Shown here: positions 1 through 64,000 of the stretch, in pieces | How positions within the stretch are numbered: position 1 is the first letter of the stretch | Layout: every line of letters starts with the position of its first letter | From: Candidatus Daviesbacteria bacterium | Lineage (GTDB): Bacteria > Patescibacteriota > Microgenomatia > Daviesbacterales > UBA10151 | DNA length: 64,000 nucleotides | Direction: 5' to 3' | Assembly (NCBI GenBank): GCA_030699125.1 | Contig: JAUYKM010000007.1 | Span: 5,082-69,081, forward strand | The notes under the pieces: model-generated | Told to the model about the DNA's origin: nothing | Seen by the model: only the letters and a program-made list of their open reading frames with translations | The model's database searches: none | Made by a program: the position numbers and the translations under genes

Positions 1-140
1 AACACTATTGTAACAACGATTACAATAGTAGTGAAGTTCTCGCAAGCTTTGCTTACTACTTGGCTACCAGGCCGTACACGTATCTTATCAGATTTAGGAT
101 CAAGACAAAAGCCTAATTAGATGTTAAAATATCAACGTTT

Positions 141-215
141 GGGCGGTTAGCTCAGCGGTAGAGCACTTATCTGATAAGTAAGGGGTGAATGGTTCGACAC
201 CATTACCGCCCACCA
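141..215 (+). tRNA. tRNA-Ile (anticodon GAU), CCA encoded
   Basis: Manual cloverleaf: acceptor GGGCGGT/ACCGCCC, D arm GCTC-AGCGGTA-GAGC, anticodon arm CTTAT-CTGATAA-GTAAG (GAU), T arm AATGG-TTCGACA-CCATT, then ACCA. Confidence 0.8.
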
Positions 216-328
216 AATTTTCTTGTGATCCTTATGGATCTAAAGTAAGGGGTCCAAGGTATCAATCCCAAGCGCGCCCACCATCAAAAGTGGTAAAAAC
301 TTTTTTGACAGTTAGTTATAATTAAATT

Positions 329-904
329 ATGACTATAGTTGAAGGAGAAGTAGTCGGGTTGTACTTTAAATCAGTAGATTCTGATGAAATCACTACGGGC
401 AATTTCCTTACTTTTGACAAACCAGGTATCTTCGGGAGTGGCGGAAGGATGGATGTAAGGGCAAGTCATTTTTTTCCAACACGTTTGGAAGATTTCAATC
501 CACTTCGCTTCATTGATAGAAGAAGTACTACTCAATGGTGTGCAGTTTCATTTGAAGAGCTTGAAAGACTTGCTCAGGTAAAAGATTTTCGTAACACATT
601 AGAACTGATACCCCATTTGAGGGTTTTCATAAAAGAAAGAAGAATAGAGGCAGGAATTAATGTCTGTATTAAAGGTATGTCAGGCTTAACAGAATTACCA
701 AGAGGAACCAGACTTACTTTCTCTAATGAGAGGTTTTCAAATGACCAGATTCCCGGTCCGGTGATATTAGGTGTTGAGGAACATGAAGAAATTCTGCTTG
801 ATGGAGAAGAAGTATTAAGAGGTATTGCAGGTGTAGTTCACCAGACAGGAAAGATTGCTATAGGGGCAAAAGTTACGGCGGAAATACCTGTGCTCTCCGC
901 CTAA
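329..904 (+). CDS. hypothetical protein (191 aa), no recognisable motif
   Basis: Uninterrupted ORF with no competing ORF on the other strand; immediately followed (6-bp gap) by the next gene; function not recognised. Confidence 0.45.
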   Translation: MTIVEGEVVGLYFKSVDSDEITTGNFLTFDKPGIFGSGGRMDVRASHFFPTRLEDFNPLRFIDRRSTTQWCAVSFEELERLAQVKDFRNTLELIPHLRVFIKERRIEAGINVCIKGMSGLTELPRGTRLTFSNERFSNDQIPGPVILGVEEHEEILLDGEEVLRGIAGVVHQTGKIAIGAKVTAEIPVLSA

Positions 905-909
905 TCCTA

Positions 910-2559
910 ATGAAATCAAACTTAATAGTATTTATATCACTCATTTTGATCTCCATCCCTGCAATCAAAGACCTGTTTATTTCGGGAGGTTTTACTTCTC
1001 ATGATTTAACCCATCATGTGATCCGCCAGATTTCCATGGATAAGCTTTTATCAGAAGGACAATTTCCACCCAGATGGTCAGGGGAATTAAATAATGGGTA
1101 TGGTTATCCGGTTTTTCTATTTAACTATCCGCTGCCAGCCATGGTGGGCGAAATTTCTCATAAGATGGGCCTGGGATATGTGGATTCTGTTAAGGCTGTG
1201 CTTTTTGCCTCCATGATTGGATCAGTTTTGGGAATGTATCTGTTTTTAAATGCACTTCTAGGATCAAAACCATCTGCTTTTTTGGGGGCAATATTTTATC
1301 TTTATGCCCCCTTAAGATTTCTAACTGTTTATGTTTCATCAGCAGTAGGTTCTGCTTTGGCTCTGGGGATTTTACCTTTTGTTTTTTGGAGTTTAGTGGA
1401 GATTTCAAAAGGCAAAAAGTGGGCAAGTTTGGTGGGGGGAGTTAGTCTGGCAGGATTGATCCTTGCCCATAATGTGACAGCCTTAATTTTTGCTCCGGTT
1501 ATCTTGGCCTCTGCTTGGGGGATTGGGGGGATTAGGAAGATTAGGGGGATTGGGATGATGTTTTTTTTGGGATTGGGATTATCTGCCTGGTTTTGGCTAC
1601 CGGCTTTATTTGAGGCTCAATATACTAGATTTGGAGAAGTCTTTGGCAAATTCTACCAGGATCAGTTTCCCTCCCTTTGGCAATTGATCCGTTCTCCCTG
1701 GGGATATGGATTGTCTCATCCTCAAAATCCTGAGAGTGGGGATATGTCCTATCAGCTAGGATTGATTCATATAGGAGTGATGCTGATTCTAGTTGGATTA
1801 GTTTGGGTGATGAAGAGAATAAGGGAGATTAGGGAGATAGGGGGATTTGCTTTGGCTCTGTTTGGGTTAAGTGTTTTTCTAATGCTAAAAATTAGTTTGC
1901 CTCTTTGGGAAAATATCCCATTTCTTTCCATGGTGCAATTTCCTCTAAGGTTTCAGGCCTGGTCTGTTTTCGCAGCCTCTATTGCAGCTGCCCTATTAGT
2001 TAAATATTTACCATTTAAAAAGTTATTAGTCTTAAGTCTTTTGTTTTTAGTCATTTATGCCAATAGAAATCATTGGCATATCAATGAAGTTTTTGCTCCG
2101 GGAGAAAATTATTATTTAAATCTTAAAACAACCTCTACCTCATATGGGGAACATTTGCCTAAGTGGGGGAAGATTATGGATCAGCCTGCAGTAGGAAAGC
2201 TGGAATTTATAAAGGGCCAAGGTGACATTGGCATAATTATGAATAAATCAGATGAAATCGTGGCTGAAGTAGCGGTTGATAGCGGGGGTAAATTGAGGTT
2301 AAATCAAACCTATTTTCCCGGCTGGAATATAGAAATTGACGGACAAAAAACAAATTTTGACTATTTATCTAACCCCGATTTAATCGGGACTGATGGAGAA
2401 AGTTATGGATTGATGACTTTTGATATAGAGGAGGGGATTCATCTAGTCAGGGCCCAATTTAAAAATACCCCTGTCAGGAATTTGGCTGATGGAATAAGTC
2501 TAATCAGTGTGATAGTGTTTTTGTATGCAGGTTATAACAAAAGATTTTATAAAAAGTAA
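910..2559 (+). CDS. polytopic membrane protein, possible GT-C-type glycosyltransferase (N-terminal multi-TM domain + C-terminal soluble domain)
   Basis: About 10 hydrophobic helices in the first 400 aa, Gly-rich loops, soluble C-terminal 150 aa; architecture typical of PMT/ArnT-like enzymes; function inferred only. Confidence 0.5.
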   Translation: MKSNLIVFISLILISIPAIKDLFISGGFTSHDLTHHVIRQISMDKLLSEGQFPPRWSGELNNGYGYPVFLFNYPLPAMVGEISHKMGLGYVDSVKAVLFASMIGSVLGMYLFLNALLGSKPSAFLGAIFYLYAPLRFLTVYVSSAVGSALALGILPFVFWSLVEISKGKKWASLVGGVSLAGLILAHNVTALIFAPVILASAWGIGGIRKIRGIGMMFFLGLGLSAWFWLPALFEAQYTRFGEVFGKFYQDQFPSLWQLIRSPWGYGLSHPQNPESGDMSYQLGLIHIGVMLILVGLVWVMKRIREIREIGGFALALFGLSVFLMLKISLPLWENIPFLSMVQFPLRFQAWSVFAASIAAALLVKYLPFKKLLVLSLLFLVIYANRNHWHINEVFAPGENYYLNLKTTSTSYGEHLPKWGKIMDQPAVGKLEFIKGQGDIGIIMNKSDEIVAEVAVDSGGKLRLNQTYFPGWNIEIDGQKTNFDYLSNPDLIGTDGESYGLMTFDIEEGIHLVRAQFKNTPVRNLADGISLISVIVFLYAGYNKRFYKK

Positions 2560-3496
2560 AAGAGTTTTGCTTCGGGTAGATATTGACGTACCTTTAGAAA
2601 AGGGGAAAGTTATAGAAGATTTTAGATTAAAGGCCCTTCTGCCCACTCTGAGAATATGTCTTGAAAATGCCAGCAGAGTGATAATGATAGGCCATATTGG
2701 TAGACCTCAAGGTAAAGTAGTGGAAGAATTAAGGGTAAGTCTTGTTGTGGATTGGTTAAAAAGCCAGGGATATGAGAGGGTTTTAGGGAGCGGAAAGTTG
2801 AAAGTCTTAGAAAATTTAAGATTTGACCGGCGAGAGGACAGTTTAGATGAGAGTTTTGCCAAAGAATTAGCCTTAAAAGGGGATGTTTTTGTCAATGAAG
2901 CTTTTGCAGCATATCACCAAGCAGTATCTACCACAGTTTTGCCAACTCTTTTGCCTCATGCAGCCGGATTACACTTTGCCAAGGAAGTCAAGGTGTTAAC
3001 TGGCGTCAGAAATAATCCCAAAAAGCCGTTTGTAGTTATTATGGGGGGAGTAAAAGTAAAAGATAAACTTCCTGTAATTGAAGTTTTATCCAAAAAAGCT
3101 GATGCAGTATTGATAGGAGGAAAACTAATTCATGAAATTAAAGAGCAAAATGTGATTTTGTCTCATAATGTGATGGTGGGGAAGTTAAATGAGGATGGGT
3201 TTGATATTTCCTCAGATACTACCGAGTCCTGGAGAAATTTAATAATTGGAGCTGCACAGATTATCTGGAATGGACCAATGGGCAAATTTGAGGATCCTAA
3301 AAATGATCAAACCAAAAAAGTTGCAGAGATTGTGGTGGAATCCGGGGCAGAAACTATTGTTGGTGGGGGAGATATTATTGCTGCGCTAAATCAGGCTGGA
3401 CTTTTAAATAAAATCTCTTTTGTCTCAGTTGGTGGCGGAGCCATGCTAAAATTTTTAGCAGATGGGACCTTGCCAACCATTAAGGCTTTGTCGTAA
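2525..3496 (+). CDS. pgk: phosphoglycerate kinase (short, 323 aa)
   Basis: N-terminal KRVLLRVDIDVPL (PGK substrate-binding signature, RVDFNVP-like); C-terminal VGGGDIIAALNQAGL (hinge GGGD); directly upstream of gap. Confidence 0.75.
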   Translation: MQVITKDFIKSKRVLLRVDIDVPLEKGKVIEDFRLKALLPTLRICLENASRVIMIGHIGRPQGKVVEELRVSLVVDWLKSQGYERVLGSGKLKVLENLRFDRREDSLDESFAKELALKGDVFVNEAFAAYHQAVSTTVLPTLLPHAAGLHFAKEVKVLTGVRNNPKKPFVVIMGGVKVKDKLPVIEVLSKKADAVLIGGKLIHEIKEQNVILSHNVMVGKLNEDGFDISSDTTESWRNLIIGAAQIIWNGPMGKFEDPKNDQTKKVAEIVVESGAETIVGGGDIIAALNQAGLLNKISFVSVGGGAMLKFLADGTLPTIKALS

Positions 3497-3505
3497 TATC
3501 AAAGT

Positions 3506-4522
3506 ATGTTGAAAGTTGCCATTAATGGCTTTGGCAGAATAGGCAGGACTGCTTTTAAGATAGCTTTAGATAAATTTTCCGATCAATTGGAGATTGTGGC
3601 CATAAATGATTTGGGGGATGCTAAAACACTCTCTCATTTACTTAAATATGATTCCAATTATGGTATTTGGAATCATGATATATCAAATGATGAAAAACAT
3701 ATCATAGTAGATCAAAAGCCCTATTTAGTATTACAGGAAAAAGATCCCCAGAACCTGCCATGGAAAGATCTAAACGTGGATGTAGTGATTGAATCAACTG
3801 GCAGGTTCACTGATCAAAAGGGTTCAAAACTGCATCTTCAAGCAGGAGCTAAAAAAGTGGTCATATCTGCTCCGGCCAAAGGGGATGGTAGTTCTGTTCC
3901 CACACTTCTTTTAGGAGTAAATGATGAGAAATATTCCGGTGACGAGATTATTTCCAATTCATCCTGTACTACCAATTGTATTGCTCCTGTTGCCAAAGTA
4001 ATGAGTGATAAATTCGGTATTTTAAAGGCCATGATGACTACTATCCACGCCTATACTCAGGATCAAAACTTGCAGGATGGTCCACATAAAGATTTAAGAA
4101 GAGCCAGAAGCGCTTCACAAAATATAGTCCCCACCTCAACAGGGGCTGCCATCTCCATTACAGAGGTTATTCCTGAACTTAAAGGAAAATTTGATGGGAC
4201 TTCTTTAAGAGTGCCTGTGGCAGTTGGTTCTATCTCTGATTTTACCTTTCTTTTAAAAAGAAAGGTGACTGTGGAGGAAGTTAATCAATCTTTCAAAGAA
4301 GCTGCAGATAGTTCTGAGATGAAAGGAATCTTGGCTGTCACCGAAGATCCTGTTGTTTCATCTGATATAGTAGGCCGTCCAGAATCAGCCATAGTGGATT
4401 TGAGTCTGACTCAAGTAGTGGATGGGGATATGGTCAAAGTCTTTGCCTGGTATGATAATGAATATGGTTATTCTAATAGATTAATTGAACAGGTAATAAA
4501 TGTAGGTAAAGCTAGCGACTAG
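3506..4522 (+). CDS. gap: glyceraldehyde-3-phosphate dehydrogenase
   Basis: MLKVAINGFGRIGR NAD-binding N-terminus; active-site ASCTTNCIAP motif (SNSSCTTNCIAPVAKV); WYDNEYGYSNR C-terminus. Confidence 0.95.
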   Translation: MLKVAINGFGRIGRTAFKIALDKFSDQLEIVAINDLGDAKTLSHLLKYDSNYGIWNHDISNDEKHIIVDQKPYLVLQEKDPQNLPWKDLNVDVVIESTGRFTDQKGSKLHLQAGAKKVVISAPAKGDGSSVPTLLLGVNDEKYSGDEIISNSSCTTNCIAPVAKVMSDKFGILKAMMTTIHAYTQDQNLQDGPHKDLRRARSASQNIVPTSTGAAISITEVIPELKGKFDGTSLRVPVAVGSISDFTFLLKRKVTVEEVNQSFKEAADSSEMKGILAVTEDPVVSSDIVGRPESAIVDLSLTQVVDGDMVKVFAWYDNEYGYSNRLIEQVINVGKASD

Positions 4523-4559
4523 TTGACATTTTCTATTTTAAAATGAGACAATTATCACG

Positions 4560-5165
4560 ATGAGTGCAGAAAGACGTCATGTACCATTTAGAATAGCTGT
4601 AGTTGCAGCACTTGGTTTAGGAGCTGGAAGTTTAGGAACTCTAGCACTACAGAGATCTTTCCAAGAATCTCAACATACTGAGACACAAGCTCAATTTGCT
4701 AAACTTTTGTCAGTAAATGTAGGAGAAGCTAGATCAATCAGTGAATTTTCAGAAGTTTTTGATACTGTCTTTTCGCATTTAGAGAATGGAGGTTTAAGTG
4801 TCCGTTTACCAGATCATCCGCGCTCACTTACTAGTAATACTATTGAGGTAGTTTTTCAAAATGGAGGAATGGTAGATAGATCTTTAGTGACTGAATATAA
4901 ATTGATAAAAGATAGACTGGGACACTCAATCTTACGCCGTCTTCAGGTAACCACTAGAGATTTCGATACTATACATACGAAAGATTATTACCAGTGGTAC
5001 GATAATCAACCAAGCAGTCCCAATACAATGGATATGCAAGAACAAGGTTGGAGGCAACTGACTAGATCATTTACAGAAGAATTTAATACATTTGTAGAAG
5101 AATATAATAAAGATGTAGATCAAAGAGCGGATTATGATTTACATCCGGAGAAGCGTAAAGGTTAA
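4560..5165 (+). CDS. hypothetical protein with N-terminal hydrophobic anchor (201 aa); cargo of an apparent insertion into the gap 3' end
   Basis: ORF with TM-like FRIAVVAALGLGAGSLGTLAL; no known motifs; lies between gap and a displaced diverged copy of the gap 3' end. Confidence 0.5.
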   Translation: MSAERRHVPFRIAVVAALGLGAGSLGTLALQRSFQESQHTETQAQFAKLLSVNVGEARSISEFSEVFDTVFSHLENGGLSVRLPDHPRSLTSNTIEVVFQNGGMVDRSLVTEYKLIKDRLGHSILRRLQVTTRDFDTIHTKDYYQWYDNQPSSPNTMDMQEQGWRQLTRSFTEEFNTFVEEYNKDVDQRADYDLHPEKRKG

Positions 5166-5188
5166 TAGGTATTCCCCAAGAGTGCCAG

Positions 5189-5205
5189 GCTAAATTTATC
5201 CCATT
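5189..5205 (+). repeat. 17-bp direct repeat GCTAAATTTATCCCATT at the upstream border of TA cassette 1
   Basis: Identical 17-mer at 6312-6328 upstream of TA cassette 2. Confidence 0.7.
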
Positions 5206-5213
5206 TTCATATC

Positions 5214-5250
5214 TTGACAAGACGTACGTAAAAGCGTACGCTACACATAA
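5214..5250 (+). promoter_or_regulatory. promoter/operator upstream of TA cassette 1: TTGACA plus tandem CGTACG palindromes and CATAAT
   Basis: TTGACA at 5214-5219; CGTACG-taaaag-CGTACG dyad at 5223-5240; CATAAT at 5245-5250 just before the ATG at 5252. Confidence 0.4.
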
Positions 5251-5251
5251 T

Positions 5252-5572
5252 ATGACTACAATTTCTGCAAGCACAGCCAGAGCTAATTTATATGACTTGA
5301 TCGATCAAGTTGCCTTGTCCGGTAAAAGGGTAGGTATTACCAAAAAGGGAGAATCAAAGGTTGTATTAATAAGCCAAGATGATTTAGATTCTCTCGAAGC
5401 CACTTTAGATGTCATGTCTGATCCAGAACTTATGGAAGCAATCCGTCAAGGTGACGAGGATATTAAAGCAGGAAGAGTACGTGACTGGGAAGATATAAAA
5501 AAGGAACTAGGGTTAGATTCTAAAACTGATGTATCAAGTCAAACTAAACAATCACGCAGAAAAAGATCTTAA
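5252..5572 (+). CDS. type II antitoxin, Phd/YefM family
   Basis: ARANLYDLIDQV...KVVLISQDDLDSLEATLDVMSDPELMEAI, typical Phd/YefM fold signature; paralogous to 6408..6707; overlaps the downstream toxin by 44 nt (C-terminal extension). Confidence 0.8.
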   Translation: MTTISASTARANLYDLIDQVALSGKRVGITKKGESKVVLISQDDLDSLEATLDVMSDPELMEAIRQGDEDIKAGRVRDWEDIKKELGLDSKTDVSSQTKQSRRKRS

Positions 5573-5780
5573 AAAATTAAGCACTCTTTATAAGCAAAAG
5601 GTAGTTAAGTCTCTTAATTTACTAGCTACAAATCCATTTCTGGGGGATAAGATGAGCGGTGAGTTTATTGGGTCTTACAGAATAAAAATTCCTCCTATTA
5701 GAATTATTTACCAAATAGATCATCAAAATAAACTTGTCCAGGTTAGAGCTATTGGCCACAGACAAGGGGTCTATAAATAG
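5529..5780 (+). CDS. type II toxin, RelE/ParE family
   Basis: 83 aa, MYQVKL...YRIKIPPIRIIYQIDHQNKLVQVRAIGHRQ; RelE/ParE-like C-terminal R/H motif; paired with upstream Phd. Confidence 0.8.
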   Translation: MYQVKLNNHAEKDLKKLSTLYKQKVVKSLNLLATNPFLGDKMSGEFIGSYRIKIPPIRIIYQIDHQNKLVQVRAIGHRQGVYK

Positions 5781-5785
5781 TTAAA

Positions 5786-5940
5786 GTCTTTGCCTGGTAT
5801 ATAATTAACCTAAATATTGTAATGGAATTTACTAGAAGAAGTTGGTTAATCATATTTTCTCGCTTCACGCTCGAAAATGATAATGAGTATGGATATTCCA
5901 ACAGACTAATAGAACAAGTTATTAATGTTGGAAAAGCTTG
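5786..5940 (+). pseudogene. displaced, diverged duplicate of the 3' end of gap (encodes ...FAWY / NEYGYSNRLIEQVINVGKA*), split by about 80 bp of unrelated sequence
   Basis: 18/18 identity of aaagtctttgcctggtat with 4439-4456; then about 75% identity of gataatgagtatggatattccaacagactaatagaacaagttattaatgttggaaaagcttga with 4459-4522. Confidence 0.65.
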
Positions 5941-5958
5941 ATCCCGAATAAAAATTAG

Positions 5959-6312
5959 ATGAATCAACATTTAAACTTCTGGAAGAAAGTTCTAGCTATA
6001 TATTTTGCGGAAGTTTTAATCCTTCTTTTACTCTCCTTACTTTTATTATCCGGGATTTTAGGAGAACCTGGAAGAATATTATTATTGACTATTATATTCG
6101 GGTTTATTGGACTCTGGTATAGGGATATTTCTGCTTTACTTGGTATTACCCCCTTTATCTTAAATGGCATTTTTGGCCTTAAATTATCTAGCGATATGAG
6201 TATTATATGGAGAGTTTTATATACTCTTTTTCTCGGTTTAATTATATGGCCTCTGGTATTACTTACCTTCATTTTAGTAGGGAAACAATTAGGATTACTC
6301 CACAGTTACTAG
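5959..6312 (+). CDS. small integral membrane protein (117 aa, 3-4 TM), hypothetical
   Basis: Very hydrophobic ORF; sits between the two TA cassettes. Confidence 0.4.
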   Translation: MNQHLNFWKKVLAIYFAEVLILLLLSLLLLSGILGEPGRILLLTIIFGFIGLWYRDISALLGITPFILNGIFGLKLSSDMSIIWRVLYTLFLGLIIWPLVLLTFILVGKQLGLLHSY

Positions 6313-6328
6313 CTAAATTTATCCCATT
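6312..6328 (+). repeat. 17-bp direct repeat GCTAAATTTATCCCATT at the upstream border of TA cassette 2
   Basis: Identical to 5189-5205. Confidence 0.7.
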
Positions 6329-6365
6329 GACTATCTGTACAGAATTCTGTAATATCATATTGCCC

Positions 6366-6396
6366 TTGTCAAAAATTGTCATTTAGACAATTTTTG
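6366..6396 (+). promoter_or_regulatory. operator/promoter of TA cassette 2: perfect 11-bp inverted repeat CAAAAATTGTC-attta-GACAATTTTTG overlapping TTGTCA
   Basis: Dyad at 6370-6396 immediately upstream of the GTG start at 6408; typical autoregulatory antitoxin operator position. Confidence 0.45.
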
Positions 6397-6407
6397 CAAG
6401 CGATCTC

Positions 6408-6707
6408 GTGCCAAAGAAAAGGGGGGCGCTCCGATTGATAAAAACTTTACCTATTACTGAAGCAAGAGCTAATTTAACAACCCTTGTTAATAGAGCCAAA
6501 AAGAGACTTGATGAATATATAATAACTGTTAATGGCAGGGCTGCAGTTGTTATTATGTCTGCAGATGAATATGAAGGCTGGAAAGAAACCAACGAGATTT
6601 TAGCAGATAAGAAGCTAATGAAAGATATTAAACAAAGTGAGAAAGAGATTGCTGAAGGTAAATGGAAAGATTGGGAAGATGTTAGAAAAGAATTAGGTTG
6701 GAAATGA
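6408..6707 (+). CDS. type II antitoxin, Phd/YefM family (GTG start)
   Basis: TEARANLTTLVNRA...AAVVIMSADEYEGWKETNEILADKKLMKDIKQSEKEIAEGK; homologous to 5252..5572. Confidence 0.85.
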   Translation: MPKKRGALRLIKTLPITEARANLTTLVNRAKKRLDEYIITVNGRAAVVIMSADEYEGWKETNEILADKKLMKDIKQSEKEIAEGKWKDWEDVRKELGWK

Positions 6708-6710
6708 TAG

Positions 6711-6962
6711 ATGTACCGCCTCATTATATCTCCTAGAGCACAAAAGCATTTCAAAGATATTAAAAAAGAGAATCAAGAAGCAGTTAGAATGGCTATTGAA
6801 GATATCAAAGAAGATCCTTTAATAGGTAAACCATTATCTCGTGAGCTGACAGAAAAATTTTCCTATAGAATAGGAGTTTATAGAATATTATATAAAGTTA
6901 ACCAACAAGATAAAATAGTAACTATTTTATCGGCTCGGCACAGAGGTATTGCTTATAATTAA
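6711..6962 (+). CDS. type II toxin, RelE/ParE family
   Basis: 83 aa; YRIGVYRILYKVNQQDKIVTILSARHR; 3-nt spacing from the antitoxin. Confidence 0.85.
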   Translation: MYRLIISPRAQKHFKDIKKENQEAVRMAIEDIKEDPLIGKPLSRELTEKFSYRIGVYRILYKVNQQDKIVTILSARHRGIAYN

Positions 6963-7033
6963 GTCCAAGTTCCTACCTGTAAGTTCTTCCACCCATTTTT
7001 TAAGAAAATGTTACACTATTACTAGAAAATCTT

Positions 7034-7603
7034 TTGATGAAAGATAAACTGCTCTTGGTAATTATTTTAATAACAGTATTTTTTCTGCTCATAGCAGTAG
7101 GGATAGCCATCTATATTTTCTATAATCCAACATACGATCAGAGCAAGCTAAGATTTATTAAAAATTTACCAATTGCCAGTCGGTTTTTCTCAAGAAATGT
7201 CATGTTTTTATCTACTTCAGGAACAGAATATCAAATTGGAGATGAGATCCCTGTTCGGATTTTAGTAAAGGTAGGTGATTCATCAAATCTATTTGTTACC
7301 AAGATTAAATTTGACAATCAAATATTAGATATGACCAGAATAGATACAGAAGAGACTTTTATAAAATTGTGGGTAGAAAGATATATTGGTGAGGATGAAA
7401 TCTCGTTGGTGGGAGGTGTAGTGAATCCAGGATATGTCACTAAAGCTGAAGGAGAATTGATGGCAACTGTCTATTTTAAAGCTATATCTTTGGGCAAGCC
7501 TAGGGTAATTCTTGATAATAAATCTGCTATCTTTAGGAACGCTGATAATGTTAATATATTGGAGGCACAGGAAAGTTTAACTCTAATAGTTACTGGAAAA
7601 TGA
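7034..7603 (+). CDS. membrane-anchored cohesin-like domain protein
   Basis: N-terminal TM helix; YQIGDEIPVRILVKV...ATVYFKAISLGKPRVIL beta-sandwich pattern resembling cohesin; paralogous to the N-half of the next gene; ATGA overlap with it. Confidence 0.5.
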   Translation: MMKDKLLLVIILITVFFLLIAVGIAIYIFYNPTYDQSKLRFIKNLPIASRFFSRNVMFLSTSGTEYQIGDEIPVRILVKVGDSSNLFVTKIKFDNQILDMTRIDTEETFIKLWVERYIGEDEISLVGGVVNPGYVTKAEGELMATVYFKAISLGKPRVILDNKSAIFRNADNVNILEAQESLTLIVTGK

Positions 7604-8490
7604 AGAATTTATTAGATCGCTATTTCGTAAATTTTGTAAATATTGATAAAAGACTAAAAATAACCATCTTACTTTCTGCTTTGGGATTGGTGATTTTTCT
7701 CATTATTGTTCTAACTGCCCCTTTTGGTGATGAAATTTTTTCCCGTCTTTATCCAAAGCCATTTTCCAGAGCTCTGTCTGAACCAATTACTCCTAAATCT
7801 TCTTACGAACTTATTACCTCTGCTGACTCCTATGAAATAGGGGATCTAATACCAGTAGAGATCGTTGTCCACTCAGATTTAGAAGCAGCCAATCTTTTTA
7901 AAGCTAAAATAAATTTTGATCCAACACTTTTATCTTTTGAGAGTATTGCTTCTACCTCAGCTTTTATTAACAATTGGGCAGAGCAGTATGGAGATAATAG
8001 CTTGGGAGAAGTATCTTTGGTAGGAGGAGTCCCTAATCCGGGTTTTCTGTCTCTTGTCGATGATAATCCGGTGATGACAACTGTTTATTTTAGAGTTTTA
8101 AATGAAGGTACTGTTAATCTAACTTTTGATTTACAAACTACTATGTATAGAAATTCCGACAACGCTCCTATTCAAGTTTCTGCCAATGGTAAAGGAATAG
8201 GTTTGTCCAGGAAAAAGACTCCCACACCATCTCCGACAGCCTCACCTATACCCACCGCAACTCCCATTCCAACATCCAGTCCCACTGCTTCACCGACACC
8301 TAAAGCAGGGGATGGTAATAATGATGGGATAATAGATTTAGTAGATCTGTCCATACTTTTTTCTGATTTCAATAAAACCTCTGGTTTTAGAGAGGCAATT
8401 GATTTAAATAGTGATGGAATCATCAATACTTTTGACTTTTCCTTTATGAGGCTTAAATTAATTGAGGAAGGTGTGATAAGAGAGAGTTGA
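7600..8490 (+). CDS. membrane-anchored cohesin-like domain + Pro/Thr/Ser linker + type I dockerin-like tandem Ca-binding repeats
   Basis: TM helix; cohesin-like core (YEIGDLIPVEIVVHSD...TVYFRVLNEG); TPTPSPTASPIPTATPIPTSSPTASPTP linker; DGNNDGIIDLVDLSILF ... DLNSDGIINTFDFSFM = two DxNxDGxID dockerin loops. Confidence 0.6.
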   Translation: MKNLLDRYFVNFVNIDKRLKITILLSALGLVIFLIIVLTAPFGDEIFSRLYPKPFSRALSEPITPKSSYELITSADSYEIGDLIPVEIVVHSDLEAANLFKAKINFDPTLLSFESIASTSAFINNWAEQYGDNSLGEVSLVGGVPNPGFLSLVDDNPVMTTVYFRVLNEGTVNLTFDLQTTMYRNSDNAPIQVSANGKGIGLSRKKTPTPSPTASPIPTATPIPTSSPTASPTPKAGDGNNDGIIDLVDLSILFSDFNKTSGFREAIDLNSDGIINTFDFSFMRLKLIEEGVIRES

Positions 8491-8515
8491 CAAGCATTTA
8501 ATACTCTGCTAAACT
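8487..8515 (+). promoter_or_regulatory. candidate sigma70-like promoter (TTGACA-17-TAAACT) upstream of tRNA-Ala/23S/5S
   Basis: TTGACA at 8487-8492, 17-nt spacer, TAAACT at 8510-8515; about 185 nt upstream of tRNA-Ala. Confidence 0.3.
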
Positions 8516-8700
8516 TATTTTCAGTGATAATTTCACAAATAATGAGAAGCAACGCAACCATAACTTAACCCTTTCGCGCTAAGGTCTTCCAAGGTGCGGA
8601 AGATTAAGCCTTAGCGTTGTATCCCTCACAAAACAATTTACAATTTTTAATTTTTCAATTTTCAATGATTTGATTGAGGATTGAAAACTGGATCTGAGAT

Positions 8701-8773
8701 GGGCCCGTAGTTCAGCTGGTAGAACATCTCATTTGCAATGAGAAGGTAAGCGGTTCGAGCCCGCTCGGGTCCA
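8701..8773 (+). tRNA. tRNA-Ala (anticodon UGC), G3:U70 identity pair, no encoded CCA
   Basis: Acceptor GGGCCCG/CGGGTCC with G3-U70; anticodon arm TCTCA-TTTGCAA-TGAGA; T arm AGCGG-TTCGAGC-CCGCT. Confidence 0.9.
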
Positions 8774-10916
8774 CTTTGCACCTTGAAATGTGAATACGTA
8801 ACCGCCGGAGGCGAGTCTCGCCAAAGGCGGAATTTAGGAAGGCTAATGATGGGACGTACCGTTCTGGTACATTCCGTCACAGCAAAAAATACTCAACATT
8901 AATGCATACGGTGGATGCCTAGGTCGAAAGTACCGATGAAGGACGTGCTAAGCTGCGATAAGCTTTGGGGAGCTGCTAAAAAGCTTTGATCCAAAGATTT
9001 CCGAATAGAGTAATCAGTCCGATTTATCGGATACTCTTTACTGAATTCATAGGTAAAGAGAGGGTACGTGCCGAACTGAAACATCTAAGTAAGCACAGGA
9101 AAAGAAATCAAACGAGATTCCCTAAGTAGCGGCGAGCGAAAAGGGAACAGCCTAAACCCCGATTTAATCGGGGTGTTGCGGGACCACAATATCTGACTGA
9201 TGAAGATAGAAGAAAACTCTGGAAAGAGTTGCCAAAGAAGGTGACAGCCCTGTAATCGAAATTAACATCAGCGGTAGTGGATTCCCAAGTAACTCAGGAC
9301 ACGTGAAATTCTGAGTGAATCTGGGGCGACCATGCTCTAAGGCTAAATATGCTTTCGGACCGATAGTGAACTAGTACCGCAAGGGAAAGGTGAAAAGAAG
9401 AGGTTTAACCTCAGTGAAATAGTACCTGAAACCGTATGTTGACAAGCAGTGGAAGTCCGCCTACATCTGTAAAGTTGTGGTGGACAACCGCGTGCCTATT
9501 GAAGAATGAACCGGTGAGTTATCATGTATTCTTAGTTTAAGCCTCTTTGAGGTGGAAGCGCAGTGAAAGCGAGGGTTAATTGCCCGATATAGAGAATGCA
9601 TGTTAGACCCGAAACCGAGTGAGCTATCCATGTCCAGGGTGAACCCCGTCGAAAGACGGGAGGAGGCCCGAACCCGTAACTGTAGCAATAGTTTGGGAAG
9701 AGATGTGGTTAGAGGTGATATGCCAAACGAACTCGGAGATAGCTGGTTCTCCCCGAAATATATTTAGGTATAGCCGTCCAATGGTGTCTAGAGGTAGAGC
9801 ACTGGCTCGAATCCTCAGTCGCAAGACCGAGGTTCGATTCAAACTCCGAATGCTAGAAACACTAAATTGGACGAGTCAGTCCGATCCGGCTAAGCGGAGC
9901 GGGCCTGAGGGAAACAACCCAGATCAACAGCTAAGGTCCCTAATTGTAAGTTAAGTGTTAAAGGAAGTTATAATCCTTAGACAGCCAGGAAGTTGGCTTA
10001 GAAGCAGCCACCTTTTAAAGATAGCGTAACAGCTCGCTGGTCTACTACGGATTGTAGCGCCGACAATGAACCGGGGCTAAACTTACAACCGAAGCTTTGG
10101 ATTCCGCCGTAAGGCGGAGTGGTAGGGGAGCGTCCTGATTGGCATGAAGCTGTGCTGTAAAGCATGGTGGACTAATCAGGAGTGAGAATGCCGGTATGAG
10201 TAGCGTATTGACGTGAGAAACGTCATCGCCGAATGCCCAAGGTTTTCCATGCAACGTTAATCGGCGTGGAGTTAATCGGTCCTAAGGTGAGGCCAATAGG
10301 CGTAACCGATGGAGAACAGGCTAAAATTCCTGTATTGAGATTGTTCTGACAAGTTCTGATGTAGGCCCCGCAAGGGGCACATATCAGGAGCTTTCAAGGG
10401 TGGACGAAGTAGGATTTCTTGATCCCGCATTGCGGGGTTTAAATAGCAAGTTAGTGGAAATAGGCAAAACCGTTTCCATAAGTCGGAACGTAACACTCAT
10501 TAATTGTGTGAACGTTCCGTCTTAAAAATGCAAGCTATGATGACGTAAGCAAGTAAAATTCTGTTTCCAAGAAAAGACTCGTGAAGGAGAATGATTTTAA
10601 CCGTACCGTAAACCGACACAGGTGGGCGAGTTGAGTATACAAAGGCGATCGGGAGAACTATCCTTAAGGAACTCGGCAACAAAAGCTGGACGTAACTTTG
10701 GGAGATGTCCTGCCATGCACCATACGGTGCGTGGCTACAACAAATGACGCTAAGCGACTGTTTAACAAAAACACAGGTCCCTGCTAAATCGAAAGATGAT
10801 GTATAGGGGCTGACACCTGCCCAGTGCCAGTAATTTAAAATTCGGGATGACCCGCAAGGTGAGTCCTGGGTCTAAGATCTGGTGAACGGCAGCAGTAACT
10901 ATAACTGTTCTATGGT

Positions 10917-11568
10917 TTTGGGAATTTCAAAGCCTTAGATGGTGGTGTGTTTTTTAATCTGACTATATGCTGGAATATCTGAGTATCCTATGCTACTATG
11001 GTAATAACTACACATAGTTATGCCAAGTAAAAATGCATTAGGTGCAGACAATCAGCAGGAAAGGCTTAGGATCTCAAGTTGGATAGTTGGTTTTGTTGAT
11101 GGAGAAGGGTGCTTTTCAGTTTCTATCTTTAAAAATAGAACAACCAGGAGTGGATTTCAGGTAATGCCTGAATTTGTGGTTACACAAGGCCAGAAAAGTC
11201 TAAACGTTTTAGAAACTATTAAAGACTTTTTTGGATGTGGAGCGATCTATGTAAATAGGCGCTATGATAATCACAAAGAAGATATCTACCGTTATTGTGT
11301 TCGTGCTACAAAAGATTTAAACGAAAAAATAATCCCTTTTTTCAAAGCAAACAAACTATTAACTTATAAGAAGAATGATTTTGAAACTTTCTGTAAAGCA
11401 GTGGAGATGAAATTATTAAATCTTCATTTAACAGCAGAAGGTTTGCAAAAATTTAGAGATCTTAAGAATCCTCAGAGACTATACGTCAGACCCTAAAAGG
11501 GAAGATATAGTCCGGACTATATAGCGATATATAGATGTGACGATTAGATTGTCACAGTAACATAATCG
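10917..11568 (+). mobile_element. group I intron at 23S position L1931 (E. coli numbering, approximate) carrying a LAGLIDADG homing-endonuclease ORF
   Basis: 5' exon ends ...CTATGGT (U); intron ends ...AATCG (terminal G); 3' exon resumes AGCGAAGTTCCTTGTCTGG (equivalent to E. coli AGCGAAAUUCCUUGUCGGG). Confidence 0.8.
11020..11496 (+). CDS. LAGLIDADG homing endonuclease, single-motif (homodimeric I-CreI-like) type
   Basis: WIVGFVDGEGCFSVSI motif; 158 aa; located inside the rRNA intron. Confidence 0.85.
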   Translation: MPSKNALGADNQQERLRISSWIVGFVDGEGCFSVSIFKNRTTRSGFQVMPEFVVTQGQKSLNVLETIKDFFGCGAIYVNRRYDNHKEDIYRYCVRATKDLNEKIIPFFKANKLLTYKKNDFETFCKAVEMKLLNLHLTAEGLQKFRDLKNPQRLYVRP

Positions 11569-11688
11569 AGCGAAGTTCCTTGTCTGGTGAGTTCAGACCC
11601 GCACGAAAGGTAGAACGACTTAGCGACTGTCTTGAGGATAGACCCGGCGAAATTGCAATGGCTGTGAAGATGCGGCCTTCCCATACTT

Positions 11689-11726
<38 letters not shown>

Positions 11727-12069
11727 CCTGATTTAAAGCTTTGATTGTATAGCGTAGGAGGGACCCGCCAACATTCTTTCGTAAGAAAGTTTGGGCGGGG
11801 ACAATGAAACACCTCTCTTTTGAATCTTTAAATCTCACCCCAACCCTTATAAAAACAGGGAAGGGGACAAGGTCTGGCGGGCAGTTTGACTGGGGCGGTC
11901 CCCTCCAAAAGAGTAACGGAGGGGTACAAAGGTACACTTAGCGCGTAAGGAAATCGCGCTTTAAGCGTAAAGGTATATAGTGTGCTTAATAGCAAGACAT
12001 ACAAGTCGAGCTAGTGCGAAAGCAGGTCTTAGTGATCCCCTGTTTGCAAATGGATGCGGCAGGGCTTAT

Positions 12070-12106
<37 letters not shown>

Positions 12107-12143
12107 GCCCTACAGTCCACAAGGACGGCAAGGTTCGGCACCT

Positions 12144-12486
12144 CAACTAAAATCGGGGGTCGGTAGGAGTAATCCTATTAGAATTGTTATCAACATTAGA
12201 AAGTCTTTTTGTAAATATTTACTAGCTAAAATCGGTGAACTCCAATCCGCTATATGCGGAGGATAACACCGAGGGAACCATGAAGTAGATAATCTCACTT
12301 CATGGCCCGTAACGACTTAATCTTTAGAGAGATTGGATTCAAGGTTCCAGATAATCTGGGTTGAAACTTGAATGAGCAAATGCTCTTCAACTTTATAAAT
12401 AAACTTGAATAAAAGGCTAGCTCCTATAAAGTTAATAGGATGAAGGTATAGTCTGATCCTGTAAGAAATTACAGAAAATTCGACAG
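12144..12486 (+). mobile_element. ORF-less group I intron at 23S position L2500 (peptidyl-transferase loop)
   Basis: 5' exon GGCACCU | intron (343 nt, contains the P7-like GAAGGTATAGTC and ends in G) | 3' exon CGATGTCGGCTCATC. Confidence 0.65.
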
Positions 12487-12643
12487 CGATGTCGGCTCAT
12501 CGCAGCGCGGGGCTGAAGCAGGTCCCAAGCGTCTGGCTGTTCGCCAGTTAAAGCGGTACGCGAGCTGGGTTCAGAGCGTCGTAAGACAGCTCGGACTCTA
12601 TCCAGTATGGGCGTTTTGATTCTTGAGGGGAGTTGTCTCTAGT

Positions 12644-13021
12644 AAGCAATTGCTACTGTCCGCCGAAAGGCGGACTGACAAATTGGCTAATAACGGTGAA
12701 GCCCTCTTGACTTTGGGTTTAGTTTGGTTCTATGCTAAATCTATAACAAAAAAGTCAATGGGTAATACCGTGGGAAGACGATTCATGTGTCATTCTGAGG
12801 CGAAGCCGAAGAATCTCTGAACTAGTTTCAGATGTATCTAGAATAAATCTAGAGATCCTTCACTACGTTCAGGATGACAAAGAATTTGTCCCCGTAACGA
12901 CTGATATATGAGGTACCAGATAATCTGGAAGTAAACTCATATTATATGCCAATTCCGCAGCACATTATGGTGGCGGAAAAGATATAGTCTGATTCTCTAA
13001 GAAATTAGAGTTAACAAAATG
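12644..13021 (+). mobile_element. ORF-less group I intron inside the sarcin-ricin loop region of 23S (after U of AGU|ACGAGAGGACC), paralogous to the L2500 intron
   Basis: 5' exon ...TTGTCTCTAGT | 378-nt intron (GATATAGTC P7-like; shares CCAGATAATCTGG and ATAGTCTGAT.CT.TAAGAAATTA.AG blocks with the L2500 intron; ends in G) | ACGAGAGGACCGAG. Confidence 0.6.
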
Positions 13022-13336
13022 ACGAGAGGACCGAGATGAGGAAACCTCTAGTGTGCCTGTTGTTACTACAGTAGCAGCGCAGGGTAGCTACGTTTCTTTT
13101 TGATAAGTGCTGAAAGCATCTAAGCACGAAGCAGACCCCAAGATGAGGAATCTTTAAGATCCCTAGAAGACTACTAGGTTGATAGGTTGGCGGTGTAAGC
13201 ACTGTAAGGTGTTTAGCCTACCAATACTAATGATCATAGTTGAGATTTTTTGCTCGCCTCGCTTCGCTTGTCGAAGCGGGCTTGAGCCTTTTTAAATACG
13301 TATTCACATTTCAGAGTGTAAATGTTATAATAATGT

Positions 13337-13454
13337 TCTCGGTGGTTTGTGCGAGGCGGTCCGACCTGATCCCATCCCGAACTCAGTCGTCAAACGCTTC
13401 AGCGGGGACGATAATATATCCGCAAGGGTATGTGAAAATACCTCACTGCCGGGA
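13337..13454 (+). rRNA. rrf: 5S rRNA
   Basis: GGTCCGACCTGATCCCATCCCGAACTCAGTCGTCAAACGC...GGGATG core matches the 5S consensus (CCGAACTCAG...GAAAC); terminal helix TCTCGGTGG/CTGCCGGGA. Confidence 0.7.
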
Positions 13455-13512
13455 TAAAAAAGGAAGAAGGTGTTCATGTTTGGTTCAAAAAAATATATCT
13501 AAAAATCCCACT

Positions 13513-14568
13513 ATGGAGGAGCTTCTAGCTTCTCAGCCAAAATCTCCCACTCTTTATCGCGGACAAGAAGTAGAAGGTGAGATTATCTCCATTACAGATA
13601 AAGAAATTATCTTTGATCTGGGAGCTAAATCAGATGGAATCTTGCTCAAAAAAGAATTCCCCCAGGCTAATCTGAGTGATCTTAAAGTAGGGAAAAAATT
13701 CACAGCTTTTATAGCCTCTTTGGATAATGGTTCAGGCCAAGTAGTTCTATCTACTTCTTTCCAATCATCACAAAAAACAGGCAAGAGGAGAAAAACTTCT
13801 TTTGATAAATTTACTCAAGCTCAAAAATCAGATCATGAATTAACAGGTCAAGTAGTGGAGATCAATAAAGGTGGTTTGATTGTGGAGATAGGAGGGGTGA
13901 GAGGATTTTTACCGAATTCGCAAGTAGGTTCTGAGCTTTTAATAAAAACTTTTACAACCTCAGATTTGGTGGGACAGGAAGTTAGATTTAAAGTGATTGA
14001 GGTTGATGAAGATAATATGAGGTTGATTTTCTCACAAAAGCTGACTTTGTCAAAAGAGCTGGAAGAAAAACTGCAAAAGTTTAAACAAGGGGATAAAGTA
14101 ACAGGGAAAATTTCCGCCATTTTAAATTTTGGGTTGGTGGTAGATGTAGATGGAGTAGCCGGACTGGTTTTTATATCAGATGTGGCCTGGGAAAAAGTTG
14201 AAGATTTATCTAAATTGTATCAGGTGGGACAGGAGATTGAGGCCCAAATTCAGAATATAGACTTGGAACTGGGTAAATTGGATCTGTCTTTGAAGCATTT
14301 GAGTGAAGATCCGTTTATTAAGGTTTCCGAAAAATATCATGCTGATGATTCAGTTAAAGCAGAAGTTGTATCAATAGATGAATATGGGGTGAAGTTTAAT
14401 CTGGAAGAGGGAGTGGAGGGATTCCTACCTTCCTCCAAAATGGATCCTGGAACCATTTATGAAACTGGGCAAAAGCTTACCATGCTGGTGGATAGTATTG
14501 ATAAGAATCATCGCAAGATAAACTTGGCTCCCATGGTTACCTCAACTGCCGGGTTGATATATAAATGA
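13513..14568 (+). CDS. rpsA: S1 RNA-binding domain protein (four S1 repeats; ribosomal protein S1-like)
   Basis: Repeated G..V.G.V..I...G..VD.G motifs (GQEVEGEIISITDKEIIFDLG; GQVVEINKGGLIVEIGGVRGFLP; GDKVTGKISAILNFGLVVDV; VKAEVVSIDEYGVKFNL). The listed ORF start at 13240 reads through the 5S rRNA; true start taken as ATG 13513. Confidence 0.75.
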   Translation: MEELLASQPKSPTLYRGQEVEGEIISITDKEIIFDLGAKSDGILLKKEFPQANLSDLKVGKKFTAFIASLDNGSGQVVLSTSFQSSQKTGKRRKTSFDKFTQAQKSDHELTGQVVEINKGGLIVEIGGVRGFLPNSQVGSELLIKTFTTSDLVGQEVRFKVIEVDEDNMRLIFSQKLTLSKELEEKLQKFKQGDKVTGKISAILNFGLVVDVDGVAGLVFISDVAWEKVEDLSKLYQVGQEIEAQIQNIDLELGKLDLSLKHLSEDPFIKVSEKYHADDSVKAEVVSIDEYGVKFNLEEGVEGFLPSSKMDPGTIYETGQKLTMLVDSIDKNHRKINLAPMVTSTAGLIYK

Positions 14569-14569
14569 T

Positions 14570-15874
14570 ATGCCAAAATTTAGCTCAGTCTATATCTGTC
14601 AGCAGTGTGGATACAGATCTTCTCAATATTTAGGAAAATGCCCCCAATGTGACAGTTGGAATTCCCTGGTGGAAGAGGTGGAAGAAAGTCATCAGCAATC
14701 AGCCATCAGTCGTCAGATAAGAGAAAAAGCAGAGATTGTGGATTTATCAAAGATTCAAAAAACAGATTATCAAAGACTTTCTACAAAACTGGAGGAGTTT
14801 GACAGATGTTTGGGAGGCGGGGTCGTGCCTGGAAGTCTGGTACTAATTTCAGGTGATCCCGGTATTGGCAAATCAACTCTCTTAACTCAGCTGGCGCTTA
14901 ATATTAAAAATACTCTTTATGTTGCAGGAGAGGAATCTGCCCAGCAAATAAAAATAAGAGTGGACAGGATGAAACCGAATGCTTCTCTAACTGTTTTAAA
15001 TGAGATAGATGTAGATTTAATCTGTGATCTGATAAAAAAAACCAAGCCTGCATTGGCAGTAATTGATTCAATCCAAACCCTAGAAACTGCCGATTTAGAA
15101 TCAATCGCAGGTTCAATAGGACAAGTAAGAGAATCTGCGCAAAGACTGCATGAGGTGGCCAAGAGCTTACATATTCCCATCTTTTTGGTAGGTCATGTGA
15201 CCAAGGAGGGAAGTATTGCCGGGCCTAAAACTCTGGAACATATGGTGGATGTAGTGCTCTCTTTGGAAGGTGATTCAAACACCCAATTTAGAATTTTAAG
15301 AGCAAATAAAAATAGATTTGGCCCCACAGATGAAGTAGGTGTTTTTGAAATGAATGATACAGGCATGATGGAAGTGAAAAATCCCTCCAAGCTGTTTTTG
15401 GAGCAAAAAGTTAATGCTCCAGGCTCGGCAGTGGTGGCTATACTCGCTGGCGTCCGTCCACTGTTGGTGGAAATTCAAGCCTTGGTCACCAAATCAAATT
15501 TGCCTTCACCCAGAAGAATGGGTTCAGGTGTAGATAACAATAGGCTGCAGCTTTTGGTGGCAGTGCTTCAGAAAAGATTGGGTTTACCGCTGTGGGATCA
15601 GGATGTGTTTGTCAATGTCACAGGCGGATTAAAAATATTTGAACCGGCAGCTGATCTGGGAATATGTTTAGCTATTATTTCTTCCTTTAAAGACAAAACT
15701 ATTAAGGAAAGATGCGTCTTGATTGGTGAAGTGGGATTGCTGGGGGAGCTTCGCACAGTCAGAGCGCTGGATAAAAGGATTACTGAGGCTAAAAAATTAG
15801 GATTTAGCAATGTAATTTCCTCGGAAAAAGGGAGATCAATTGCCTCAATTTTAAAACAAGCTTTTGTGGAATAG
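14570..15874 (+). CDS. radA: DNA repair protein RadA/Sms
   Basis: N-terminal C4 zinc finger (CQQCGYRSSQYLGKCPQCDSW); Walker A GDPGIGKST; KNRFG motif; Lon-protease-like C-terminal domain. Confidence 0.9.
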   Translation: MPKFSSVYICQQCGYRSSQYLGKCPQCDSWNSLVEEVEESHQQSAISRQIREKAEIVDLSKIQKTDYQRLSTKLEEFDRCLGGGVVPGSLVLISGDPGIGKSTLLTQLALNIKNTLYVAGEESAQQIKIRVDRMKPNASLTVLNEIDVDLICDLIKKTKPALAVIDSIQTLETADLESIAGSIGQVRESAQRLHEVAKSLHIPIFLVGHVTKEGSIAGPKTLEHMVDVVLSLEGDSNTQFRILRANKNRFGPTDEVGVFEMNDTGMMEVKNPSKLFLEQKVNAPGSAVVAILAGVRPLLVEIQALVTKSNLPSPRRMGSGVDNNRLQLLVAVLQKRLGLPLWDQDVFVNVTGGLKIFEPAADLGICLAIISSFKDKTIKERCVLIGEVGLLGELRTVRALDKRITEAKKLGFSNVISSEKGRSIASILKQAFVE

Positions 15875-15887
15875 TTTGTGGATAACT

Positions 15888-15907
15888 AATCCGCCAGCTG
15901 GCGGATT
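15888..15907. repeat. family B palindrome AATCCGCCAGCTGGCGGATT (perfect, 20 bp), intergenic between convergent radA and the TPR membrane gene
   Basis: Perfect dyad; likely a bidirectional terminator-like hairpin. Confidence 0.8.
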
Positions 15908-15923
15908 CGGGTTTCCATTCGGG

Positions 15924-17924
15924 TTATTTGCTGAGTGCCTCTCTTATCTGTTTGAGGATATTTTCATCCGGAGTAGCGCTAAGACCTTTTTGCCAAATCT
16001 CTCTAGCCTCATTTTCTGATCCTCCGGACTGAATAATCAGCTGACCTAATCTAAGGTACGCTAAGCCTCTTTCCGGTTCATCTCTGATGGCTTGTCTATA
16101 AAGTCCAATTGCTTGATTTAGATCACCATATTTGACAGATAACTCAGCCAGATTCATCTTGGGAGCAGCAGAGTAAGGGGTAATCGCCAAGGCTTGGATA
16201 AAAAGAGTTTTAGCCTCATCAAACTTTTTCTCCTCCAAAAGCATGAATCCTAAAGTATTTAGAGAGACGGCTGAGGGGGCAATAGATTGCATTCTTTGAT
16301 ATTCCTTTCTAGCCTCATCACGCTGATTTTCCTTATAAAGTTTTTTCCCAAAAGGAGTAGCTGCTTGGAAAGAGAAATTTTTTATAACATCCTCATTTAA
16401 TCCATCGTTTTTGACATAAATTTCAGTAGTATCATCAAAAAATACCAAATTCCACTGAGGATCGTTCCTTAAGAGTCTTGCCAGTCTTCTGATTGGGGTA
16501 AATTTTTCTACAGTAATTATTGCGAAAGAGACTTCATACTCTTCAATTAAATAATCAAATTTTTCTTTAAAACGTTCATCAGTATACTCATTATTAAAAA
16601 GCTCATCATATTCAGGCAGAACTTTAGGTAAAAACATATCAGTCCTGCCGTCAATAAATGTTTTAAATTCCGGTCCCAAACGGTACATGATATAGCCGCC
16701 CATCTCGTATTCATTAAACATCTTGCCTTTGAGATTATTTTGAATAAAAGGAATAGCTTGTTTTGGGTAAAGCCTTAAGATCCCCGTTGCTTCCTCCCGG
16801 TAAATATATAGGAAAAAGATAAAAGTTATCAGAATTATTGCAGTTATAAGAATAATAAAAAACTTGTTGGTTAAGATTGTGAGCCTATTTTGGATCAAAC
16901 GTATAGTGGGGACTAAAGAAAGTAAAATTACCGGCATAGAGAATTGAGTCTGTCTGACCCCCCAAATTACAAAAAGCCCCAAAGGAATAAATGGTAAGTA
17001 ATCTAGAATCGGCCATTTAAGTTTAGCCTGTTTTTTTCTTAAAGATAAAATGACGCTTAAAGAAAGGCTTAAGAGGGCAAGAATTATAATAATAAGATAA
17101 ATGTAGTATCGGATACCTAGTTCATAAAGAGGAACCCATTCCCCAATGACCACCGTGATAAATTGGCGTTTCTCAAAAAACAGGTATAAAAGCTCATATG
17201 TTTTGATTCCCAGGGGTGGGAGCAGAGTAATGATTGTGTTAATTGTGCCAAAAAGTGCTAGATCTTTTGCTAATTTAATATCTTTTTTGATTAATGCTAA
17301 AACAGCAAAGGCAAAGAAAAGATAAAGACCAACTATCATAGAAGCGTGCAGATTAGTCCAAATGAAAAAAAGAGGAATAGTAAGCATAAGAAAATTTTTA
17401 CCCAAGAACACTCTTTTTAAAATAAGATATAAAACAACCATAAAAATGACATAAGCTGAAATTTGTGGCCTCTCCACCCAAAAGTCATATCCTATTATAG
17501 CTAGGGTGCCCACAAGTAATATGCGAGGAATAAAGGAAATTTGAAAAATTTCTTTTAAAATCTGACGAAATATAAAAGCATAAGTTAAGGTTGATGATAC
17601 AACTAGAGCTTGGACGCCTATGTTACCAAAAATAGTATAAATTAAATAAATTACTACCTGAAATAGCCATTCATAAGGGACGGCGCTTTGTCCGTAGGCT
17701 GTGTGAGAGAATTGATCGCTAAATGGCAAACTTTTAGTCTGCAGAATAAATTCTCCATTTTTTGCATGAAACCAAAAATCAAAATTTTCTACCGGTCGGA
17801 TGGTAAAAATAAGGATAATTAGAAAAAAAATAAATTCTAAGACATATTCGGTCTTTAACTTGGCAAGCATCTTAGCCATTGTACCAAAAAATCCTATGTT
17901 AAGATGATTAAGTGAAAAAGTCAT
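15924..17924 (-). CDS. polytopic membrane protein with C-terminal TPR repeats (666 aa)
   Basis: Over 12 TM segments followed by TPR-like helices (AKTLFIQALAITPYSAAPKMNLAELSVKYGDLNQAIGLYRQAIRDEP...). Confidence 0.6.
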   Translation of the reverse strand: MTFSLNHLNIGFFGTMAKMLAKLKTEYVLEFIFFLIILIFTIRPVENFDFWFHAKNGEFILQTKSLPFSDQFSHTAYGQSAVPYEWLFQVVIYLIYTIFGNIGVQALVVSSTLTYAFIFRQILKEIFQISFIPRILLVGTLAIIGYDFWVERPQISAYVIFMVVLYLILKRVFLGKNFLMLTIPLFFIWTNLHASMIVGLYLFFAFAVLALIKKDIKLAKDLALFGTINTIITLLPPLGIKTYELLYLFFEKRQFITVVIGEWVPLYELGIRYYIYLIIIILALLSLSLSVILSLRKKQAKLKWPILDYLPFIPLGLFVIWGVRQTQFSMPVILLSLVPTIRLIQNRLTILTNKFFIILITAIILITFIFFLYIYREEATGILRLYPKQAIPFIQNNLKGKMFNEYEMGGYIMYRLGPEFKTFIDGRTDMFLPKVLPEYDELFNNEYTDERFKEKFDYLIEEYEVSFAIITVEKFTPIRRLARLLRNDPQWNLVFFDDTTEIYVKNDGLNEDVIKNFSFQAATPFGKKLYKENQRDEARKEYQRMQSIAPSAVSLNTLGFMLLEEKKFDEAKTLFIQALAITPYSAAPKMNLAELSVKYGDLNQAIGLYRQAIRDEPERGLAYLRLGQLIIQSGGSENEAREIWQKGLSATPDENILKQIREALSK

Positions 17925-19930
17925 TACTGCTTATTTCATTAATCAGTTTTTTAATTCTCTATTTAGAGTTAGCTTTAATACGTTATCTTCCAGCATATAT
18001 TTATTATCTGGGATATTTTACAAATTTTATATTTATAGCCTCGATTCTGGGGATGGGGTTAGGGGTAATGCTGGGTGGACTAAAAAGGAATTTAATCCAT
18101 TTTGTATTACCTATACTTTTTATATTAATATTGGGAGCTAAATTTCTATATTTGGGAATAGATCCATCTGATCCCGGCATAATTTTTTTCAAAGACATAA
18201 ATAAAGGAAAGATTATCCTTAATAGTTCTTTTATAATCTCTCTGGTTTTTATATTGGTAGCATTAATTTTTACCTGTATATCGCAATCTTTGGGAAGATT
18301 ACTCAATCTTTCGCAAAAACCTCTGGCAGCTTATGTTGCTGACCTTATTGGTGCTATTTTAGGTGTTATCGTATTCCGTTTGGGAATATTTTATGCAGCA
18401 GAGCCTGCTATTTGGTTTTTGCAATTTTGTCTTTTTTTTTTAATATTTTATTACACCCAAATTAAATCTAAGGTTCGTATTTTTCAAATACTTATAGCCG
18501 CACTTTTAATTTTAGTAGTAGTAAGAAATATAGAAGGTTTTGAAAACATATGGTCTCCATATTACAAAATAACCGTAATTACGGACAATAAAACTAAAAC
18601 TACAGATGTTTATGCTAATGGTATTGGCCATCAATCTTTTTCTAGGCTGATTAATGCTAAAGCCTACAATTCAATCTATTCACAATTATCAAGACTTAAT
18701 CATCCTTTAAATAATTTATTGATTATTGGGGCAGGTACAGGTCAAGATGTATCTGCAGCATTGGCATTTGGGGCCAAACATATTGATGCGGTGGAAATTG
18801 ATCCCCAAATTTTAAAAATTGGTAAGGAAAGACACCCGGAAAAACCATATCAGGATCATAGGGTAAGTACTTATATTGATGACGGCAGGCATTTTTTGGA
18901 AGTAACTGATAAAAAATATGATTTCATAATTTTGGCGCTAACAGATTCACTTGTTGCTAATTCCAGGTTTGGACAAGCACGTTTGGAAGGTTACCTCTTT
19001 ACTGTCGAATCTTTCAAAAAAATTAGAGAAAAATTAAACGACGGAGGGTATATGGTGGCTTACAACGATTATAGACAGGATTGGTTGATTAAGCGTCTCA
19101 TAGATATGATGACTGTATCTTTTGGGAAATTTTATCAAGAAAGGGTAATCGGCAATTATTCCAGGATTTTACTTGCCAAAAATGAACCTGGAATGAATAC
19201 TCTCGTTATTCAGAAGTTATTACCAACTGATGATTGGCCTTTTCTTTATATAAAAGAGAAAAATATTCCGAGAGTATATTTGGATTCTTTAGGGATTATC
19301 TTATTAATTACTTTACTGAGCTTATGGCTGATTTTAAAAAAGGTAAAAATTATATCAGATAGGGTTTACGGAAGACTATTTTTATTTTTCTTCTTGGGCG
19401 CCGCCTTTGCACTTTTGGAAACAAAAAGTATCGGCCAGCTGGCTTTAATTTTTGGATCAACATGGTATGTTAATGCAGTAGCATTTATAGGGATATTATT
19501 GGTTACTCTTTTTGCAGCTTTATTAAACTTAAAATTTAATTTGATTAACACACGTATATTATTCATAGGATTATTTTTATCAATTGCTGCTCAATATTTT
19601 ATTCATCCGATTTCTTTTATGATGATAAATGAAGATTTTTCTAAGTTTATACTAGCTTTGATATATTTTTTCTTGCCTGTTGGATTTGCCAATTGTTTAT
19701 TTGCCAAATTTTTCAAAGAAAGTAAAACAGCTTCTTTAGAATTTGGCAGCAATCTATTAGGTTTGGTTTTTGGCTCGATGGTTGAGTATACGGTAATGAT
19801 AATTGGATTTATCAATTTAACTTTAATAATTGGATTATTTTATCTGATTGCCTTTATCGCTATGTTATTATTAAGCCGTGAGAAAATATCTTCTATCAGT
19901 TCTTCTGGCAGTAATATTCTTCATCGGTAA
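17912..19930 (+). CDS. membrane protein with central spermidine-synthase-like (PABS) methyltransferase-fold domain
   Basis: LLIIGAGTGQDVSAALAFGAKHIDAVEIDPQILKIGKERHP...DFIILALTDS = PABS/SAM-fold signature, flanked by multi-TM regions. Confidence 0.7.
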   Translation: MKKSLLLISLISFLILYLELALIRYLPAYIYYLGYFTNFIFIASILGMGLGVMLGGLKRNLIHFVLPILFILILGAKFLYLGIDPSDPGIIFFKDINKGKIILNSSFIISLVFILVALIFTCISQSLGRLLNLSQKPLAAYVADLIGAILGVIVFRLGIFYAAEPAIWFLQFCLFFLIFYYTQIKSKVRIFQILIAALLILVVVRNIEGFENIWSPYYKITVITDNKTKTTDVYANGIGHQSFSRLINAKAYNSIYSQLSRLNHPLNNLLIIGAGTGQDVSAALAFGAKHIDAVEIDPQILKIGKERHPEKPYQDHRVSTYIDDGRHFLEVTDKKYDFIILALTDSLVANSRFGQARLEGYLFTVESFKKIREKLNDGGYMVAYNDYRQDWLIKRLIDMMTVSFGKFYQERVIGNYSRILLAKNEPGMNTLVIQKLLPTDDWPFLYIKEKNIPRVYLDSLGIILLITLLSLWLILKKVKIISDRVYGRLFLFFFLGAAFALLETKSIGQLALIFGSTWYVNAVAFIGILLVTLFAALLNLKFNLINTRILFIGLFLSIAAQYFIHPISFMMINEDFSKFILALIYFFLPVGFANCLFAKFFKESKTASLEFGSNLLGLVFGSMVEYTVMIIGFINLTLIIGLFYLIAFIAMLLLSREKISSISSSGSNILHR

Positions 19931-22016
19931 TCTATTTATTCTGTCAGACTATGGAATTAATTGGGATTCGCCGCTACATATGCTAAGGGGACAGGCCTAT
20001 GCGGATATTTTCTTAAGGAGCAAGCCACAATTTAGCAAAGAATACCAAACTTCTCCCAATGTTATCTTCCCTTTCACATATGCCAGCAGATATTATTTTG
20101 CCGCCTCAGAAACAGGTGATTTGATTTTACCCAAGGTAACTTTACCCGAAAGACATCTTCCTCAAAAAGAATATGACAAAGATTTAAGTTTTTACCGGCA
20201 TCCTGATTATACCGGAGAGAGTTTTAAAGCTGCTGATGCCGGGCACTTGCCTTTGGTGGCAGTTTTATCTGCTTTTTCCAACAGGATATTTTGGGGGAAT
20301 TTTGGGTGGTTGGGGGATATTGAAAGCTATCAGTTGATTTATCTTTTCTTTTCAGCATTGGGGGTTTTTATAGTGAGTGCATTTGTCTTTGATATTACCC
20401 ACTCGTATCTTGCCTCAATTATTGGGGGATTATCTTTGGCTTTATTCCCGATGTTTTTTGCAGAAGCTCATATAAATTCCAAAGATCCTATTCAGGCATC
20501 TCTTTTTGCCGGGGCTGTTTGGAGTTTTTGGAGGTGGGTTAGGATGGGTCCGCCAGCTGGCGGATTGAAATGGTTTGGGATGTTTATGGCCTTTGTGGCG
20601 TTGGCCCTAGCAGTAAAGTGGAACATTGTTTTTCTCTCCCTAATTCTTTTGCCCTGGCTCATTTTAATAAGAAAAAGCGAGGAGTTTAAAAAATGGTTCA
20701 AACTCAGGAAACTAGTGCTTTTAAGTTTGCTATTTTTACTTTTTACTTTTTCATTTTTAATATTGATATGGCCTTATGCTTGGAATAATCCAATCCAGGC
20801 GAGCATTAATACCTTTAATTTCTATCTTAAGCAAGGTATAGGTACAGCATTGATACAACCACCGGGCTTCATTTTGCCCGGAGGTTTTAATATTTATCCT
20901 TTGATCCTATTTTTAACCCAAACTCCGGAGATAATTTTGATTTTAGGGGGGATAGGGATAATTGGGATAATCAGGAATAAATTTAAGACAAGTTATCTTC
21001 TGCTCCTTTGGCTGTTGATTTCCCTACTCAGGTTAAGTTTTCCTGAAGCCAGGACTTATGGAGGATTAAGACAGATTATGGAGGTTTTGCCGGTTATGGC
21101 TATTTTGGCTGGAGTAGGGGCAGGGTATCTGGTAAGGGTGATAAGTGACAAGTACAGTAAAGGTAACAAGTTTTTAGCACCAATTTTGTTACTTGTTACT
21201 TGTTACTTGTTACTTCTGCCCATTAGGCAGCTTCATCCCAACCAAAATGCATATTTTAATAGCTTGGCTGGGGGACTTAAGGGGGCTAAGGAAAAAGGGC
21301 TGATAGATTGGACTTTAACTTATGGAAACATCTATAAACAGGGGGCTTTGTGGCTTAATGAAAATGCTCAAATGAACAGTAATATTGCTCACCTGTCCGG
21401 TGCTGATTTTGCCCTGGCTCCTTTATGGCTTAGGGAAGATATCTCAATTTCCCCTTATCATTTTTCCGGATTTGATCAAGAAGGGGAATATATTTTAAGC
21501 TTATATAATCCTTTGGAAGTGCCTGTATTTGCGAAAAGGTATCCTGAGAGATTTTTAAATCCTGTCCATACTGTGGAAGTTGATGGAGTGGCTCTGCTTT
21601 TTATCTATAAAAATGAGCCTCAATATGCCAGGTTAGATCTTAAGAAAGAAGAAGAGATCAAAGTTGTTAAGATGGTGCCTCAAAGCTCAAAAGCAGCTGA
21701 TTTCTGGAGAATTGATTTAGGAAAGCAGTATCAGGTGACTAGAATAGTGGTTAATGGGGTGGATAGCAAATGCGCGGAAGGTGTTGAGCAAAAGGAGGCA
21801 ATAGCCTTTGATGTAGATTTAACCCGCGCCTATGTGTTAAATGAGAAAAAAGTCCGCCAGCTGGCGCCAAGTCAGACTTGGCTGGCGGATGGGGAAAGTA
21901 GGGTGGAGTATTTGTTTGCGGCCGAGCCAGCCAGATTTATTTATATTTACCCGCAAAATAATGAATCTTGCTTCTCTCAGGAAAAAGTTTTATCAATAAA
22001 CTATCTTAGTAATTAA
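19878..22016 (+). CDS. GT-C fold glycosyltransferase (PMT/ArnT-like) with C-terminal extracytoplasmic domain
   Basis: N-terminal DYGINWDSPLHMLRGQAY loop plus about 11 TM helices typical of GT39/GT83; 700 aa; contains in-frame palindromes at 20540 and 21853 and a (TTGTTAC)x4 tract. Confidence 0.6.
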   Translation: MRKYLLSVLLAVIFFIGNLFILSDYGINWDSPLHMLRGQAYADIFLRSKPQFSKEYQTSPNVIFPFTYASRYYFAASETGDLILPKVTLPERHLPQKEYDKDLSFYRHPDYTGESFKAADAGHLPLVAVLSAFSNRIFWGNFGWLGDIESYQLIYLFFSALGVFIVSAFVFDITHSYLASIIGGLSLALFPMFFAEAHINSKDPIQASLFAGAVWSFWRWVRMGPPAGGLKWFGMFMAFVALALAVKWNIVFLSLILLPWLILIRKSEEFKKWFKLRKLVLLSLLFLLFTFSFLILIWPYAWNNPIQASINTFNFYLKQGIGTALIQPPGFILPGGFNIYPLILFLTQTPEIILILGGIGIIGIIRNKFKTSYLLLLWLLISLLRLSFPEARTYGGLRQIMEVLPVMAILAGVGAGYLVRVISDKYSKGNKFLAPILLLVTCYLLLLPIRQLHPNQNAYFNSLAGGLKGAKEKGLIDWTLTYGNIYKQGALWLNENAQMNSNIAHLSGADFALAPLWLREDISISPYHFSGFDQEGEYILSLYNPLEVPVFAKRYPERFLNPVHTVEVDGVALLFIYKNEPQYARLDLKKEEEIKVVKMVPQSSKAADFWRIDLGKQYQVTRIVVNGVDSKCAEGVEQKEAIAFDVDLTRAYVLNEKKVRQLAPSQTWLADGESRVEYLFAAEPARFIYIYPQNNESCFSQEKVLSINYLSN
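20540..20555. repeat. family B palindrome TCCGCCAGCTGGCGGA in-frame in the GT-C gene (encodes GPPAGGL)
   Basis: Same core as 15888; read as ccg cca gct ggc gga. Confidence 0.8.
21853..21889. repeat. composite palindrome: family B core split by the family C palindrome (TCCGCCAGCTGGC-GCCAAGTCAGACTTGGC-TGGCGGA), in-frame (VRQLAPSQTWLAD)
   Basis: Nested dyads; the 17-mer GCCAAGTCAGACTTGGC also occurs at 25802. Confidence 0.8.
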
Positions 22017-22898
22017 TTTGAAAAGTAATTTAAAAACAGGATTATAGAACTTTATGTAGGAACCTAAATAGGTAACTTCTTTGCCGCCAAAGCCCCTTTT
22101 AAAAAAAGTAAAACCTGCCCAGTTTTTAGTCTGAGGATAACGTGGATCCAAAATACCGTCAAAGTCAAACTTTTTATAACCCAACTTTTTGGTCAAAATC
22201 ATAGCTTCCCAATAAAGTAGATGTGAGGCTCTTAAGTTTCTGTGGACATTTGAAGTGCCGGCCAGGCTGCAGAAAACCCCACTTTCTGTTGGATTAAGCA
22301 AAATTAAAAGAGTAGCCAGATATTTGTTATCCGGCGATAGAGCAAAAAACAGGATGGCTTTGCCTGATTTTTTAAATGTTAGAAAACGTGTTTTCGCCTC
22401 TTTTAAAGATTGGGGAGTAAATTTATTTCTGCCGGCAGTTTGCAGATAGAGCTTGTAGCTGGTATTAATATCATCAGATTGGATAATTTTCACCCCATTT
22501 CTTTTAGCAAAGTTGATATCGAAGCGGGTATTTTTATGAAAACTTTTAAAAAGCTCATCTTCAGTTTTGGTTAAATCCACAATCATGGTTTTAGAAACAG
22601 TCAAGGTCCAATATTCTTTGAAAAACCCATGCTTGATCAGCCGGGTATGAACTGATGACGCCTTAGCTGAATCAGATTCAATTTTGGGAGTAATTTTGAT
22701 CATTAAAGTGTGATTCTGATGGGCGAGCATATCAACTTTTTCAAGATCAATAGGCCAACTGGAACGGGGGATCTTAATATAAGTACCTATTAGAGACAGT
22801 TTTTTTATATAAAGGTAGTTTTTTCCCAACTTTTGGACTTTCCAACCTATTTGAGAAAGATATTTGGCCCATTGGGGTGTTTGTCTGATGTCACTCAT
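21993..22898 (-). CDS. FemAB-family aminoacyltransferase-like protein (peptidoglycan interpeptide bridge formation)
   Basis: C-terminal ...RASHLLYWEAMILTKKLGYKKFDFDGI resembles the FemABX conserved motif (LLQWEAIKWAKE.G.K.FDFGG); about 300 aa. Confidence 0.55.
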   Translation of the reverse strand: MSDIRQTPQWAKYLSQIGWKVQKLGKNYLYIKKLSLIGTYIKIPRSSWPIDLEKVDMLAHQNHTLMIKITPKIESDSAKASSVHTRLIKHGFFKEYWTLTVSKTMIVDLTKTEDELFKSFHKNTRFDINFAKRNGVKIIQSDDINTSYKLYLQTAGRNKFTPQSLKEAKTRFLTFKKSGKAILFFALSPDNKYLATLLILLNPTESGVFCSLAGTSNVHRNLRASHLLYWEAMILTKKLGYKKFDFDGILDPRYPQTKNWAGFTFFKRGFGGKEVTYLGSYIKFYNPVFKLLFKLITKIVY

Positions 22899-22910
22899 AA
22901 GTTTCTTCTT

Positions 22911-22934
22911 GTCATTCCTGCGAAGGCAGGAATC
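22911..22934. repeat. family D hairpin GTCATTCCTGC-gaag-GCAGGAATC
   Basis: 8-bp stem ATTCCTGC/GCAGGAAT; intergenic. Confidence 0.7.
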
Positions 22935-22957
22935 TAATTAACAATTTGCGCTCATTT

Positions 22958-23662
22958 CTAATTGGATCCCCGCATACGCGGGGATGACGGTTCTTTCTTG
23001 CCTTTACATATAAAATAGGTTGATCTGTCAAAAAATGGCAGCAGTTTAAAGATGACATCTCTAAAGTCAGCTTCTTTCCATGATACCTCAATTGAGGTGG
23101 AGGGGATGATGGTCACCTTCTGAAAATACCGTTTTATCTTCCACCAATCCAAAGGAGTAGAACGGTACAAGATAAACCCACCATAATTGGCATATGGCCC
23201 CTCAAAAAAGCGGGGCAAAGCTTTTAAATTAAATCTGGAGTGAGTACTAAAAATAAAGAGGCCATTCGGTTTCATTACTCTTTTGGCCTCAGCAATACAC
23301 CGGTAAATATCAGGGTAAATACAGCTCATGCTGTTTGATGGAAAAAAAACTATATCAAAAGAATTGGGGGGAAATTTTAGGTTGCAGGCATCCATTTTGA
23401 AGACCTTGATAGGCAACCCCTTAACTTTTTCCTGGGCAGCCTCAACCATCTTGGGAGTGATATCAATGCCTGTGACCTGGTAGCTCATTTGGTGGAGTGG
23501 TATTAATGTCCTACCTGCCCCACAACCCAGCACCAATACTTTCTTGCCCCTGAAATATTTTTTGGCAAGATACTCTTCACCCGGGGTTAAATAATATTTT
23601 TTATATTCGTTAACCTGGGAGGAAAACATTTTGATATTGTGTTCCATTACCTGATTTAACAT
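22958..23662 (-). CDS. class I SAM-dependent methyltransferase; C-terminal 9 residues supplied by a hairpin repeat
   Basis: VLVLGCGAGRTLIPL (motif I), GIDITPKMVE; the ORF terminates inside repeat 22964-22988 (…SSPRMRGSN*). Confidence 0.75.
   Translation of the reverse strand: MLNQVMEHNIKMFSSQVNEYKKYYLTPGEEYLAKKYFRGKKVLVLGCGAGRTLIPLHQMSYQVTGIDITPKMVEAAQEKVKGLPIKVFKMDACNLKFPPNSFDIVFFPSNSMSCIYPDIYRCIAEAKRVMKPNGLFIFSTHSRFNLKALPRFFEGPYANYGGFILYRSTPLDWWKIKRYFQKVTIIPSTSIEVSWKEADFRDVIFKLLPFFDRSTYFICKGKKEPSSPRMRGSN
22964..22988. repeat. family D hairpin GGATCCCCGC-atac-GCGGGGATGAC, forms the 3' end of the methyltransferase ORF
   Basis: Stem ATCCCCGC/GCGGGGAT, GGATnCC...GGRATGAC termini shared with the other copies. 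Confidence 0.7.
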
Positions 23663-23686
23663 ATCTTTCAGAGTATATCACTCAGA

Positions 23687-24409
23687 CTAGAAGAGATTAG
23701 TTTTAAAGCCTAGCTTGGCTAGCAAGTAAATTGCGAATAACTTGAATGTTTCAATTGAATGTAGGGCAGCTGCCCAGAAACTTTCCGAAGTGTGCTGTTT
23801 GTGATAATCGCAGTGGACGGCAATCTCCCCAATCTTCAAATTATGGTATTTGGCCTGAATTATCACCTGAAAGCTATAGAAATAATTATTGGCTGTATTT
23901 TCAAATTTAACTTTACTGATAAGCTTTTTGCTGTAGATGCGGAATCCATTATAAAATTCGCTTAGCGGAATTTGAAAAAGATGACGGTCAATGAAACTGA
24001 ATATGATGTTGGCCAAAAACCTGGGGATGGACATTCCATCCTCTAAGGCTGTTTTAGGGTAAATAAATCTTGAGCCCAACAAAAGATCATAGCGTCCCAC
24101 TTTCATTTTTTTTAAAGCCTGGGGTATCACCGAAGGATTGTATTGTCCGTCTCCGTGGATCTCCACCATATAATTTGCACCTAAGCTTATGGCTTTAGTT
24201 AAGCCGAATTTAATATTGGCACCATAGCCTCCATGGGAATGGCTAAATACAAGGATGCCCAGTTTTTTGGCTACAGATACTGATTTATCCTGGGAACCGT
24301 CGTCCACTACGATAATCTGATCAAACTCTTTTTTAGGCAGATTATCAAAAGTATCTTTGATCATTTGAGCGCAGTTATAAGTCATGATGATGCCAATTGT
24401 TTTGACCAT
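23687..24409 (-). CDS. family 2 glycosyltransferase (polyprenyl-phosphate sugar transferase-like)
   Basis: IIMTYNCAQMI...QIIVVDDGSQDKS...DLLLGSR; GT-A fold DXD context. Confidence 0.75.
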   Translation of the reverse strand: MVKTIGIIMTYNCAQMIKDTFDNLPKKEFDQIIVVDDGSQDKSVSVAKKLGILVFSHSHGGYGANIKFGLTKAISLGANYMVEIHGDGQYNPSVIPQALKKMKVGRYDLLLGSRFIYPKTALEDGMSIPRFLANIIFSFIDRHLFQIPLSEFYNGFRIYSKKLISKVKFENTANNYFYSFQVIIQAKYHNLKIGEIAVHCDYHKQHTSESFWAAALHSIETFKLFAIYLLAKLGFKTNLF

Positions 24410-24438
24410 TTGGTTAGAATATACTACTTTTACTTTTT

Positions 24439-25293
24439 ATGAAAGTTTTAGTTACCGGTGCGGCTGGATTTATCGGCAGTCACTTGAGCGATTATCTGAT
24501 TAAGAAAGGCTGCACAGTTTATGGAATAGATAACTGTCTTACAGGTGATAAATTAAACCTCCATCCCAAGGTCAAGTTTACCAAGATCGATATCCGAGAT
24601 AAAGTAAGATTGGACCATTTATTTAAAAAAACAGGGAAATTGGACTATGTTTTTCACCTGGCTGCTATTGCCAGAACTGGCTGGACTGTGACTGATCCGA
24701 CTCTGGCAAACGATATTAATATCACAGGTACCTTGAATGTTTTGTTGGCAGCCAGAGAAGCTATGCCTAAAAAGGTCATATTTGCCTCTTCCAACATTGT
24801 TTATGCCAAAAATACTCCATATTGGGTAACAAAAAAGACTGGAGAACTGTATATGCGCGTATTCGATAAACTCTATCACCTGCCCACTGTCTCGCTTCGT
24901 CTGTCCAATGCCTATGGCAGTTTAAGGCAGAGCGAGAAGGGGCCTGATATTAACTGTATTGCCAGCATGCGTAAATCAAAACAAGAAAATGGTTTTGTTT
25001 GGGTGAGCGGGGATGGCAAACAATCAAGAGATTTTACCCATGTTTTAGATATAGCGGAGGCCTTCTTAAAAGCGGCAAAATCCGATGTTCATGGAGCAGA
25101 GATTGATATCTGCACTGGTATCAATACCACTATCAATCAGATTGCCAAACAATTCAAATGTCCCATTAAATATGTGGATGAAAGGAAAGGAGATATCAAG
25201 CATATTTATCAAAATCCCCAAATGGCCGGGAAGCTCTTGGGATTTAAAGCCAAAAGAAAATTGGAGGACCATATCAGAGTCTATCTTAAATGA
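24439..25293 (+). CDS. NAD-dependent epimerase/dehydratase (SDR family, UDP-sugar 4-epimerase-like)
   Basis: MKVLVTGAAGFIGSHL Rossmann motif; YxxxK context (SNIVYAK). Confidence 0.8.
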   Translation: MKVLVTGAAGFIGSHLSDYLIKKGCTVYGIDNCLTGDKLNLHPKVKFTKIDIRDKVRLDHLFKKTGKLDYVFHLAAIARTGWTVTDPTLANDINITGTLNVLLAAREAMPKKVIFASSNIVYAKNTPYWVTKKTGELYMRVFDKLYHLPTVSLRLSNAYGSLRQSEKGPDINCIASMRKSKQENGFVWVSGDGKQSRDFTHVLDIAEAFLKAAKSDVHGAEIDICTGINTTINQIAKQFKCPIKYVDERKGDIKHIYQNPQMAGKLLGFKAKRKLEDHIRVYLK

Positions 25294-26687
25294 CATTCAA
25301 ACTGCACCAGAGTGCTTAAGCGGATTTTGGGTGGATCAATCCGGTCCTGCCTGATCAACTCCTCCGGTGAACATGGTTGATATTGATCACCATCTTGAGA
25401 AGGTATCAAACTGTTATATATTAGATAATATCCTCTTAAGTTTGGGCCTGCCGTGAGGTTTCTTATTAGAGGATTATCGTAAAAATCCCACAGCCTTTCC
25501 GGCGCATAAGTGATATTGACAGGATGGCTGTCCCAGCGACCCTTAGGATAATAAAAAGTGCCGATAACTTGAGTAAAGACGGAATAGATGATGGTGATAA
25601 TAAATAGAATGGTCAATAATCTATTTTTAAGGTGGGAGATTAAATAGTAACTCAAAATCACAGCCGGCACTGCCCCGTCTGTTAAGTATCTGTCTCCCCA
25701 AACCCAGCCGTCATCCACCAGGGCATAAACTGAATAAACAAAAAGAATGGCGTATAAAAAGATGAGATTTAAGAATAATACCTTGGACATTTTTTTCCAA
25801 AGCCAAGTCAGACTTGGCCAAAGCAGGATGGCGGCAAAGCCGAAGAAGAAAAAAGGAGTATAAAAAAGCAACCCTCTGGCCGGGGAGAAAAACAGCACAG
25901 CCAGATTGGACAGAAAGCGGGAAGGGTCAAAATATTTCCAGGATACAGCCTCGGTGCCTATTGGCATACCATAGAGATAATAATTTAGGGTCCCAAATAT
26001 GATTATTCCACCCAAGGTAATAATCGAGTATCTTCTCCAATATTTTTGATCTGCAAGAATGATCATGGTAAGTAAAATTGGCAAATAAATGATAAAAATA
26101 TTGCGGCTAAACAGGCATAAAATAGCCACAAGCAAAGAGAGAGTAAATTTCTTTCTGACAAAAAGGTATAAGGATAGGATTAAGAATAAGTTACTAAATG
26201 TATGCTGCCAAAGATGCTGGGAAGATATAGAAAAAGTCTGAGTGGCAAAGGCAAAAATGAGGGTAAAAATAAAACTTATCTTTTTGTTTGAGTAGATGGC
26301 ATTAAACAAGAAGAAAAATGCCACTATAGAAAGAGAGGACAAAAGGGAGGCAGTTAGCTTCTCAGCAACATATGAAATCCAGTAATAATTTTCCAGACCG
26401 GCCAAATTCAGCCACTGCATAATGAGGTAAAAAGGCAGATAAAAGGGAGTGGCCAAAACCCCTGGCAAGAGCGGGTAGGCGGAAATAAGGTGGTTGTTAA
26501 ATTCCTGCAGATAGGGAGGATTTTCTGGTAAAAAGGGTAGATAATCATCCAAAAATATCCCCTTACCTGAAAGAATATTAAAAGGTAGGAGCCTGGCAGG
26601 AGTATTATCCCCTGAGCCGGTAATATTTAAATTGATGTTATATAAGAAAAAAGATAAGAAAAATAGTAAAAGAGCATATTTTTTCAT
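25281..26687 (-). CDS. polytopic membrane protein, putative GT-C-type glycosyltransferase
   Basis: 468 aa, about 11 TM helices, periplasmic loops; contains the in-frame palindrome GCCAAGTCAGACTTGGC (WPSLTWLW). Confidence 0.5.
   Translation of the reverse strand: MKKYALLLFFLSFFLYNINLNITGSGDNTPARLLPFNILSGKGIFLDDYLPFLPENPPYLQEFNNHLISAYPLLPGVLATPFYLPFYLIMQWLNLAGLENYYWISYVAEKLTASLLSSLSIVAFFFLFNAIYSNKKISFIFTLIFAFATQTFSISSQHLWQHTFSNLFLILSLYLFVRKKFTLSLLVAILCLFSRNIFIIYLPILLTMIILADQKYWRRYSIITLGGIIIFGTLNYYLYGMPIGTEAVSWKYFDPSRFLSNLAVLFFSPARGLLFYTPFFFFGFAAILLWPSLTWLWKKMSKVLFLNLIFLYAILFVYSVYALVDDGWVWGDRYLTDGAVPAVILSYYLISHLKNRLLTILFIITIIYSVFTQVIGTFYYPKGRWDSHPVNITYAPERLWDFYDNPLIRNLTAGPNLRGYYLIYNSLIPSQDGDQYQPCSPEELIRQDRIDPPKIRLSTLVQFECHLR
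25802..25818. repeat. family C palindrome GCCAAGTCAGACTTGGC in-frame in the minus-strand membrane-protein gene (encodes PSLTW)
   Basis: Identical 17-mer to 21866-21882; in both genes the core encodes P-S-(Q/L)-T-W. Confidence 0.75.
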
Positions 26688-27424
26688 GATTTAATAATGA
26701 TACCAATTCCAGCCCAGCCTTGTTTAGGATTTTCAATAATTTCTAGGTATTTTTTACCCTGCTTGATCTTATGCCAAAACTTATCAACATGACAGTTGAG
26801 TTCTTCAGGATGCTTGCAAATATCATGCAATATAATCAAACCTCCGTTTTTGACCATTGGAGAATAATTTTCAAAATCTTGTTTAACGCCAATGTAGGAG
26901 TGATCACCATCAATAAATAATAAATCTAAGCCATCTTTAAATAGGGATCTTACTTTTGAAACAGTTGGAAAATTGTGTGAATTGCCCCACAACAAATGCA
27001 ATTTTTGTCGCTTCGAGACAAAAGTTCTATAGAAATACTTTCGCCAAAAAGCATAACCGCCTTCCTGATTCTTAAAGCAATAGTCTATCGAGGCTATTTT
27101 GGCTTGAGGGTGAGCAAGGGCACAAAAAAGAAACAGTGTTCCTCCACCCATGGTACCTATTTCCAATACTCTTTTGGGTCTTTTTTTCTTGATAAGTTTA
27201 GCAAGTTCAAAGAGTTCGGATTTTACCTGAATTGGGGCAATAATACCCCCCGAGTGATTAAATATAGAATCTATAAGTTTTTTTATTGAAGCAGTTTTTC
27301 TGTAAGTAAGTTTAAAGTGAACTGCCAAGATTATATAAATAAAGTAACGGAGAAATTTTTTTAGAAATATTAATATACCTTTGTCTCTTAAGGTTCGTTT
27401 TGTTATTGCAAGTTCATAAAACAT
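26684..27424 (-). CDS. class I SAM-dependent methyltransferase (TylF/MycF-like, Methyltransf_24 type)
   Basis: VLEIGTMGGGTLFL...LLFIDGDHSYIGVKQDFENYSPMVKNGGLIILHD. Confidence 0.6.
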   Translation of the reverse strand: MFYELAITKRTLRDKGILIFLKKFLRYFIYIILAVHFKLTYRKTASIKKLIDSIFNHSGGIIAPIQVKSELFELAKLIKKKRPKRVLEIGTMGGGTLFLFCALAHPQAKIASIDYCFKNQEGGYAFWRKYFYRTFVSKRQKLHLLWGNSHNFPTVSKVRSLFKDGLDLLFIDGDHSYIGVKQDFENYSPMVKNGGLIILHDICKHPEELNCHVDKFWHKIKQGKKYLEIIENPKQGWAGIGIIIKS

Positions 27425-27470
27425 AAAATTTTAAGTTATTAAGTTATAATGATTTACGAATTAAAAATCA

Positions 27471-27532
27471 ATGAAGATTTGTTTTGTTACAGAAGATTTT
27501 TATCCAGACTTTATTGGCGGACAGAGGATAGA
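27471..27532 (+). repeat. about 60-bp duplicate of the 5' end of the GT4 gene at 28206 (ATGAAGATTTGTTTTGTTACAGAAGATTTTTATCCAGACTTTATTGGCGGACAGAGG) flanking the vapBC insertion
   Basis: Near-identical to 28215-28276 (encodes MKICFVTEDFYPDFIGGQ versus MRKLKICFVTEDFYPDFIGGQG). Confidence 0.8.
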
Positions 27533-27894
27533 CTGGGTTTGATTTGTACTTTGCCGAAAAATTTCATATTTAATAATTTCTTATCTTCTGTTAAGAAAAA
27601 ATCACATTCAGCTTCTGCAGCGCTATAAAGTTGTACATTATCTTCAAAATCCGTGGTAGGACCTAGAAGCGCCTGATAGGCGATAAGATTATTAAGTGGG
27701 ATAAGGGTAAGATATTTCTCTATGGAATCTGACAATTTTTTATGTGGTATTTTGTACTTATAAAGGTAAGTTAATATGTGAACCGAAAGAGGAGAAATGA
27801 AGAGATCATCATTCCCAAATTGATCCAGGTTGATATTTTTTCTTTCCTCAATAATATCAATGAACACATTAGCATCAAGAAATATCTTTGCCAT
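27511..27894 (-). CDS. vapC: PIN-domain toxin VapC
   Basis: MAKIFLDANVFIDIIE ... FLTEDKKLL; conserved acidic residues of PIN nucleases. Confidence 0.8.
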   Translation of the reverse strand: MAKIFLDANVFIDIIEERKNINLDQFGNDDLFISPLSVHILTYLYKYKIPHKKLSDSIEKYLTLIPLNNLIAYQALLGPTTDFEDNVQLYSAAEAECDFFLTEDKKLLNMKFFGKVQIKPSLSSVRQ

Positions 27895-28138
27895 ATTTTT
27901 CTTCTAAATGTTTTCTATAAACTTTTTCTCTATCTTTTTTTGGAATTAATCTTTTAGGCTTTATATCTCTTAATAACTTGCGAAACGCCTCTGGGTCAAA
28001 GGGTTTTGGTTCATATGTAGGCAGAATTTCTCCAATCACCTTGGAACGGTGAATCAAAGATAGTCTACCGCCCTCTGAAAGGGTTTTAACAATTTGACTG
28101 GATTTAGTCCTCAATTCAGTAGTAGTGATATATTGCAT
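27875..28138 (-). CDS. antitoxin of VapC (Phd/YefM-like); start taken at internal MQYITTTEL
   Basis: MQYITTTELRTKSSQIVKTLSEGGRLSLIHRSKVIGEILP; overlaps the vapC start; the listed ORF's upstream extension is likely not translated. Confidence 0.6.
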   Translation of the reverse strand: MQYITTTELRTKSSQIVKTLSEGGRLSLIHRSKVIGEILPTYEPKPFDPEAFRKLLRDIKPKRLIPKKDREKVYRKHLEEKYGKDIS

Positions 28139-28205
28139 ATTCTTAAATATACATTTAAATGTACACTTTGTCAAGAGTTTGGATTGTGTTAAACTCACTC
28201 AAACT

Positions 28206-29360
28206 ATGAGAAAGCTCAAGATCTGTTTTGTAACTGAAGATTTTTATCCAGACTTTATTGGCGGGCAGGGGGTTTATGGATATCATCTGGTTTCAGAGTT
28301 GGCCAAAATGGGTCATCAAGTGACTGTTTTGGTAGAAAAAAGACCCGGCAGGAGAGAGTTTTGGAAAGATTATAAAAATATCCGTCTAATTGAGGTGCCA
28401 TTTTGTTTTGGCAACAAACTGATTCTGGGGATCTGGGAATATTTGTTTTTCTGGAAATTTTGCTCTGGAGAAAGTTTCGATATTATCCATTTAAATGGAC
28501 TGAGCGGTTGGCTTTTTGTTCTATTTAAGCCTAAAAATGTTAGTAAGATGATAGTAATGGATCATAATACCAATTATGAAATGAGTCTTCACACCCGCTC
28601 CAGATTGAAAAAACTGCTTTACTCCTTGCTTATTCATATGGAAAAAAGGCTGTTTGAGAGCGCAGATGGGATTTTATTTAATAATCCCGAGGAAGAAAAA
28701 AAAGTAAAGAACTACTACAAGATAGATCAAAAGCCTACAAAGGCAGTTTATTTAGGTGTAGAGCCTATCAAATTTAGTTTGGAAGAACAAAATAAGGCAC
28801 GTTTAGCATTGAGAAGAAAGCTGGATTGGCCAGCTAACGCCAAAATAGTACTGTATGTGGGCAGGCTGGTGGAGAGAAAAAAAGTGGATACTTTAGTTAT
28901 GGCTTTAAAAAATGTACCGGCATACGGAGTAATTGTGGGAAGAGGACCAGAATTAGATAATTTGAAATTTGAAATTAAAAATTTGAAATTAGAAAACATT
29001 AAATTCGTGGGGTGGACATATCAACCCAGGGAGTATTATTTAGCTTCAGATTGTTTCGTGACAGTGTCAGTGGCTGAAGGGGGATTTTTAATCACTGCGT
29101 TGGAAGCTGCATCTTATGGTTTACCTTTGATTTTATCCCCCTCAGCTGCCGGCTTTCCCATTGTTAAGAAAGGGAGGAATGGTTATATTGTTGATCCGGA
29201 TGATCCTAAAGAACTGGCTGAGAAAATTAAAATGGTGATCCTTCGACTTCGCTCAGGACAGGTGGGTGAGGAAAGCAGGAAATTGGCTAAGCAATTTAGC
29301 TGGGAAAAATGCAGCAGAGAGACTATTAATTTTTACCAACAACTTCTTGGAAGATCTTAG
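28206..29360 (+). CDS. family 4 glycosyltransferase (GT-B); start taken at MRKLKICF
   Basis: N-terminal KICFVTEDFYPDFIGGQGVY; C-terminal E...G motif region (GFLITALEAASYGLPLILS). Confidence 0.8.
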   Translation: MRKLKICFVTEDFYPDFIGGQGVYGYHLVSELAKMGHQVTVLVEKRPGRREFWKDYKNIRLIEVPFCFGNKLILGIWEYLFFWKFCSGESFDIIHLNGLSGWLFVLFKPKNVSKMIVMDHNTNYEMSLHTRSRLKKLLYSLLIHMEKRLFESADGILFNNPEEEKKVKNYYKIDQKPTKAVYLGVEPIKFSLEEQNKARLALRRKLDWPANAKIVLYVGRLVERKKVDTLVMALKNVPAYGVIVGRGPELDNLKFEIKNLKLENIKFVGWTYQPREYYLASDCFVTVSVAEGGFLITALEAASYGLPLILSPSAAGFPIVKKGRNGYIVDPDDPKELAEKIKMVILRLRSGQVGEESRKLAKQFSWEKCSRETINFYQQLLGRS

Positions 29361-30285
29361 TATATTCTCTGATAGTTTTTTGCCAGCTGTAATGTTTTTG
29401 GGTATAAATTTTCGCTTTTTGACCAAGTTTTTTCCTGATGACGGGACTTTTTAGTCTGTTTATGGCTTCAATAAATGCTTGAGGGGTTGATTCAACCAAG
29501 ATGCCATTTTTGCCATCTCTGATGACCTGGGGGATCCCATCAACATTGGATGCTACCACAGGCAGACCCATTAAAGCTGCCTCTCCACAAGCTATTCCAA
29601 ACCCCTCAAAATCACCCTCAATTGCCTGATTAGGACAAACATAAATATGAGCTGTCTGATAAAGATATGCTAACTCAGAGTTATCCACTCTACTCACTAA
29701 ATTTACCCTGGAAGTGAGTCGTAAACGCTCGATAGTTCTCTTAATAACTTCCCTTTGTGAACCCTCACCGACAATAATATAGATAAATTGAGATGATAAC
29801 TTTCTGAAAACCTTTCTAATAAACCAAACATGGCCTTTTCTTAAGACTAAATTACCTACCGTTAACAATACTATTTTCCCTCTTAAATTAGGGAAATCTA
29901 TTAAGGTGGGGGAATTAAGATGAATTGTTGAAATGCCGTTTGGAATAGTAAATAATTTGGATTTATTAATATTAAATGGTTTAAGGAGAGCTTGAGTAGC
30001 TGAAGAAACAGCAATAACAGCATCGGCTTTAGGTAGGAGGCTATGTAATATAGTTTGATATAATCTGTTAGGGTAAACTAGATCCAGTCCATGAACAGAA
30101 ACTGTCAGAGGCTTTCTATAAATTAGCTTTAAAATAAAACCTAAAGGTAGCAGTGTGGCATCACAAAGGTGGATTAAGTCCGGTTTTAAGATGGATTTGG
30201 GGAAACGGGAAGAAAGTTGGGCATAGAATCTACTTAAACCTCCATAACCCTGGCTATTTTTTCTGGAAATAAAAAGTACCTTCAC
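29326..30285 (-). CDS. family 4 glycosyltransferase (GT-B)
   Basis: MKVLFISRKNSQGYGGLSRF...GFGIACGEAALMGLPVVASNVDGIPQVI. Confidence 0.75.
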   Translation of the reverse strand: MKVLFISRKNSQGYGGLSRFYAQLSSRFPKSILKPDLIHLCDATLLPLGFILKLIYRKPLTVSVHGLDLVYPNRLYQTILHSLLPKADAVIAVSSATQALLKPFNINKSKLFTIPNGISTIHLNSPTLIDFPNLRGKIVLLTVGNLVLRKGHVWFIRKVFRKLSSQFIYIIVGEGSQREVIKRTIERLRLTSRVNLVSRVDNSELAYLYQTAHIYVCPNQAIEGDFEGFGIACGEAALMGLPVVASNVDGIPQVIRDGKNGILVESTPQAFIEAINRLKSPVIRKKLGQKAKIYTQKHYSWQKTIREYTKIFQEVVGKN

Positions 30286-30995
30286 TTTTTTAGCCTCCCG
30301 GATCCGGTAAACAGTAACATTACCAGAAACAGGTCATAAATGATCCTTAAATATTTAACTATCCCGAACTTTGATCTGCCATACAGCCTAGGCCGATGAA
30401 TAATAGGTACCTCGCTCACCTTATAACCTAACTTTTTGGCAAAAAGATTGGAAAACCTCAGTAGTGAGCCTTCTTGAGGAATATTCTCCAAAACCTCTCT
30501 TTGATAGATTTTGAAAGGGGAATTAAGATCATGAAAGCGGTGCCCATTTAAAATTGAGGCAAACTTATTTCCTAAGTTGGAAATCCATACTTTATAAAAA
30601 ATATCTTGACGTGTCTTCCTCCAGCCTGAAACTAAATCATAACCTTGGTTGAATTTAGTCAGGAGTTTGCGCATCTCATTGGGGTCATCCTGTAAATCTG
30701 AGTCAGAAGTAATGATTATTTGACCCTGGGCTGCCTCAAAACCGGCTTTGAGAGCTGCCCATTTACCCTGGGGGGAGGCAAAGGTGAGTATTTTGACGGC
30801 TGTGAAGGATTTTAAGATAGATAGGGAGGAATCGGTTGAGGCATCATTGACGGCAATTATTTCCCAGCCAGAGGCTGGTCGTCCTTTGGACGAATATTTT
30901 TTGTCTCTCATAACCTGGGTAATCTCCTCTAAAAGCTGTGGTAGAGATTCTGCCTCATTTTTTATAGGTAAAATCCAGGAATATGTCACCTTCAT
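30282..30995 (-). CDS. family 2 glycosyltransferase (dolichyl/polyprenyl-phosphate glycosyltransferase-like)
   Basis: WILPIKNEAESLPQLL...IIAVNDASTDSS...ITSDSDLQDDP. Confidence 0.75.
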   Translation of the reverse strand: MKVTYSWILPIKNEAESLPQLLEEITQVMRDKKYSSKGRPASGWEIIAVNDASTDSSLSILKSFTAVKILTFASPQGKWAALKAGFEAAQGQIIITSDSDLQDDPNEMRKLLTKFNQGYDLVSGWRKTRQDIFYKVWISNLGNKFASILNGHRFHDLNSPFKIYQREVLENIPQEGSLLRFSNLFAKKLGYKVSEVPIIHRPRLYGRSKFGIVKYLRIIYDLFLVMLLFTGSGRLKK

Positions 30996-31025
30996 AAGGG
31001 TGAATATACCATGTAAAATGGGGGA

Positions 31026-31496
31026 TTGAAAGGGAAAAAGAGATCTGTTAGGATCTTTCTATCTTTTATGGATTTTAAAGATTTAGAAACCAAAATAACC
31101 GATCCTAAGTATGCTATTCCTGCCTCGATTGTGGCTTTGGTGATTTTGGCTGCTGTGGGTTTTTTCTATTTCCAATCTCAACAAAACCAGCCAATTGATC
31201 CTAATAATCAACAGGCTGTTCAGGAAGAAAATAACAAGGTTATTGAAGAAGTGGCCAAATTAATGGATTTACCTTCGGGAGAAACGCCGCAGGTTTTGAC
31301 AGTGACCGATATAACTCAACTGCAAGGTCAGCCGTTTTTTGCCCGGGCTCAAAACGGAGATAGGGTTTTGGTCTATTCCGGAGCCCAAAAAGCCATTCTT
31401 TATGATCCTAATAATAAAAAAATCAGGGAAGTTTCTCCCATCAACCTGGCTCCTCCTTCAGCCACTGAATCTGCCATACCTTCAGCTGCTCCATAG
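31026..31496 (+). CDS. hypothetical membrane-anchored protein (156 aa)
   Basis: Single TM (IPASIVALVILAAVGFFYF) then Gln/Asn-rich soluble part. Confidence 0.4.
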   Translation: MKGKKRSVRIFLSFMDFKDLETKITDPKYAIPASIVALVILAAVGFFYFQSQQNQPIDPNNQQAVQEENNKVIEEVAKLMDLPSGETPQVLTVTDITQLQGQPFFARAQNGDRVLVYSGAQKAILYDPNNKKIREVSPINLAPPSATESAIPSAAP

Positions 31497-31593
31497 ATAA
31501 ACTCACTATTGTAAATTATGACAAGGGGTGTAAAATAAATTTGGCAGGAAGTTTATTAGGTTTATCTTACCTTCTGCTAAAGGAATTATTTTT

Positions 31594-32493
31594 GTGCGTA
31601 ACATCTTACTCTTACGAGTGGTAGTGGCGATCATTTTTGGGGCTTTTGCCATACTTTTTTCAGAGCTGATACCTCCACTCTCCAATATTGACCCCCGATT
31701 ACTTAAGGTATTTGTAACTCTGGCGGCAGCAGCAGTAGGTTTTCTGGTCTTTCCCGACATTGCCGGATATATTAGAAAAGTCTCCCTCACCTTGTTTAAT
31801 TTTATAGTACACAGAGTCTCATCAGAGGTGATGAATCAGATATTAAAGCTGCCCAGAGGTCACTTTCCCTTTGGTCAAAGTCCACAGGTAGGATCAGTGG
31901 CTATCACGAGACCGCAAATTTTGGATACTTCAGCCATTATTGACGGCAGGATACTGGATATTGCCAAAACAGGATTTATCTCAGGTCTGGTACTAATACC
32001 TCAGTTTGTTTTGGGCGAGCTGCAGCAGGTAGCTGACAGTGCAGATGATCTAAAAAGAGCCCGCGGCAGACGCGGGTTTGAGGTTATTGAAGATTTGAAA
32101 AAAATCAAAGGAGTGAGGGTGGAAGTATGGGATAAGGATCAAAATGGTAAAACAGTGGATGATAAACTGCTTAATCTGGCCAAAGCCACTCATGGCAAAG
32201 TCATCACCACAGATTATAATTTAAACAGAGTAGCCTCAGTTTCCAATATCAATGTATTGAATGTTAATGATTTGTCCAATGCTGTTAAAACCAATGCTAT
32301 ACCAGGAGAGAAGATGGATCTGAAAATTATGCATATCGGTAAAGATCCCTCCCAGGGAGTGGGGTATTTAGAAGATGGGACGATGATTGTGGTCTCAGAT
32401 GCAGCAGATCAAATTGGCAAAACCTTGAAGATAGAGGTCACCAAAAGCCTGCAAATACCGGCCGGCAGGATGATATTTGGGAAGAAGATTTGA
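31594..32493 (+). CDS. PIN + TRAM domain membrane protein (YacL-like)
   Basis: N-terminal TM segments; PIN core (ILDTSAIIDGRILDIAKTGFISGLVLIPQFVLGELQ); C-terminal TRAM-like beta-barrel (GKTLKIEVTKSLQIPAGRMIFGK). Confidence 0.7.
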   Translation: MRNILLLRVVVAIIFGAFAILFSELIPPLSNIDPRLLKVFVTLAAAAVGFLVFPDIAGYIRKVSLTLFNFIVHRVSSEVMNQILKLPRGHFPFGQSPQVGSVAITRPQILDTSAIIDGRILDIAKTGFISGLVLIPQFVLGELQQVADSADDLKRARGRRGFEVIEDLKKIKGVRVEVWDKDQNGKTVDDKLLNLAKATHGKVITTDYNLNRVASVSNINVLNVNDLSNAVKTNAIPGEKMDLKIMHIGKDPSQGVGYLEDGTMIVVSDAADQIGKTLKIEVTKSLQIPAGRMIFGKKI

Positions 32494-32532
32494 CATTTAA
32501 GACCTATAGTTATATAATGGGACTCTTAATAT

Positions 32533-33501
32533 ATGGGAATTGAAATTAGCCGTACTAGAGGGTCCTTATTTGAGAGTCTTGCTAAAAAAGGAGCAAGATT
32601 TCTAATAACGAAAACACCTAACTTGGTTTTTGCCACAGCAGCTGTTTTCTCAGGAAGTGTTCCTAAAGATGCAAAGGCAGTGGATGATCTTGATCTTATT
32701 TTCCCGACCCCTATTGTAGAACAACTAAATCTTAATAGATATAACTCATTAGAGTTGCCTATTCTCAATCCAGATGGAACTCGTAAACAGATTAGACAAT
32801 TAGAACAAAACTATAACTCTGAAGCGGTTTACAGCACTAGACAAGCTTGGACAACTCGCCTTTGGTGGCCAATTTTTGAATCAAAAGCCCTAAGTGATGG
32901 TTTACCTAGGATAGCTGACGATTGGTGGCCAGCTCATGTGTATGACATTACTACAGGTGGAATACATAACGTACAAGGTCAGGCTTGGGAAAAGGCAAGA
33001 AATATTATGGAGCAACATCCGGAATCAGAAAGTTTTGCCGGATATTGTCCTTGGGTGGCTATTGTACAGGCAACAGAGGAACAACCTGTGGCTTTTCCAG
33101 GAGAAAATTTGGCAGGTGAGACAGATCCTGAACGTATTATACAGCTTAAAGAAGGACTTTTAGTAATTAAACATGCGGGGGATATTTTAGTACCGGTGCC
33201 GACAACTACTGAAACCTTTGCAGCTATTATACAGAATGGTTTTACTATGATTGTAGATATGCCTGTTGGCAAAGTAGGTCAATGGTTTAGATCAGTTAAT
33301 GGAATAGAAGGCAATCAATTGATTGTTACAAATTTTGGTTACCCTGATATAAAACTACCAATTGATGGGGTAGTATCTGCCTATATTGTTTATCCAGCTG
33401 ATAGTACTGAGAATTTCGCACCAGGTATTAAAGATACAACATCATTTTGGAGATACAATATTGATAGAGCTCATATTAATGAATTAGTTTACGGGCAGTA
33501 A
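32533..33501 (+). CDS. hypothetical protein (322 aa), Trp-rich, no recognised domain
   Basis: Long ORF with locally higher GC than its neighbours; no motif recognised. Confidence 0.5.
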   Translation: MGIEISRTRGSLFESLAKKGARFLITKTPNLVFATAAVFSGSVPKDAKAVDDLDLIFPTPIVEQLNLNRYNSLELPILNPDGTRKQIRQLEQNYNSEAVYSTRQAWTTRLWWPIFESKALSDGLPRIADDWWPAHVYDITTGGIHNVQGQAWEKARNIMEQHPESESFAGYCPWVAIVQATEEQPVAFPGENLAGETDPERIIQLKEGLLVIKHAGDILVPVPTTTETFAAIIQNGFTMIVDMPVGKVGQWFRSVNGIEGNQLIVTNFGYPDIKLPIDGVVSAYIVYPADSTENFAPGIKDTTSFWRYNIDRAHINELVYGQ

Positions 33502-33694
33502 AAACTTTTCCACAATTCCAAATTTCTTGTTAATATCCAAAAGTATAGCATAAGTTTAGCAAGTTATAACAGCCTAAAATTACTGCCATAGCCTCTAAAC
33601 AAAACTACAGGTCTGCCATAAATTCTCCTAAATTATCCTATGGGTTTTATAAAACTTGACAAATAGTTTTTATTCTGATAAAGTCAAATTTGTC

Positions 33695-33835
33695 ATGATT
33701 ATGGCAAAATTTGTAAACAGCTGGAAAAGGTTTAAAAAGGTCAGAAGAGTCAAAGGTGTAGATGATGTGACAGAACAAGTTAAAAAGGTTCTAGAGGATA
33801 GGGACCAGCAATTAATATTGATGGTTCGTAACTAA
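33695..33835 (+). CDS. small basic protein (46 aa), unannotated short ORF with its own promoter-like dyad and a strong terminator
   Basis: ATG 33695 ... TAA 33833 (MIMAKFVNSWKRFKKVRRVKGVDDVTEQVKKVLEDRDQQLILMVRN); upstream TTGACAAAT/ATTTGTCA dyad; terminator 4 nt downstream. Confidence 0.3.
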   Translation: MIMAKFVNSWKRFKKVRRVKGVDDVTEQVKKVLEDRDQQLILMVRN

Positions 33836-33839
33836 AAAA

Positions 33840-33877
33840 GGAAAGTGCGAAGCAGACGGACGCACTTTCCTTTTTTG
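33840..33877 (+). terminator. Rho-independent terminator
   Basis: GGAAAGTGCG-aagcagacgga-CGCACTTTCC followed by TTTTTTG. Confidence 0.8.
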
Positions 33878-34304
33878 TACTTTAAAAATTGGAATTTATT
33901 TGGAACTTGTGATTTAGGATTTGGAATTTCTTTTTTTACCCAAAGGGTAAAAAAAGAGCATTACTACCGCAGACGGACTCGAATAGCAATGCCCTTTTTA
34001 TTAATTTCGAAAACAACTTCAAGAGCAGTTAGAAGTTGTTTTCTTACTTTACATTAGAGTAAATTTAAGGGGGTTGTCAAGACCCCAAAATAGCTTCAAT
34101 TTTAAAAAATTGGATACAATATGCCCTCAAAAAGAGGGGTTTGGAGAAAGGTTTGTGGTGTTCTATATTGGGAGCTGATCTAGGGCAGGGATCAGTTCCC
34201 AATAAAGGACAGCACTTTAAACAAATTAACATATAGTAATCACGATTAAATAGGGGACTTGACCCATTCGGCAAGCTCAGGGTCTGCGGGGCCTAGTTGA
34301 CCCC

Positions 34305-34333
34305 TTGACAAGGACTAGAACCTATAGTATAAT
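34305..34333 (+). promoter_or_regulatory. consensus sigma70 promoter TTGACA-17-TATAAT upstream of the LPXTG protein gene
   Basis: TTGACA 34305-34310, 17-nt spacer, TATAAT 34328-34333, 20 nt before the ATG at 34354. Confidence 0.7.
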
Positions 34334-34353
34334 ACTCCACATAAAATAGCTAT

Positions 34354-35577
34354 ATGAATAATATGCCATTACAAAAAATATTTTTTTCAATTTTTTCCAG
34401 ATACCTTTTAATAGGTATTTCTGCTATGGTCTTACTTTTAGGTGGACAGCAGCTGGTTAATGGAGACCTCTTACAAAGAGGACCGGAATTGGCCTTTGCC
34501 CAAAGTATTGGAGAATGTATTGACGGTAAAACCTATCTTGGAGGAGGAGTATATGTTCCAGGATGTGAGGATAACACGGATGCCGGCCAACCTGGACAAC
34601 CCGGGCAACCTGCAGTAGAAGCTTGTCCAAAAATTGATGTGGTCAGAACAGAACAAGATTGTGTAGGGGATAAATGGTGTACATTTAATGTCTGGCAAGG
34701 ACCCGCAGGAGATGGAAGCTGCACCTATGGTAGAGGCGGAGCTTATGGTTGTCAACTTATTGCCGGAAAATGTGGGTATAACCCTGCTCCTCAACCAGTA
34801 GCACCTCAGCCTGTGGTAACAACTACCCAGCTTCCTGAGTGTCCAAAGCCAGGTCAATCCGGAACTCAGCAAATTTGTGGCGGACAATGGGCTTATGATG
34901 TTTGTACCATCACCGAGAGATTTTCCGATGGCACTCCTGCCAAATACAGATGCAGTTATTCTCAAAATGCTAACTGCGTAGGTACATATTCCTGTCCTGC
35001 TCCGGCTCCGGTGGTAACTACCCAGGCTTGTCAGATTAAAACTGTTAAAACAGAACAAACTTGTATTGGAGCACAACTTTGTACTTTTAATTTCCAGCAA
35101 CAGTCAGATTGTTCTGTGGTTAAAAAAGGCCCATTTAATTGTTTTGAATCAACTCAATGTCGAGCAGTGGTTCAGCCTCCGGTAGTGGTTACCCCGGTGG
35201 TACCTATTGCCCAGGGAGCTGGTCCTGTTAGTGTGACTAACAACAATAACAATACCAACAATAATTCTAATACAAACAATAACAATATATCTGTTAATGC
35301 ATCAGGGGCGAGAGAAACTGTTCGGGAAGTGCAAACTGTGACAGCAGCTGCACCTACTGTGGTTTATGCTCAACAGCCAGCAGTTGCCGGTGTGCAAGTG
35401 AAAGAATTACCTAAAACAGGTTTACCAGTTGCAGCCTGGGCTGCTTTAGCCTTTATCCCTGCCGGATTCAGAATGAGAAAATTCAGAAAAGTTCAAGGTG
35501 AGCTGGAAAATTCACCAGTTTACATTTGGGAAAAAAGAGAGTATGATGCCAACACCTATAGTCATGAGCAGATTTAA
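34354..35577 (+). CDS. secreted Cys-rich repeat protein with LPXTG sortase anchor
   Basis: Signal/TM (LLIGISAMVLLLGG); two Cys-rich repeats (CPKIDVVRTEQDCVGDKWCTFNVWQG / CQIKTVKTEQTCIGAQLCTFNF); Asn-rich tract; LPKTG + hydrophobic stretch + RMRKFRK. Confidence 0.65.
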   Translation: MNNMPLQKIFFSIFSRYLLIGISAMVLLLGGQQLVNGDLLQRGPELAFAQSIGECIDGKTYLGGGVYVPGCEDNTDAGQPGQPGQPAVEACPKIDVVRTEQDCVGDKWCTFNVWQGPAGDGSCTYGRGGAYGCQLIAGKCGYNPAPQPVAPQPVVTTTQLPECPKPGQSGTQQICGGQWAYDVCTITERFSDGTPAKYRCSYSQNANCVGTYSCPAPAPVVTTQACQIKTVKTEQTCIGAQLCTFNFQQQSDCSVVKKGPFNCFESTQCRAVVQPPVVVTPVVPIAQGAGPVSVTNNNNNTNNNSNTNNNNISVNASGARETVREVQTVTAAAPTVVYAQQPAVAGVQVKELPKTGLPVAAWAALAFIPAGFRMRKFRKVQGELENSPVYIWEKREYDANTYSHEQI

Positions 35578-36685
35578 GCAGACGATATTTTGGAAAAAAT
35601 TCACCAAGATCCTGCTCTTCCTATTATCTCTTTATGTTATTTTTGCCGCTTTTAACTATGATTCTGTTAAAGTAGCAGCTCAAAGTTGTCAGCCGCCCAC
35701 AGCAGCTCCCACTAACCTTTCACCTAATGGCCAAACCTTTTCAGCTGGTACTAATTCAGCAACTCTTTCCTGGAGTCCAGTTGATCGGGCCACTTATTAT
35801 GCAGTTAATGTGATGGAAGGTACCATTTGGACTGTTTATAGCAGTAACAATTTAGCAGCCACCAGCATCAATATTAGCGGACTAAAGAATGGTTCCAGCT
35901 ATAGATGGTTTGTCAGGTCATTTAACGAATGTGGCAGCGGTGGGCTGGGGGCGGCCACATTTTCAGTTGCCTCAGGAGCGGTTGATCAGACTTATAATAT
36001 AAGTTGCTCTATTACCCAACAGCTTCAGAATTCATATTCCACCTCCACACCTTATAGCTATCTTTTAACTGGTCATGCCAGCTCAACTGCTGGAAACATT
36101 GTCTCTTATGAATGGGATTTGACCAACAATGGTTCTATTGATGCTTCTGGTCAATCTATTCAGCAAAACTATTTTGCTGATACAACTGCCAGACTGCAGG
36201 TAAAAGATTCAGCAGGGAATATCACCAGTTGTACTACTTTTATTGATGTCCCCAGCTCAACTGGAACTGTTTGTAGTCAAGATACTCTTCGATGTTCTGA
36301 TGGTTCCTATGTGAGTAGAAATCCTAATAATAACTGCAATTTTTATGCTTGTCCGACTCAGCAATTTTGTAGATCTATTTCCTGCTCGCAAGCTCCTTCT
36401 GGTTGTTATTACTCAGGACGAATAACTTATTCTTGTGACTCAAATGTGTCTTTAACTTGTGGAACTCTAATTTGTCAGCCTTCTGTGACGCCTGTCCAGC
36501 CAGTAGTCTATCCTCAAAGGGTGATCTATCCTCAGCCGGTGGTTTATCCTCAATCAGTTATACAGCCAATCTATCCTACACCTTTTACTCCTGCACCAAG
36601 TATTGATATTAATAACATTAATAACAATAACAACAACAATAACAATAACAATAATAATAACAATAATATTTCGATTAATATTTAA
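35543..36685 (+). CDS. secreted FN3-like / Cys-rich protein with C-terminal poly-Asn tail (start taken at MMPTP...)
   Basis: Signal-anchor KILLFLLSLYVIFAAF; TAAPTNLSPNGQTFSAGTNSATLSWSPVDRATYYAVNV (fibronectin type III-like); many Cys; NNINNNNNNNNNNNNNNN. Confidence 0.5.
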   Translation: MMPTPIVMSRFKQTIFWKKFTKILLFLLSLYVIFAAFNYDSVKVAAQSCQPPTAAPTNLSPNGQTFSAGTNSATLSWSPVDRATYYAVNVMEGTIWTVYSSNNLAATSINISGLKNGSSYRWFVRSFNECGSGGLGAATFSVASGAVDQTYNISCSITQQLQNSYSTSTPYSYLLTGHASSTAGNIVSYEWDLTNNGSIDASGQSIQQNYFADTTARLQVKDSAGNITSCTTFIDVPSSTGTVCSQDTLRCSDGSYVSRNPNNNCNFYACPTQQFCRSISCSQAPSGCYYSGRITYSCDSNVSLTCGTLICQPSVTPVQPVVYPQRVIYPQPVVYPQSVIQPIYPTPFTPAPSIDINNINNNNNNNNNNNNNNNNISINI

Positions 36686-36782
36686 TTCTTGACAGAATAG
36701 AGATTATATGGTTTACTAAGGATGTAAGCCTCCGTATAAGAAAATTTTCAGTTTACAATTTAAAAATAAGAACTAGCCTATC

Positions 36783-38189
36783 ATGCCTCGAGTAACAAAA
36801 TCATTTAAACCTAAAGAAGAGCCTATTAAAGCTGAAGAAACTTCAGTCCCGATTGAATCGGGATCGGTGGAGCAGTTAGTGGGAGAAGGACTGGACAATA
36901 CAGACGATGGACGATCGAAGATAGAAGATGGTAATTTGAAGATAGAAAATGGAGGATCGAATGAGAACAATCCACCTTCTAAGTTCTATCCTCAAAGATC
37001 TACTTTCTATTCTCCATCATCTACCGTCCGCAACAGCTACCCCGACCGTGAACGCGATGTCCCCACAGAAAATGTGTCCGGAGTTTTGGATGTCATGCCG
37101 GAAGGCCATGGTTTCCTACGACCTAAATATATACCTTCTGATATAGACGTATATATTTCTGCCAGCCAGATCAGAAGATTTCACTTGCGCCCTGGTGATT
37201 TTGTAGAAGGAGCAGCCCGTCCTCCGAAAGAAACAGAGAGATATTTTGGACTACTTCAGGTTAATAAAATTAATGGCGAAGATGCGGACAAACTAATGGG
37301 AGAAGATGGGCGGCCCAAAAAAAGGCTCCGATTTGAGGATTTAACCGCCATTTATCCTAATAAACATCTTAAATTGGAAACAGGTAAGGAACCGCTTTCT
37401 CAAAGAGTGATGGATCTGGTGGCTCCAATTGGTTTTGGTCAGAGAGGTTTGATTGTCTCATCCCCTAAAGCAGGTAAAACTACCATCTTAAAAGATATAG
37501 CCACCGGCGTTGCCAAAAATCACCCCGATGTAGTTTTAATGGCAGTTTTGGTGGGTGAACGTCCTGAGGAGGTCACAGATATCTCTAGGTCAATTAAAGG
37601 CGATGTGATTGCCTCAAACTTTGATGAACCGGCGGAAGCCCAGACTGCAGCTGCCGAGATTGCCCTGGAGAGGGCCAAGAGACTGGTGGAGCAAGGTAAA
37701 GATGTAGTCATTCTTTTGGATTCTGTTACCAGATTAGGTAGAGCTTATAATTTATCCGTGCCTCCTTCCGGAAGAACTTTATCCGGGGGTTTTGATCCAA
37801 TAGCTTTATATCCTCCCAAGCATTTTTTTGGAGCTGCCAGAAATTGCGAGGAAGGCGGCTCATTAACTATTATTGGTACAGCTTTGGTGGATACCGGATC
37901 CAGAATGGATGATTTAATCTATGAGGAGTTTAAAGGCACCGGCAATATGGAGCTGCACCTGGATAGAAGAATTGCTGAGAGACGGGTTTTCCCGGCCATT
38001 GATATTGAAGCATCAGGCACCAGACAGGAACAACTATTATTTAAGGAAGATTATTATAAACAGATGATCATCATGAGGCGGATGATTGGCATATTGGGTG
38101 AGAATGAAAGAACAGAAATATTTTTAGAAAGGCTTAAAAAAACTGATTCCAATGAGGATTTTTTAAAGACACTAAAGGACATAAAATAA
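36783..38189 (+). CDS. rho: transcription termination factor Rho (with N-terminal insertion domain)
   Basis: Q-loop/RNA-binding and ATPase motifs: [22 protein letters not shown] (Walker A), [18 protein letters not shown]-loop region, C-terminal [14 protein letters not shown]. Confidence 0.9.
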
Positions 38190-38315
38190 TTTCAGATTTT
38201 TCGATACTCATTGACATACGGTTGATACTCAATAGATATTCATTGTATTGACAATGTATTTCCATGTATATCCATGCATGTCTACTGTATATCTATTTTG
38301 TGCTATCATAATTCT

Positions 38316-38822
38316 ATGTCCTCAAAAGGCTTTACCCTGATTGAAATTCTGGTTACTGTAGTAATTCTTGCGGTACTGATGAGTGTGGGGATAATTTTTT
38401 ATCAGCAAGCCATAGTCCAAAGTAGAGATGATAAAAGAAAACAAGATTTAAATCAGATTGCCCAGGCTCTGGAACTTTATTACCAGGTTAATAAAACATA
38501 TCCCGGCACTGCGGGACAGTGGAGAAATTCCTCTCAGTCTAATTGGATTCCGGATCTTATTCCAACTTTTATTGAATCTTTACCGGAAGATCCTCAGGAT
38601 CAGATAGGCAAAACTTATTTTTATCATGTAAATGATATAGTAGAATGCCCTAATTTATCAGATGGCCAGTTTTATATCCTGATGGCTTTACTTGAGAAAG
38701 AAGATGACCCGGATAGACTGGAAGTTAAGGATACGCGCTATTGCGATGGAATCTCAGTAACCTCTTCCTTGGATTTGACCTTGCCCACTTATTCCCAGGC
38801 ATATATTCTAACCACACCCTAA
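38316..38822 (+). CDS. type IV pilin-like / pseudopilin (prepilin N-terminal methylation motif)
   Basis: MSSKGFTLIEILVTVVILAVLMSVGIIFY = G|FTLIE class III signal peptide. Confidence 0.65.
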   Translation: MSSKGFTLIEILVTVVILAVLMSVGIIFYQQAIVQSRDDKRKQDLNQIAQALELYYQVNKTYPGTAGQWRNSSQSNWIPDLIPTFIESLPEDPQDQIGKTYFYHVNDIVECPNLSDGQFYILMALLEKEDDPDRLEVKDTRYCDGISVTSSLDLTLPTYSQAYILTTP

Positions 38823-38867
38823 TTTTCACTTGACCAATCTGCTACAATATTGGCTTAAAAACTTCTC

Positions 38868-39986
38868 ATGAATTCTATCAAGGACGATTTGAGGACACTT
38901 TGCCAGGCCTTGATTTGGTATACCCAGAAAAAGACTAAATATTTGGCTGCCAGGTTTGAGGAATTAAAAAATTTCCTGGTGGAACTTTTGATGCAAAAAA
39001 GGGGAGCCCGTCAGAAACAGGTCTGGCACGGCTCTATCATTGGCCTAGCTTCAGTGGGGATCATCACCTCCGGTATCATTGGCGGTCAGAGTCTAATTTC
39101 CTCCACCTATCCGGGAATTGGCGGACCTGATCCCCGTTTTACAGATGCATTTGAACCTTTTCCTAATGGTCCGCTAGTTGAGGGGTTTCAGGATATTCAT
39201 ACCGAGATCTCCCAAAAACCCCGCTCGGAAACTTTAGAATATGAAGTAGAATCAGGTGATACCTTGTCCTCAATTGCCAAAAAATTTGGCATATCAACAG
39301 ATACCATCAGATGGGAAAATAACTTAAAAAGCGACCAGATCAAGCCGGGAGATACGGTAAATATTTTGCCGCTATCAGGCGTGTCTCATAAAGTAGTCAG
39401 CGGGGATACCTTAGAATCAGTGGCCAAAAAATATTCTGCTAATGCTCAGGCCATAGTTGATTTCCCTTTTAATGATGTGCCGGATGACTTTAGTCTTCGG
39501 GTGGGTCAAATCTTAATCATCCCGGATGGAGTACCGCCTGAGGTTAAAGTTAGACCGTCATCCAGGCCCCAGCCTCAGTATCTTGCTCAAGGTCCATCCT
39601 CGCCCACCTTTGACGCACCTTTTGGTGCATCATTTATCTGGCCGGTAGGGGGACAATTAAGCCAATATTTTGCCTGGTATCATCCGGGGATTGATATTGC
39701 CAACAGGTCCGCTCCGGGAATTGCCGCCTCAGACGGAGGGGTGGTGGTGGTGGCCGGCTGGCCGGATGGATATGGATATGGAAATCGAGTGGTAATTGAT
39801 CATGGTAATGGCTACCGCAGTCTATATGCGCATCTTTCTAATATTTACGTATCAGTAGGCGAGAGGGCATCCAGGGGGCAGCTGATCGGCCAAATGGGAT
39901 CAACCGGTCGGTCAACCGGGACACATCTGCATTTTGAAATCCACTTTAAAGGAGTGGCAGTGAATCCGCTGGCCATACTGAAATAA
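38868..39986 (+). CDS. LysM (x2) + M23 family metallopeptidase
   Basis: YEVESGDTLSSIAKKFGISTDTIRWEN and HKVVSGDTLESVAKKY (LysM); HPGIDIA...GNRVVIDHGNGYRSLYAHLS...GSTGRSTGTHLHFEI (M23 HxxxD/HxH). Confidence 0.85.
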   Translation: MNSIKDDLRTLCQALIWYTQKKTKYLAARFEELKNFLVELLMQKRGARQKQVWHGSIIGLASVGIITSGIIGGQSLISSTYPGIGGPDPRFTDAFEPFPNGPLVEGFQDIHTEISQKPRSETLEYEVESGDTLSSIAKKFGISTDTIRWENNLKSDQIKPGDTVNILPLSGVSHKVVSGDTLESVAKKYSANAQAIVDFPFNDVPDDFSLRVGQILIIPDGVPPEVKVRPSSRPQPQYLAQGPSSPTFDAPFGASFIWPVGGQLSQYFAWYHPGIDIANRSAPGIAASDGGVVVVAGWPDGYGYGNRVVIDHGNGYRSLYAHLSNIYVSVGERASRGQLIGQMGSTGRSTGTHLHFEIHFKGVAVNPLAILK

Positions 39987-40945
39987 TGTCTTCTCCAAAC
40001 CGCCTGACTAAACTGGCTTTGTGGGTGCTATTTATAATGGGGGCTATCCTAATTTCTGCCAAAATTTATACCGGCCCGCTTCGCCCGCCTCTGGCGTGGC
40101 TTCCTAATTTTAACTTTAGTTCCACCTATATTTATTCATATGAGAATGAACAATTAGCAGGAATTGTCAAGAAGAATCTATCAGGGATGGAAGGGCAATT
40201 TGGGGTTTATATTGAGGATTTAAACTCCGATGATAAATATGAATTTAATGGCCAGCATAGTTTTCCCACAGCCTCCCTTTATAAACTTTTTCTGTTGGCC
40301 GCGGTTTTAAAAGAAGTGGAGAATGGTCAATTAAGCTTAGATGATCGGCTATCTTGGAGCAAATCCGCATTGATTGAAGCTTATGGAGAGCTGGACTTTG
40401 GTTATGAAGAAGCTGCAGAGATTATCAGCTACAGCGTGGATGAGGCTTTGATGCGAGTAGGCCGCATTTCCGATAATTTTGCCTCAATTATGCTGGCTGA
40501 AAAAATAGGATGGGAAAAATTGCAGGAATTAGCAAATAAACTAGGTGTTAGCAGCACGGTCTTGACTGGTGATTCTTTTTCCACCACTGCCAAAGATATT
40601 GGGTTTTATTTTAAGCTGCTTTATCAAAAAAGAGTGGTCTCAGAAGTTGTTTCCAGTCAGATTATAGAATATTTATCCTTAAACCAGATCAACAACAGAT
40701 TGCCCGCTAAACTGCCGCCAGAGACCCAAAATCAGCCCGACAGCTGGCAGCTGGTCCATAAGACCGGAGAACTAGCGGGAATCCGTCATGACGGAGGGTT
40801 TATGATCTTGTCCCAAAAAGCTTACGTAATCGTGATCCTCAGCAAGGATTTAAAATATGAAGATGAGGCAATAGAAGCCATGGCCAATTTATCAAAAGAG
40901 GTATTCGAATATTTTAAAGAAAAAAGTGGACCCACCGGGAATTGA
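39986..40945 (+). CDS. class A beta-lactamase-like serine hydrolase
   Basis: SxxK (ASLYK), SDN (ISDNFAS), KTG (HKTGE) motifs in canonical order; the 3' end overlaps tRNA-Ala(CGC) by 19 nt. Confidence 0.75.
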   Translation: MSSPNRLTKLALWVLFIMGAILISAKIYTGPLRPPLAWLPNFNFSSTYIYSYENEQLAGIVKKNLSGMEGQFGVYIEDLNSDDKYEFNGQHSFPTASLYKLFLLAAVLKEVENGQLSLDDRLSWSKSALIEAYGELDFGYEEAAEIISYSVDEALMRVGRISDNFASIMLAEKIGWEKLQELANKLGVSSTVLTGDSFSTTAKDIGFYFKLLYQKRVVSEVVSSQIIEYLSLNQINNRLPAKLPPETQNQPDSWQLVHKTGELAGIRHDGGFMILSQKAYVIVILSKDLKYEDEAIEAMANLSKEVFEYFKEKSGPTGN

Positions 40946-40997
40946 ACCCGGATCTGAGCAATGCGAATGCTCTATTCTGCCGTTGAACCATAGGCCC
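40927..40997 (-). tRNA. tRNA-Ala (anticodon CGC), G3:U70
   Basis: Reverse complement GGGCCTATGGTTCAACGGCAGAATAGAGCATTCGCATTGCTCAGATCCGGGTTCAATTCCCGGTGGGTCCA; anticodon loop TTCGCAT. Confidence 0.8.
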
Positions 40998-41014
40998 TGG
41001 GCGAAGTCGAAGGG

Positions 41015-41086
41015 TGGACCCGAGGGGAATTGAACCCCTTATCTTCTCCATGCCATGGAGACGTCGTACCGGTAGACCACGGGCCC
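41015..41086 (-). tRNA. tRNA-Ala (anticodon GGC), G3:U70
   Basis: Reverse complement GGGCCCGTGGTCTACCGGTACGACGTCTCCATGGCATGGAGAAGATAAGGGGTTCAATTCCCCTCGGGTCCA; anticodon loop ATGGCAT; weak D-stem. Confidence 0.7.
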
Positions 41087-41115
41087 TTGATGCTAAATTA
41101 TACAATAATTATATA

Positions 41116-41140
41116 GATCCCGTATCAAGTACGGGATGAC
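41116..41140. repeat. family D hairpin GATCCCGTA-tcaag-TACGGGATGAC just downstream of the O-antigen-ligase-like gene
   Basis: Stem ATCCCGTA/TACGGGAT. Confidence 0.65.
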
Positions 41141-41149
41141 AAAGGAAGA

Positions 41150-43488
41150 TTATGGCTGTGGTGTAGGTTCCGGAGTAGCATTAGGTCTTTTTACAGCCGA
41201 GGGGGTGGCTATTTCTTGCGGCTGACCAACTTCCACATTAACATCAGCTTCCAAAGCTCCCTGGGTTTCAGCGGCCGGCGGCTGCTGGGGAGAAGGAGGT
41301 GATATTCTGTTTTTCAAATCATTTAAGTAATCCGTGCCCACTCTGTAATCATCAGAATCAGCTTCCAGCAGTGAGAGCATTCTTTCAGCTGCAGCTTGGG
41401 CATTGACCAAGTCTCCCTTGTCCCTCATGGCCACTGATAGATTATAATAGGCATTGGCAAAATCAGGCTTCAAATTTATGGCATCGGTAAAGAATCTGAT
41501 AGCCAGATCGTAATTTTGCACCGCATAATAAGTTCCGCCTACGCCTAATCTTAAGAGCGGATTGAGAGGATCCTGAAAAATAGCCCGGCCGTATGAGTCC
41601 AGGGAGAAAAGCAGAGCATTTTCCGCCACTCCGGCAATCTGCCTATATAGAGTGGCTAAAACTTCCCAGTTGGCAACTGATCTGGGACTTAAGGTGACAG
41701 CAGTTCTGCCTTCATTAATGGCTTGCTGCAGCAAAACCTGGATATTTTGTCTGTCTTCATCAGTTAATGTTCCCTGAGGGTTTTCAGGGGTAGGGGCTTT
41801 GGCAGTAGCAATAGCATTAGCCAGGGCAAAATTGGTCTGGGCAATATTGATGCGGTATAGATCATTGTAGGGATTGCGATTTTCCGCTTCGACAAAGGCG
41901 TTATAAGCTGCCAGGCCATCATTTCTGCCAATGGCCAAAATAGCCTGGCGGTGATAATAATCAGCTACTGCAAACTTTCCGCCGTAAAAAAAGGCAAATA
42001 AAGTCAGGGCCAGACCTATCACCAAGAGCACCCCGGGCAGGGCATTGATTCTGACTACTTCTTCTGATGAACGGGTGGAGGAGATATTGGCAGCTACCCT
42101 TAATATATTTTGGCCAATATTTTCCCCAAATCCGCCAAATAAGGATCTGGCCGGACCTTCTCTTAAAAAGTTAACCACCATAAAGGATCCCAAAATAGTC
42201 AGTCCCACTACCCACACAGGCAGAGTGGCAGTGTGGAAAATTAGTATAATAATAAAGGTAAGGCCGGAGATGGCAAGCCCTATGCTCAAGCGGTTAACCG
42301 GGTTTTGCGGTTGTTCTAAAGTTTTATCCAGCCTGATAGTTTTCCAGGCAGCGCCAATAAACAGCAAAGTGACTGAGATTAAAGCCAGCAGTCCAATACC
42401 TCCCAGAGTCCCCAGGACTTGCAGGTACTCATTAAACGATTGTTCAAAGCGGATATTCCAGAAAGTGGAATTGTTAAACTCTATGGGCTTATATAAGGTG
42501 AAGTTGAAAAGATGAGTTGAGGGACCGGTTCCCCAAAAAGGATGGTCCCGGAAAGCTGAAACTGATACTTTCCAGGATGTCAAAAAGTCCAGTTGCACTT
42601 CTCTGGGAAAGTTTTTAGCCCTTTCATATAAAGGATTTTGCGCTCCTCCTACCGGAGGAATAAATGATAAAACTGCCAAAAGAATTGCCAGAGCAGTTGG
42701 TACAGCCACAAAAATCCAATTAATTTGTTTAAGATTGGGTTTAGATGCTAGGATAGCAAGTCCCAAGGCAGATAGACCTGCTACGAAACTGGCTACCCCT
42801 CCTGTTAACACTATGGTAATGCCAAAAAGGGCTAAAAGCAGGCCGTAAATAAAATAAATTCCCAGGCGGGGAATTTCAGATAAGGTGGCCACAGTTTTGC
42901 CGGTTAATATCTCTACCGCCAGAAGAGGCAAAAGCATGGCTAATATAGCAGTGGTGGAAAAAGAAGAGCCGGTTGGAGTAAAGTTGACTGTTTGATTCCA
43001 ATCAGCAGGGAGAAAATTGATGCCAAAATAGGAGAGGATAGTTACTAAAGAAAGTATTGCTCCTGCCCCAAAGAGCAAATTGATCACAAGTCTTACTTCT
43101 TTAAAGGATTTCAAATTATTAACATATAGGAAGTAAAACAATATATATGATACCAGCGCCACCAAACTGCCGTTGATTTTACCTTGATGTCCCAGTAAAG
43201 AAATAAAGGGGGAAGAGGAGAAGATGGTGGAGATGACAACTACTGCTAAAAGTAATAATAGGGGTAGATCCAGAGGAGTACGCAGTAAAACAACTTTATC
43301 TTCAACTGTAAACTTCAGAGTTAAAACAACCAGGGTAATACCCACAAATCCTAAAAGGGCCAAATATTTGGGAGTGTCAAAAGCCTCGGTGGTGAGGTTG
43401 GTAAACAAAAAGAAAACGCCAGCAAGCATCACCGCTAAGACTACTTTAAAGATTAATTCCAGATAAACACTCAAGACATTTTTAGTCA
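41150..43488 (-). CDS. O-antigen ligase (Wzy_C)-like polytopic membrane protein with C-terminal TPR repeats; start taken at MTKNVL (ATG 43488)
   Basis: About 12 TM helices plus a large periplasmic loop, then TPR (YYHRQAILAIGRNDGLAAYNAFVEAENRNPYNDLYRINIAQ...). The listed start at 43528 would translate a hairpin repeat (MDPAIRRDDN). Confidence 0.6.
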
Positions 43489-43500
43489 TAATTTTCCTAT

Positions 43501-43526
43501 TGTCATCCCGCCGAATGGCGGGATCC
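43501..43526. repeat. family D hairpin TGTCATCCCGCC-gaat-GGCGGGATCC in the 5' leader of the O-antigen-ligase-like gene
   Basis: Stem ATCCCGCC/GGCGGGAT. Confidence 0.7.
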
Positions 43527-43556
43527 AATTAACCATGTAAGCTAGGTTTTTAATTA

Positions 43557-43580
43557 GATTCCTGCATTCGCAGGAATGAC
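43557..43580. repeat. family D hairpin GATTCCTGC-attc-GCAGGAATGAC
   Basis: Same stem as 22911. Confidence 0.7.
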
Positions 43581-43715
43581 AGTGACGATAATTTTTTAGA
43601 TTACTACTCTAACATTACTAGGTTATAAATAGTTCTGACAAGTGGGTATAAATATATCAAAATGGTAATTTTTGGATCAGTTTTAGGAAAAAATCTTCCG
43701 TGAAAAAAATAATTT

Positions 43716-46700
43716 TCATGGAGAGGGTGGGCCGATGCCGACAGTAGGATTACCGGATACTATTAAGTAATCAAATTCCACATCTTTGGTTTCTGACTTG
43801 GATAGTTTGACGGTAAAGGATCCGTCTGATTTATTAGTAACAGTGATCAGCTGGCCTAAGGGCACTTTAGGGGTGAGCAGGATAACTGAGGTTTCATCAA
43901 TGTGAGGATTTTTAATGGAGGCTTGGATTTGGCCGGCCGGGATAATACCAACTCCTGCTGTTTGATCCTGTTTAACTTTAATTTGATCTACTATGATGGT
44001 TTTAGCCTTAATGGTACCGTCTTTCTCCAGGGTAATTTTTCCATTAAAGATATCTATGGAAGAAGCCAGTTGAGATTTCTGAAGATAGAGGGTGGATAGA
44101 GCATCAATGGTATTCTCACTGAATGATAATGTTCCATCTATAGTTAGGTTTCCGGCAATTAAAGTATTACCTAAGGTGGTAGTACCAAAGGATTTAAGGG
44201 AGTTTTGGATAATGGCATCATAAGCGGTTAAGGATCCCAGGATCTGGGCAGAGGAAGTTACCTTAAGGTCTGCAGTTAAGGTAGCTGAGTCAGAAGCCAG
44301 TAAGATGTCCGGAGGAGTTAAGTCCAGTGCATCAGTGGATCGGTGTATCAGTGTATCATATAAGGCAAGTTCAGCAGAGTCAGAAGCCTCAGAACTGATT
44401 CCAGCAATCTCTGCAGAAGGAGTAGCTTCAGTATTTTCTTCCTTAATTCTTAATTCTAGATTCTTAATTCTAGATTCTAATGTAGCTATCTTGCCGGAAA
44501 GGTCATAAAACTGGACGGTAGAGGATGGAGAATAGATGGTAGTATTTTGAGGATCGAGGGTAGAAGATGGAGAAGAAGAATCTGTAATCAATCTACTATC
44601 TTCTATCTTCAAATTACTATCTTCTATCCCTCTACTATCTATCGTCAATGATGCTACCTTAAGCTTGGGTATAATTAAATTTCCTTCATTATCCATAGTT
44701 AAGGATGAGAAGAAATTCCCCGGATCTGCAAAGCCACTCTTAACATGGACTAGGATCTGGCCACATTCCACACCCGGTGTGTAAGCGCAATTTTCCACAC
44801 CGGGTGTGGAGCCGGTGTTAGCTGAGAAATCCTCTAATGCTTGGCCTATGACTTGTCCTGGTCTGGTGGCTTTGGCTGCTACTCCCGGAATTTCTGATGA
44901 GGTTAGGTAATCTCCTCTTTTAATATCCCCATTGATAGTAGATACTTTGGTCTTAATCTGACCAAGAAGGCCCACAATGGCTTTATTCACACCGGGGGAG
45001 TCAAGGCCCACCCCCGGTGTGTAGTCTGCGTTTCCTACAAAAGCAGCATCTTTGGAGACTACACCAATCAGGTTTTGGTCATAAGGGATGGATGATTTAG
45101 CCACTCCAGAATGACTCACCCCGGGGGAATCAAGGCCCGCCCCCGGGGTGGCTAGGCTTACTAAATCCCCATCCTCAGTTTCCTCTAAAGCATCAAAATA
45201 TTCTGCAAAATCAGCACCGGTAGATTCATAAGCTACTTTATTATCATTAAGCCTGATTCTGCCTACTCTGACTCCGGCGCTGTCACTGGCCACCCCAGCA
45301 TAAAAATCAATAAAATTAGATGAGACTCCGGAAACAGCAGTACCCAAACCTATCCTTAATCCGGATGTATCCGGAGTATCTACTCCTGACAGGTTAACTA
45401 TGGAGGCAGCAGCAGAGGAGGAAGCTTCCTTCTCTATGGTTAATCCATACAAAGGATTGGTAGTACCAACTCCTACATTACCCAAACTTAATATATTAGA
45501 TGTGGATAATACTGAGCCTCCTACAGACAGACTCACACCGGGGGAGTCAAAGCTCGCACCGTACGGTGTGGCTCCTATTGCCAGGTTACCATCCAGATAT
45601 AGTAAACCTGAATCTAATCTCTCAATGAATTGTTCAGCTTCCCACCAGGTCACATTAACCTGCATTAAAATCTGGCCAGGCGGGGCACCAGTACTACTCA
45701 CACCGGGGGAGTCAGAGCCCACCCCCGGTGTGGCTAAGTAGTCCTCCATAGCTCTGCCAATAATCCTTCCTGTTTTAGTTGCTTTCATGGCTTCACCAGT
45801 AGTAGATGAGGAAGTGAGAGGATCACCTGTATAGATTGGTCCGTTCTCCAGATTAACCTTAACCCATACTTGTCCGAGCATTCCTACATTGGCATAGGTA
45901 GGATCAGAATCCCTGTTATCATCAGGATTATTATATGAAGTACCTCTGGTAGTTATGACTCCAATAATATTCTCATCATAGGATGAATTTGACCTTCGCA
46001 CCACCCCGGGGGAGTCAAAGCCCACCCCCGGTGTGCCCGGAGTTAATATCATGACATCCCCGGGTTCAGATGCATCCTCCTGTTTAATATATTCTGAATA
46101 ATCAGCAGTAGTAGCATCTGAATTGAATCTAAAGGTAGTACCGTTGGACTGGACCCAGATACGGCCTTCAGAAGCAATATTACAGGCATCTACACAGCCT
46201 ATGGCAAGCTCACCGTCAACATCTAACCCGTTCGGGGTGGTATTTACATTATCCCCGATTTCCAGAACCAGATTAGTGCTGTCATATTCAAAAGTGGAAT
46301 AACCGGTAATTGAGGATGTCCCATCCCAGACAGCTATCTGAGGAGCAGTTCCTGTACCGGTAAGCCCGGCGCCTGCATCTGCCTCACAAACTACTCTGCC
46401 TGCAGAATCTGTAGTTAGCTTCCCTCCACCTGATAATCCTGAACAATTATAACTTTGCAGCCGCAGGGCAGACCCTACTGTAAGTGAAACACCTATTCCG
46501 GCATTACCGGCCACATCCACTCCGTAATTGGCAGAAGTTCTGCCTATTCCTACATTGCCAAAGACAGATAACCCCAATCCTGGAATAGATGAGAAGGTAT
46601 TCCCTGTCCAGCCAATCCCTACATTACCTCCCACAAATAATGTAGATCCTGGAGTAGATGTACCTATACCTAGGTTTATTCCAACATTACCCCCGTTGAA

Positions 46701-49700
46701 GATTGCAGCTGGAGCTGTATATCCTGCACCAACACCAATCATATTAACTACTAACCCTGGAGTACCTGAACTTACCCCAATCCCCACCATCCCTTGTGAA
46801 TATAATCCTCCTGGACCTATTCCCAACCCTCCACCTACTGTGAGCTGATTACTAATAATAGCTGATTCCCTGACTTGTAAAGCCCCGGCCTCCAATGATC
46901 CAATCTGTGCAGATGTAACATCTATTCCTCCTATATCATAAATCTGAAACTCACAACCTACATTAGTCTGAGCATCACAGGTGTTCGCATTGCTGACTTT
47001 TGTTGCATAGAGGTATCTTCCTGACACAAAAATTGTCTTATCAACATTACCTGCAGGAGCATTCCCTCCATTATCAGCCCCTCCTACAAATATAGGATTG
47101 GATGGATTAGACACATCATATACTTGTATCTCACAACCAATACTTGCAGAGAAACTACATAACCCAGGATTAGCAGCATTACTTAGATACAGATATTTTC
47201 CTGAAACAAAAACAGATCGAATAGCATTAACTACAGAAGCAGTGCTTACTTGTGTTGGAGAATAGGGATTAGATATTCTATAAACATAATATGTTCCACC
47301 ACTATCCCCTAAATAAGCATAACTTCCTGATACAAAAACTGATTCTATGCGATTAGTTCCCCCAGGAGCAACGCTACTTACTCGTATTGGTTTTATAGGA
47401 TTAGAAACATCATAAATATCTAAATAACTAGAGGCTGACCCCCCTCCCACATAAACATATCTTCCAGAAACAAATATAGAAATTGGGAAAGCACTAAGAG
47501 AAATCTGACTTACTAGTAAAGGTGAGGTCGGATCGGAAACGTCAGCAATTTCTAAAATATTAGAGCTATTAGCAATATAAGCATATCTACCTGAAACAAA
47601 TAAAGCAGCAGTACCTCCCGGAAAAGTTAGATTTAATCCTCCCGTGTATAAAGGTTTACTAGGGTTAGATATATCCCAAATTTGAAACTCACAACCATCT
47701 CTGGTAGTAGAAGAACAAGCACCATTGTTTACCCCCCTACCAAGATATAAATAATTTCCTGAAACATAAATAGAAGCAGCGCTACCAGTAAAGCCAGGGG
47801 TACCTGAAATCCCCGCTATAGCAACAGGAGAATTTGGATTAGATATATCATATATTAGAAGGAGACAATTAGTAAGAGTGCTGAGTGTACATGCATTACC
47901 AGTGCTATTATTTTTTCCTACATAAGCATACTTGCCTGAGATAAAGATAGCAGTTCCGTTATTAGTTGATGTAAAACTTGCCCCACCAATATACATAGGA
48001 TTTTGGGGGGTCTGTAACAAACTACCTCCTAATATATCAAGAGCACTTCTGGGGGCAGTAGTTCCAACACCTACATTACCTTGGGAGGTAACTGTAAATG
48101 GTAGTGGATTAGTTAAATTAGTTCCCACATAAGTAGGATTAATTTGGAAAAGCTGGGATGGTGAAGTCCAACCTATACCTATATTACCATTTAGGAATAC
48201 TGCTCCCGGGATATCATTTGAACCAAAGCCTGCTCCCCATAAGTGGAATGGTGCTATGGGACTGCTGGTCCCCAAACCTACATTCCCTTCCACAATCAAC
48301 CCATTGGCAGGAGCATTATAATAGGCAAAGGAGGAACCTATGCCCATAGATCCAAAGACCCCTAATCTGTTGGCTGAGGCAGAGGAACCTATTCCCAGTC
48401 TCATATTGGCATTATCCCAGAAGAATGGATCAGCTCCCTGAACCTGAGTCCCACCGCCATTAAAGAAGGTAACCTGGCCTGCTTCCGGGGTACCAAATGC
48501 CTCAATTCCTGAACCTCCGGCATCAGCATCACAAACTACCCTGCCTGAAGAATCTGTGGTTAACATACCATCACCGCAATTATAGATTTGCAATTGCAAA
48601 GCTGATCCTACTGTTAATGATTGTCCTATACCTACATTACCTACTACATGCAGTCCATATGTTGGGGTGGTGGTGCCAATGCCTACATTGCCAAAGACAG
48701 ATAATCCCAAGGAAGGCATGGCAGCAAAGGTATATCCGGTCCAGCCTATCCCCACATTTCCTCCCACAAAAAGGGTAGATCCCGGAGTAGAAGCCCCAAT
48801 TCCAAGATTTATCCCTACATTCCCTCCATTAAATATAGCAGCCGGAGCTGTATATCCGGTCCCCACTCCTAACATATTTACTACTAATCCTGGAGTCCCG
48901 GATGAAACCCCAATCCCCACCATTCCCTGGCTTAATAATCCTCCTGGTCCTATATTAATACCACTGTTAACTGTTAACTGATTACTGATAACTGCACTTT
49001 CTCTGACCTGTAACCCACCTGCCTCTAAACTACCTATTAATGCACTAGTTACATCTATACCCCCAATGTCATAAATCTGAAACTCACAATCTGTTTTTTT
49101 TGATGAACAGTTAGGACTACTAGAAGCTACACCATCTCCTACATATGCATACCTGCCTGAGACAAAAACTGTATTAGCAGCACTACTGCCAGCATCTGTA
49201 ACATTAGCCCCACCTACATATAATGGATTGTAAGGGTTTGAAACATCATAAACTTGTAATTCACAACCAGTAGAAGTAAAGAAGTTACAAGTTCCAGTAT
49301 TAACAGTTTTTCCTAAATACAAATATCTTCCTGAAACAAAGACAGAGTTAATACCATCTCCAGCAGAAGCTGTAGCTACTTGAGATGGAGAATAAGGATT
49401 GGATGTATCAAATATTCTCAATGTTCCACCACTATCTCCTATATATGCATATCTGCCTGAAACATAAACAGAGTTAGCAGTACCGCTAGTAGAAGTACTA
49501 CTTATCTGTATTGGATTGGTAGGATTAGTTACATCAAATATCTTTAAAGTAGTACCATCTCCTGCATAAGTGTATCTTCCTAAGGTAAATACAGAAGCTA
49601 TAGCATTCCCAGTATTTATTCCTCCTGTATATACAGGAGAAGTGGGGTTAGATACATCATAAATCTGTAATTCACAACCAGTATTTGTAGTAGAGGAACA

Positions 49701-52700
49701 GGTACCACCATTGGCAGCCTTGCCTAAATAGGCATACCTGCCTGATACAAAGACACTCTGGCCAGCATCCCCTCCATCATCTGCCCCACCTATATATAAT
49801 GGATTATTAGGATTGGATACATCATAAACTTGTAATTCACAACCAGTATTGGTGGTGGAGGAACAAGTACCAGCATTACCAGTTTTTCCTAAATATGCAA
49901 ATTTACCAGAAACATAGATACTCTCGACTAGATTAGCTATTTCAAAGCCATTTATAAAAGTTGGATTATTTGGATTAGAGACATCAAAAATCATAAACTC
50001 ACACCCTGTGTTGCTCCCTGCTGTACAACTACCAGTTTCAAATTCTGTTCCAACATAAGCATATTTACCTGAAACAAATATACTTGTTACTACTTGAGAA
50101 TCAGTTGCTTGTAGGTCTGATCCTCCTATAAAGGTAGGATTTTGGGGGGTTTGGAGGAGGGAACCACCTAAAATGTCCAGGGCACTTCTAGGAGCAGTTG
50201 TACCTACACCTACATTTCCCTGTGATGTAACTGTAAAAGGTAGGGGATTAGTTAATTGGGTTCCTACATATGTTGGATTAATCTGGAAGAGTTGGGAAGG
50301 TGAAGTCCAGCCTATACCCACATTGCCATTAAGAAATACTGCTCCCGGAGTTTCATTAGAAGCAAATCCTGCTCCCCAAAGATGGAAAGGAGCAATAGGA
50401 CTGCTGGTCCCCAAGCCTACATTACCCTCTATAACTAGAGAGTTGGAAGCTGGAGTCTGGAAACTGGAAAAAGAGGTACCAATACCCATAGATCCAAAGA
50501 CCCCTAATCTGTTAGCTGAGGCAGAAGAACCTACCCCTAACCTCATTAATTCATTATTCCAGAAGAGAGTATTAGCTCCGGTGACAGATGATCCCCCGTC
50601 AAAGAAGGTAACCTGGCCGGAGGCTGCGGAACCGGAAAGTGTATCTGCGCCGGAATCATCCTGACAAACTACTCTGCCGGAGGAGTCTGTAGTTAACTTA
50701 CCTCCACCACCTAAGCCATTACAAGCATAACCGGAAAGCTGCAAAGCAGACCCTACTGTGAGTGATTGTCCTATTCCTACGTTTCCTACTACCTGCAGTC
50801 CATATGTTGGGGTGGTGGTGCCAATGCCTACATTGCCAAATACAGATAACCCTAATCCTGGCATACTAGCAAAGGTAAATCCGGTCCAGCCAATCCCTAC
50901 ATTACCTCCAACAAATAATGTGGAACCTGGAGTAGAGGATCCTATCCCCAGATTAATCCCTACATTACCTCCATTAAATATAGCTGAGGGAGCAGTATAC
51001 CCTGTACCTACCCCTAACATATTAACCACTAACCCTGGAGTACCTGAACTTACCCCTATCCCTACCATTCCTTGTGATAATAATCCTCCTGGACCTAATC
51101 CTATTCCACCACCTACATAAAGCTGGTTATTTATGAATGCATTTTCCCTAACCTGTAACCCTCCAGCCTCAAGTGATCCAATCTGAGCAGATGTTACATC
51201 TATCCCAGAAATATCAAATACATTTATTCCACAGAAATTAGTATCCGAAGTACAAGTCTTAACGTTATTAAACTGCAGGGTATATAAATACCTACCAGAT
51301 ACAACTATTGCTGTACTACCACCCAAATTAGCAACTCCAGTATCTTTACCTCCTAAGAAAATAGGATTAGCAGGATTTGAGATATCCCAAAGTTGTATTG
51401 TACAACCAGAATTAGTTATGGAATTACACGTAGGATTAGGTAAACCAAGCTTATTTCCTCCCACAAATAAGTAGTTACCAGATACTGCAAAAGAGAATGC
51501 AAAAGCGCTACTAGTTCCAAAAGCATTAGTACTCATAAGAGTGGGACTGGCTGGATTTGAGATATCAAATATTTTGAATTGGCCAGTATTACCAGCATTA
51601 GTATAAGCATATCTACCGGAAACATAAATATCACCACTCTGAGATATTGCACTCATACTAGCTCCTCCTAAATATAAAGGACTGGCTGGATTTGAGATAT
51701 CATAAATCATGAATTCACAGCTAGTATTATCGGTAGAATTACAAGTACCAGCACCATTAGCCTTTCCTACATAAGCATATTTGCCGGAAACGAATAAACC
51801 AACAGCATTAACATTTAGGCTTACTGTTGATACACGAGTAGGATTAATTGGATTGGAGATATCATAAATTTGAAAAGCATGTGCAGTAACAGTAGTTATA
51901 TAAAGATATCTGCCAGATATTTGAAGACCTCTAATACTGCCAGATACAGATACCTGTCCAACAAGAGCAGGGGCTGTTGGATTAGATATATCATAAACTC
52001 GTAAATTAAGTCCTGTTCCAACATAAGCATAATTCCCCACAACATATACTCCACCAACAAGGCTAGAGCCAATGGTTGCACTGCCTATCTGAGTTGGCGT
52101 AGAAGGATTACTAATATCTAAAATTATCAAACCAGTACTATTTAGAATATACAAATATCTACCTGAGACAAAAACTTCATTTTGACCGCTATTATTATTT
52201 TGTCCAGCGGTAATATTATTAGAAGTACCATTAGTTCCCCCAACCCAGGTAAGATTTTGGGGGGTTTGGAGTAAACTACCACCTAAGATATCCAGAGCAG
52301 ACCTAGGAGCAGTAGTTCCTACTCCTACATTACCTTGGGAAGTAACTGTAAAAGGTAGCGGATTAGTTAACTGAGTCCCTACATAAGTTGGGTTTATCTG
52401 GAATAATTGGGATGGAGAAGTCCAGCCAATTCCTATATTACCATTTAAGAATATTCCTGAGACAGTGCCATTACCCCATACATGTAAGGGAGCAATGGGG
52501 GAAGAAGTACCCAGACCTACATTTCCTTCCACAATTAATCCATTAGCAGGAGCATTATAATAGGCAAAAGATGAACCAATCCCTAATGATCCAAAGACCC
52601 CAAGGGTGTTGGCTGAGGCAGAGGAACCTATACCTAATCTCATTAATTCATTATTCCAATAAAATGGAGTTGCACCCTGAACCTGAGTCCCGCCTCCGTC

Positions 52701-55130
52701 AAAGAAGGTGACCTGTCCTGCCTCCGGACTACCTGCTGCCTCAATTCCTGAACCTCCGGCATCAGCATCACAGATTACCCTGCCGGATGAATCTGTGGTT
52801 AACATACCGTCACCGCAATTATAGATTTGCAATTGCAAAGCTGATCCTACTGTTAATGATTGTCCTATTCCTATATTACCTATGACCTGCAGTCCATAAG
52901 TTGGGGAAGTAGTACCTATACCCACATTACCAAATACAGATAACCCTAACCCTGGCATGCTAGCAAATGTATATCCAGTCCAACCAATCCCTACATTTCC
53001 TCCCACTACCAGTGTGGCTCCTGGTGTGGAAGATCCAATTCCTAAATTAATCCCTACATTTCCCCCATTAAAAATGGCAGCCGGAGCAGTATACCCAGTC
53101 CCTATTCCTAACATCTCTACTCTTAACCCAACTGTTCCACTACTTACTCCTATTCCCACCATCCCCTGACTTAATATTCCTCCTGGTCCCACCCCTAATC
53201 CTCCTCCTACTGATAGCTGATTACTAATTATTGCTGATTCCCTGACTTGTAAAGCCCCGGCCTCCAGTGATCCAATCTGTGCAGATGTCACATCTATACC
53301 TGATATATCATATATCTGAAATTCGCAACCGTCATTGGTAGTAGTACAAGACCCACTATTTAAAGCTACTCCAGCATATGCATATCTACCAGAGATAAAG
53401 ATTGATTGAATGTAATTTAAAGTACTCGCCCCTCCTATAAATAGAGGCAGAGCCGGATTAGAAATATCATAAATCTTAAATTCACAACCAGTGCTATCAG
53501 TAGATGAACAAGTTCCAGTGTCTAGACTACTCCCTATATACAAATACTTGCCTGAAACATAGATAGAACGCGCAATCGCCGCAAAGGAGAGACTACTTAT
53601 TTGAGTTGGTGAGTAAGGATTAGATATATCATAAATTTGCATTGAAGCATTACCACTCCGTGCCGCATATGCATATCTACCTGATACAAAAATTGAGCCA
53701 TAATTAATTGATATATCTGCCCCTCCTACAAATACCGGGTTTGTGGGATTAGAAATATCATAAATCTGGAATTCACAACCAGTATTAGTAGTTGAGGAAC
53801 AAGTGCCAGCGTTACTATCTTTTCCTATATAGGCATATCTGCCTGAAACAAAGATAGGGCGATCTATAGAATTATTGCCAATATCATTATCCCCATTATC
53901 TGCCCCTCCTACAAATACCGGGTTTGTGGGATTAGAAATATCATAAATCTGGAATTCACAACCACCAGGAGTAGTAGAATTACAAGTACTGGTATTAAGA
54001 TCTTTCCCTACATATGCATACCTGCCTGAAACAAATACAGCGTTGATTCCTTCAGCTCCATCATCTGCACCACCTACAACCCTGGGTCTTGCCGGATCAG
54101 ATATATCTATAATTTGCAGTTCACAATTATTAAAATTGGTACTGGTACTGGCACAGGCGGCGGCGCTACCAGTTCTTCCTATATAGGCATATCTGCCTGA
54201 AACAAAGACAGCTAGGACGGCTGTGGGATTAATACTACCAACAGTTATTGTTGTTGGAGCAGCAGGATTAGATACATCGATTACCTTAAAACCTCCAGAA
54301 TCTCCAACATAAGCATATTTACCGGAGACAAAAACAGGATGAGGGGCGTTGTTTAAGGTTAGTCCTCCTACAAAGGTGGGATTTTGGGGGGTTTGGAGGA
54401 GGGAACCACCCAGGATATCTAAGGCAGATCTGGGAGCAGTAGTACCAACTCCTACATTTCCCTGGCTAGTAACTACAAAGGGTAAAGGATTAGTTAATTG
54501 AGTACCTACATATGTAGGATTAATTTGGAATAATTGAGAAGGTGATGTCCAGCCAATTCCTACATTTCCTCCCGTTAAATAAGTATTATGAGCCACAATA
54601 TCATTACCCAGAAAATTATGGGTGCCTTCTATTTGCAGATCATATGTTCTGCCTCTTTTTACCTTAGAAACCGAAGCAATTTCTTCCCACCCATCTATGG
54701 TGGCAATAAACATGCCCGGTTTAATGGATTGAACTTTTAACCATTCCCCGTCAATTAATGGCTTGCCACGTACCGACTGGTACTGTGGTGAACCTCTTAA
54801 GTCCTGGTTGCTGTGGCCCATGATTTTGACAAAATAGGGATGTTCTTTGGTGGTCCTGATTCTTTTACCTTGGGAAGTAATCAGCTCGTATAGATCCTGG
54901 ATGCCTTTGAAGAGGGCAGCCTCCACAGTATGCCATTCAAAATAACCTGTCCTCTCATTTAAAGATAGAATCTCATCCCCCGGCTGAATTTGCTCCACCG
55001 GTACTTCTTCCTCAATCCATCCGCCAGCTGGCGGATCGATTTTTTTGATGTTAGCTACCTTCTCCAACTTACCGTCTATGGAGAGTAACATTCCTACATC
55101 CAGGTCTGATACTTTAATTTGGTTTTTCAT
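43716..55130 (-). CDS. giant modular surface protein (3,804 aa): N-terminal Hint/mini-intein domain, four modules of about 700 aa (Gly-rich tail-fibre-like repeats + LVIVD beta-propeller blades), C-terminal tandem about 100-aa domains
   Basis: Hint blocks GKRIRTTKEHPYFV (TxxH) and TYDLQIEGTHNFLGNDIVAHN|T; repeated GNVGIGTTSPxYGLxVxGNVGIG units; blades YAYVGxxxGxxxIYDISNPxxP; uninterrupted 11.4-kb ORF; ATGA overlap with the upstream paralog. Confidence 0.85.
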   Translation of the reverse strand: MKNQIKVSDLDVGMLLSIDGKLEKVANIKKIDPPAGGWIEEEVPVEQIQPGDEILSLNERTGYFEWHTVEAALFKGIQDLYELITSQGKRIRTTKEHPYFVKIMGHSNQDLRGSPQYQSVRGKPLIDGEWLKVQSIKPGMFIATIDGWEEIASVSKVKRGRTYDLQIEGTHNFLGNDIVAHNTYLTGGNVGIGWTSPSQLFQINPTYVGTQLTNPLPFVVTSQGNVGVGTTAPRSALDILGGSLLQTPQNPTFVGGLTLNNAPHPVFVSGKYAYVGDSGGFKVIDVSNPAAPTTITVGSINPTAVLAVFVSGRYAYIGRTGSAAACASTSTNFNNCELQIIDISDPARPRVVGGADDGAEGINAVFVSGRYAYVGKDLNTSTCNSTTPGGCEFQIYDISNPTNPVFVGGADNGDNDIGNNSIDRPIFVSGRYAYIGKDSNAGTCSSTTNTGCEFQIYDISNPTNPVFVGGADISINYGSIFVSGRYAYAARSGNASMQIYDISNPYSPTQISSLSFAAIARSIYVSGKYLYIGSSLDTGTCSSTDSTGCEFKIYDISNPALPLFIGGASTLNYIQSIFISGRYAYAGVALNSGSCTTTNDGCEFQIYDISGIDVTSAQIGSLEAGALQVRESAIISNQLSVGGGLGVGPGGILSQGMVGIGVSSGTVGLRVEMLGIGTGYTAPAAIFNGGNVGINLGIGSSTPGATLVVGGNVGIGWTGYTFASMPGLGLSVFGNVGIGTTSPTYGLQVIGNIGIGQSLTVGSALQLQIYNCGDGMLTTDSSGRVICDADAGGSGIEAAGSPEAGQVTFFDGGGTQVQGATPFYWNNELMRLGIGSSASANTLGVFGSLGIGSSFAYYNAPANGLIVEGNVGLGTSSPIAPLHVWGNGTVSGIFLNGNIGIGWTSPSQLFQINPTYVGTQLTNPLPFTVTSQGNVGVGTTAPRSALDILGGSLLQTPQNLTWVGGTNGTSNNITAGQNNNSGQNEVFVSGRYLYILNSTGLIILDISNPSTPTQIGSATIGSSLVGGVYVVGNYAYVGTGLNLRVYDISNPTAPALVGQVSVSGSIRGLQISGRYLYITTVTAHAFQIYDISNPINPTRVSTVSLNVNAVGLFVSGKYAYVGKANGAGTCNSTDNTSCEFMIYDISNPASPLYLGGASMSAISQSGDIYVSGRYAYTNAGNTGQFKIFDISNPASPTLMSTNAFGTSSAFAFSFAVSGNYLFVGGNKLGLPNPTCNSITNSGCTIQLWDISNPANPIFLGGKDTGVANLGGSTAIVVSGRYLYTLQFNNVKTCTSDTNFCGINVFDISGIDVTSAQIGSLEAGGLQVRENAFINNQLYVGGGIGLGPGGLLSQGMVGIGVSSGTPGLVVNMLGVGTGYTAPSAIFNGGNVGINLGIGSSTPGSTLFVGGNVGIGWTGFTFASMPGLGLSVFGNVGIGTTTPTYGLQVVGNVGIGQSLTVGSALQLSGYACNGLGGGGKLTTDSSGRVVCQDDSGADTLSGSAASGQVTFFDGGSSVTGANTLFWNNELMRLGVGSSASANRLGVFGSMGIGTSFSSFQTPASNSLVIEGNVGLGTSSPIAPFHLWGAGFASNETPGAVFLNGNVGIGWTSPSQLFQINPTYVGTQLTNPLPFTVTSQGNVGVGTTAPRSALDILGGSLLQTPQNPTFIGGSDLQATDSQVVTSIFVSGKYAYVGTEFETGSCTAGSNTGCEFMIFDVSNPNNPTFINGFEIANLVESIYVSGKFAYLGKTGNAGTCSSTTNTGCELQVYDVSNPNNPLYIGGADDGGDAGQSVFVSGRYAYLGKAANGGTCSSTTNTGCELQIYDVSNPTSPVYTGGINTGNAIASVFTLGRYTYAGDGTTLKIFDVTNPTNPIQISSTSTSGTANSVYVSGRYAYIGDSGGTLRIFDTSNPYSPSQVATASAGDGINSVFVSGRYLYLGKTVNTGTCNFFTSTGCELQVYDVSNPYNPLYVGGANVTDAGSSAANTVFVSGRYAYVGDGVASSSPNCSSKKTDCEFQIYDIGGIDVTSALIGSLEAGGLQVRESAVISNQLTVNSGINIGPGGLLSQGMVGIGVSSGTPGLVVNMLGVGTGYTAPAAIFNGGNVGINLGIGASTPGSTLFVGGNVGIGWTGYTFAAMPSLGLSVFGNVGIGTTTPTYGLHVVGNVGIGQSLTVGSALQLQIYNCGDGMLTTDSSGRVVCDADAGGSGIEAFGTPEAGQVTFFNGGGTQVQGADPFFWDNANMRLGIGSSASANRLGVFGSMGIGSSFAYYNAPANGLIVEGNVGLGTSSPIAPFHLWGAGFGSNDIPGAVFLNGNIGIGWTSPSQLFQINPTYVGTNLTNPLPFTVTSQGNVGVGTTAPRSALDILGGSLLQTPQNPMYIGGASFTSTNNGTAIFISGKYAYVGKNNSTGNACTLSTLTNCLLLIYDISNPNSPVAIAGISGTPGFTGSAASIYVSGNYLYLGRGVNNGACSSTTRDGCEFQIWDISNPSKPLYTGGLNLTFPGGTAALFVSGRYAYIANSSNILEIADVSDPTSPLLVSQISLSAFPISIFVSGRYVYVGGGSASSYLDIYDVSNPIKPIRVSSVAPGGTNRIESVFVSGSYAYLGDSGGTYYVYRISNPYSPTQVSTASVVNAIRSVFVSGKYLYLSNAANPGLCSFSASIGCEIQVYDVSNPSNPIFVGGADNGGNAPAGNVDKTIFVSGRYLYATKVSNANTCDAQTNVGCEFQIYDIGGIDVTSAQIGSLEAGALQVRESAIISNQLTVGGGLGIGPGGLYSQGMVGIGVSSGTPGLVVNMIGVGAGYTAPAAIFNGGNVGINLGIGTSTPGSTLFVGGNVGIGWTGNTFSSIPGLGLSVFGNVGIGRTSANYGVDVAGNAGIGVSLTVGSALRLQSYNCSGLSGGGKLTTDSAGRVVCEADAGAGLTGTGTAPQIAVWDGTSSITGYSTFEYDSTNLVLEIGDNVNTTPNGLDVDGELAIGCVDACNIASEGRIWVQSNGTTFRFNSDATTADYSEYIKQEDASEPGDVMILTPGTPGVGFDSPGVVRRSNSSYDENIIGVITTRGTSYNNPDDNRDSDPTYANVGMLGQVWVKVNLENGPIYTGDPLTSSSTTGEAMKATKTGRIIGRAMEDYLATPGVGSDSPGVSSTGAPPGQILMQVNVTWWEAEQFIERLDSGLLYLDGNLAIGATPYGASFDSPGVSLSVGGSVLSTSNILSLGNVGVGTTNPLYGLTIEKEASSSAAASIVNLSGVDTPDTSGLRIGLGTAVSGVSSNFIDFYAGVASDSAGVRVGRIRLNDNKVAYESTGADFAEYFDALEETEDGDLVSLATPGAGLDSPGVSHSGVAKSSIPYDQNLIGVVSKDAAFVGNADYTPGVGLDSPGVNKAIVGLLGQIKTKVSTINGDIKRGDYLTSSEIPGVAAKATRPGQVIGQALEDFSANTGSTPGVENCAYTPGVECGQILVHVKSGFADPGNFFSSLTMDNEGNLIIPKLKVASLTIDSRGIEDSNLKIEDSRLITDSSSPSSTLDPQNTTIYSPSSTVQFYDLSGKIATLESRIKNLELRIKEENTEATPSAEIAGISSEASDSAELALYDTLIHRSTDALDLTPPDILLASDSATLTADLKVTSSAQILGSLTAYDAIIQNSLKSFGTTTLGNTLIAGNLTIDGTLSFSENTIDALSTLYLQKSQLASSIDIFNGKITLEKDGTIKAKTIIVDQIKVKQDQTAGVGIIPAGQIQASIKNPHIDETSVILLTPKVPLGQLITVTNKSDGSFTVKLSKSETKDVEFDYLIVSGNPTVGIGPPSP
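44769..44809. repeat. in-frame palindromic element, variant pair CCACACCCGGTGTG ... CCACACCGGGTGTGG (encodes TPGVENCAYTPGVE)
   Basis: Two copies of a self-complementary 13-mer 12 nt apart inside giant gene 1. Confidence 0.6.
44989..45022. repeat. in-frame 34-bp palindromic element CACACCGGGGG-agtcaaggccca-CCCCCGGTGTG (encodes TPGVGLDSPGV)
   Basis: 11-bp perfect inverted arms; family A. Confidence 0.85.
45117..45150. repeat. family A palindromic element (encodes TPGAGLDSPGV); absent at the homologous site of the paralog
   Basis: Gene 1 ...actca[ccccgggggaatcaaggcccgcccccgggg]tggctaggctt versus gene 2 (56628) ...actca-tggttaggctt: an exact 30-bp in-frame indel. Confidence 0.9.
45534..45570. 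repeat. family A palindromic element, right arm decayed (encodes TPYGASFDSPGV)
   Basis: CACACCGGGGGAGTCAAAGCTCGCACCGTACGGTGTG. Confidence 0.7.
45699..45732. repeat. family A palindromic element (encodes TPGVGSDSPGV)
   Basis: CACACCGGGGGAGTCAGAGCCCACCCCCGGTGTG. Confidence 0.85.
46002..46035. repeat. family A palindromic element (encodes TPGVGFDSPGV)
   Basis: CACCCCGGGGGAGTCAAAGCCCACCCCCGGTGTG. Confidence 0.85.
55019..55036. repeat. family B palindrome ATCCGCCAGCTGGCGGAT in-frame in the Hint domain of giant gene 1 (encodes IDPPAGGW)
   Basis: Same 14-nt core, same reading frame as at 20540. Confidence 0.8.
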
Positions 55131-58100
55131 GGTCCGCTGGCTTGAATAGTAGATTTATCTATTCCTACGATTAAGTAATCAAAAGTAATGTCAAATGTTT
55201 CCGGACGGGCCAGTTGAACCGTAAACTTGCCTTCTTTTTTGTCTATCACGGCTAAGCTCTGAGTTAAGGCAATATCTGCTGTTACAGGAGTAATCAGAAT
55301 GATGGAATCCTCTGCAGCGTATGAGTTTTCAATCAGGGTATTAATCTGGCCTTTAAGGATAGTACCTTCTCCCCGGCTGGTGTCAGGATTAACCTTAATC
55401 TGATCTACTATGATGGTTTTAGCCTTAATGGTACCGTCTTTCTCCAGGGTAATTTTTCCATTAAAGATATCTACTGAGCTAGAAAGTAGAGATTTTTGAA
55501 GATAGAGGGTGGATAGAGCATCAATGGTATTCTCACTGAATGATAAAGTTCCATCTATGGTTAGGTTTCCGGCAATCAGAGTATCTCCTAAGGTAGTTTG
55601 TCCAAATGATTTAAGGGAATTCTGGATAATGGCATCATAAGCTGTTAAGGATCCCAGGATCTGGGCAGAGGAAGTTACTGTAAGGTCTGCAGTAAGAGTG
55701 GCAGAACCGGAAGCAAGTAGGATATCAGGAGGGCTAAGATCTAGCTGATCAAGCTGGGCCAGGATGGAAGAGGAAGATGATTCATTCACTTGAGCCAGGG
55801 CTGCAGAGGAGGTGGCAGTATTGTCATCCTCTTGTAGAAGGGGATCCAATAAACTGTCAGAGTTAGAATTGTCACTATTTGTTAATTGGATTCCTGCATC
55901 CGCAGGAATGACATTTTGGTCCAGGGTGTTTTCCAGCTGAGCTATTCTTTCCTCAAGTGAGGCAATCTTGCCGGAAAGATCATAATATTGGACGGTAGAG
56001 GATGGAGAATAGATGGTAGTATTTTGAGGATCGAGGGTAGAAGATGGGGAAGAAGAATCTGTAATCAATCTGCTATCTTCTATCTTCAAATTACTATCTT
56101 CTATCCCTCTACTATCTATCGTCAATGATGCTACCTTAAGCTTGGGTATTATCAGATTCCCTTCATTATCCATAGTTAAGGATGAGAAGAAATTCCCCGG
56201 ATCTGCAAAGCCACTCTTAACATGGACAGAGATGAGGCCCTGTTTCACCCCGGGGGAGTCTCCCTCGACTTCGCTCGGGACAAGCGGGCCCACCCCCGGG
56301 GTGTTAGCTGAGAAATCCTCCAATGCCTGTCCTATTACCTGTCCTGGTCTGGTGGCTTTGGCTGCTACTCCCGGAATCTCTGATGAGGTTAGGTAATCTC
56401 CTCTTTTAATATCCCCATTGATAGTAGATACTTTAGTCTTAATCTGACCCAGTAAGCCTACAATGGCTTTATTCACACCGGGGGAGTCTCCCTCGACTTC
56501 GCTCGGGACAAGCGGGCCCACCCCCGGTGTGTAGTCTGCGTTTCCTACAAAGGCAGCATCATGGGAAACAACTCCAATCAGGTTTTGGTCATAAGGGATG
56601 GATGATTTAGCCACTCCAGAATGACTCATGGTTAGGCTTACTAAATCCCCATCCTCAGTTTCCTCTAAAGCATCAAAATACTCTGCAAAGTCAGCACCCA
56701 CTGATTCATATGCTACTTTGTTATCATTAAGTCTGATCCTGCCAACTCTCACCCCGGGGGAGTCAGGGCCCGCCCCCGGGGTGGCTACTGCTGCATAGAA
56801 GTCTATGAAGTTGGAGGAAGTGCCGGAGATAGGTGTACCTAAGCCTAATTTAAGGGCAGATGTATCAGGGTTATCAGCTTGAGATAGATTAATAATGGAG
56901 GCTGAGGCTGAGGATGAGGCATCTTTAATTATATCCAGTCCATAAAGGGGATTGGTGGTGCCAATACCAACATTACCTAAGGATAAGATATTGGATGTGG
57001 CAAGGATTGAGCCTTCAACTGCCAGGCTCACCTCGGTGCCGGGAGGACTGCCTCCTATTGCTAGGTTACCATCCAGATATAGTAAGCCTGAATCTAATCT
57101 CTCAATAAATTGTTCAGCTTCCCACCAGGTGACATTAACCTGTATTAAAATCTGGCCAGGCGGGGCACCAGTACTGCTCACCTCGAAGGAGTCAGGGTCC
57201 ACTTCCGAGGTGTAGTTTTCCATGGCCCTGCCTATAATTCTTCCTGTTTTAGTTGCTTTCATGGCTTCACCTTGAGTAGATGAAGAAGTTAGAGGATCAC
57301 CTGTATAAATTGGTCCGTTCTCCAGATTAACCTTAACCCATACTTGGCCGAGCATTCCTACATTGGCATAGGTAGGATCAGATTGTCTATTATCATCCGG
57401 ATTATTATATGAAGTCCCTCTGGTGGTAATTACCCCGATAATATTCTCATCATAGGATGAATTTGACCTTCGCACCACCCCGGGGGAGTCAGTGCCCACC
57501 CCCGGTGTGCCCGGAGTTAATATCATCACATCCCCGGGTTCAGATGCATCTTCCTGTTTAATATATTCTGAATAGTCAGCAGTAGTAGCATCTGAATTGA
57601 ATCTAAAGGTGGTACCGTTAGATCTGGTCCAGATACGGCCGGCAGAGGCAACTGTTCCTGTTGATCCGATGGTAAACTCACCATCTACATCTAAACTATC
57701 TGGAGTTGTGCCTGTATCTCCAATTTCCAGAACCAGATTAGTACTGTCATATTGAAAAGTGGAATAACCGGTAATTGAGGATGCCCCATCCCAGACAGCT
57801 ACCTGAGTAGCAGTTCCTGTACCGGTAATGCCGCCAGCACCTCCGGCATCTGCCTGACAAACTACTCTGCCTGAGGAATCTGTGGTTAATTTACCGCCGT
57901 TGGTTAGGACCCCGCAGTTATATGATGATAACTGCAAAGCTGATCCTACTGTTAAGGATTGTCCAATACCTACATTACCTACTACATGTAATCCATAAGC
58001 TGGGGAAGTGGTTCCAATTCCTACATTACCAAAAACAGACAGTCCCAGTCCCGGCATGGAGGCAAAAGTGTTGGCTGTCCAGCCAATGCCAACGTTGCCT

Positions 58101-61100
58101 CCCACAAAAAGGGTTGATCCAGGAGTAGAAGCCCCTATCCCTAAATTAATCCCCACATTCCCACCATTAAATATAGCTGCTGGAGCTGTATATCCAGTCC
58201 CTACTCCTAACATCTCTACTCTTAATCCTACAGTTCCACTAGATACCCCTATCCCCACCATGCCTTGTGAATATAATCCTCCTGGCCCAATACCTAACCC
58301 TCCACCTACAGTTAACTGATTATTAATAAATGCATTCTCCCTAACTTGTAATCCACCAGCCTCAAGTGATCCAATTAATGCAGATGTAACATCAATCCCC
58401 CCTATATCATAAATCTGAAACTCACACCCTTCACTGTTAATTGCATTACAAGTATTAGAATTAGCAGCTTTACCTGAATAGAGATATCTTCCTGAAACAA
58501 AGATAGCTTTATCAGCCCCAACATTATTCCCCCCATTGTCAGCCCCTCCTACATACAGGGGATTATTTGGATTTGAGATATCATAAACCTGAATCTCACA
58601 ACCAGTAGAGGTGAAAAAATTACATACTCCAGCATTGGCAACTTTCCCCAGATATAAATATTTTCCTGATACAAATACTGATTGAATAGCATCTCCTGTA
58701 GTGATTGTGGATGATTGGGTAGGAGAGTATGGATTGGATACATCAATTATTCTTAATGTCCCACCACTATCTCCTACATAAGCATATCTGCCTGAGACAA
58801 AAATGGAGTTAGTATCAGATGTATAACCAATAATAGTTTTGCCTATTAAGATGGGATTTGTAGGATTAGATATATCATAGATACCCATTTCACCGTCATC
58901 ACAAAGTTCGGGTAAGCCACTAAAACACCTTGCTATATAAGCATATCTACCTGAGACAAAAATGGAGTTAACAGTTAATGCATTCATACTACTACCGCCT
59001 ATATATAATGGGCGTGAAGGATTAGAGATATCGTATATTCTTAATACTCCTCCGTTCTCTACAGTATATGCATACCTGCCTGAAACAAAGACACTAGTGC
59101 TGTTTCCTCCATTATCAGCTCCTCCCACAAAGATGGGATTAGCTGGATTAGATACATCATATATCTGTAACTCACAACCTGTTGAGGTGGTAGAAGAACA
59201 AGTACCAGCATTAGAATTTGTCCCTACATATGCAAATTTACCTGAGATAAATACAGATTGAGCAGTAGAAGTAGTAGAAATACTACTTATTTGTACAGGT
59301 GAGTTAGGATTAGTTACATCAAAGATTTTAAGAGTAGCTCCATCACCTGCATATACATATTTTCCAGAGGCAAACACAGAATTCATGCCATTTCCAGTAT
59401 TTAATCCTCCCACAAAGGTAGGATTCTGGGGGGTTTGGAGGAGGGAACCACCTAGGATATCTAAAGCTGATCTGGGGGCTGTGGTTCCTACTCCAACATT
59501 ACCTTGGGATGTAACAGTAAATGGTAGGGGATTAGTTAACTGTGTCCCTACATATGTAGGATTAATTTGGAATAATTGGGAAGGGGAAGTCCAGCCTATG
59601 CCAATATTTCCATTTTGGAATATTGCCGAACCGGACAAATGAAAGGAAGCAATAGGTGAGCTGGTCCCCAAGCCTACATTACCTTCCACAATTAATCCAT
59701 TGGTGGGAGCATTATAATAGGCAAAGGAGGAACCTATGCCCATAGATCCAAAGACCCCTAATCTGTTAGCTGAGGCTGAAGAACCTACCCCTAACCTCAT
59801 TAATGCATTATTCCAAAATAGAGTATTAGCTCCCGTTACAGAGGATGCCCCGTCAAAGAAGGTAACCTGTCCTGAAGATCCTGAACCTGTTACCCCGCCG
59901 CCTCCGGCATCAGCTGCACAAACCACTCTGCCTGAAGAATCGGTAGTTAATTTCCCACCGCCACCCAACCCTGAACAATTATAGTTTTGCAGCTGCAAAG
60001 CAGATCCTACAGTTAAGCTCTGTCCAATTCCCACATTACCCACTACATCTAATGCATAATTAGCTGTGGTAGTTCCAATCCCCACATTCCCAAAGACAGA
60101 TAATCCTAAGCCCGGCATGGATGCAAAGGTAAATCCAGTCCAACCTATTCCTACATTCCCTCCTACTACGAGAGTTGCTCCCGGAGTAGAAGCACCTATA
60201 CCTAAATTAATCCCTACATTTCCTCCATTAAATATAGCTGCAGGAGCTGTATATCCAGTACCTACTCCTAACATCTCCACATATAATCCAGTGGTTCCAG
60301 AAGATACTCCAATCCCCACCATTCCCTGAGATAATAATCCACCAGGTCCTACTCCCAACCCTCCACCCACTGTTAGTTGATTAGATATTATTGCTGATTC
60401 TCTAACTTGCAGACTACCTGACTCAAGAGAACCTATTAAAGCACTTGTTACATCAATCCCACCTATATCATATATCTGAAACTCACATCCCACATTAGTC
60501 CCTGCATTACAAGTCCCGGCATTGGCAGCTTTTACCATATAAGCATACCTGCCGGAGACAAAGACCTCATTACCATCATCCCCCAAATCAGCCCCGCCCA
60601 CTAAAGCAGGTGAGGAGGGATTGGATATATCATAAATCCTGAATTCGTTACCTGTTACAGTACCAGTTACCACATAAGCATACCTGCCTGAGACAAAGAC
60701 ACCCCAACCATTAGTCCCCAACTCAACCCCGCCCACTAAAGTAGGTGAGGAGGGATTGGATATATCATAAATCCTGAATTCGTTACCTGCGTCATTATCA
60801 AGTACCACATAAGCATATCTTCCTGAGACAAAGACATCACGACTAAAATTTCCTAACTCAACCCCACCCACCTCAATAGGTGAGGAGGGATTGGATATAT
60901 CATAAATCCTGAATTCGTTACCTGTTACAGTACCAGTTACCACATAAGCATACCTGCCTGAGACAAAGACACCCCAACCACCATTCCCCAAATCAGCCCC
61001 GCCCACCTCAATAGGTGAGGAGGGATTGGATATATCATAAATCCTGAATTCGTTACCTGTTACACTACCATGTACCACATAAGCATACCTGCCTGAGACA

Positions 61101-64000
61101 AAGACACCAAGACCACTATTCCCCAAATCAGCCCCACCCACCTCAATAGGTGAGGAGGGATTGGATATATCATAAATCCTGAATTCGTTACCTGCTGTAT
61201 CATTATTTACCATATATGCATACCTGCCTGAGACAAAGACATCCCAACTACTAGCCCCCAAATCAGCTCCTCTCACAAAAGTGGGACTGGTTGGATTAGA
61301 CACATCATAGATTTTAAACTCACAGCCGGTATCATCAGTGGATGAACAAGTACCAGTATCTGCACTCTTGACCACATAAGCATACCTGCCTGAGATAAAG
61401 ACATTATTGTTAGCATCAGCCCCGCTATCAGAAGCCCCTCCCACAAAGGTAGGATTTTGGGGGGTTTGGAGTAGGGAGCCACCAAGGATATCTAAAGCAC
61501 TTCTGGGGGCTGTAGTTCCTACTCCTACATTTCCAGTACTGGTTACTACAAATGGTAGGGGATTAGTTAATTGGGTTCCAACATAGGTGGGGTTTATCTG
61601 GAATAGTTGGGATGGGGAAGTCCAACCTATTCCTATATTTCCATTTAAGAAAATGGCAGAGGTGGTGCCTGAGCCCCAAAGATGGAATGGTGCTATGGGA
61701 CTGCTGGTCCCCAAGCCTACATTACCTTCCACAATTAATCCATTAGCAGGAGCATTATAATAGGCAAAGGATGATCCTATACCCATAGATCCAAATACCC
61801 CAAGGGTGTTGGCTGAGGCAGAAGATCCAATTCCTAACCTCATTAATTCATTATTCCAGTAGAATGAGTTAGCTCCTGTAACCTGGGTACCGCCACCGTC
61901 CCAAAATGTGACCTGTCCTGAAGATCCTGAACCTGTTACTCCTGCTCCTCCGGCATCAGCCTGACAGACTATTCTGCCTGCGCTGTCAGCTGTCAGCTTA
62001 CCCCCACCGGTTAATCCTGAACAATCATAACTTTGCAGCTGCAAAGCTGATCCTACTGTTAATGATTGTCCTATACCTACATTACCTACTACATGCAGTC
62101 CATATGTTGGGGTGGTGGTGCCAATACCCACATTCCCAAAGACAGATAACCCTAGTCCAGGCATACTAGCAAAAGTATATCCTGTCCAACCAATTCCTAC
62201 ATTACCTCCTACAAACAAAGTAGATCCAGGAGTAGAAGCACCTATCCCTAAATTAATACCTACATTCCCCCCATTAAATATAGCAGCAGGAGCAGTATAA
62301 CCTGTACCTACTCCTAACATTTCTACATATAAACCTACAGTTCCTGAAGATACTCCTATCCCTACCATTCCTTGAGACATTAATCCTCCCGGCCCTATTC
62401 CCAACCCTCCACCTACTGTGAGCTGGTTTGATATTATTGCTGACTCTCTTACTTGTAACCCCCCAGCTTCTAAACTCCCAATAATAGCAGAAGTAACATC
62501 TATCCCACCAATATCATAAATCTGAAACTCACAACCTACATTAATTCTTGATGAACATGTATCACTGTTGGAAACTTTTCCTAAATATATATATCTTCCA
62601 GAGACAAATATCTCATCAGTATTACCCCCTGCATCATTACCACCATTATCAGCCCCACCAGCATATAATGGATTATTAGGATTGGAAACATCATATACTT
62701 GTAATTCACATCCATCATTGCCTGCAGCACTGTTTAAGAAATTACAAGTTCCATTATCAGAATTCCTCCCTAAATATGTATATCTACCAGAGACAAAAAC
62801 AGAATTAATAGCACCATTACCAGCAGAAATAGTAGAAGCTTGTGCTGGAGAATATGGGTTAGAGATATCATAAATTCTTAATGTATCACCAGTATCTCCT
62901 AAATATGTATATCTACCAGAGACAAAAACAGAATTAATAGCAGAACCAACAGCAGTACTGCTCAATTGTAAAGGTGAAGTTGGATTAGAGACATCATATA
63001 TTCTAAAGTTGCCATTACCATCTCCTATATAAGCAAACTTACCTGCAATAAAGACAGAGGTAATACTGCCTCCTGAAGTGTCAGCTCCTCCTACAAATCT
63101 GGTACTAGTTGGGTTTGAAATATCATATATTTGTAACTCACAACCAGTATTGGTAGTAGAACTACAAGTACCAGATACACCAGTGACTCCAGCATAAGCA
63201 TATTTTCCCGAGACAAAAACGGAAATAACAGAATTATTAGACGTATCTGCCCCACCTACAAATAATGGAGAAGCTGGGTTTGAAATATCATATATTTGTA
63301 ACTCACAACCAGTATTAGTGGTAGATGAACAAACTCCAGATCCACCATTAACTCCCACATAAGCATACTTTCCTGATACAAAGACAGTATCGAAACCGCT
63401 GCCAGCAGAGAGAGTACCTATTTGGCTAGGTGAGGAAGGATTGGTAACATCATATATTCTAAATGTTCCACCATTATCTCCAGTATAGGCATACTTTCCA
63501 AATATAAAGACTGCTCTGGTACCATTATCCCCATCGCTAATTCCTCCTACAAAAATAGGATTTTGGGGGGTCTGTAACAAACTACCTCCTAATATATCAA
63601 GAGCACTTCTAGGAGCAGTAGTTCCAACTCCTACATTTCCTGTACTGGTTACTACAAATGGTAAAGGATTAGTTAACTGAGTTCCTACATATGTCGGGTT
63701 AATCTGGAATAGCTGAGATGGTGAAGTCCAGCCTATACCTATATTGCCATTTAGAAATACTGCACCCGGAGTTTCATTAGAAGCAAAGCCTGCTCCCCAA
63801 AGATGGAATGGGGCAATGGGGGAGGAAGTCCCCAACCCCACATTTCCCTCCACAATCAGTCCATTCTCAGGAGCATTATAATAGGCAAAAGAAGCACCAA
63901 TACCAACAGCTCCAAAGACCCCTAATCTGTTAGCCGAGGCAGAAGAACCTATACCCAACCTCATTAATTCATTGTTCCAGAAGAGAGTATTAGCTCCGGT
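55127..64000 (-). CDS. giant modular surface protein paralog (more than 2,945 aa; 5' end beyond window), same module architecture and C-terminal domains
   Basis: ORF open to the window edge; begins mid-repeat (…MRLGIGSSASANRLGVFG is internal); 60-90% identity to gene 1 with tracts of at least 53 bp identical. Confidence 0.85.
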   Translation of the reverse strand, partial: TGANTLFWNNELMRLGIGSSASANRLGVFGAVGIGASFAYYNAPENGLIVEGNVGLGTSSPIAPFHLWGAGFASNETPGAVFLNGNIGIGWTSPSQLFQINPTYVGTQLTNPLPFVVTSTGNVGVGTTAPRSALDILGGSLLQTPQNPIFVGGISDGDNGTRAVFIFGKYAYTGDNGGTFRIYDVTNPSSPSQIGTLSAGSGFDTVFVSGKYAYVGVNGGSGVCSSTTNTGCELQIYDISNPASPLFVGGADTSNNSVISVFVSGKYAYAGVTGVSGTCSSTTNTGCELQIYDISNPTSTRFVGGADTSGGSITSVFIAGKFAYIGDGNGNFRIYDVSNPTSPLQLSSTAVGSAINSVFVSGRYTYLGDTGDTLRIYDISNPYSPAQASTISAGNGAINSVFVSGRYTYLGRNSDNGTCNFLNSAAGNDGCELQVYDVSNPNNPLYAGGADNGGNDAGGNTDEIFVSGRYIYLGKVSNSDTCSSRINVGCEFQIYDIGGIDVTSAIIGSLEAGGLQVRESAIISNQLTVGGGLGIGPGGLMSQGMVGIGVSSGTVGLYVEMLGVGTGYTAPAAIFNGGNVGINLGIGASTPGSTLFVGGNVGIGWTGYTFASMPGLGLSVFGNVGIGTTTPTYGLHVVGNVGIGQSLTVGSALQLQSYDCSGLTGGGKLTADSAGRIVCQADAGGAGVTGSGSSGQVTFWDGGGTQVTGANSFYWNNELMRLGIGSSASANTLGVFGSMGIGSSFAYYNAPANGLIVEGNVGLGTSSPIAPFHLWGSGTTSAIFLNGNIGIGWTSPSQLFQINPTYVGTQLTNPLPFVVTSTGNVGVGTTAPRSALDILGGSLLQTPQNPTFVGGASDSGADANNNVFISGRYAYVVKSADTGTCSSTDDTGCEFKIYDVSNPTSPTFVRGADLGASSWDVFVSGRYAYMVNNDTAGNEFRIYDISNPSSPIEVGGADLGNSGLGVFVSGRYAYVVHGSVTGNEFRIYDISNPSSPIEVGGADLGNGGWGVFVSGRYAYVVTGTVTGNEFRIYDISNPSSPIEVGGVELGNFSRDVFVSGRYAYVVLDNDAGNEFRIYDISNPSSPTLVGGVELGTNGWGVFVSGRYAYVVTGTVTGNEFRIYDISNPSSPALVGGADLGDDGNEVFVSGRYAYMVKAANAGTCNAGTNVGCEFQIYDIGGIDVTSALIGSLESGSLQVRESAIISNQLTVGGGLGVGPGGLLSQGMVGIGVSSGTTGLYVEMLGVGTGYTAPAAIFNGGNVGINLGIGASTPGATLVVGGNVGIGWTGFTFASMPGLGLSVFGNVGIGTTTANYALDVVGNVGIGQSLTVGSALQLQNYNCSGLGGGGKLTTDSSGRVVCAADAGGGGVTGSGSSGQVTFFDGASSVTGANTLFWNNALMRLGVGSSASANRLGVFGSMGIGSSFAYYNAPTNGLIVEGNVGLGTSSPIASFHLSGSAIFQNGNIGIGWTSPSQLFQINPTYVGTQLTNPLPFTVTSQGNVGVGTTAPRSALDILGGSLLQTPQNPTFVGGLNTGNGMNSVFASGKYVYAGDGATLKIFDVTNPNSPVQISSISTTSTAQSVFISGKFAYVGTNSNAGTCSSTTSTGCELQIYDVSNPANPIFVGGADNGGNSTSVFVSGRYAYTVENGGVLRIYDISNPSRPLYIGGSSMNALTVNSIFVSGRYAYIARCFSGLPELCDDGEMGIYDISNPTNPILIGKTIIGYTSDTNSIFVSGRYAYVGDSGGTLRIIDVSNPYSPTQSSTITTGDAIQSVFVSGKYLYLGKVANAGVCNFFTSTGCEIQVYDISNPNNPLYVGGADNGGNNVGADKAIFVSGRYLYSGKAANSNTCNAINSEGCEFQIYDIGGIDVTSALIGSLEAGGLQVRENAFINNQLTVGGGLGIGPGGLYSQGMVGIGVSSGTVGLRVEMLGVGTGYTAPAAIFNGGNVGINLGIGASTPGSTLFVGGNVGIGWTANTFASMPGLGLSVFGNVGIGTTSPAYGLHVVGNVGIGQSLTVGSALQLSSYNCGVLTNGGKLTTDSSGRVVCQADAGGAGGITGTGTATQVAVWDGASSITGYSTFQYDSTNLVLEIGDTGTTPDSLDVDGEFTIGSTGTVASAGRIWTRSNGTTFRFNSDATTADYSEYIKQEDASEPGDVMILTPGTPGVGTDSPGVVRRSNSSYDENIIGVITTRGTSYNNPDDNRQSDPTYANVGMLGQVWVKVNLENGPIYTGDPLTSSSTQGEAMKATKTGRIIGRAMENYTSEVDPDSFEVSSTGAPPGQILIQVNVTWWEAEQFIERLDSGLLYLDGNLAIGGSPPGTEVSLAVEGSILATSNILSLGNVGIGTTNPLYGLDIIKDASSSASASIINLSQADNPDTSALKLGLGTPISGTSSNFIDFYAAVATPGAGPDSPGVRVGRIRLNDNKVAYESVGADFAEYFDALEETEDGDLVSLTMSHSGVAKSSIPYDQNLIGVVSHDAAFVGNADYTPGVGPLVPSEVEGDSPGVNKAIVGLLGQIKTKVSTINGDIKRGDYLTSSEIPGVAAKATRPGQVIGQALEDFSANTPGVGPLVPSEVEGDSPGVKQGLISVHVKSGFADPGNFFSSLTMDNEGNLIIPKLKVASLTIDSRGIEDSNLKIEDSRLITDSSSPSSTLDPQNTTIYSPSSTVQYYDLSGKIASLEERIAQLENTLDQNVIPADAGIQLTNSDNSNSDSLLDPLLQEDDNTATSSAALAQVNESSSSSILAQLDQLDLSPPDILLASGSATLTADLTVTSSAQILGSLTAYDAIIQNSLKSFGQTTLGDTLIAGNLTIDGTLSFSENTIDALSTLYLQKSLLSSSVDIFNGKITLEKDGTIKAKTIIVDQIKVNPDTSRGEGTILKGQINTLIENSYAAEDSIILITPVTADIALTQSLAVIDKKEGKFTVQLARPETFDITFDYLIVGIDKSTIQASGP
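55887..55911. repeat. family D hairpin GGATTCCTGC-atcc-GCAGGAATGAC in-frame inside giant gene 2 (encodes NVIPADAGI)
   Basis: Identical stem to the intergenic copies but inside the CDS; the paralog lacks it at the equivalent position. Confidence 0.75.
56246..56303. repeat. family A palindromic element, long form with 24-bp nested insert in the loop (encodes TPGVGPLVPSEVEGDSPGV)
   Basis: CACCCCGGGGGAGTC-tccctcgacttcgctcgggacaagcggg-CCCACCCCCGGGGTG. Confidence 0.85.
56474..56531. repeat. family A palindromic element, long form (second copy, identical loop insert)
   Basis: CACACCGGGGGAGTCTCCCTCGACTTCGCTCGGGACAAGCGGGCCCACCCCCGGTGTG. Confidence 0.85.
56750..56783. repeat. family A palindromic element (encodes TPGAGPDSPGV)
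   Basis: CACCCCGGGGGAGTCAGGGCCCGCCCCCGGGGTG. Confidence 0.85.
57179..57212. repeat. family A palindromic element, decayed (CACCTCGAAGGAGTCAGGGTCCACTTCCGAGGTG; encodes TSEVDPDSFEV)
   Basis: Same length and loop as family A with compensatory arm changes (CCTCGAAGG / CTTCCGAGG still pair). Confidence 0.6.
57476..57509. repeat. family A palindromic element (encodes TPGVGTDSPGV)
   Basis: CACCCCGGGGGAGTCAGTGCCCACCCCCGGTGTG. Confidence 0.85.

What the first reader, a model, noticed from the sequence alone, without database searches (positions are those of the whole stretch)
4439..5940. Integration scar: a TA-carrying cassette inserted into the 3' end of gap, leaving a displaced diverged copy of the gap terminus
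The last 85 nt of gap (4439-4522) reappear at 5786-5940, with 18/18 identity followed by about 75% identity that still encodes NEYGYSNRLIEQVINVGKA*.

Between them lie a 201-aa hypothetical gene and a Phd/RelE module. An element that brings its own replacement 3' end for the target gene is the hallmark of site-specific integrative elements. No integrase remains, so this is probably a decayed island remnant.
Basis: seen in the sequence. Interest (0 to 1): 0.55.

Follow-up and report, generated by a model that had tools for sequence, protein, structure and literature searches.

The report
Toxin-antitoxin cassette scar at gap end
A small toxin-antitoxin gene cassette has been spliced into the tail of the essential glycolysis gene gap in an uncultured Daviesbacteria-like bacterium, leaving a spare copy of the gene's tail behind. 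The same thing has happened repeatedly in related bacteria with no integration enzyme in sight, so it illustrates how selfish gene pairs spread rather than being the wreck of a large genomic island.

Summary
The repeat is real. gap 4430-4513 recurs downstream as 5777-5800 (22/24, with 18/18 exact), then a 76-78 nt unrelated spacer, then 5877-5941 (51/62 identical, own stop). All 12 codon differences are synonymous, so the two termini come from two different functional gap genes, not from an in-place duplication.

Between them lie two promoter-led cassettes: an orphan 201-aa ORF and an intact Phd/ParE module.

The pattern recurs. Of 131 distinct Patescibacteria gap loci, 10 carry a displaced gap terminus. 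The insert is a toxin-antitoxin module of four different families, or only 80-200 nt. No insert exceeds about 1.4 kb and none encodes a recombinase.

The Phd/ParE cassette moves horizontally: 83-87% nt identity between lineages whose gap, pgk and a neighbouring gene are 66-72% identical. It has sharp ends, a -35 TTGACA box and a 24-nt gap-derived arm.

The site is the interval between gap and the tRNA-Ala/23S promoter. It is 245 nt and empty in relative L002, and 4.2 kb in this window. gap itself is mosaic.

Best reading: cassette stacking at a hotspot, anchored on gap homology. A decayed integrase island is less likely. The recombination enzyme is not established.

The parts
3506..4522 (+). 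gap (GAPDH) coding sequence, 338 aa, intact
   Evidence: Pfam Gp_dh_N and Gp_dh_C. 84% aa identity to the closest relatives. Mosaic against L001: nt 270-565 are 92% identical versus 74% outside, with 0 of 300 permutations reaching this.
4430..4513 (+). c1: the functional gap 3' terminus that is repeated downstream. The exact 18-nt tract is 4436-4453.
   Evidence: the repeat finder families D1 and D6; nhmmer profile positions 1-89.
4523..4552 (+). Promoter-like site (TTGACA-18-GACAAT with a TG) that starts immediately after the gap stop codon. It marks the left edge of the ORF201 cassette.
   Evidence: 10 of 12 matches. In relatives the gap stop overlaps or abuts a -35 TTGACA in the same way.
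4560..5165 (+). Orphan 201-aa ORF. By eye it has an N-terminal hydrophobic segment, which would suggest a membrane-anchored or secreted protein. Function unknown.
   Evidence: No Pfam or PHROG family. Only itself among 5.8 billion proteins. One 36%-identical tblastn match, downstream of a Phd/ParE pair in L092.
5164..5205 (+). D2a: 42-nt repeat (17-nt exact core GCTAAATTTATCCCATT at 5189-5205) that also precedes the second Phd/ParE module
   Evidence: family D2, 74%. The core recurs downstream of gap in L083 and L015. No significant RNA fold, z = -0.35.
5214..5251 (+). Promoter/operator of the Phd/ParE cassette: -35 TTGACA at 5214-5219 and two palindromic CGTACG hexamers at 5223-5228 and 5235-5240. 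This is the exact left edge of the mobile cassette.
   Evidence: Conserved in 11 cassettes, with homology beginning at TTGACA.
5252..5572 (+). Phd/YefM-family antitoxin, 106 aa
   Evidence: PF02604, E 2.6e-16. 106 relatives, the closest at 91-94%.
5529..5780 (+). ParE/RelE-family toxin, 83 aa, full length, overlapping the antitoxin gene by 44 nt
   Evidence: PF05016, E 1.2e-11, profile positions 1-88 of 89; phrog_1213 RelE-like.
5777..5800 (+). c2 block A: 24-nt gap-derived arm (22/24, 18/18 exact) fused to the ParE stop codon. It is the right end of the mobile cassette.
   Evidence: The same junction follows the ParE stop in L163, L165, L001 and L090, and shortened remnants follow it in L004 and L162.
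5801..5878 (+). Spacer interrupting c2 exactly at the WY|DNE codon boundary. It is 78 nt counted in frame, has no stop codon, and its origin is unresolved.
   Evidence: No other copy in the window or in the loci held at that point (L001-L165). No Rfam match. Fold z = -0.04. 9% of shuffles are stop-free.
5877..5941 (+). c2 block B: displaced gap terminus encoding DNEYGYSNRLIEQVINVGKA plus stop. 82% identical to c1, with synonymous differences only.
5959..6312 (+). 117-aa ORF, hydrophobic by eye, of the older cassette layer
   Evidence: ORF list. No Pfam or PHROG family.
6287..6328 (+). D2b: second copy of the 42-nt repeat, directly upstream of the second Phd/ParE promoter
   Evidence: promoter-like TTGACT-17-TAATAT at 6327-6355.
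6408..6962 (+). Second Phd/ParE module (older layer), with TGTACA-type operator half-sites in its promoter
   Evidence: Pfam. An 81-82% identical module in L120 lies between two gap termini there.
6963..6986 (+). Possible third-generation remnant of the gap arm, directly after the ParE2 stop (tentative)
   Evidence: 13 of 24 matches in fixed register. Only 169 of 63,976 window positions do as well. The local alignment is not significant.
8487..8774 (+). Right frame of the hotspot: promoter-like TTGACA-17-TAAACT (8487-8515) and tRNA-Ala (8701-8774), followed by 23S rRNA
   Evidence: The same leader and promoter are conserved in L001, L002 and L090.

Best explanation
The interval between the gap stop codon and the promoter of the tRNA-Ala/23S rRNA unit is a cassette-accumulating hotspot in Microgenomates.

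What this window holds. There are at least two layers of cassettes. The newer layer is c1, then the orphan ORF201, repeat D2a, and Phd/ParE type 1 with its 24-nt gap-derived arm. The older layer is the displaced terminus (block B), then ORF117, repeat D2b, and Phd/ParE type 2.

Shown:
- The two gap termini are xenologous, meaning they come from different functional gap genes.
- The Phd/ParE cassette is a discrete unit of about 590 bp. It runs from its -35 TTGACA box to the 24-nt arm ATGGTYAAAGTCTTTGCCTGGTAT just after the ParE stop.
- This unit has moved horizontally between lineages.
- Displaced termini form a decay series: intact, then frameshifted, then truncated to 9-37 nt.

Inferred:
- Integration is driven by recombination on gap homology. 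The crossover falls in or near the longest tract that stays identical between lineages, TTTGCCTGGTATGATAATGA.
- The second joint forms at the -35 box.
- The work is done by host recombination functions acting on DNA from related lineages, either as a Campbell-type single crossover or as a double crossover in which both arms pair with gap. No cassette-encoded integrase is involved.
- The arm regenerates a fresh-looking displaced terminus in each new host.
- The toxin-antitoxin pair then prevents loss of the insert by recombination between the two direct repeats, because cells that lose it are killed. This would explain why nearly every insert that survives is a toxin-antitoxin module.
For: (1) Xenology. 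c1 and c2 differ almost only at synonymous sites in 8 loci: 12 synonymous and 0 non-synonymous codons in the window, P <= 2e-4 in every locus.

(2) Horizontal transfer. Type-1a cassettes are 83-87% nt identical between L001, L004 and L090. In those same lineages gap, pgk and orf549 are 66-72% identical and the 23S 5' part is 80-86% identical. The antitoxin and gap similarity orders disagree.

(3) Discrete cassette ends. Three cassettes about 92% identical (window, L163, L162) sit in unrelated flanks. Homology starts at TTGACA and ends in block A. The same holds for type 1a.

(4) Recurrence. 10 of 131 distinct loci carry a displaced terminus, and 23 of 131 carry Phd/ParE within 2.5 kb. The cargo is Phd/ParE type 1, Phd/ParE type 2, MNT/HepT, or PIN/RHH on the opposite strand.

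(5) No recombinase in any insert, nor among the window ORFs tested by Pfam or PHROGs. No copy on viral contigs.

(6) Homologous recombination acts at this locus. gap is mosaic, with nt 270-565 at 92% versus 74% outside and 0 of 300 permutations matching.

(7) Empty site and conserved frame. In L002, gap runs into tRNA-Ala/23S after 245 nt. Across 10 loci the interval ranges from 245 nt to 4.2 kb.

(8) Decay series. There is a frameshift in L120. Truncated remnants occur in L006, L135, L163, L004 and L162.

(9) The 3' parts of the displaced copies in L001 and L090 differ by 32%, including a TCA/AGT serine codon switch, while their cassettes are 87% identical. These parts are therefore not carried by the cassette (counted by eye from those sequences).

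(10) Published context. Small toxin-antitoxin islets that lack mobile-element genes are thought to spread by homologous recombination at flanking core genes (PMC13617665, read).
Against: - The left edge of the cassette is sharp, at the same -35 hexamer in 6 of 6 comparisons. Long-arm homologous recombination alone does not predict this. It fits a short specific site or microhomology joining.
- The arm is only 24 nt, and the identical tract between c1 and c2 is 11-27 nt. That is short for RecA-type recombination.
- Which terminus is native is inconsistent between loci. c2 looks native in L001 and L091. c1 looks native in L090 and L165. The window is undecided.
- The 76-78 nt spacer inside c2 is unexplained.
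- No relative closer than 84% aa identity was found. No same-species empty site, excision product or circular form has therefore been seen.
- Competence and recombination genes of this organism were not examined.
Confidence: 0.6

Rival explanations
1. A site-specific integrative element (tyrosine or serine recombinase island) integrated at an att core in the gap 3' end and brought a replacement terminus. The integrase and most of the island were later deleted. A variant is a mini-element mobilised by a recombinase supplied in trans.
For: - The target gene's 3' end is restored and there is an exact 18-nt shared tract.
- The same target is used repeatedly.
- The ParE-stop/arm junction is conserved across diverged cassette subtypes, like an attP arm. 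The left edge is sharp at one hexamer.
- A XerC/D-like integrase gene lies 3 kb from a related cassette at a non-gap locus, L166.
Against: - There is no integrase in any of the 10 loci with a displaced terminus, and the inserts are at most about 1.4 kb.
- There is none among the window ORFs tested.
- Four unrelated toxin-antitoxin families, in both orientations, use the same target.
- The boundaries of the displaced copy vary from profile position 1 to about 60.
- The gap gene itself is mosaic.
Confidence: 0.2
2. Two unrelated events. First, a sequence-specific small transposable element (MITE- or PATE-like) hits the WY|DNE site of a gap terminus. Second, the damaged terminus is by-passed by import of a new terminus. 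On this reading the displaced copy marks gene repair, not cassette homing.
For: - Displaced copies are interrupted or begin at the same WY|DNE boundary in the window, L026/L127, L057/L116 and L126.
- The L057 and L116 spacers share a hairpin-rich 64-nt end that is 98% identical, while the flanking gap ends are visibly more divergent by eye. Upstream of it they keep a TGGTAYGATA fragment.
- Small insertions of 2 and 6 nt sit at the same spot in L120 and L127.
- The window spacer is in frame and free of stop codons.
Against: - The window spacer has no other copy anywhere and no significant structure.
- The model does not explain cassette transfer or the arm fused to ParE.
- L001, L090 and L165 have uninterrupted displaced copies.
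Confidence: 0.1
3. Metagenome mis-assembly. Two strains' gap regions were joined through the conserved 18-27 nt tract, creating a false tandem arrangement.
For: - The window comes from a metagenome-assembled genome.
- The ParE/c2 junction of this genome has no independent assembly.
- The Logan contig L161 starts within the 18-nt tract and ends inside ParE.
Against: - The same architecture appears in independent assemblies from different projects and assemblers. L001, L081 and L082 are identical. L090, L165 (Logan), L120 and L091 show it too.
- An 18-nt overlap seems too short to drive an assembly join at the usual k-mer sizes (my own reasoning, not tested).
- Block A is fused to the ParE stop in several cassettes.
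Confidence: 0.05
4. In-place tandem duplication of the gap terminus, with genes inserted between the copies later and the downstream copy decaying.
For: - Direct repeats flank the insert.
- Some relatives have two copies with only 80-200 nt in between.
Against: - The differences between copies are 12 of 12 synonymous in the window and strongly biased in all 8 loci. A decaying copy would collect non-synonymous changes and indels.
- The cassette is horizontally transferred.
Confidence: 0.03

Closest known systems
Integrative elements that restore the 3' end of their target gene (islands and prophages in tRNA or tmRNA genes, and in some protein-coding genes)
   Same: - The insertion lies inside the 3' end of a conserved gene.
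- The gene stays intact.
- A second copy of the terminus bounds the far side of the insert.
- A short identical tract is shared by both copies.
- Relatives have an empty site.
   Different: - No integrase appears in this locus or in any of the related loci.
- The inserts are 0.08-1.4 kb rather than several kb.
- The cargo is a single toxin-antitoxin pair or a small ORF.
- The extent of the duplicated segment varies between events.
- Several layers are stacked at one site.
Recombinase-free islets exchanged by homologous recombination between conserved flanks: Neisseria 'minimal mobile elements' (found in the search, e.g. PMC1797815 and PMC3787668; the characterisation is from my own knowledge, as those papers were not opened) and toxin-antitoxin islets in Photorhabdus (PMC13617665, read)
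   Same: - The flanks are conserved (gap on one side, tRNA-Ala/23S on the other).
- Different cassettes occupy the same site in different lineages.
- There are no mobility genes.
- The flanking gene is a recombination mosaic.
- Toxin-antitoxin modules are the typical cargo.
   Different: - Classical flank-to-flank exchange leaves no duplicate of the flank.
- Here one arm of the cassette is itself a 24-nt piece of the left flank, so a displaced gene terminus is created.
- The lineages involved are only 66-72% identical in the housekeeping genes compared (gap, pgk, orf549), far more diverged than strains of one species.
Integron cassette arrays
   Same: - Cassettes are stacked in one orientation.
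- The newest appears to lie next to a fixed entry point, the gap stop / -35 junction.
- Toxin-antitoxin modules are among the cassettes.
- A short repeat (D2) follows two successive ORFs.
   Different: - No integron integrase was found.
- Each cassette has its own promoter.
- D2 shows no attC-like hairpin (fold z about 0).
- The boundaries are -35 boxes and gap fragments.
Homology-facilitated illegitimate recombination in naturally transformable bacteria (from my own knowledge; not checked in the literature here)
   Same: - One joint lies in homologous sequence (gap).
- The other lies at a very short shared motif (TTGACA, or a few nt after the ParE stop).
   Different: - The same illegitimate joint recurs in many lineages. 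It was therefore formed once and then propagated, or it is not illegitimate at all.
- Competence of these organisms was not tested.
Type II Phd/YefM-ParE/RelE toxin-antitoxin modules
   Same: - Domain content and gene order match, and the two genes overlap.
- The promoter holds paired palindromic hexamers. It is CGTACG-N6-CGTACG here. The second module has TGTACA-type sites, like the E. coli yefM-yoeB operator as I recall it.
   Different: Nothing unusual in the module itself. What is unusual is its gap-derived arm and its preferred landing site.

Membership tests
Type II toxin-antitoxin module, Phd/YefM antitoxin with ParE/RelE toxin | Antitoxin with a Phd/YefM domain encoded directly upstream of the toxin | tested here: met
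   PF02604, E 2.6e-16, residues 1-73; the genes overlap by 44 nt.
Type II toxin-antitoxin module, Phd/YefM antitoxin with ParE/RelE toxin | Full-length toxin of the ParE/RelE fold | tested here: met
   PF05016, E 1.2e-11, profile positions 1-88 of 89; phrog_1213 RelE-like.
Type II toxin-antitoxin module, Phd/YefM antitoxin with ParE/RelE toxin | Toxicity of the toxin, neutralisation by the antitoxin, and autoregulation at the palindromic operator | not testable with these tools
   Only the sequence signature is present: CGTACG at 5223-5228 and 5235-5240, between the -35 box and the start codon.
Site-specific integrative element that restores the target's 3' end | Integrase or recombinase gene within the element | tested here: not met
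   No such domain in any ORF of 83 aa or more between gap and tRNA-Ala. None in 10 further window ORFs. None in the inserts of the related loci that were scanned or inspected.
Site-specific integrative element that restores the target's 3' end | Direct repeats (attL/attR) sharing an identical core, with the target gene kept intact | tested here: met
   18/18 exact tract; gap is intact at 338 aa.
Site-specific integrative element that restores the target's 3' end | One fixed crossover core used by all insertions at the site | tested here: inconclusive
   The longest identical tract always covers TGGTATGA. That is also the most conserved part of gap. The left boundaries of the displaced copies vary from profile position 1 to about 60.
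Site-specific integrative element that restores the target's 3' end | Empty site in relatives | tested here: met
   L002 has a single gap terminus and 245 nt to tRNA-Ala. It is only a relative at 82% aa identity. No same-species genome was found.
Islet exchanged by homologous recombination between conserved flanks (minimal-mobile-element type) | Conserved flanking sequences with different cassettes at the same site in different lineages | tested here: met
   The frame gap ... promoter - tRNA-Ala - 23S is conserved in 10 loci, with 245 nt to 4.2 kb of differing content in between.
Islet exchanged by homologous recombination between conserved flanks (minimal-mobile-element type) | Evidence of homologous recombination in the flanks | tested here: met
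   gap is mosaic between the window and L001, with 0 of 300 permutations reaching the observed contrast.
Islet exchanged by homologous recombination between conserved flanks (minimal-mobile-element type) | DNA uptake and RecA-dependent integration | not tested
   Competence and recombination genes were not surveyed. A RadA-like ORF at 14570-15874 was seen in passing.
Integron | Integron integrase plus attC hairpin sites at cassette ends | tested here: not met
   No integrase was found. The D2 repeat does not fold better than shuffles, z = -0.35 and +0.25.

The most novel reading that the evidence does not exclude
The Phd/ParE unit is a recombinase-free homing cassette.

- Its two ends are a promoter -35 box and a 24-nt fragment of a universally conserved housekeeping gene.
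- With these ends it uses host recombination to land in the gap terminus of distantly related lineages.
- Each landing regenerates a pair of direct repeats.
- The toxin blocks repeat-mediated loss of the insert.
- Repeated landings build an integron-like stack of promoter-led cassettes at the gap / rRNA-promoter junction of Microgenomates.
Probability: 0.3. Interest if true: 0.7.

Novelty: new variant of a known kind. Interest (0 to 1): 0.5.

Why it matters
How toxin-antitoxin modules get into chromosomes without transposases or integrases is still debated. So is how gene flow works in the tiny, recombinase-poor genomes of Candidate Phyla Radiation bacteria.

This locus gives a concrete and repeatedly used entry point. 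The cassette edges are defined to the nucleotide and there is a visible series of old scars. It suggests that a short piece of a conserved gene can serve as a portable homology arm, and that the toxin protects the insert from repeat-mediated deletion.

Both ideas can be tested with reads from existing samples and with simple recombination assays. If the enzyme turns out to be an ordinary integrase acting in trans, the finding is a routine integration site.

Tried and rejected
- **Same-species empty site.** Exact-protein look-ups for gap, ParE and ORF117 found nothing. The genome and metagenome scans gave no relative above 84% aa identity.
- **Which terminus is native.** Whole-terminus identity ranking was uninformative. 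Comparing the 3' parts with the eight nearest gap bodies gave opposite answers in different loci, and 77% versus 74% for the window.
- **Phage or plasmid origin.** The operator pattern and the antitoxin have no match in the viral contig collection, and PHROGs gave only generic toxin-antitoxin families. Plasmid collections were not searched.
- **RNA element in the spacer or D2.** No Rfam match at E <= 1 and fold z-scores near 0.
- **Spacer as a multi-copy mobile element.** No second copy in the window or in the loci held at that point (L001-L165).
- **Integron attC reading of D2.** Rejected, because there is no hairpin and no integrase.
- **Intein or intron reading of the in-frame 78-nt spacer.** Rejected as far too short, with no Rfam intron hit. 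Its in-frame, stop-free state is only marginally unusual: 9% of shuffles, times about one third for the length being a multiple of three.
- **ORF201.** No homologue beyond itself. It is unrelated to the 201-aa ORF that precedes a related cassette downstream of fusA in L170.
- **Duplicated fusA terminus around that L170 cassette.** None found, so the duplication is not a general property of the cassette at other sites.
- **3' part of gap in cassette-sharing lineages.** It is not clearly more similar than elsewhere in the gene.
- **Literature.** One malformed search returned nothing.

Full report
**1. Observation**

The gap gene occupies 3506-4522 (Pfam Gp_dh_N and Gp_dh_C). Its last 90 nt recur downstream, but the second copy is split.

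- Block A: 5777-5800 matches 4430-4453 at 22/24. The 18-mer AAAGTCTTTGCCTGGTAT is exact (4436-4453 = 5783-5800).
- Spacer: 76-78 nt unrelated to gap follow.
- Block B: 5877-5938 matches 4452-4513 at 51/62 (82%) and ends in its own stop codon at 5939-5941.

A nucleotide profile built from 80 gap 3' ends finds block B at E about 1e-8. With the spacer removed, the second copy (c2) encodes exactly the same 27 residues as the functional end (c1). All 12 differing codons are synonymous. Random substitutions would give about 8.6 non-synonymous codons, and none of 5000 simulations was as extreme.

Three corrections apply: coordinates shift by about 3 nt, identity is 82% rather than 75%, and there is an unmentioned spacer.

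**2. What lies between the copies**

- A promoter-like site starts immediately after the gap stop (TTGACA at 4523).
- An orphan 201-aa ORF follows. It has no Pfam or PHROG family and no relative other than itself among 5.8 billion proteins.
- Next comes a 42-nt repeat (D2a) whose 17-nt core also precedes the second toxin-antitoxin module.
- Then comes a Phd/ParE module with its own promoter. The promoter has a -35 TTGACA at 5214-5219 and two palindromic CGTACG hexamers.
- Downstream of c2 lie a 117-aa ORF that looks hydrophobic by eye, D2b and a second Phd/ParE module.
- None of the window ORFs tested by Pfam or PHROGs has an integrase, transposase or phage structural domain. By eye, no other ORF in the 64-kb list looks like one.
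- G+C content shows no sharp step at the cassette edges. It drifts from about 0.38 to about 0.31 across the region.

**3. Genomic frame**

The window comes from a Daviesbacteria-like member of the Microgenomates. The block from pgk and gap to the cassettes lies between tRNA-Ile (141-215) and tRNA-Ala/23S/5S (8701-13454).

Relatives share this frame: 16S, pgk, gap, a variable interval, a conserved promoter-like TTGACA-17-TAAACT, a leader, tRNA-Ala, then 23S.

In L002 (82% aa identity in gap) the gap tail runs straight into that -35 box. tRNA-Ala follows after 245 nt, with one gap terminus and no toxin-antitoxin module. This is the empty-site configuration. In other relatives the interval is 0.5-2.3 kb. 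In the window it is 4.2 kb.

**4. The scar is recurrent**

Scanning 160 gap loci (147 distinct by the last 300 nt of gap) found a displaced gap terminus downstream of gap in 10 of the 131 distinct loci that have at least 600 nt of downstream sequence. Window-like Phd/ParE lay within 2.5 kb in 23 of those 131. One further case, L165, came from a look-up of the antitoxin.

Inserts between the two termini:

| Insert | Loci |
|---|---|
| Phd/ParE type 1 | L001 (= L081 = L082), L090, L165, window |
| Phd/ParE type 2, 81-82% identical to the window's second module | L120 |
| MNT/HepT pair | L126 |
| PIN plus ribbon-helix-helix pair on the opposite strand | L091 |
| Only 80-200 nt | L026/L127, L057/L116 |

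No insert exceeds about 1.4 kb and none encodes a recombinase. In all eight loci tested the two termini differ mainly at synonymous sites.

The displaced copies form a decay series:

- Intact: window, L001, L090, L091, L165.
- A 2-nt frameshift: L120.
- Fragments of 9-37 nt: L006, L135, L163, L004, L162.

A possible third remnant follows the window's second ParE, with 13 of 24 matches in fixed register and p about 0.003. It is tentative.

**5. The cassette moves horizontally and has defined ends**

Type-1a cassettes of L001, L004 and L090 are 83-87% nt identical. In those lineages gap, pgk and a neighbouring gene are 66-72% identical, and even the 5' part of 23S is only 80-86% identical. The similarity orders also conflict. 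The window's gap is closest to L001, but its antitoxin is closest to L010.

For the window's own subtype, cassettes about 92% identical occur in three unrelated flanks (window, L163, L162). Homology begins at the -35 TTGACA. It ends a few nucleotides into, or at the end of, block A, which is fused to the ParE stop codon. The same edges hold for type 1a.

Block A is therefore carried by the cassette. Short pieces resembling it follow the ParE stop even at non-gap sites: downstream of a Band_7 gene in L164, of fusA in L170, and in L166. These matches are short and only suggestive.

By contrast, the 3' parts of the displaced copies in L001 and L090 differ by about a third. The differences include a serine codon-family switch, although the cassettes are 87% identical. 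Those parts do not travel with the cassette.

**6. Mechanism**

*Shown:* two xenologous termini; a discrete, horizontally mobile cassette bounded by a -35 box and a gap-derived arm; a conserved hotspot frame with an empty site; and no recombinase in any insert.

*Also shown:* gap itself is a recombination mosaic. Between the window and L001, nt 270-565 are 92% identical versus 74% outside, with 0 of 300 permutations matching. Other pairs show no such peak.

*Inferred:* integration uses host recombination on gap homology. The crossover falls in or next to the tract that stays identical between lineages (TTTGCCTGGTATGATAATGA; 11-27 nt identical between c1 and c2 in each case). The second joint forms at the -35 box.

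Once a cassette is flanked by a gap body on the left and a gap arm on the right, both flanks can pair with any recipient's gap. Each transfer then recreates a displaced terminus made from recently functional sequence. This would explain why the scars look intact although the ParE/arm junction is old enough to be shared by subtypes whose toxins are only about 40% identical.

The two direct repeats should promote deletion of the insert. A toxin-antitoxin pair would counter-select that loss. This fits the near-exclusive toxin-antitoxin cargo. That step is inference.

A recent paper on Photorhabdus proposes that small toxin-antitoxin islets without mobile-element genes spread by homologous recombination at flanking core genes (PMC13617665).

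**7. What does not fit**

- The left edge is sharp at the same hexamer in six of six comparisons. This points to a short specific site or microhomology rather than long-arm recombination. A recombinase acting in trans is therefore not excluded.
- The native copy cannot be assigned. c2 looks native in L001 and L091. c1 looks native in L090 and L165. The window is undecided at 77% versus 74%.
- The spacer inside c2 is unexplained.
  - It sits exactly at the WY|DNE codon boundary, where the displaced copies of L026/L127, L057/L116 and L126 begin and where L120 and L127 carry small insertions.
  - It is 78 nt in frame with no stop. That occurs in 9% of shuffles, and a length divisible by three is a further one-in-three chance.
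  - It has no other copy and no significant fold.
  - Either a small sequence-specific element hit a neutral copy of its target, or the resident gap once carried an in-frame insertion there.

**8.

Correct: the insertion into the gap terminus, the foreign replacement end and the absence of an integrase. Not supported: the inference that this is a decayed integrase-borne island. The data fit cassette stacking at a hotspot, driven by gap homology, better.

It does not revive the tandem-duplication idea, because those copies are also xenologous.

**9. Comparison with known systems and novelty**

The toxin-antitoxin module itself is ordinary. The locus behaves like a recombinase-free islet between conserved flanks. 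It also has the outward look of a 3'-end-restoring integrative element and the stacking of an integron. It fails the integrase criterion of both of the latter.

I rate it a new variant of a known kind. Interest is 0.5. It would rise if reads or experiments show that the 24-nt arm is sufficient for homing and that the toxin stabilises the repeats.

Noticed in passing
window 141-13454: The rRNA unit is split by protein genes. tRNA-Ile (141-215) is separated from tRNA-Ala/23S/5S (8701-13454) by 8.5 kb that holds a 549-aa membrane protein, pgk, gap, two toxin-antitoxin modules and two cohesin/dockerin-like ORFs. Relatives show 16S upstream of the same block (for example L001 16S at 3049-5354 and 23S from 12922).
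   Followed up: partly
window 8889-13249 (ORF 11020-11496): The 23S rRNA gene spans 4361 nt for a 2925-position model, so it carries about 1.4 kb of insertions. One of them encodes a LAGLIDADG homing endonuclease (PF00961, E 9e-26). Group I introns are detected in the 23S of relatives L002 and L010.
   Followed up: partly
window 3506-4522 versus L001 10001-11020: The gap gene is a recombination mosaic. Nucleotides 270-565 are 92% identical to L001 and the rest 74% (0 of 300 permutations). Other pairs have their high-identity segments elsewhere in the gene.
   Followed up: yes
L057 2651-2805 and L116 7008-7208: A hairpin-rich non-coding element lies between the two gap termini. Its last 64 nt are 98% identical between two lineages whose flanking gap ends are visibly more divergent by eye. 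The upstream hairpins differ by paired changes (CCCGC..GCGGG versus CCAGC..GCTGG). Upstream of it a TGGTAYGATA fragment of gap is retained. It may be a small mobile or structured element that targets the WYD|NE site.
   Followed up: partly
window 5189-5205 and 6312-6328; L083 about 2141; L015 about 2544: A 17-nt motif GCTAAATTTATCCCATT lies within a 42-nt repeat. It follows two successive small ORFs and precedes both toxin-antitoxin promoters. Its 14-nt core (TAAATTTATCCCAT in L015, CTAAATTTATCCCA in L083) also occurs downstream of gap in two relatives. No significant fold. Function unknown.
   Followed up: partly
window 5801-5878: The spacer that interrupts the displaced gap terminus is exactly 26 codons in the gap reading frame and has no stop codon, so 5777-5941 reads as one 54-codon open frame. 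This would fit a resident gap that once carried an in-frame insertion, but it could be chance (about 3%).
   Followed up: partly
window 43716-63964 (minus strand): Two adjacent giant ORFs of 3804 and 2945 aa fill the last 20 kb of the window. They were not analysed.
   Followed up: no
window 27511-28198 (minus strand) and 31594-32493: There are further toxin-like genes: a PIN_3 protein with a small upstream ORF, and a PIN-TRAM protein. This genome carries many toxin-antitoxin-type genes.
   Followed up: no
L170 3348-4517; L164 1-1815: Related Phd/ParE cassettes also sit downstream of fusA (L170) and of a Band_7 gene (L164). The same unannotated ORF family, about 201 aa, is present upstream at both loci: directly before the cassette in L170, and before the Band_7 gene in L164. 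No duplicated fusA terminus was found.
   Followed up: partly
L016, L024, L057, L061, L030, L022 (gap matches of 356-374 aa): Several relatives have gap genes 20-35 codons longer than usual. The extra residues are not in the last 45 residues. Their position and nature were not examined.
   Followed up: no

Follow-up and report, generated by a model that had tools for sequence, protein, structure and literature searches.

The recurrence of two short palindromes in unrelated genes of one genome, with one palindrome lodged inside the other at one position, raises the question of how these sequences came to be there. The stretch analyzed here (64 kb, hereafter the window) has a GC content of about 40% and belongs to a metagenome-assembled, low-GC genome of Candidatus Daviesbacteria (CPR). 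The initial annotation, which found these palindromes, described them as always in one frame and proposed that they are either in-frame mobile hairpin elements or target sites of a DNA-processing system. From the distribution of the copies, their comparison with orthologs, and their occurrence in other genomes, we think it likely that both palindromes, which we call families B and C, are insertion elements of a very small, palindromic, and non-autonomous kind and that they belong to a set of GC-rich hairpin repeats nested in one another.

Palindromes and hairpins in the window

The family B 14-mer, CCGCCAGCTGGCGG, occurs exactly at 15891, 20550, and 55021 and as a split copy with one mismatch at 21854, and the 16-mer TCCGCCAGCTGGCGGA has only those four sites in the window even when 3 mismatches are allowed, against 0.05 expected from shuffles. 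The intergenic copy (15888..15907, no strand assigned) is a 20-nt perfect palindrome, AATCCGCCAGCTGGCGGATT, inside the 49-nt spacer that separates two convergent genes, one RadA-like (end at 15874) and the other a TPR gene (end at 15924), in agreement with its earlier description as a convergent-gene hairpin. Its DNA folding energy is -7.8 kcal/mol (z = -4.2). An intrinsic terminator was considered for this copy and rejected because neither strand carries a T-run, and a terminator scan made no call there. Two further copies lie in a GT39/PMT_2 glycosyltransferase gene (19878-22016, plus strand), whose product matches a protein of a Candidatus Daviesbacteria metagenome-assembled genome at 100% identity. 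The first, at 20549..20564 on the plus strand, is read G-PPAGG-L, which upholds the earlier report of an in-frame PPAGG copy in this gene and corrects its position, given as 20540. The second, at 21853..21889 on the plus strand, is a composite in which the family B 16-mer is split by a 21-nt family C insertion (layout TCCGCCAGCTGG[CGCCAAGTCAGACTTGGCTGG]CGGA), read V-RQLA-PSQTW-LA-D in the frame of the gene; the nesting first noted at this position is thus real. The remaining copy (55019..55036, minus strand) is an 18-nt palindrome, ATCCGCCAGCTGGCGGAT, that occupies codons 32-37 of a giant gene at 43716-55130 and is read D-PPAGG-W. This reading too was given before, together with a placement in the Hint domain that does not hold, as the copy corresponds to residues 33-37 and the Pfam intein-splicing (Hint) match to residues 42-182, just downstream. 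Close orthologs of this N-terminus were not found, and its homologs are few and distant. Family B is free of stop codons in all frames, and in the window it is read in two of them, as PPAGG at 20549 and 55019 and as RQLA at 21853.

The family C 17-mer, GCCAAGTCAGACTTGGC, has two exact sites, 21866 and 25802, and no other site in the window at up to 3 mismatches, where chance would give 0.02-0.17. Its 15-nt core is CCNNGTCWGACNNGG, that is, CCAAGTC[A/T]GACTTGG, commonly seen as a 17-mer GCC...GGC. In the nested unit (21861..21887, plus strand), the core CCAAGTCAGACTTGG at 21867-21881 stands between CTGGCG direct repeats at 21861-21866 and 21882-21887; equivalently, the unit can be seen as the 17-mer at 21866-21882 plus a 4-nt TGGC duplication. 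The other unit (25797..25823, minus strand) lies in a membrane-protein gene (25281-26687, minus strand, 468 aa), with its core at 25803-25817 between CCAAAG direct repeats, and is read W-PSLTWLW-KKM on the gene strand, in line with the in-frame 17-mer first reported at 25802 in another membrane-protein gene, which is an exact copy read PSLTW. Five of the six combinations of frame and orientation of family C are stop-free, and both window copies are read PS[Q/L]TW. The recurrence seen by the initial annotation is therefore well above chance, with three exact and one split copy of family B and two exact copies of family C against 0.01-0.2 expected. Rfam places no RNA family at any family B or C copy.

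A hairpin census of the window returned a further family, ATTCCTGC-N4-GCAGGAAT and relatives ("family A", the first family of the initial annotation). Its members are a hairpin at 22914..22933 on the plus strand (tGTC-ATTCCTGC-GAAG-GCAGGAAT-CTA) and five others at 22966-22985, 41117-41137, 43505-43524, 43558-43577, and 55890-55909, all six with a (C/T)GTC tag, an 8-bp stem starting AT, a 4-nt loop, and a CCA or CTA tail followed by ATTA. The hairpin at 22966 falls in the final codons of a methyltransferase gene, and the one at 55890 lies within the second giant gene. A tag, an 8-bp AT-starting stem, a 4-nt loop, and a CCA tail define the CGTC-1 REPs, and the CGTC REPs are described as having no dedicated transposase (Di Nocera et al. 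2013, PMC3733652). Judged by these sequence features, the six window hairpins fit CGTC-1 exactly, and the CGTC super-family appears to be unreported in CPR.

Other features of the window deserve mention in their own right. The two giant genes (43716-55130 and 55127-63964) are adjacent on the minus strand and encode 3804 aa and 2945 aa; the former has an N-terminal intein-splicing/Hint domain, then LVIVD repeats. The 23S rRNA gene (8889-13249) is 4361 nt long against a model of 2925 positions and holds ~1.4 kb of insertions, among which a LAGLIDADG homing-endonuclease ORF (11020-11496) suggests an intron. A palindrome in this gene, ACCCCGATTTAATCGGGGT, was considered as an insertion and rejected as a native rRNA helix. 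The palindrome (A)CCCCGATTTAATCGGGG(T) at 9156-9174 is a native helix (model positions 273-295), and the palindromes of 15-17 nt resembling it in two protein genes (2374-2388 and 36847-36863) may be coincidence. The genes for tRNA-Ile(GAT) and tRNA-Ala(TGC), which usually stand side by side in the 16S-23S spacer, are ~8.5 kb apart here (141-8774), with genes for PGK, GAPDH, a Phd/YefM antitoxin, a dockerin-domain protein, and other proteins between them.

Gain of the copies relative to orthologs

The protein of the GT39 gene was aligned with 29 homologs of 45-62% identity. At the first site (20549), the window protein has 4 extra residues that are present in none of the 29 (RMGPPAGGLKW versus KSNN--LGW), and by this alignment family B is an insertion there. 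At the second site (21853), the window protein is longer by 11 residues, of which family B accounts for 4 and family C for 7. One ortholog, P0002, has the 4 residues, and the other 28 have neither element. The P0002 DNA at this site, GTTCATCAGTTGGCGAAT, is a decayed family B copy (13 of 18 positions match) and contains no family C. Because P0002 has only the decayed B, the simplest history would be that family B entered first, adding 12 nt, and that family C then entered family B, adding 21 nt; family B insertion at this second site is inferred less securely than at the first. A 6-aa insertion in the same GT39 loop of two other orthologs, FGRLGV, is non-palindromic and was set aside as unrelated.

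In the membrane-protein gene at 25281-26687, seven residues of the window protein, bracketed in W[PSLTWLW]KKM, are missing from the other 18 homologs in the alignment. The closest ortholog, P0104, is 71% identical, and its DNA (L244) provides an empty site for family C at the nucleotide level, reading CTGCTTTGGAAAAAAATG. Around this site L244 has CTG CTTTGG AAAAAAATG, and the window has CTG CTTTGG CCAAGTCTGACTTGG CTTTGG AAAAAAATG. The target CTTTGG is thus found once in P0104 and twice in the window, around the 15-nt core, for a net gain of 21 nt and 7 aa. This pair of empty and filled sites indicates that the element at 25797 consists of the 15-nt core and a 6-nt target duplication or, in the other description, of the 17-mer and a 4-nt duplication. 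By these alignments, the testable in-gene copies (the two GT39 sites and 25802) are lineage-specific insertions. The comparison with orthologs proposed in the initial annotation therefore favors insertion over the occurrence of the palindromes in alignable homologous protein motifs.

Families C and B in other genomes

A scan of metagenome contigs with the family C 17-mer gave at least 120 matches and a viral-contig scan gave 2; after de-duplication, the matches listed contain 132 unique copies. Direct repeats of 5-6 nt abut the 15-nt core in 52 of these 132 copies, against a chance expectation that we estimate at ~0.1 of 132, and 71 have no flanking duplication. The duplication of 5-6 nt relative to the 15-mer equals one of 3-4 nt relative to the 17-mer, and each such insertion lengthens the sequence by 20 or 21 nt. 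CGAAG and CTTCG are the duplications seen most often. Removing the element and one repeat reconstructs empty sites that include perfect CGTC REPs, such as GTCATTCCTGCGAAAGCAGGAATCCA, and perfect stems of at least 5 bp are present at 5 of the 52 reconstructed sites compared with 0.9% of control C-N3/4-G sites; many of the other sites are imperfect REP-like centers. In other contigs, among the matches listed, family C lands most often in CGTC-type REP hairpins. Its preferred targets are the loop or center of existing hairpins, namely CGTC-type REPs and family B. The target specificity itself is not readable from this set because the 17-mer query imposed G...C flanks, and the C...G ends that the duplications seem to have are in part an effect of this ascertainment. 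A second, independent composite of family C in family B, with the same junction as at 21853, lies in an unrelated gene (L144).

Family C is also reiterated. Three loci (L134, L139, and L205) carry tandem arrays with a period of 21 and 100% identity. Variants of the stem (GCCGAG..CTCGGC, TCGAG..CTCGA, and GCCACG..CGTGGC) have flanking duplications of their own, so CC-NN-GTC-W-GAC-NN-GG looks like the conserved determinant. At another locus (L207, 13222-13290), tandem C-like 17-mers with AA spacers and a period of 19 lie within an open frame of 742 codons, and their mutually compensated stems differ (ACCAAG.., ACCGAG.., and ACCACG..).

The initial view that the palindromes are always in one frame fails for both families, since family B has two frames in the window and family C is read in three in long open frames elsewhere (AKSDLA 27 times, PS[L/Q]TW 14 times, and xQVRLG 7 times). 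Among the family C copies with duplications, to which this comparison applies, the ratio of those adding 21 nt to those adding 20 nt is 8:1 well within open frames that have 250 codons or more and 7:19 outside open frames (Fisher p=0.002). Insertion in sizes of 20 or 21 nt, with purifying selection acting afterward, would account for the in-frame status of the copies, with no need for a frame-aware mechanism.

Family B was sought as the 16-mer in one genome per species, which gave at least 120 matches. The first 80 loci listed include 31 from CPR and 20 from Bacteroidota, among them the isolate Mucilaginibacter flavidus, and further copies are found in Cloacimonadota and Elusimicrobia among the matches listed. 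Most of the matches listed are in genomes of 30-50% GC, and several loci hold multiple copies per 8 kb. The inner sequence GCCAGCTGGC occurs nearly always within the full 16-mer, as estimated from an unbiased 0.8-Mb sample. Family B often forms the center of longer, genome-specific palindromes (L045, L084, L036, and L052), and at L114 it is flanked by the AT-rich heptamer repeats GAAAATT and TTTAAAA. Its flanking direct repeats reveal no consistent duplication; apparent 10-nt repeats beside it (period 26) were rejected as such, being confined to AT-rich repeat contexts. The net gains are likewise inconsistent (+12, +12, +8, and +13 nt), and BLAST recovered no family B empty site from the fetched loci, with self matches only among the matches listed. 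In two loci, family B replaces a few nucleotides of a partial tRNA copy: 8 nt, GCAACTGC, in a copy of tRNA-Lys (L057, 3987-4047 versus 4120-4196) and 3 nt of the D-loop in a copy of tRNA-Asn (L062, 2180-2545).

These partial 5′ copies of tRNA-Asn and tRNA-Lys adjoin the intact genes, and the nucleotides replaced are from the D-arm or anticodon-stem region. In L062, a GIY-YIG gene is bracketed by two such tRNA fragments bearing family B. A third GC-rich palindrome family, CCTGCCTGCCGGCAGGCAGG, was seen among the loci retrieved with family B as well as those retrieved with family C (L016, L018, L019 at 128-147, L033, L038, L095, L098, L156, L185, L214, and L226) and is absent from the window.

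Mechanism, alternatives, and known elements

Family C has a defined core, a short target duplication of fixed length, a preference for hairpin loops or centers, a tendency to reiterate, and a tolerance of open reading frames. We infer that a trans-acting enzyme would make a cut staggered by ~4 nt at loops that are exposed in hairpins or cruciforms, that repair of the resulting gaps would generate the target duplication, and that in coding DNA only insertions of 3n nucleotides in tolerant loops would survive, giving the appearance of in-frame insertion. Family B lacks a target duplication and may move by a different mechanism.

No gene that could mobilize either family is present in the window. 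When essentially every ORF of 100 aa or more in the 64 kb was scanned with Pfam, no transposase, RAYT, or GIY-YIG gene was detected, and across about 240 loci from other genomes no transposase family recurs among the neighbors and no parent IS with ends matching family C was seen. We know of no characterized transposase synaptic complex that fits an element as short as 15-17 bp. When the ORFs of low-GC loci were clustered, GIY-YIG proteins of ~90-100 aa (Pfam PF01541) were the most recurrent neighbors after ABC ATPases. Ten of 17 GIY-YIG ORFs lie within 125 nt of a family B or C copy, and 9 of 13 GIY-YIG genes lie within 150 nt of one compared with 164 of 1274 other genes (OR 15, p=5e-6), a statistic in which about five of the adjacent cases share one module and are non-independent. 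Several GIY-YIG genes have CGTC-type hairpins on both sides or, in L062, family B copies. The tRNA, hairpin, family C, and GIY-YIG features all favor permissive intergenic DNA. The association is thus a lead, not a finding, and it makes small GIY-YIG proteins the best candidate mobilizer, encoded outside the window. The GIY-YIG/Slx1-like nucleases of CPR and Bacteroidota, which are abundant and about 90-100 aa long, might act as structure-specific nickases at hairpin loops. A wider scheme, in which nested mini-palindromes spread across phyla with CGTC REPs as hosts and elements with 15-17-nt cores, families B and C among them, as parasites, all moved in trans by such loop nickases, seems to us speculative and of low probability.

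GIY-YIG genes that lie within 125 nt of a family B or C copy, or that stand between hairpins of the CGTC type, were seen at L198, L221, L139, L055, L062, and L029. A conserved module consisting of a tRNA 3′ end, a GAGTCAAACTC hairpin, family C, an AT-rich stretch, and a GIY-YIG gene was observed at L133, L176, L200, L222, and L235.

Other origins for the palindromes must be weighed against insertion. Family B, and possibly some family C copies, could be templated patches rather than products of transposition, left during repair or replication by template switching, by gene conversion, or as filler DNA at breaks, nucleating at quasi-matching sites or hairpin loops and replacing a few nucleotides. 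The missing target duplication of family B would fit such an origin, as would a net gain at each GT39 site (12 nt) that is smaller than the unit (16 nt), the resemblance of the 8 nt replaced in the tRNA-Lys copy to the inner GCCAGCTGGC of family B, the 3 nt replaced in the tRNA-Asn D-loop, and the fact that variants remain perfect palindromes, as if one arm templated the other. However, an identical 16-mer with unrelated flanks across phyla would require a common template or a sequence-specific enzyme, and neither the clean fixed-length duplications of family C nor its clean empty site are predicted by template switching, and we regard this origin as unlikely. We judge it rather less probable still that the copies are primarily functional hairpins (attenuators, RNA-processing signals, or protein-binding sites) maintained by selection instead of selfish spread. 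Four of the five window sites bearing family B or C are within ORFs and contribute 4-11 residues to variable loops, and flanking duplications, nesting, and tandem arrays are what insertion characteristically leaves. The hairpins are stable, and a function would suit the copy at 15888, placed exactly between convergent genes yet lacking a T-run, as well as the family C copies that occupy, in several contigs, a conserved spot just past the 3′ end of a tRNA or abutting its 5′ end, some of them followed by a T-run. Any function of the copies is likely a secondary exaptation.

The second proposal of the initial annotation was that the palindromes are target sites for a DNA-processing system. Such a system might be restriction-modification-like, with the sites enriched by a mutational or selective ratchet as for cyanobacterial HIP1; in its favor are the PvuII site CAGCTG inside family B and the dyad symmetry of both families, as expected of sites for homodimeric proteins. 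CAGCTG is neither avoided nor enriched in the window (33 observed versus 33.1 expected), recurrence in the 0.8-Mb sample is nearly always that of the full 16-mer and not of shorter cores, and the motifs were gained by insertions that lengthen the gene and that orthologs lack, whereas substitutions would fall in alignable positions, which makes this proposal very improbable. Chance, a conserved protein motif, or an assembly or sequencing artifact has next to no probability. In high-GC genomes the family B 16-mer is indeed ordinary coding sequence, as in the ABC-ATPase motif IRQLAE, but shuffles expect at most 0.2 copies in the window, the peptides are missing from orthologs, the copies preserve very long ORFs, and the same elements, with duplications, are found in an isolate genome as well as in assemblies that many independent studies produced. 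On the strength of the ortholog alignments, all three are excluded for the window copies. Insertion of mobile hairpin elements, the first of the initial proposals, is favored by the lineage-specific gains, the family C empty site, and the duplications; the fixed frame that was attached to it is not.

Very small mobile palindromes, including REPs, the small dispersed repeats (SDRs) of Nostoc, and organellar GC clusters, are common, and their way of moving is mostly not known. By analogy, the closest relatives in behavior of families B and C seem to be the Nostoc SDRs, the REPs, and the Rickettsia palindromic elements (RPEs). The repeats SDR1-8 of Nostoc punctiforme and its relatives are reportedly nested hairpin units of ~20-27 nt whose mechanism is not known, and they are said to show compensatory stem variation and presence or absence between homologous genes, with some copies in tandem heptamer repeats. 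Families B and C share with them, judged by the description of SDRs and not by their sequences, the unit size of ~20-27 nt, the hairpins, the compensatory stem variation, the nesting, the occasional setting in heptamer repeats (here family B in L114), the presence or absence between homologous genes, and the lack of a known mobilizing enzyme. They are likewise dispersed and polymorphic between orthologs, and they nest at two places, 21853 and L144. In PMC5861425, SDR5 is described as inserting at HIP1 and SDRs as restricted to Nostocaceae. In contrast, the hosts of families B and C are CPR, Bacteroidota, and other phyla, not cyanobacteria, and the window, from a CPR host, has zero occurrences of HIP1. 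The fixed short target duplication and CGTC-REP loop preference of family C and the presence of identical 16-17-mers across phyla also distinguish them from SDRs.

REPs of the GTAG and CGTC super-families (Di Nocera et al. 2013, PMC3733652), like families B and C, are short, dispersed, GC-rich palindromes, mostly intergenic, sometimes intragenic, and sometimes within other palindromes. However, families B and C are perfect palindromes, the flanks of all their copies differ, with no GTAG or CGTC tag and no CCA tail, and REPs serve as their landing sites. REPINs are mobilized by RAYT transposases (PMC3116915), and the target duplications of family C are unlike the outcome of HUH/RAYT-type transposition. 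RPEs are palindromes of ~100-150 bp inserted in-frame in unrelated protein-coding genes (PMC10969869). Families B and C resemble them in adding peptide segments in-frame at tolerated positions of unrelated genes, but an RPE has one conserved peptide in one frame, whereas families B and C are units of 16-21 nt that add 12-21 nt, are read in several frames, and nest in hairpin loops. Family C alone also resembles MITEs in its inverted-repeat arms, its target site duplication of fixed length, and its non-autonomy; family B is without a duplication. MITEs are typically 50-500 bp in size, and family C, two abutting arms of 7-8 bp around one base, with a core of 15-17 nt and no parent IS seen, is several-fold smaller.

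Neither palindrome sequence was found in the literature searched, and a literature search for palindromic elements in CPR or for a link between GIY-YIG proteins and REPs found nothing relevant. Families B and C are real and widespread, and they appear to be undescribed in CPR. Because family C offers a defined core, a duplication, a hairpin target, empty sites, and a candidate enzyme, its mobility can be tested both in metagenomic populations and in vitro. Through such elements, CPR proteins gain loop insertions of 4-11 residues, and the recurrent rare-codon peptides that result (PPAGG, RQLA, PSQTW, and AKSDLA) could mislead homology and motif analyses. If the GIY-YIG reading were true, it would supply the missing enzyme for the orphan CGTC REPs and for SDR-like elements and would make elements of this kind the smallest transposable units known.

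Follow-up and report, generated by a model that had tools for sequence, protein, structure and literature searches.

Rickettsia palindromic elements (RPEs), reported by Ogata et al. in 2000, are said to occur in frame within functional protein genes and also in spacers. The short peptides that they add lie where the protein fold can accept them, and copies found in one orthologue may be absent from another and decay in situ; we know of no transposase that serves them, nor of any report of stem covariation or of loop inversion at one orthologous site for these elements. Small inversions associated with hairpins were reportedly described in chloroplast spacers by Kelchner and Wendel in 1996. MITEs carry terminal inverted repeats around a unit of 50-500 bp and are accompanied by target-site duplications, and targets of diversity-generating retroelements are distinguished by a nearby reverse transcriptase and template repeat, adenine-specific variation and a VR with a downstream hairpin.

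REPs and REPINs are mobilized by RAYT transposases. REPs are GC-rich imperfect palindromes of 20-40 bp (stem 5-13 bp, loop 2-20 nt) that cluster in spacers and are occasionally found in frame in genes, notably DNA-repair genes (PMC3733652, PMC3116915). In REP superfamilies, one end bears an unpaired tag, GTAG or CGTC, and RPE-4 and RPE-6 have been equated with the CGTC type (PMC3733652). GC clusters of yeast and other mitochondria, such as GC42, are GC-rich hairpins in an AT-rich genome whose sporadic presence does not follow phylogeny; they show flanking variants linked to presence (co-conversion tracts), merging and nesting, a constrained stem and spread by homologous recombination (PMC4478555).

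The DNA analyzed here (the window) is a 64-kb stretch of one Candidatus Daviesbacteria MAG. It contains 11 hairpin elements, all within the C-terminal domains of two giant genes. The genes and the seven sites, occupied or not, are as follows:

43716..55130, minus strand: giant gene 1, 3804 aa (MDP3973350.1, Ca. Daviesbacteria)
55127..63964, minus strand: giant gene 2, 2945 aa, tandem paralogue of gene 1
46002..46035, minus strand: site 1, gene 1; type-1 element, TPGVGFDSPGV, one arm mismatch
57476..57509, minus strand: site 1, gene 2; type-1 element, TPGVGTDSPGV
45699..45732, minus strand: site 2, gene 1; type-1 element, TPGVGSDSPGV
57179..57212, minus strand: site 2, gene 2; arm-variant element CACCTCGGAAG...CTTCGAGGTG, TSEVDPDSFEV, 48 bits
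45534..45570, minus strand: site 3, gene 1; decayed 37-bp copy that reads TPYGASFDSPGV, 27 bits
57029-57049: site 3, gene 2; 21-bp remnant
45270-45287: site 4, gene 1; unoccupied, SDSAGV, similar to outgroup P0002
56750..56783, minus strand: site 4, gene 2; type-1 element, TPGAG subfamily
45117..45150, minus strand: site 5, gene 1; type-1 element, TPGAG subfamily
44988..45021, minus strand: site 6, gene 1; type-1 element, TPGVGLDSPGV
56474..56531, minus strand: site 6, gene 2; 58-bp composite that reads TPGVGPLVPSEVEGDSPGV
44767..44810, minus strand: site 7, gene 1; type-2 element that reads TPGVENCAYTPGV
56246..56303, minus strand: site 7, gene 2; the same 58-bp composite as at site 6, nested part at 56261-56286

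The product of gene 1 has an N-terminal Hint-like domain and LVIVD repeats, and its C-terminus is a pair of phi29-gp12-autochaperone-like modules, which host the hairpin elements; the host domain also has a native S-x-TPGVAMKA motif of its own. Alignment of the paralogues showed that their C-terminal parts (from aa 2901 in gene 1 and aa 2001 in gene 2) share 80.6% DNA identity and are mosaic. The edges of one strongly divergent block, at ~45570-45290, coincide with sites 3 and 4; the other mosaic block boundaries carry no element.

The canonical pattern CACMCCGGGGG-N12-CCCCCGGKGTG was matched six times in the window, with zero matches expected in shuffles. A covariance-model scan of the 64 kb with filters off added the arm-variant, decayed and type-2 copies, the last at 44769-44808, and gave no significant match elsewhere; the other 52 kb of the window is free of copies. 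These searches bear out the eleven copies claimed by the initial annotation, which break down into six canonical 34-mers, two composites, one arm-variant, one decayed copy and one type-2 relative. The copies share one orientation and one frame, and the proposed frame-preserving peptide TPGVG-x-DSPGV is indeed read, as TPG[VA]GxDSPGV, within both giant ORFs, with TSEVDPDSFEV in its place in the arm-variant copy. A search with Rfam 15 returned only rRNA and tRNA matches in the window, so that the element corresponds to no known RNA family at gathering score.

The elements had been described as perfect 34-bp palindromes, which does not hold. The type-1 unit consists of 11-bp complementary inverted arms, CACNNCGNNGG and CCNNCGNNGTG, around a conserved, non-palindromic 12-nt loop, TGGGCYYTGACT or its reverse complement, and two window copies have one arm mismatch each. 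It starts with CAC and finishes with GTG, its size, stem and loop fall within the range of REPs, and its G+C content is 74% versus 40% for the genome. The type-2 element is made of two inverted 13-mers, CACACCSGGTGTG, each palindromic by itself, with a 14-nt loop between them. Across 22 distinct copies, 97.5% of stem cells are paired and the loop is conserved. Changes on both sides of the stem were seen in 5 of the 11 pairs (22 cells), a level reached by 0/500 shuffles, and slid controls were 50-63% paired. The same pairing is mirrored in the alignment of G5-3D orthologues as amino-acid covariation (G-P, E-S and K-F). The predicted DNA folding energies are -13.4 kcal/mol (z = -3.7) and -13.9 kcal/mol for type 1 and -18.1 kcal/mol for type 2, with z-scores between -3.1 and -5.9 overall.

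At the junctions, neither target-site duplications or other consistent direct repeats nor a clear target consensus were detected. In contrast to REPs and REPINs, neither GTAG nor CGTC is seen as an unpaired tag on either side of the elements; this holds for the 22 copies, out of 23 listed, that were correctly placed. No RAYT (Y1 HUH) transposase gene was found in the window or the loci examined. Candidates for a transposase, reverse transcriptase or nuclease were likewise absent from the window and from the neighborhood of the non-coding clusters described below. Assignment to MITEs was rejected: the unit is 34-58 bp long, contains little beyond the inverted repeat and lacks consistent direct repeats at its junctions. 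The same applies to targets of diversity-generating retroelements, since there is no reverse transcriptase among the window ORFs and the differences between copies are paired stem changes rather than A-to-N substitutions.

Several sites differ between the two paralogues. At site 5, the alignment recovers the exact 30-bp insertion claimed for gene 1 (45119-45148) against an unbroken CCA|TGAG in gene 2 (56621-56635), and the site is empty in all outgroups. The site 4 copy of gene 2 is absent from gene 1, as had been noted, but the SDSAGV sequence of gene 1, which was taken for a decayed remnant, is probably ancestral and unoccupied, since outgroup P0002 reads SGDTGGV there. The two paralogue-specific insertions, at 45117 and 56750, have in common the loop variant GCGGGCC (TPGAG) and the flanks TAGCC|...|AG; given these diagnostic features, they are counted as what appears to be recent activity in the window. 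The identical 24-bp nested insert reported for two gene 2 copies was also found: both composites have the same insert of 26 nt in place of 2, and that at site 6 is a type-1 element with a second small hairpin sequence within its loop (56489-56514). At site 7, a copy of the site 6 composite takes the place of the type-2 element of gene 1, which is kept at the DNA level in L032:1117-1162, whose product is only 44% identical. The copy to which compensatory changes had been ascribed belongs instead to a subfamily with variant arms (CACCTCGRRGG/CCYYCGAGGTG) that other Daviesbacteria commonly have, including in their G5-3D genes. Many of the window copies could have spread inside the gene pair through gene conversion.

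The element peptide was found in 0 of 68 homologues of the giant-gene host domain, and in P0001, P0002 and P0007 the alignment is gapped at sites 1, 2, 5 and 6. Since the host-domain outgroups lack them, we regard the window copies as insertions.

A scan of 596 Gb of genomes and JGI metagenomes with the strict 34-mer pattern, which misses arm variants, retrieved copies with the same loop in other Daviesbacteria: in the gene of a 248-aa G5-3D wall protein (L008), in a 982-aa LCAT/lipase-like gene (L015), in an L011 gene with flanks alignable to those of L015, and in giant-gene homologues of L014 (twice) and L019. Clusters were found in non-coding DNA of the Patescibacteria-like MAG co387_691 and in matching metagenome contigs. 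Confinement to the two genes, which the initial annotation had named as the result that would speak against it, is therefore not what is seen, and its view of mobile in-frame elements of RPE type is supported by the copies in unrelated genes and spacers and by the 68 empty homologues. Judged by sequence, the element is dispersed across unrelated genes and spacers. Spacer clusters occur only in the co387_691 lineage; in Daviesbacteria, in contrast to the high-copy, mainly extragenic REPs, copies are few and mostly intragenic (11/11 in the window), and 41 kb of unselected Daviesbacteria DNA contained none. Such low copy numbers, with no copy in those 41 kb or in the 64 kb minus the two genes, indicate that genome-wide transposition is rare at best. 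The elements probably belong to a family of miniature hairpin repeats, rich in G+C and low in copy number, that is native to Daviesbacteria and to the Patescibacteria related to them.

Among 120 G5-3D orthologues (70-81% identical), from 32 (by a length criterion) to ~38 (by eye) are occupied, all at one identical site. Occupancy is not clustered in the protein phylogeny: the p-distance is 0.215 between filled alleles and 0.207 between filled and empty ones, and the nearest neighbor of a filled allele is also filled in 19% of cases versus 26% on permutation. A downstream Ser codon is present in 9/9 sequenced occupied or collapsed alleles and in 0/2 sequenced empty ones, while at the protein level Ser also occurs there in some empty orthologues. 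In UvrD of L008, a type-2 copy adds 17 aa at a position that is empty in L035, L037 and L038. Changes in place were seen as well. At the same G5-3D site, the loop of L037 and L041 is the exact reverse complement of that of L034 and L035; a composite with the nested insert of the window recurs in L038; and in L042 an internal deletion has collapsed the element to TACCTCGGAGGTG, a 13-bp palindrome. A different palindrome is nested inside L029:494-547 and stands free at L029:1986 and 3618. As far as sequence comparison goes, insertion polymorphism, covariation, flipping, nesting and frame bias are all in evidence.

As for that bias, the canonical element is open in five of its six frames, yet the TPG frame is used at 12/12 genic type-1 sites. 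In this frame, both orientations read TPG...PGV because ACN-CCN-GGN-GTN is self-complementary, the resulting peptides being TPGVGxDSPGV or TPGESKPTPGV. In an AlphaFold model (mean pLDDT 72.8), all seven positions fall between beta-strands, in coil or turn apart from a few isolated bridge residues, and the modules flanking the elements have pLDDT above 90. The insertions are thus predicted to occupy fold-compatible surface loops, as RPEs do.

The resemblance to RPEs extends to in-frame insertion in genes (varying between homologues in the case of the 30-bp gene 1 insertion, G5-3D and UvrD) and insertion in spacers, to the short peptides added, to presence or absence between orthologues and to decay in place. 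On the other hand, RPE-1 is roughly 100-150 bp long and the Daviesbacteria elements 34-40 bp, the phylum is different, there is no CGTC tag, copy number is much lower, and the coding register is self-complementary, giving TPG...PGV in either orientation. With size (34 bp) and host phylum both different, common descent with RPE-1 to RPE-8 is unlikely; the likeness is one of behavior, not of family membership. With REPs, the elements share size, the stem-loop, spacer clusters (in the co387_691 lineage) and one in-frame copy in UvrD. Mitochondrial GC clusters are matched in the GC-rich hairpin, sporadic presence, linked flanking variants, nesting, constrained stem and, probably, spread by homologous recombination; those clusters, however, are organellar, of high copy number and more variable in loop than in stem, whereas the elements studied here conserve the loop and are translated within large bacterial proteins. 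As in chloroplast small inversions, the loop enclosed by short inverted repeats has flipped repeatedly at one site without regard to phylogeny, but the chloroplast hairpins are single-site, non-coding and form no dispersed family. PARCELs are similar in being coding DNA with dyad symmetry in surface proteins of small-genome bacteria and in their punctate distribution; they are, however, tandem arrays of a 25-residue amphipathic domain absent from spacers, and not solitary 11-residue loop insertions. The initial annotation was right that such elements had not been described in CPR, insofar as a full-text literature search found no earlier report, but less so in treating them as a Rickettsia peculiarity, since intragenic REP-type palindromes are documented well beyond that genus (PMC3733652).

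We consider it likely that the elements are selfish hairpin repeats similar in behavior to REPs, RPEs and GC clusters, retained only in frame and in loops. The window by itself would agree with a TPGVGxDSPGV linker duplicated in one gene family, with DNA palindromy as a codon by-product: its copies are all in two paralogues in one orientation and frame, Thr-Pro-Gly-Val codons are inherently self-complementary, and the host domain has a similar native motif. Copies outside the gene family and empty outgroup sites refute such a repeat; in addition, copies are found in proteins unrelated by homology, in non-coding stretches and in reverse orientation, the homologues of the host domain lack them, the correlated swaps G-P, E-S and K-F are sensible only at the nucleotide level, and synonymous arm positions are conserved between proteins just 44% identical, which leaves it hardly any credence. 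Alternatively, each palindrome might have formed de novo at its own site, without a master element, through template switching or through fold-back (snap-back) repair synthesis. Breaks are known to give rise to short, templated inverted duplications (PMC11724301), target-site duplications are absent, and perfect arms could be explained by quasi-palindrome correction. This origin is strongly disfavored and very unlikely, because independent fold-back events cannot yield the same non-palindromic 12-nt loop across sites; the loop and the arm consensus are common to unrelated genes and genomes, the loop does not match local flanking sequence, and different genes contain composites whose nested insert is the same.

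A hairpin selected by the host is a lesser but real possibility, either as a site at which a structure-specific recombinase or nuclease exchanges paralogue segments (adhesin or antigen variation) or as an mRNA or DNA pause signal between folding units. Hairpin recombination sites for adhesin variation had been offered as an alternative in the initial annotation, although the data do not call for them. A covarying stem with a conserved loop sequence is the usual signature of a recognized hairpin, and in proteins that have diverged by 20-30% the element is retained at one orthologous site; this persistence exceeds simple selfish decay and would also fit a host function. Further points in its favor are the divergent block bounded by sites 3 and 4, the replacement at site 7 and the predicted placement of elements between structural units of the domain. 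Against it, the same element lies in unrelated genes and non-coding clusters, and its loop occurs in both orientations at one site, so that the RNAs are complementary and the peptides differ; the element is also missing from most orthologues of each host gene and from the other mosaic block boundaries.

Copies have landed by illegitimate, non-homologous insertion at unrelated coding and non-coding sites and were later reshaped in place by loop inversion, nesting of small palindromes and internal deletion to a 13-bp palindrome. Occupied alleles may move between lineages via homologous recombination, carrying a short co-conversion tract along. Survival within a gene would depend on a net length divisible by three, on placement in a loop or linker, and on the single register that gives Thr-Pro-Gly-Val from either strand and hence a small flexible peptide. 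Arm complementarity might be restored by hairpin-templated correction (template switching within quasi-palindromes) or kept because only foldable copies stay mobilizable; a copying enzyme or pathway is presumed.

It is also conceivable, if rather improbable, that the hairpin, with its covarying stem, its loop of conserved sequence, its use in either orientation and its codon symmetry, is the recognition module of a putative structure-specific DNA machinery of Patescibacteria, for example a single-strand transposase or recombinase that binds hairpins. This machinery would insert, flip and exchange cassettes, and the cell would exploit it to reshape loops of surface and cell-wall proteins. If true, the elements would form a programmed loop-editing system and not passive junk. 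On the preferred reading as selfish repeats they would represent, in a lineage for which no earlier report was found, "selfish DNA inside genes" of the Rickettsia type.

Type-1 elements, 34-bp hairpins with 11-bp complementary arms and a conserved 12-nt loop, lie in the C-terminal parts of two tandem genes of the window, which belongs to a Candidatus Daviesbacteria MAG (Patescibacteria/CPR):

43716..55130, minus strand, giant gene 1, 3804 aa (MDP3973350.1, locus tags Q8P92_, 72,967-bp contig)
55127..63964, minus strand, giant gene 2, 2945 aa, in tandem with gene 1

Both ORFs contain LVIVD/beta-propeller repeats, and the C-terminal parts include two copies of a beta-rich module. The Peptidase_G2 autochaperone domain (PF11962) was found in homologues of this module, and the modelled module matches a C-terminal fragment of phage phi29 gp12 (3gqh_A; Foldseek E = 8.6e-4, 20% identity). 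The gene 1 start and the gene 2 stop overlap by 4 bp, and the N-terminus of gene 1 (54570-55130, aa 1-187) is a Hint/intein-like domain ending IVAHN/TY. A Microgenomates contig (L033:1-5513) has the same layout, with a Hint domain at the start of each tandem ORF and synteny with Rho and a Wzy_C gene; the ORF examined there (P0005) ends in the same C-terminal module and carries the wrong name "replicative DNA helicase". Gene 2 also contains a 135-bp tandem repeat (60532-61267, 5.5 copies, 86% matches), each unit of which includes a hairpin with a 9-bp stem, CCCACCTCA-ATAGG-TGAGGAGGG.

Exact and fuzzy searches of the window retrieved six 34-mers CACMCCGGGGG-N12-CCCCCGGKGTG and two 58-bp versions, while none were expected from shuffled sequences. 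Three more came from a covariance model built on family members and run over the 64 kb with filters off: a copy with variant arms (57179-57212), one that has decayed (45534-45570) and a relative termed type-2 (44769-44808). The model revealed no further elements elsewhere in the 64 kb. The eleven elements counted in the initial annotation were thus recovered, at seven sites over the two paralogues, and all of them preserve the frame as it had stated, reading TPG[VA]GxDSPGV or a derivative. The description "perfect palindromes" has to be corrected, since the inverted repeats flank a non-palindromic loop. The elements have a G+C content of 74% (40% in the window), and their DNA folds into hairpins with energies between -13 and -18 kcal/mol (z from -3.1 to -5.9).

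Element sites in the two giant genes, from comparison of the paralogues
Site 1: gene 1, occupied; gene 2, occupied
Site 2: gene 1, canonical copy; gene 2, arm-variant copy
Site 3: gene 1, decayed copy; gene 2, 21-bp remnant
Site 4: gene 1, unoccupied; gene 2, occupied
Site 5: gene 1, exact 30-bp insertion (45119-45148); gene 2, intact CCA/TGAG
Site 6: gene 1, canonical copy; gene 2, canonical copy with a nested 26-nt piece
Site 7: gene 1, type-2 element; gene 2, same composite as site 6

As can be seen, the exact in-frame insertion proposed for gene 1 is present at site 5, and the identical nested insert noticed in two gene 2 copies corresponds to the composite at sites 6 and 7. The copy at site 4 is indeed specific to gene 2; the "decayed remnant" assigned to gene 1 at this position did not hold, and the gene 1 sequence is more likely the ancestral state, judging by its resemblance to an outgroup protein, P0002. 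The paralogue-specific copies at site 5 of gene 1 and site 4 of gene 2 have in common a diagnostic loop variant, GCGGGCC, that encodes TPGAG, and both are flanked by TAGCC...AG; this points to recent copying from one source.

A query with the gene 1 C-terminal region retrieved 68 homologues, with CPR names in every named case, and the element peptide was found in none of them. The closest full-length relatives, P0001 (44% identical), P0002 and P0007, are gapped at sites 1, 2, 5 and 6 in the alignment. Since the outgroups have no element at the type-1 sites, the type-1 copies are insertions. At site 7, the type-2 element of gene 1 is also present in P0001, and the 13-mers of the two are identical in DNA, including synonymous positions (L032:1117-1162).

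Other features of the window were recorded alongside. An inverted repeat with no relation to the hairpin family (34155-34215; 26-nt arms with 85% complementarity and a 9-nt spacer) occupies the gap upstream of ORF 34354..35577. The 23S rRNA gene (8889-13249) spans 4361 nt against a 2925-nt model and so contains ca. 1.4 kb of insertions, in which ORF 11020..11496 encodes a LAGLIDADG endonuclease; this suggests insertions of the intron type, a frequent feature of rRNA genes in CPR. Next to the Wzy_C-like gene, two tRNA-Ala genes lie side by side (40926-41086; anticodons CGC and GGC), and a third tRNA-Ala gene (TGC) lies upstream of the 23S gene.

The strict 34-mer pattern was scanned over one genome per GTDB species and over JGI metagenomes, with matches at 15 and 16 loci, respectively. 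Matches in high-GC genomes (Nocardioides, Streptomyces and others) have unrelated loops and were discarded as chance; at the remaining loci the loop follows the consensus YRRGCYYTGAYT, either directly or as the reverse complement. Confinement to the two giant genes, which the initial annotation had named as the outcome that would speak against mobility, was not observed, the same loop being present in other genes and in non-coding DNA:

L008: gene of a 248-aa G5+3D protein
L015: 982-aa LCAT/lipase-like gene of another Daviesbacteria genome
L011: gene with flanks aligning to the L015 gene, element at the same position
L014 (twice) and L019: giant-gene homologues, at positions unoccupied in the window
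MAG co387_691 and matching metagenome contigs: short-ORF or non-coding DNA

The L015 and L011 genes carry the element in the opposite orientation, with the reading TPGESK[LP]TPGV. On one contig (L010, 2.6-3.9 kb and 4.6-5.3 kb) several copies cluster alongside different small hairpin repeats. Copies are few, 41 kb of unselected Daviesbacteria DNA having none, and a DNA uptake sequence was considered and dropped on the ground of copy number. A terminator reading of the spacer copies was rejected as well: a T-run lies upstream of the hairpin and an A-run after it. Viral contigs gave no matches to either the canonical or the arm-variant pattern; the five matches to a 16-nt loop probe have no arms and were attributed to chance. 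The search for a target consensus revealed no target-site duplications, and AGCC...AGT(C) recurs weakly, at some sites only.

Spacers of the co387_691-like lineage also house further small hairpin families, TCGACAGGC-N12-GCTTGTCGA and GRACCTGCCTG-CCGG-CAGGCAGGTTC, at L010:5104-5133 and 5208-5237, L024:2363-2392, and L029:1986-2011 and 3618-3643. This lineage seems to host several proliferating palindromes.

The gene of G5-3D, a Daviesbacteria wall protein unrelated to the giant genes, presents a single site in many states. Most of its 120 orthologues are 231 aa long with an unbroken KITYSK-DGEEY; 32 of the 120 by a length criterion, or ca. 38 by eye, carry an insert, always at one and the same position between the two domains. 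Among these inserts are TPGVGFDSPGV, TSEVGFDSSEV, TSKVGFDSFEV and TSGVGSDSPEV, the flipped-loop forms TSEESKPTSEV, TSKESGPAFEV and TSGEPEPTPEV, and the composite TSKVGSLVPSVVEGDSFEV, whose nested piece is identical to that in TPGVGPLVPSEVEGDSPGV of the window. The correlated residues G-P, E-S and K-F mirror the complementary arm triplets GGG/CCC, GAG/CTC and AAG/CTT. We compared alleles at the DNA level, nine of them occupied or derived and two empty. The arms are perfect or near-perfect and differ among alleles; the loop in L037 and L041, set in the same flanks, is the exact reverse complement of the L034 and L035 loop; and the L042 allele has collapsed to a lone 13-mer, TACCTCGGAGGTG. The element thus flips, nests and collapses in place while its arms are kept complementary. 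Selfish in-frame inserts of another kind, inteins, were observed in this gene neighbourhood, in UvrD and thioredoxin of some Daviesbacteria (L039:6908-9973; L008:805-2505; L040:6350-7945), with neighbours free of them at the same locus.

The occupied state is scattered in the G5-3D protein phylogeny, with no clustering in an NJ tree or in distance tests, and a single origin could not be read from it, as one 227-column protein cannot separate gain and loss from recombination. A Ser codon 12 nt downstream is present in all sequenced occupied alleles and absent from the two sequenced empty ones, a linkage that resembles the co-conversion tracts of yeast GC42 (PMC4478555); at the protein level, the same Ser is found in some empty orthologues. 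We infer one origin of the insert followed by spread or loss via homologous recombination. Repeated insertion at this site is a possible alternative, the basis here being one short gene.

Across 22 distinct type-1 copies, 97.5% of stem cells are paired, and in 5 of the 11 stem pairs both sides have changed (22 cells). The cell counts overstate independent events, given that the copies share ancestry and include orthologues. Such values were reached in none of 500 shuffles, and slid controls gave 50-63%. In the loop, 7 of the 12 columns show little or no variation, and several distinct arm types exist both within one site and across sites. In L029, a nested palindrome, CCTGCCTGCCGGCAGGCAGG, lies in a type-1 loop and occurs alone twice elsewhere on the contig. 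The type-2 family, two inverted 13-mers CACNNCSGNNGTG flanking a loop of ca. 14 nt, RARAAWWGCGVTTA, is dispersed too:

Gene 1, site 7, and P0001
L033: Wzy_C-like gene, in another frame; absent from the window orthologue (41150..43528)
L042: uvrD/G5-3D spacer
L014: giant gene
L008: inside UvrD, with a longer loop of 23-26 nt

The UvrD copy adds 17 aa, is absent from L035, L037 and L038, and persists as a remnant in L040.

The canonical element can be read through in five of six frames, and the one that starts with Thr-Pro-Gly and ends with Pro-Gly-Val is used at all 12 genic type-1 sites; other frames yield His-, Arg- and Trp-rich strings. Since ACN-CCN-GGN-GTN is its own reverse complement, a benign peptide results from both orientations. 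In an AlphaFold model (mean pLDDT 72.8, module cores >90) all elements map to coil or turns that separate strands, the few bridge residues among them being isolated. The simplest reading of the frame and position biases is selection on which insertions survive.

The comparisons establish dispersal to non-homologous sites and insertion/absence polymorphism. Pfam scans that covered 30 ORFs of the window and ORFs flanking the non-coding clusters revealed no transposase, RT or HUH protein, and there was no nuclease candidate for mobilisation in the window or next to those clusters. Since these scans gave no enzyme candidates, there are no target duplications or viral copies, and copy number is low, we favour rare illegitimate copying, which could proceed by repair or template switching or by a hairpin-specific enzyme. 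Inserted copies would then spread by recombination and undergo intragenic gene conversion, and the arms may stay complementary through quasi-palindrome correction or selection for mobilisability. That the hairpin instead has a host function is unlikely. One divergent block in the identity mosaic of the paralogues is bounded by sites 3 and 4, as such a function might have it, but the other block boundaries have no elements; moreover, most orthologues dispense with the element, its contexts are unrelated to one another and either orientation works.

In behaviour, the family matches the Rickettsia palindromic elements, as the initial annotation had proposed, and also the intragenic REPs reported in Opitutus, Rickettsia and others, often within uvrA/uvrB (PMC3733652). 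It shares sporadic presence, co-conversion and merging with mitochondrial GC clusters (PMC4478555). Unlike REPs, it has neither the defining GTAG/CGTC tag nor the extragenic high-copy habit; compared with MITEs, it is too short and has no duplications; and a DGR target was dropped, as there is no RT. What distinguishes it from known systems is the codon-symmetric register, loop inversion and stem covariation at one orthologous site. No Rfam family matches the hairpin, and our full-text literature search returned no earlier account of such elements from CPR/Patescibacteria, in agreement with the novelty suggested earlier.

Two MAGs with the element, binchicken_co251_142 (L008, L011, L014) and co387_691 (L001, L004, L006, L010), are publicly titled "uncultured Gammaproteobacteria", a label that, from their gene content, is probably wrong. 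The co251_142 G5-3D protein has >100 orthologues at 70-81% identity, all named ones being Daviesbacteria or Patescibacteria; the best named relative of co387_691 ThyX is from Patescibacteria (56% identity), and its neighbour genes encode a sortase and a DUF11 protein. The cross-phylum transfer suggested by the titles was rejected in view of the Daviesbacteria G5-3D orthologues and the Patescibacteria ThyX, and users of these MAGs should be cautious.

DNA-level repeats within giant CPR surface proteins can also mislead domain and repeat annotation. The G5-3D gene is a natural experiment: across >100 lineages, a single orthologous site of this conserved 231-aa protein displays empty, occupied, flipped, nested and collapsed states, and stem covariation is legible in amino acids. 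It could be used to test how the element spreads, whether through transposition or through recombination with co-conversion, as well as why stems remain complementary and how new loop peptides enter proteins. The small genomes of CPR are commonly viewed as streamlined; selfish palindromes that reside in genes and survive through translation are not peculiar to Rickettsia or organelles and occur in CPR as well.
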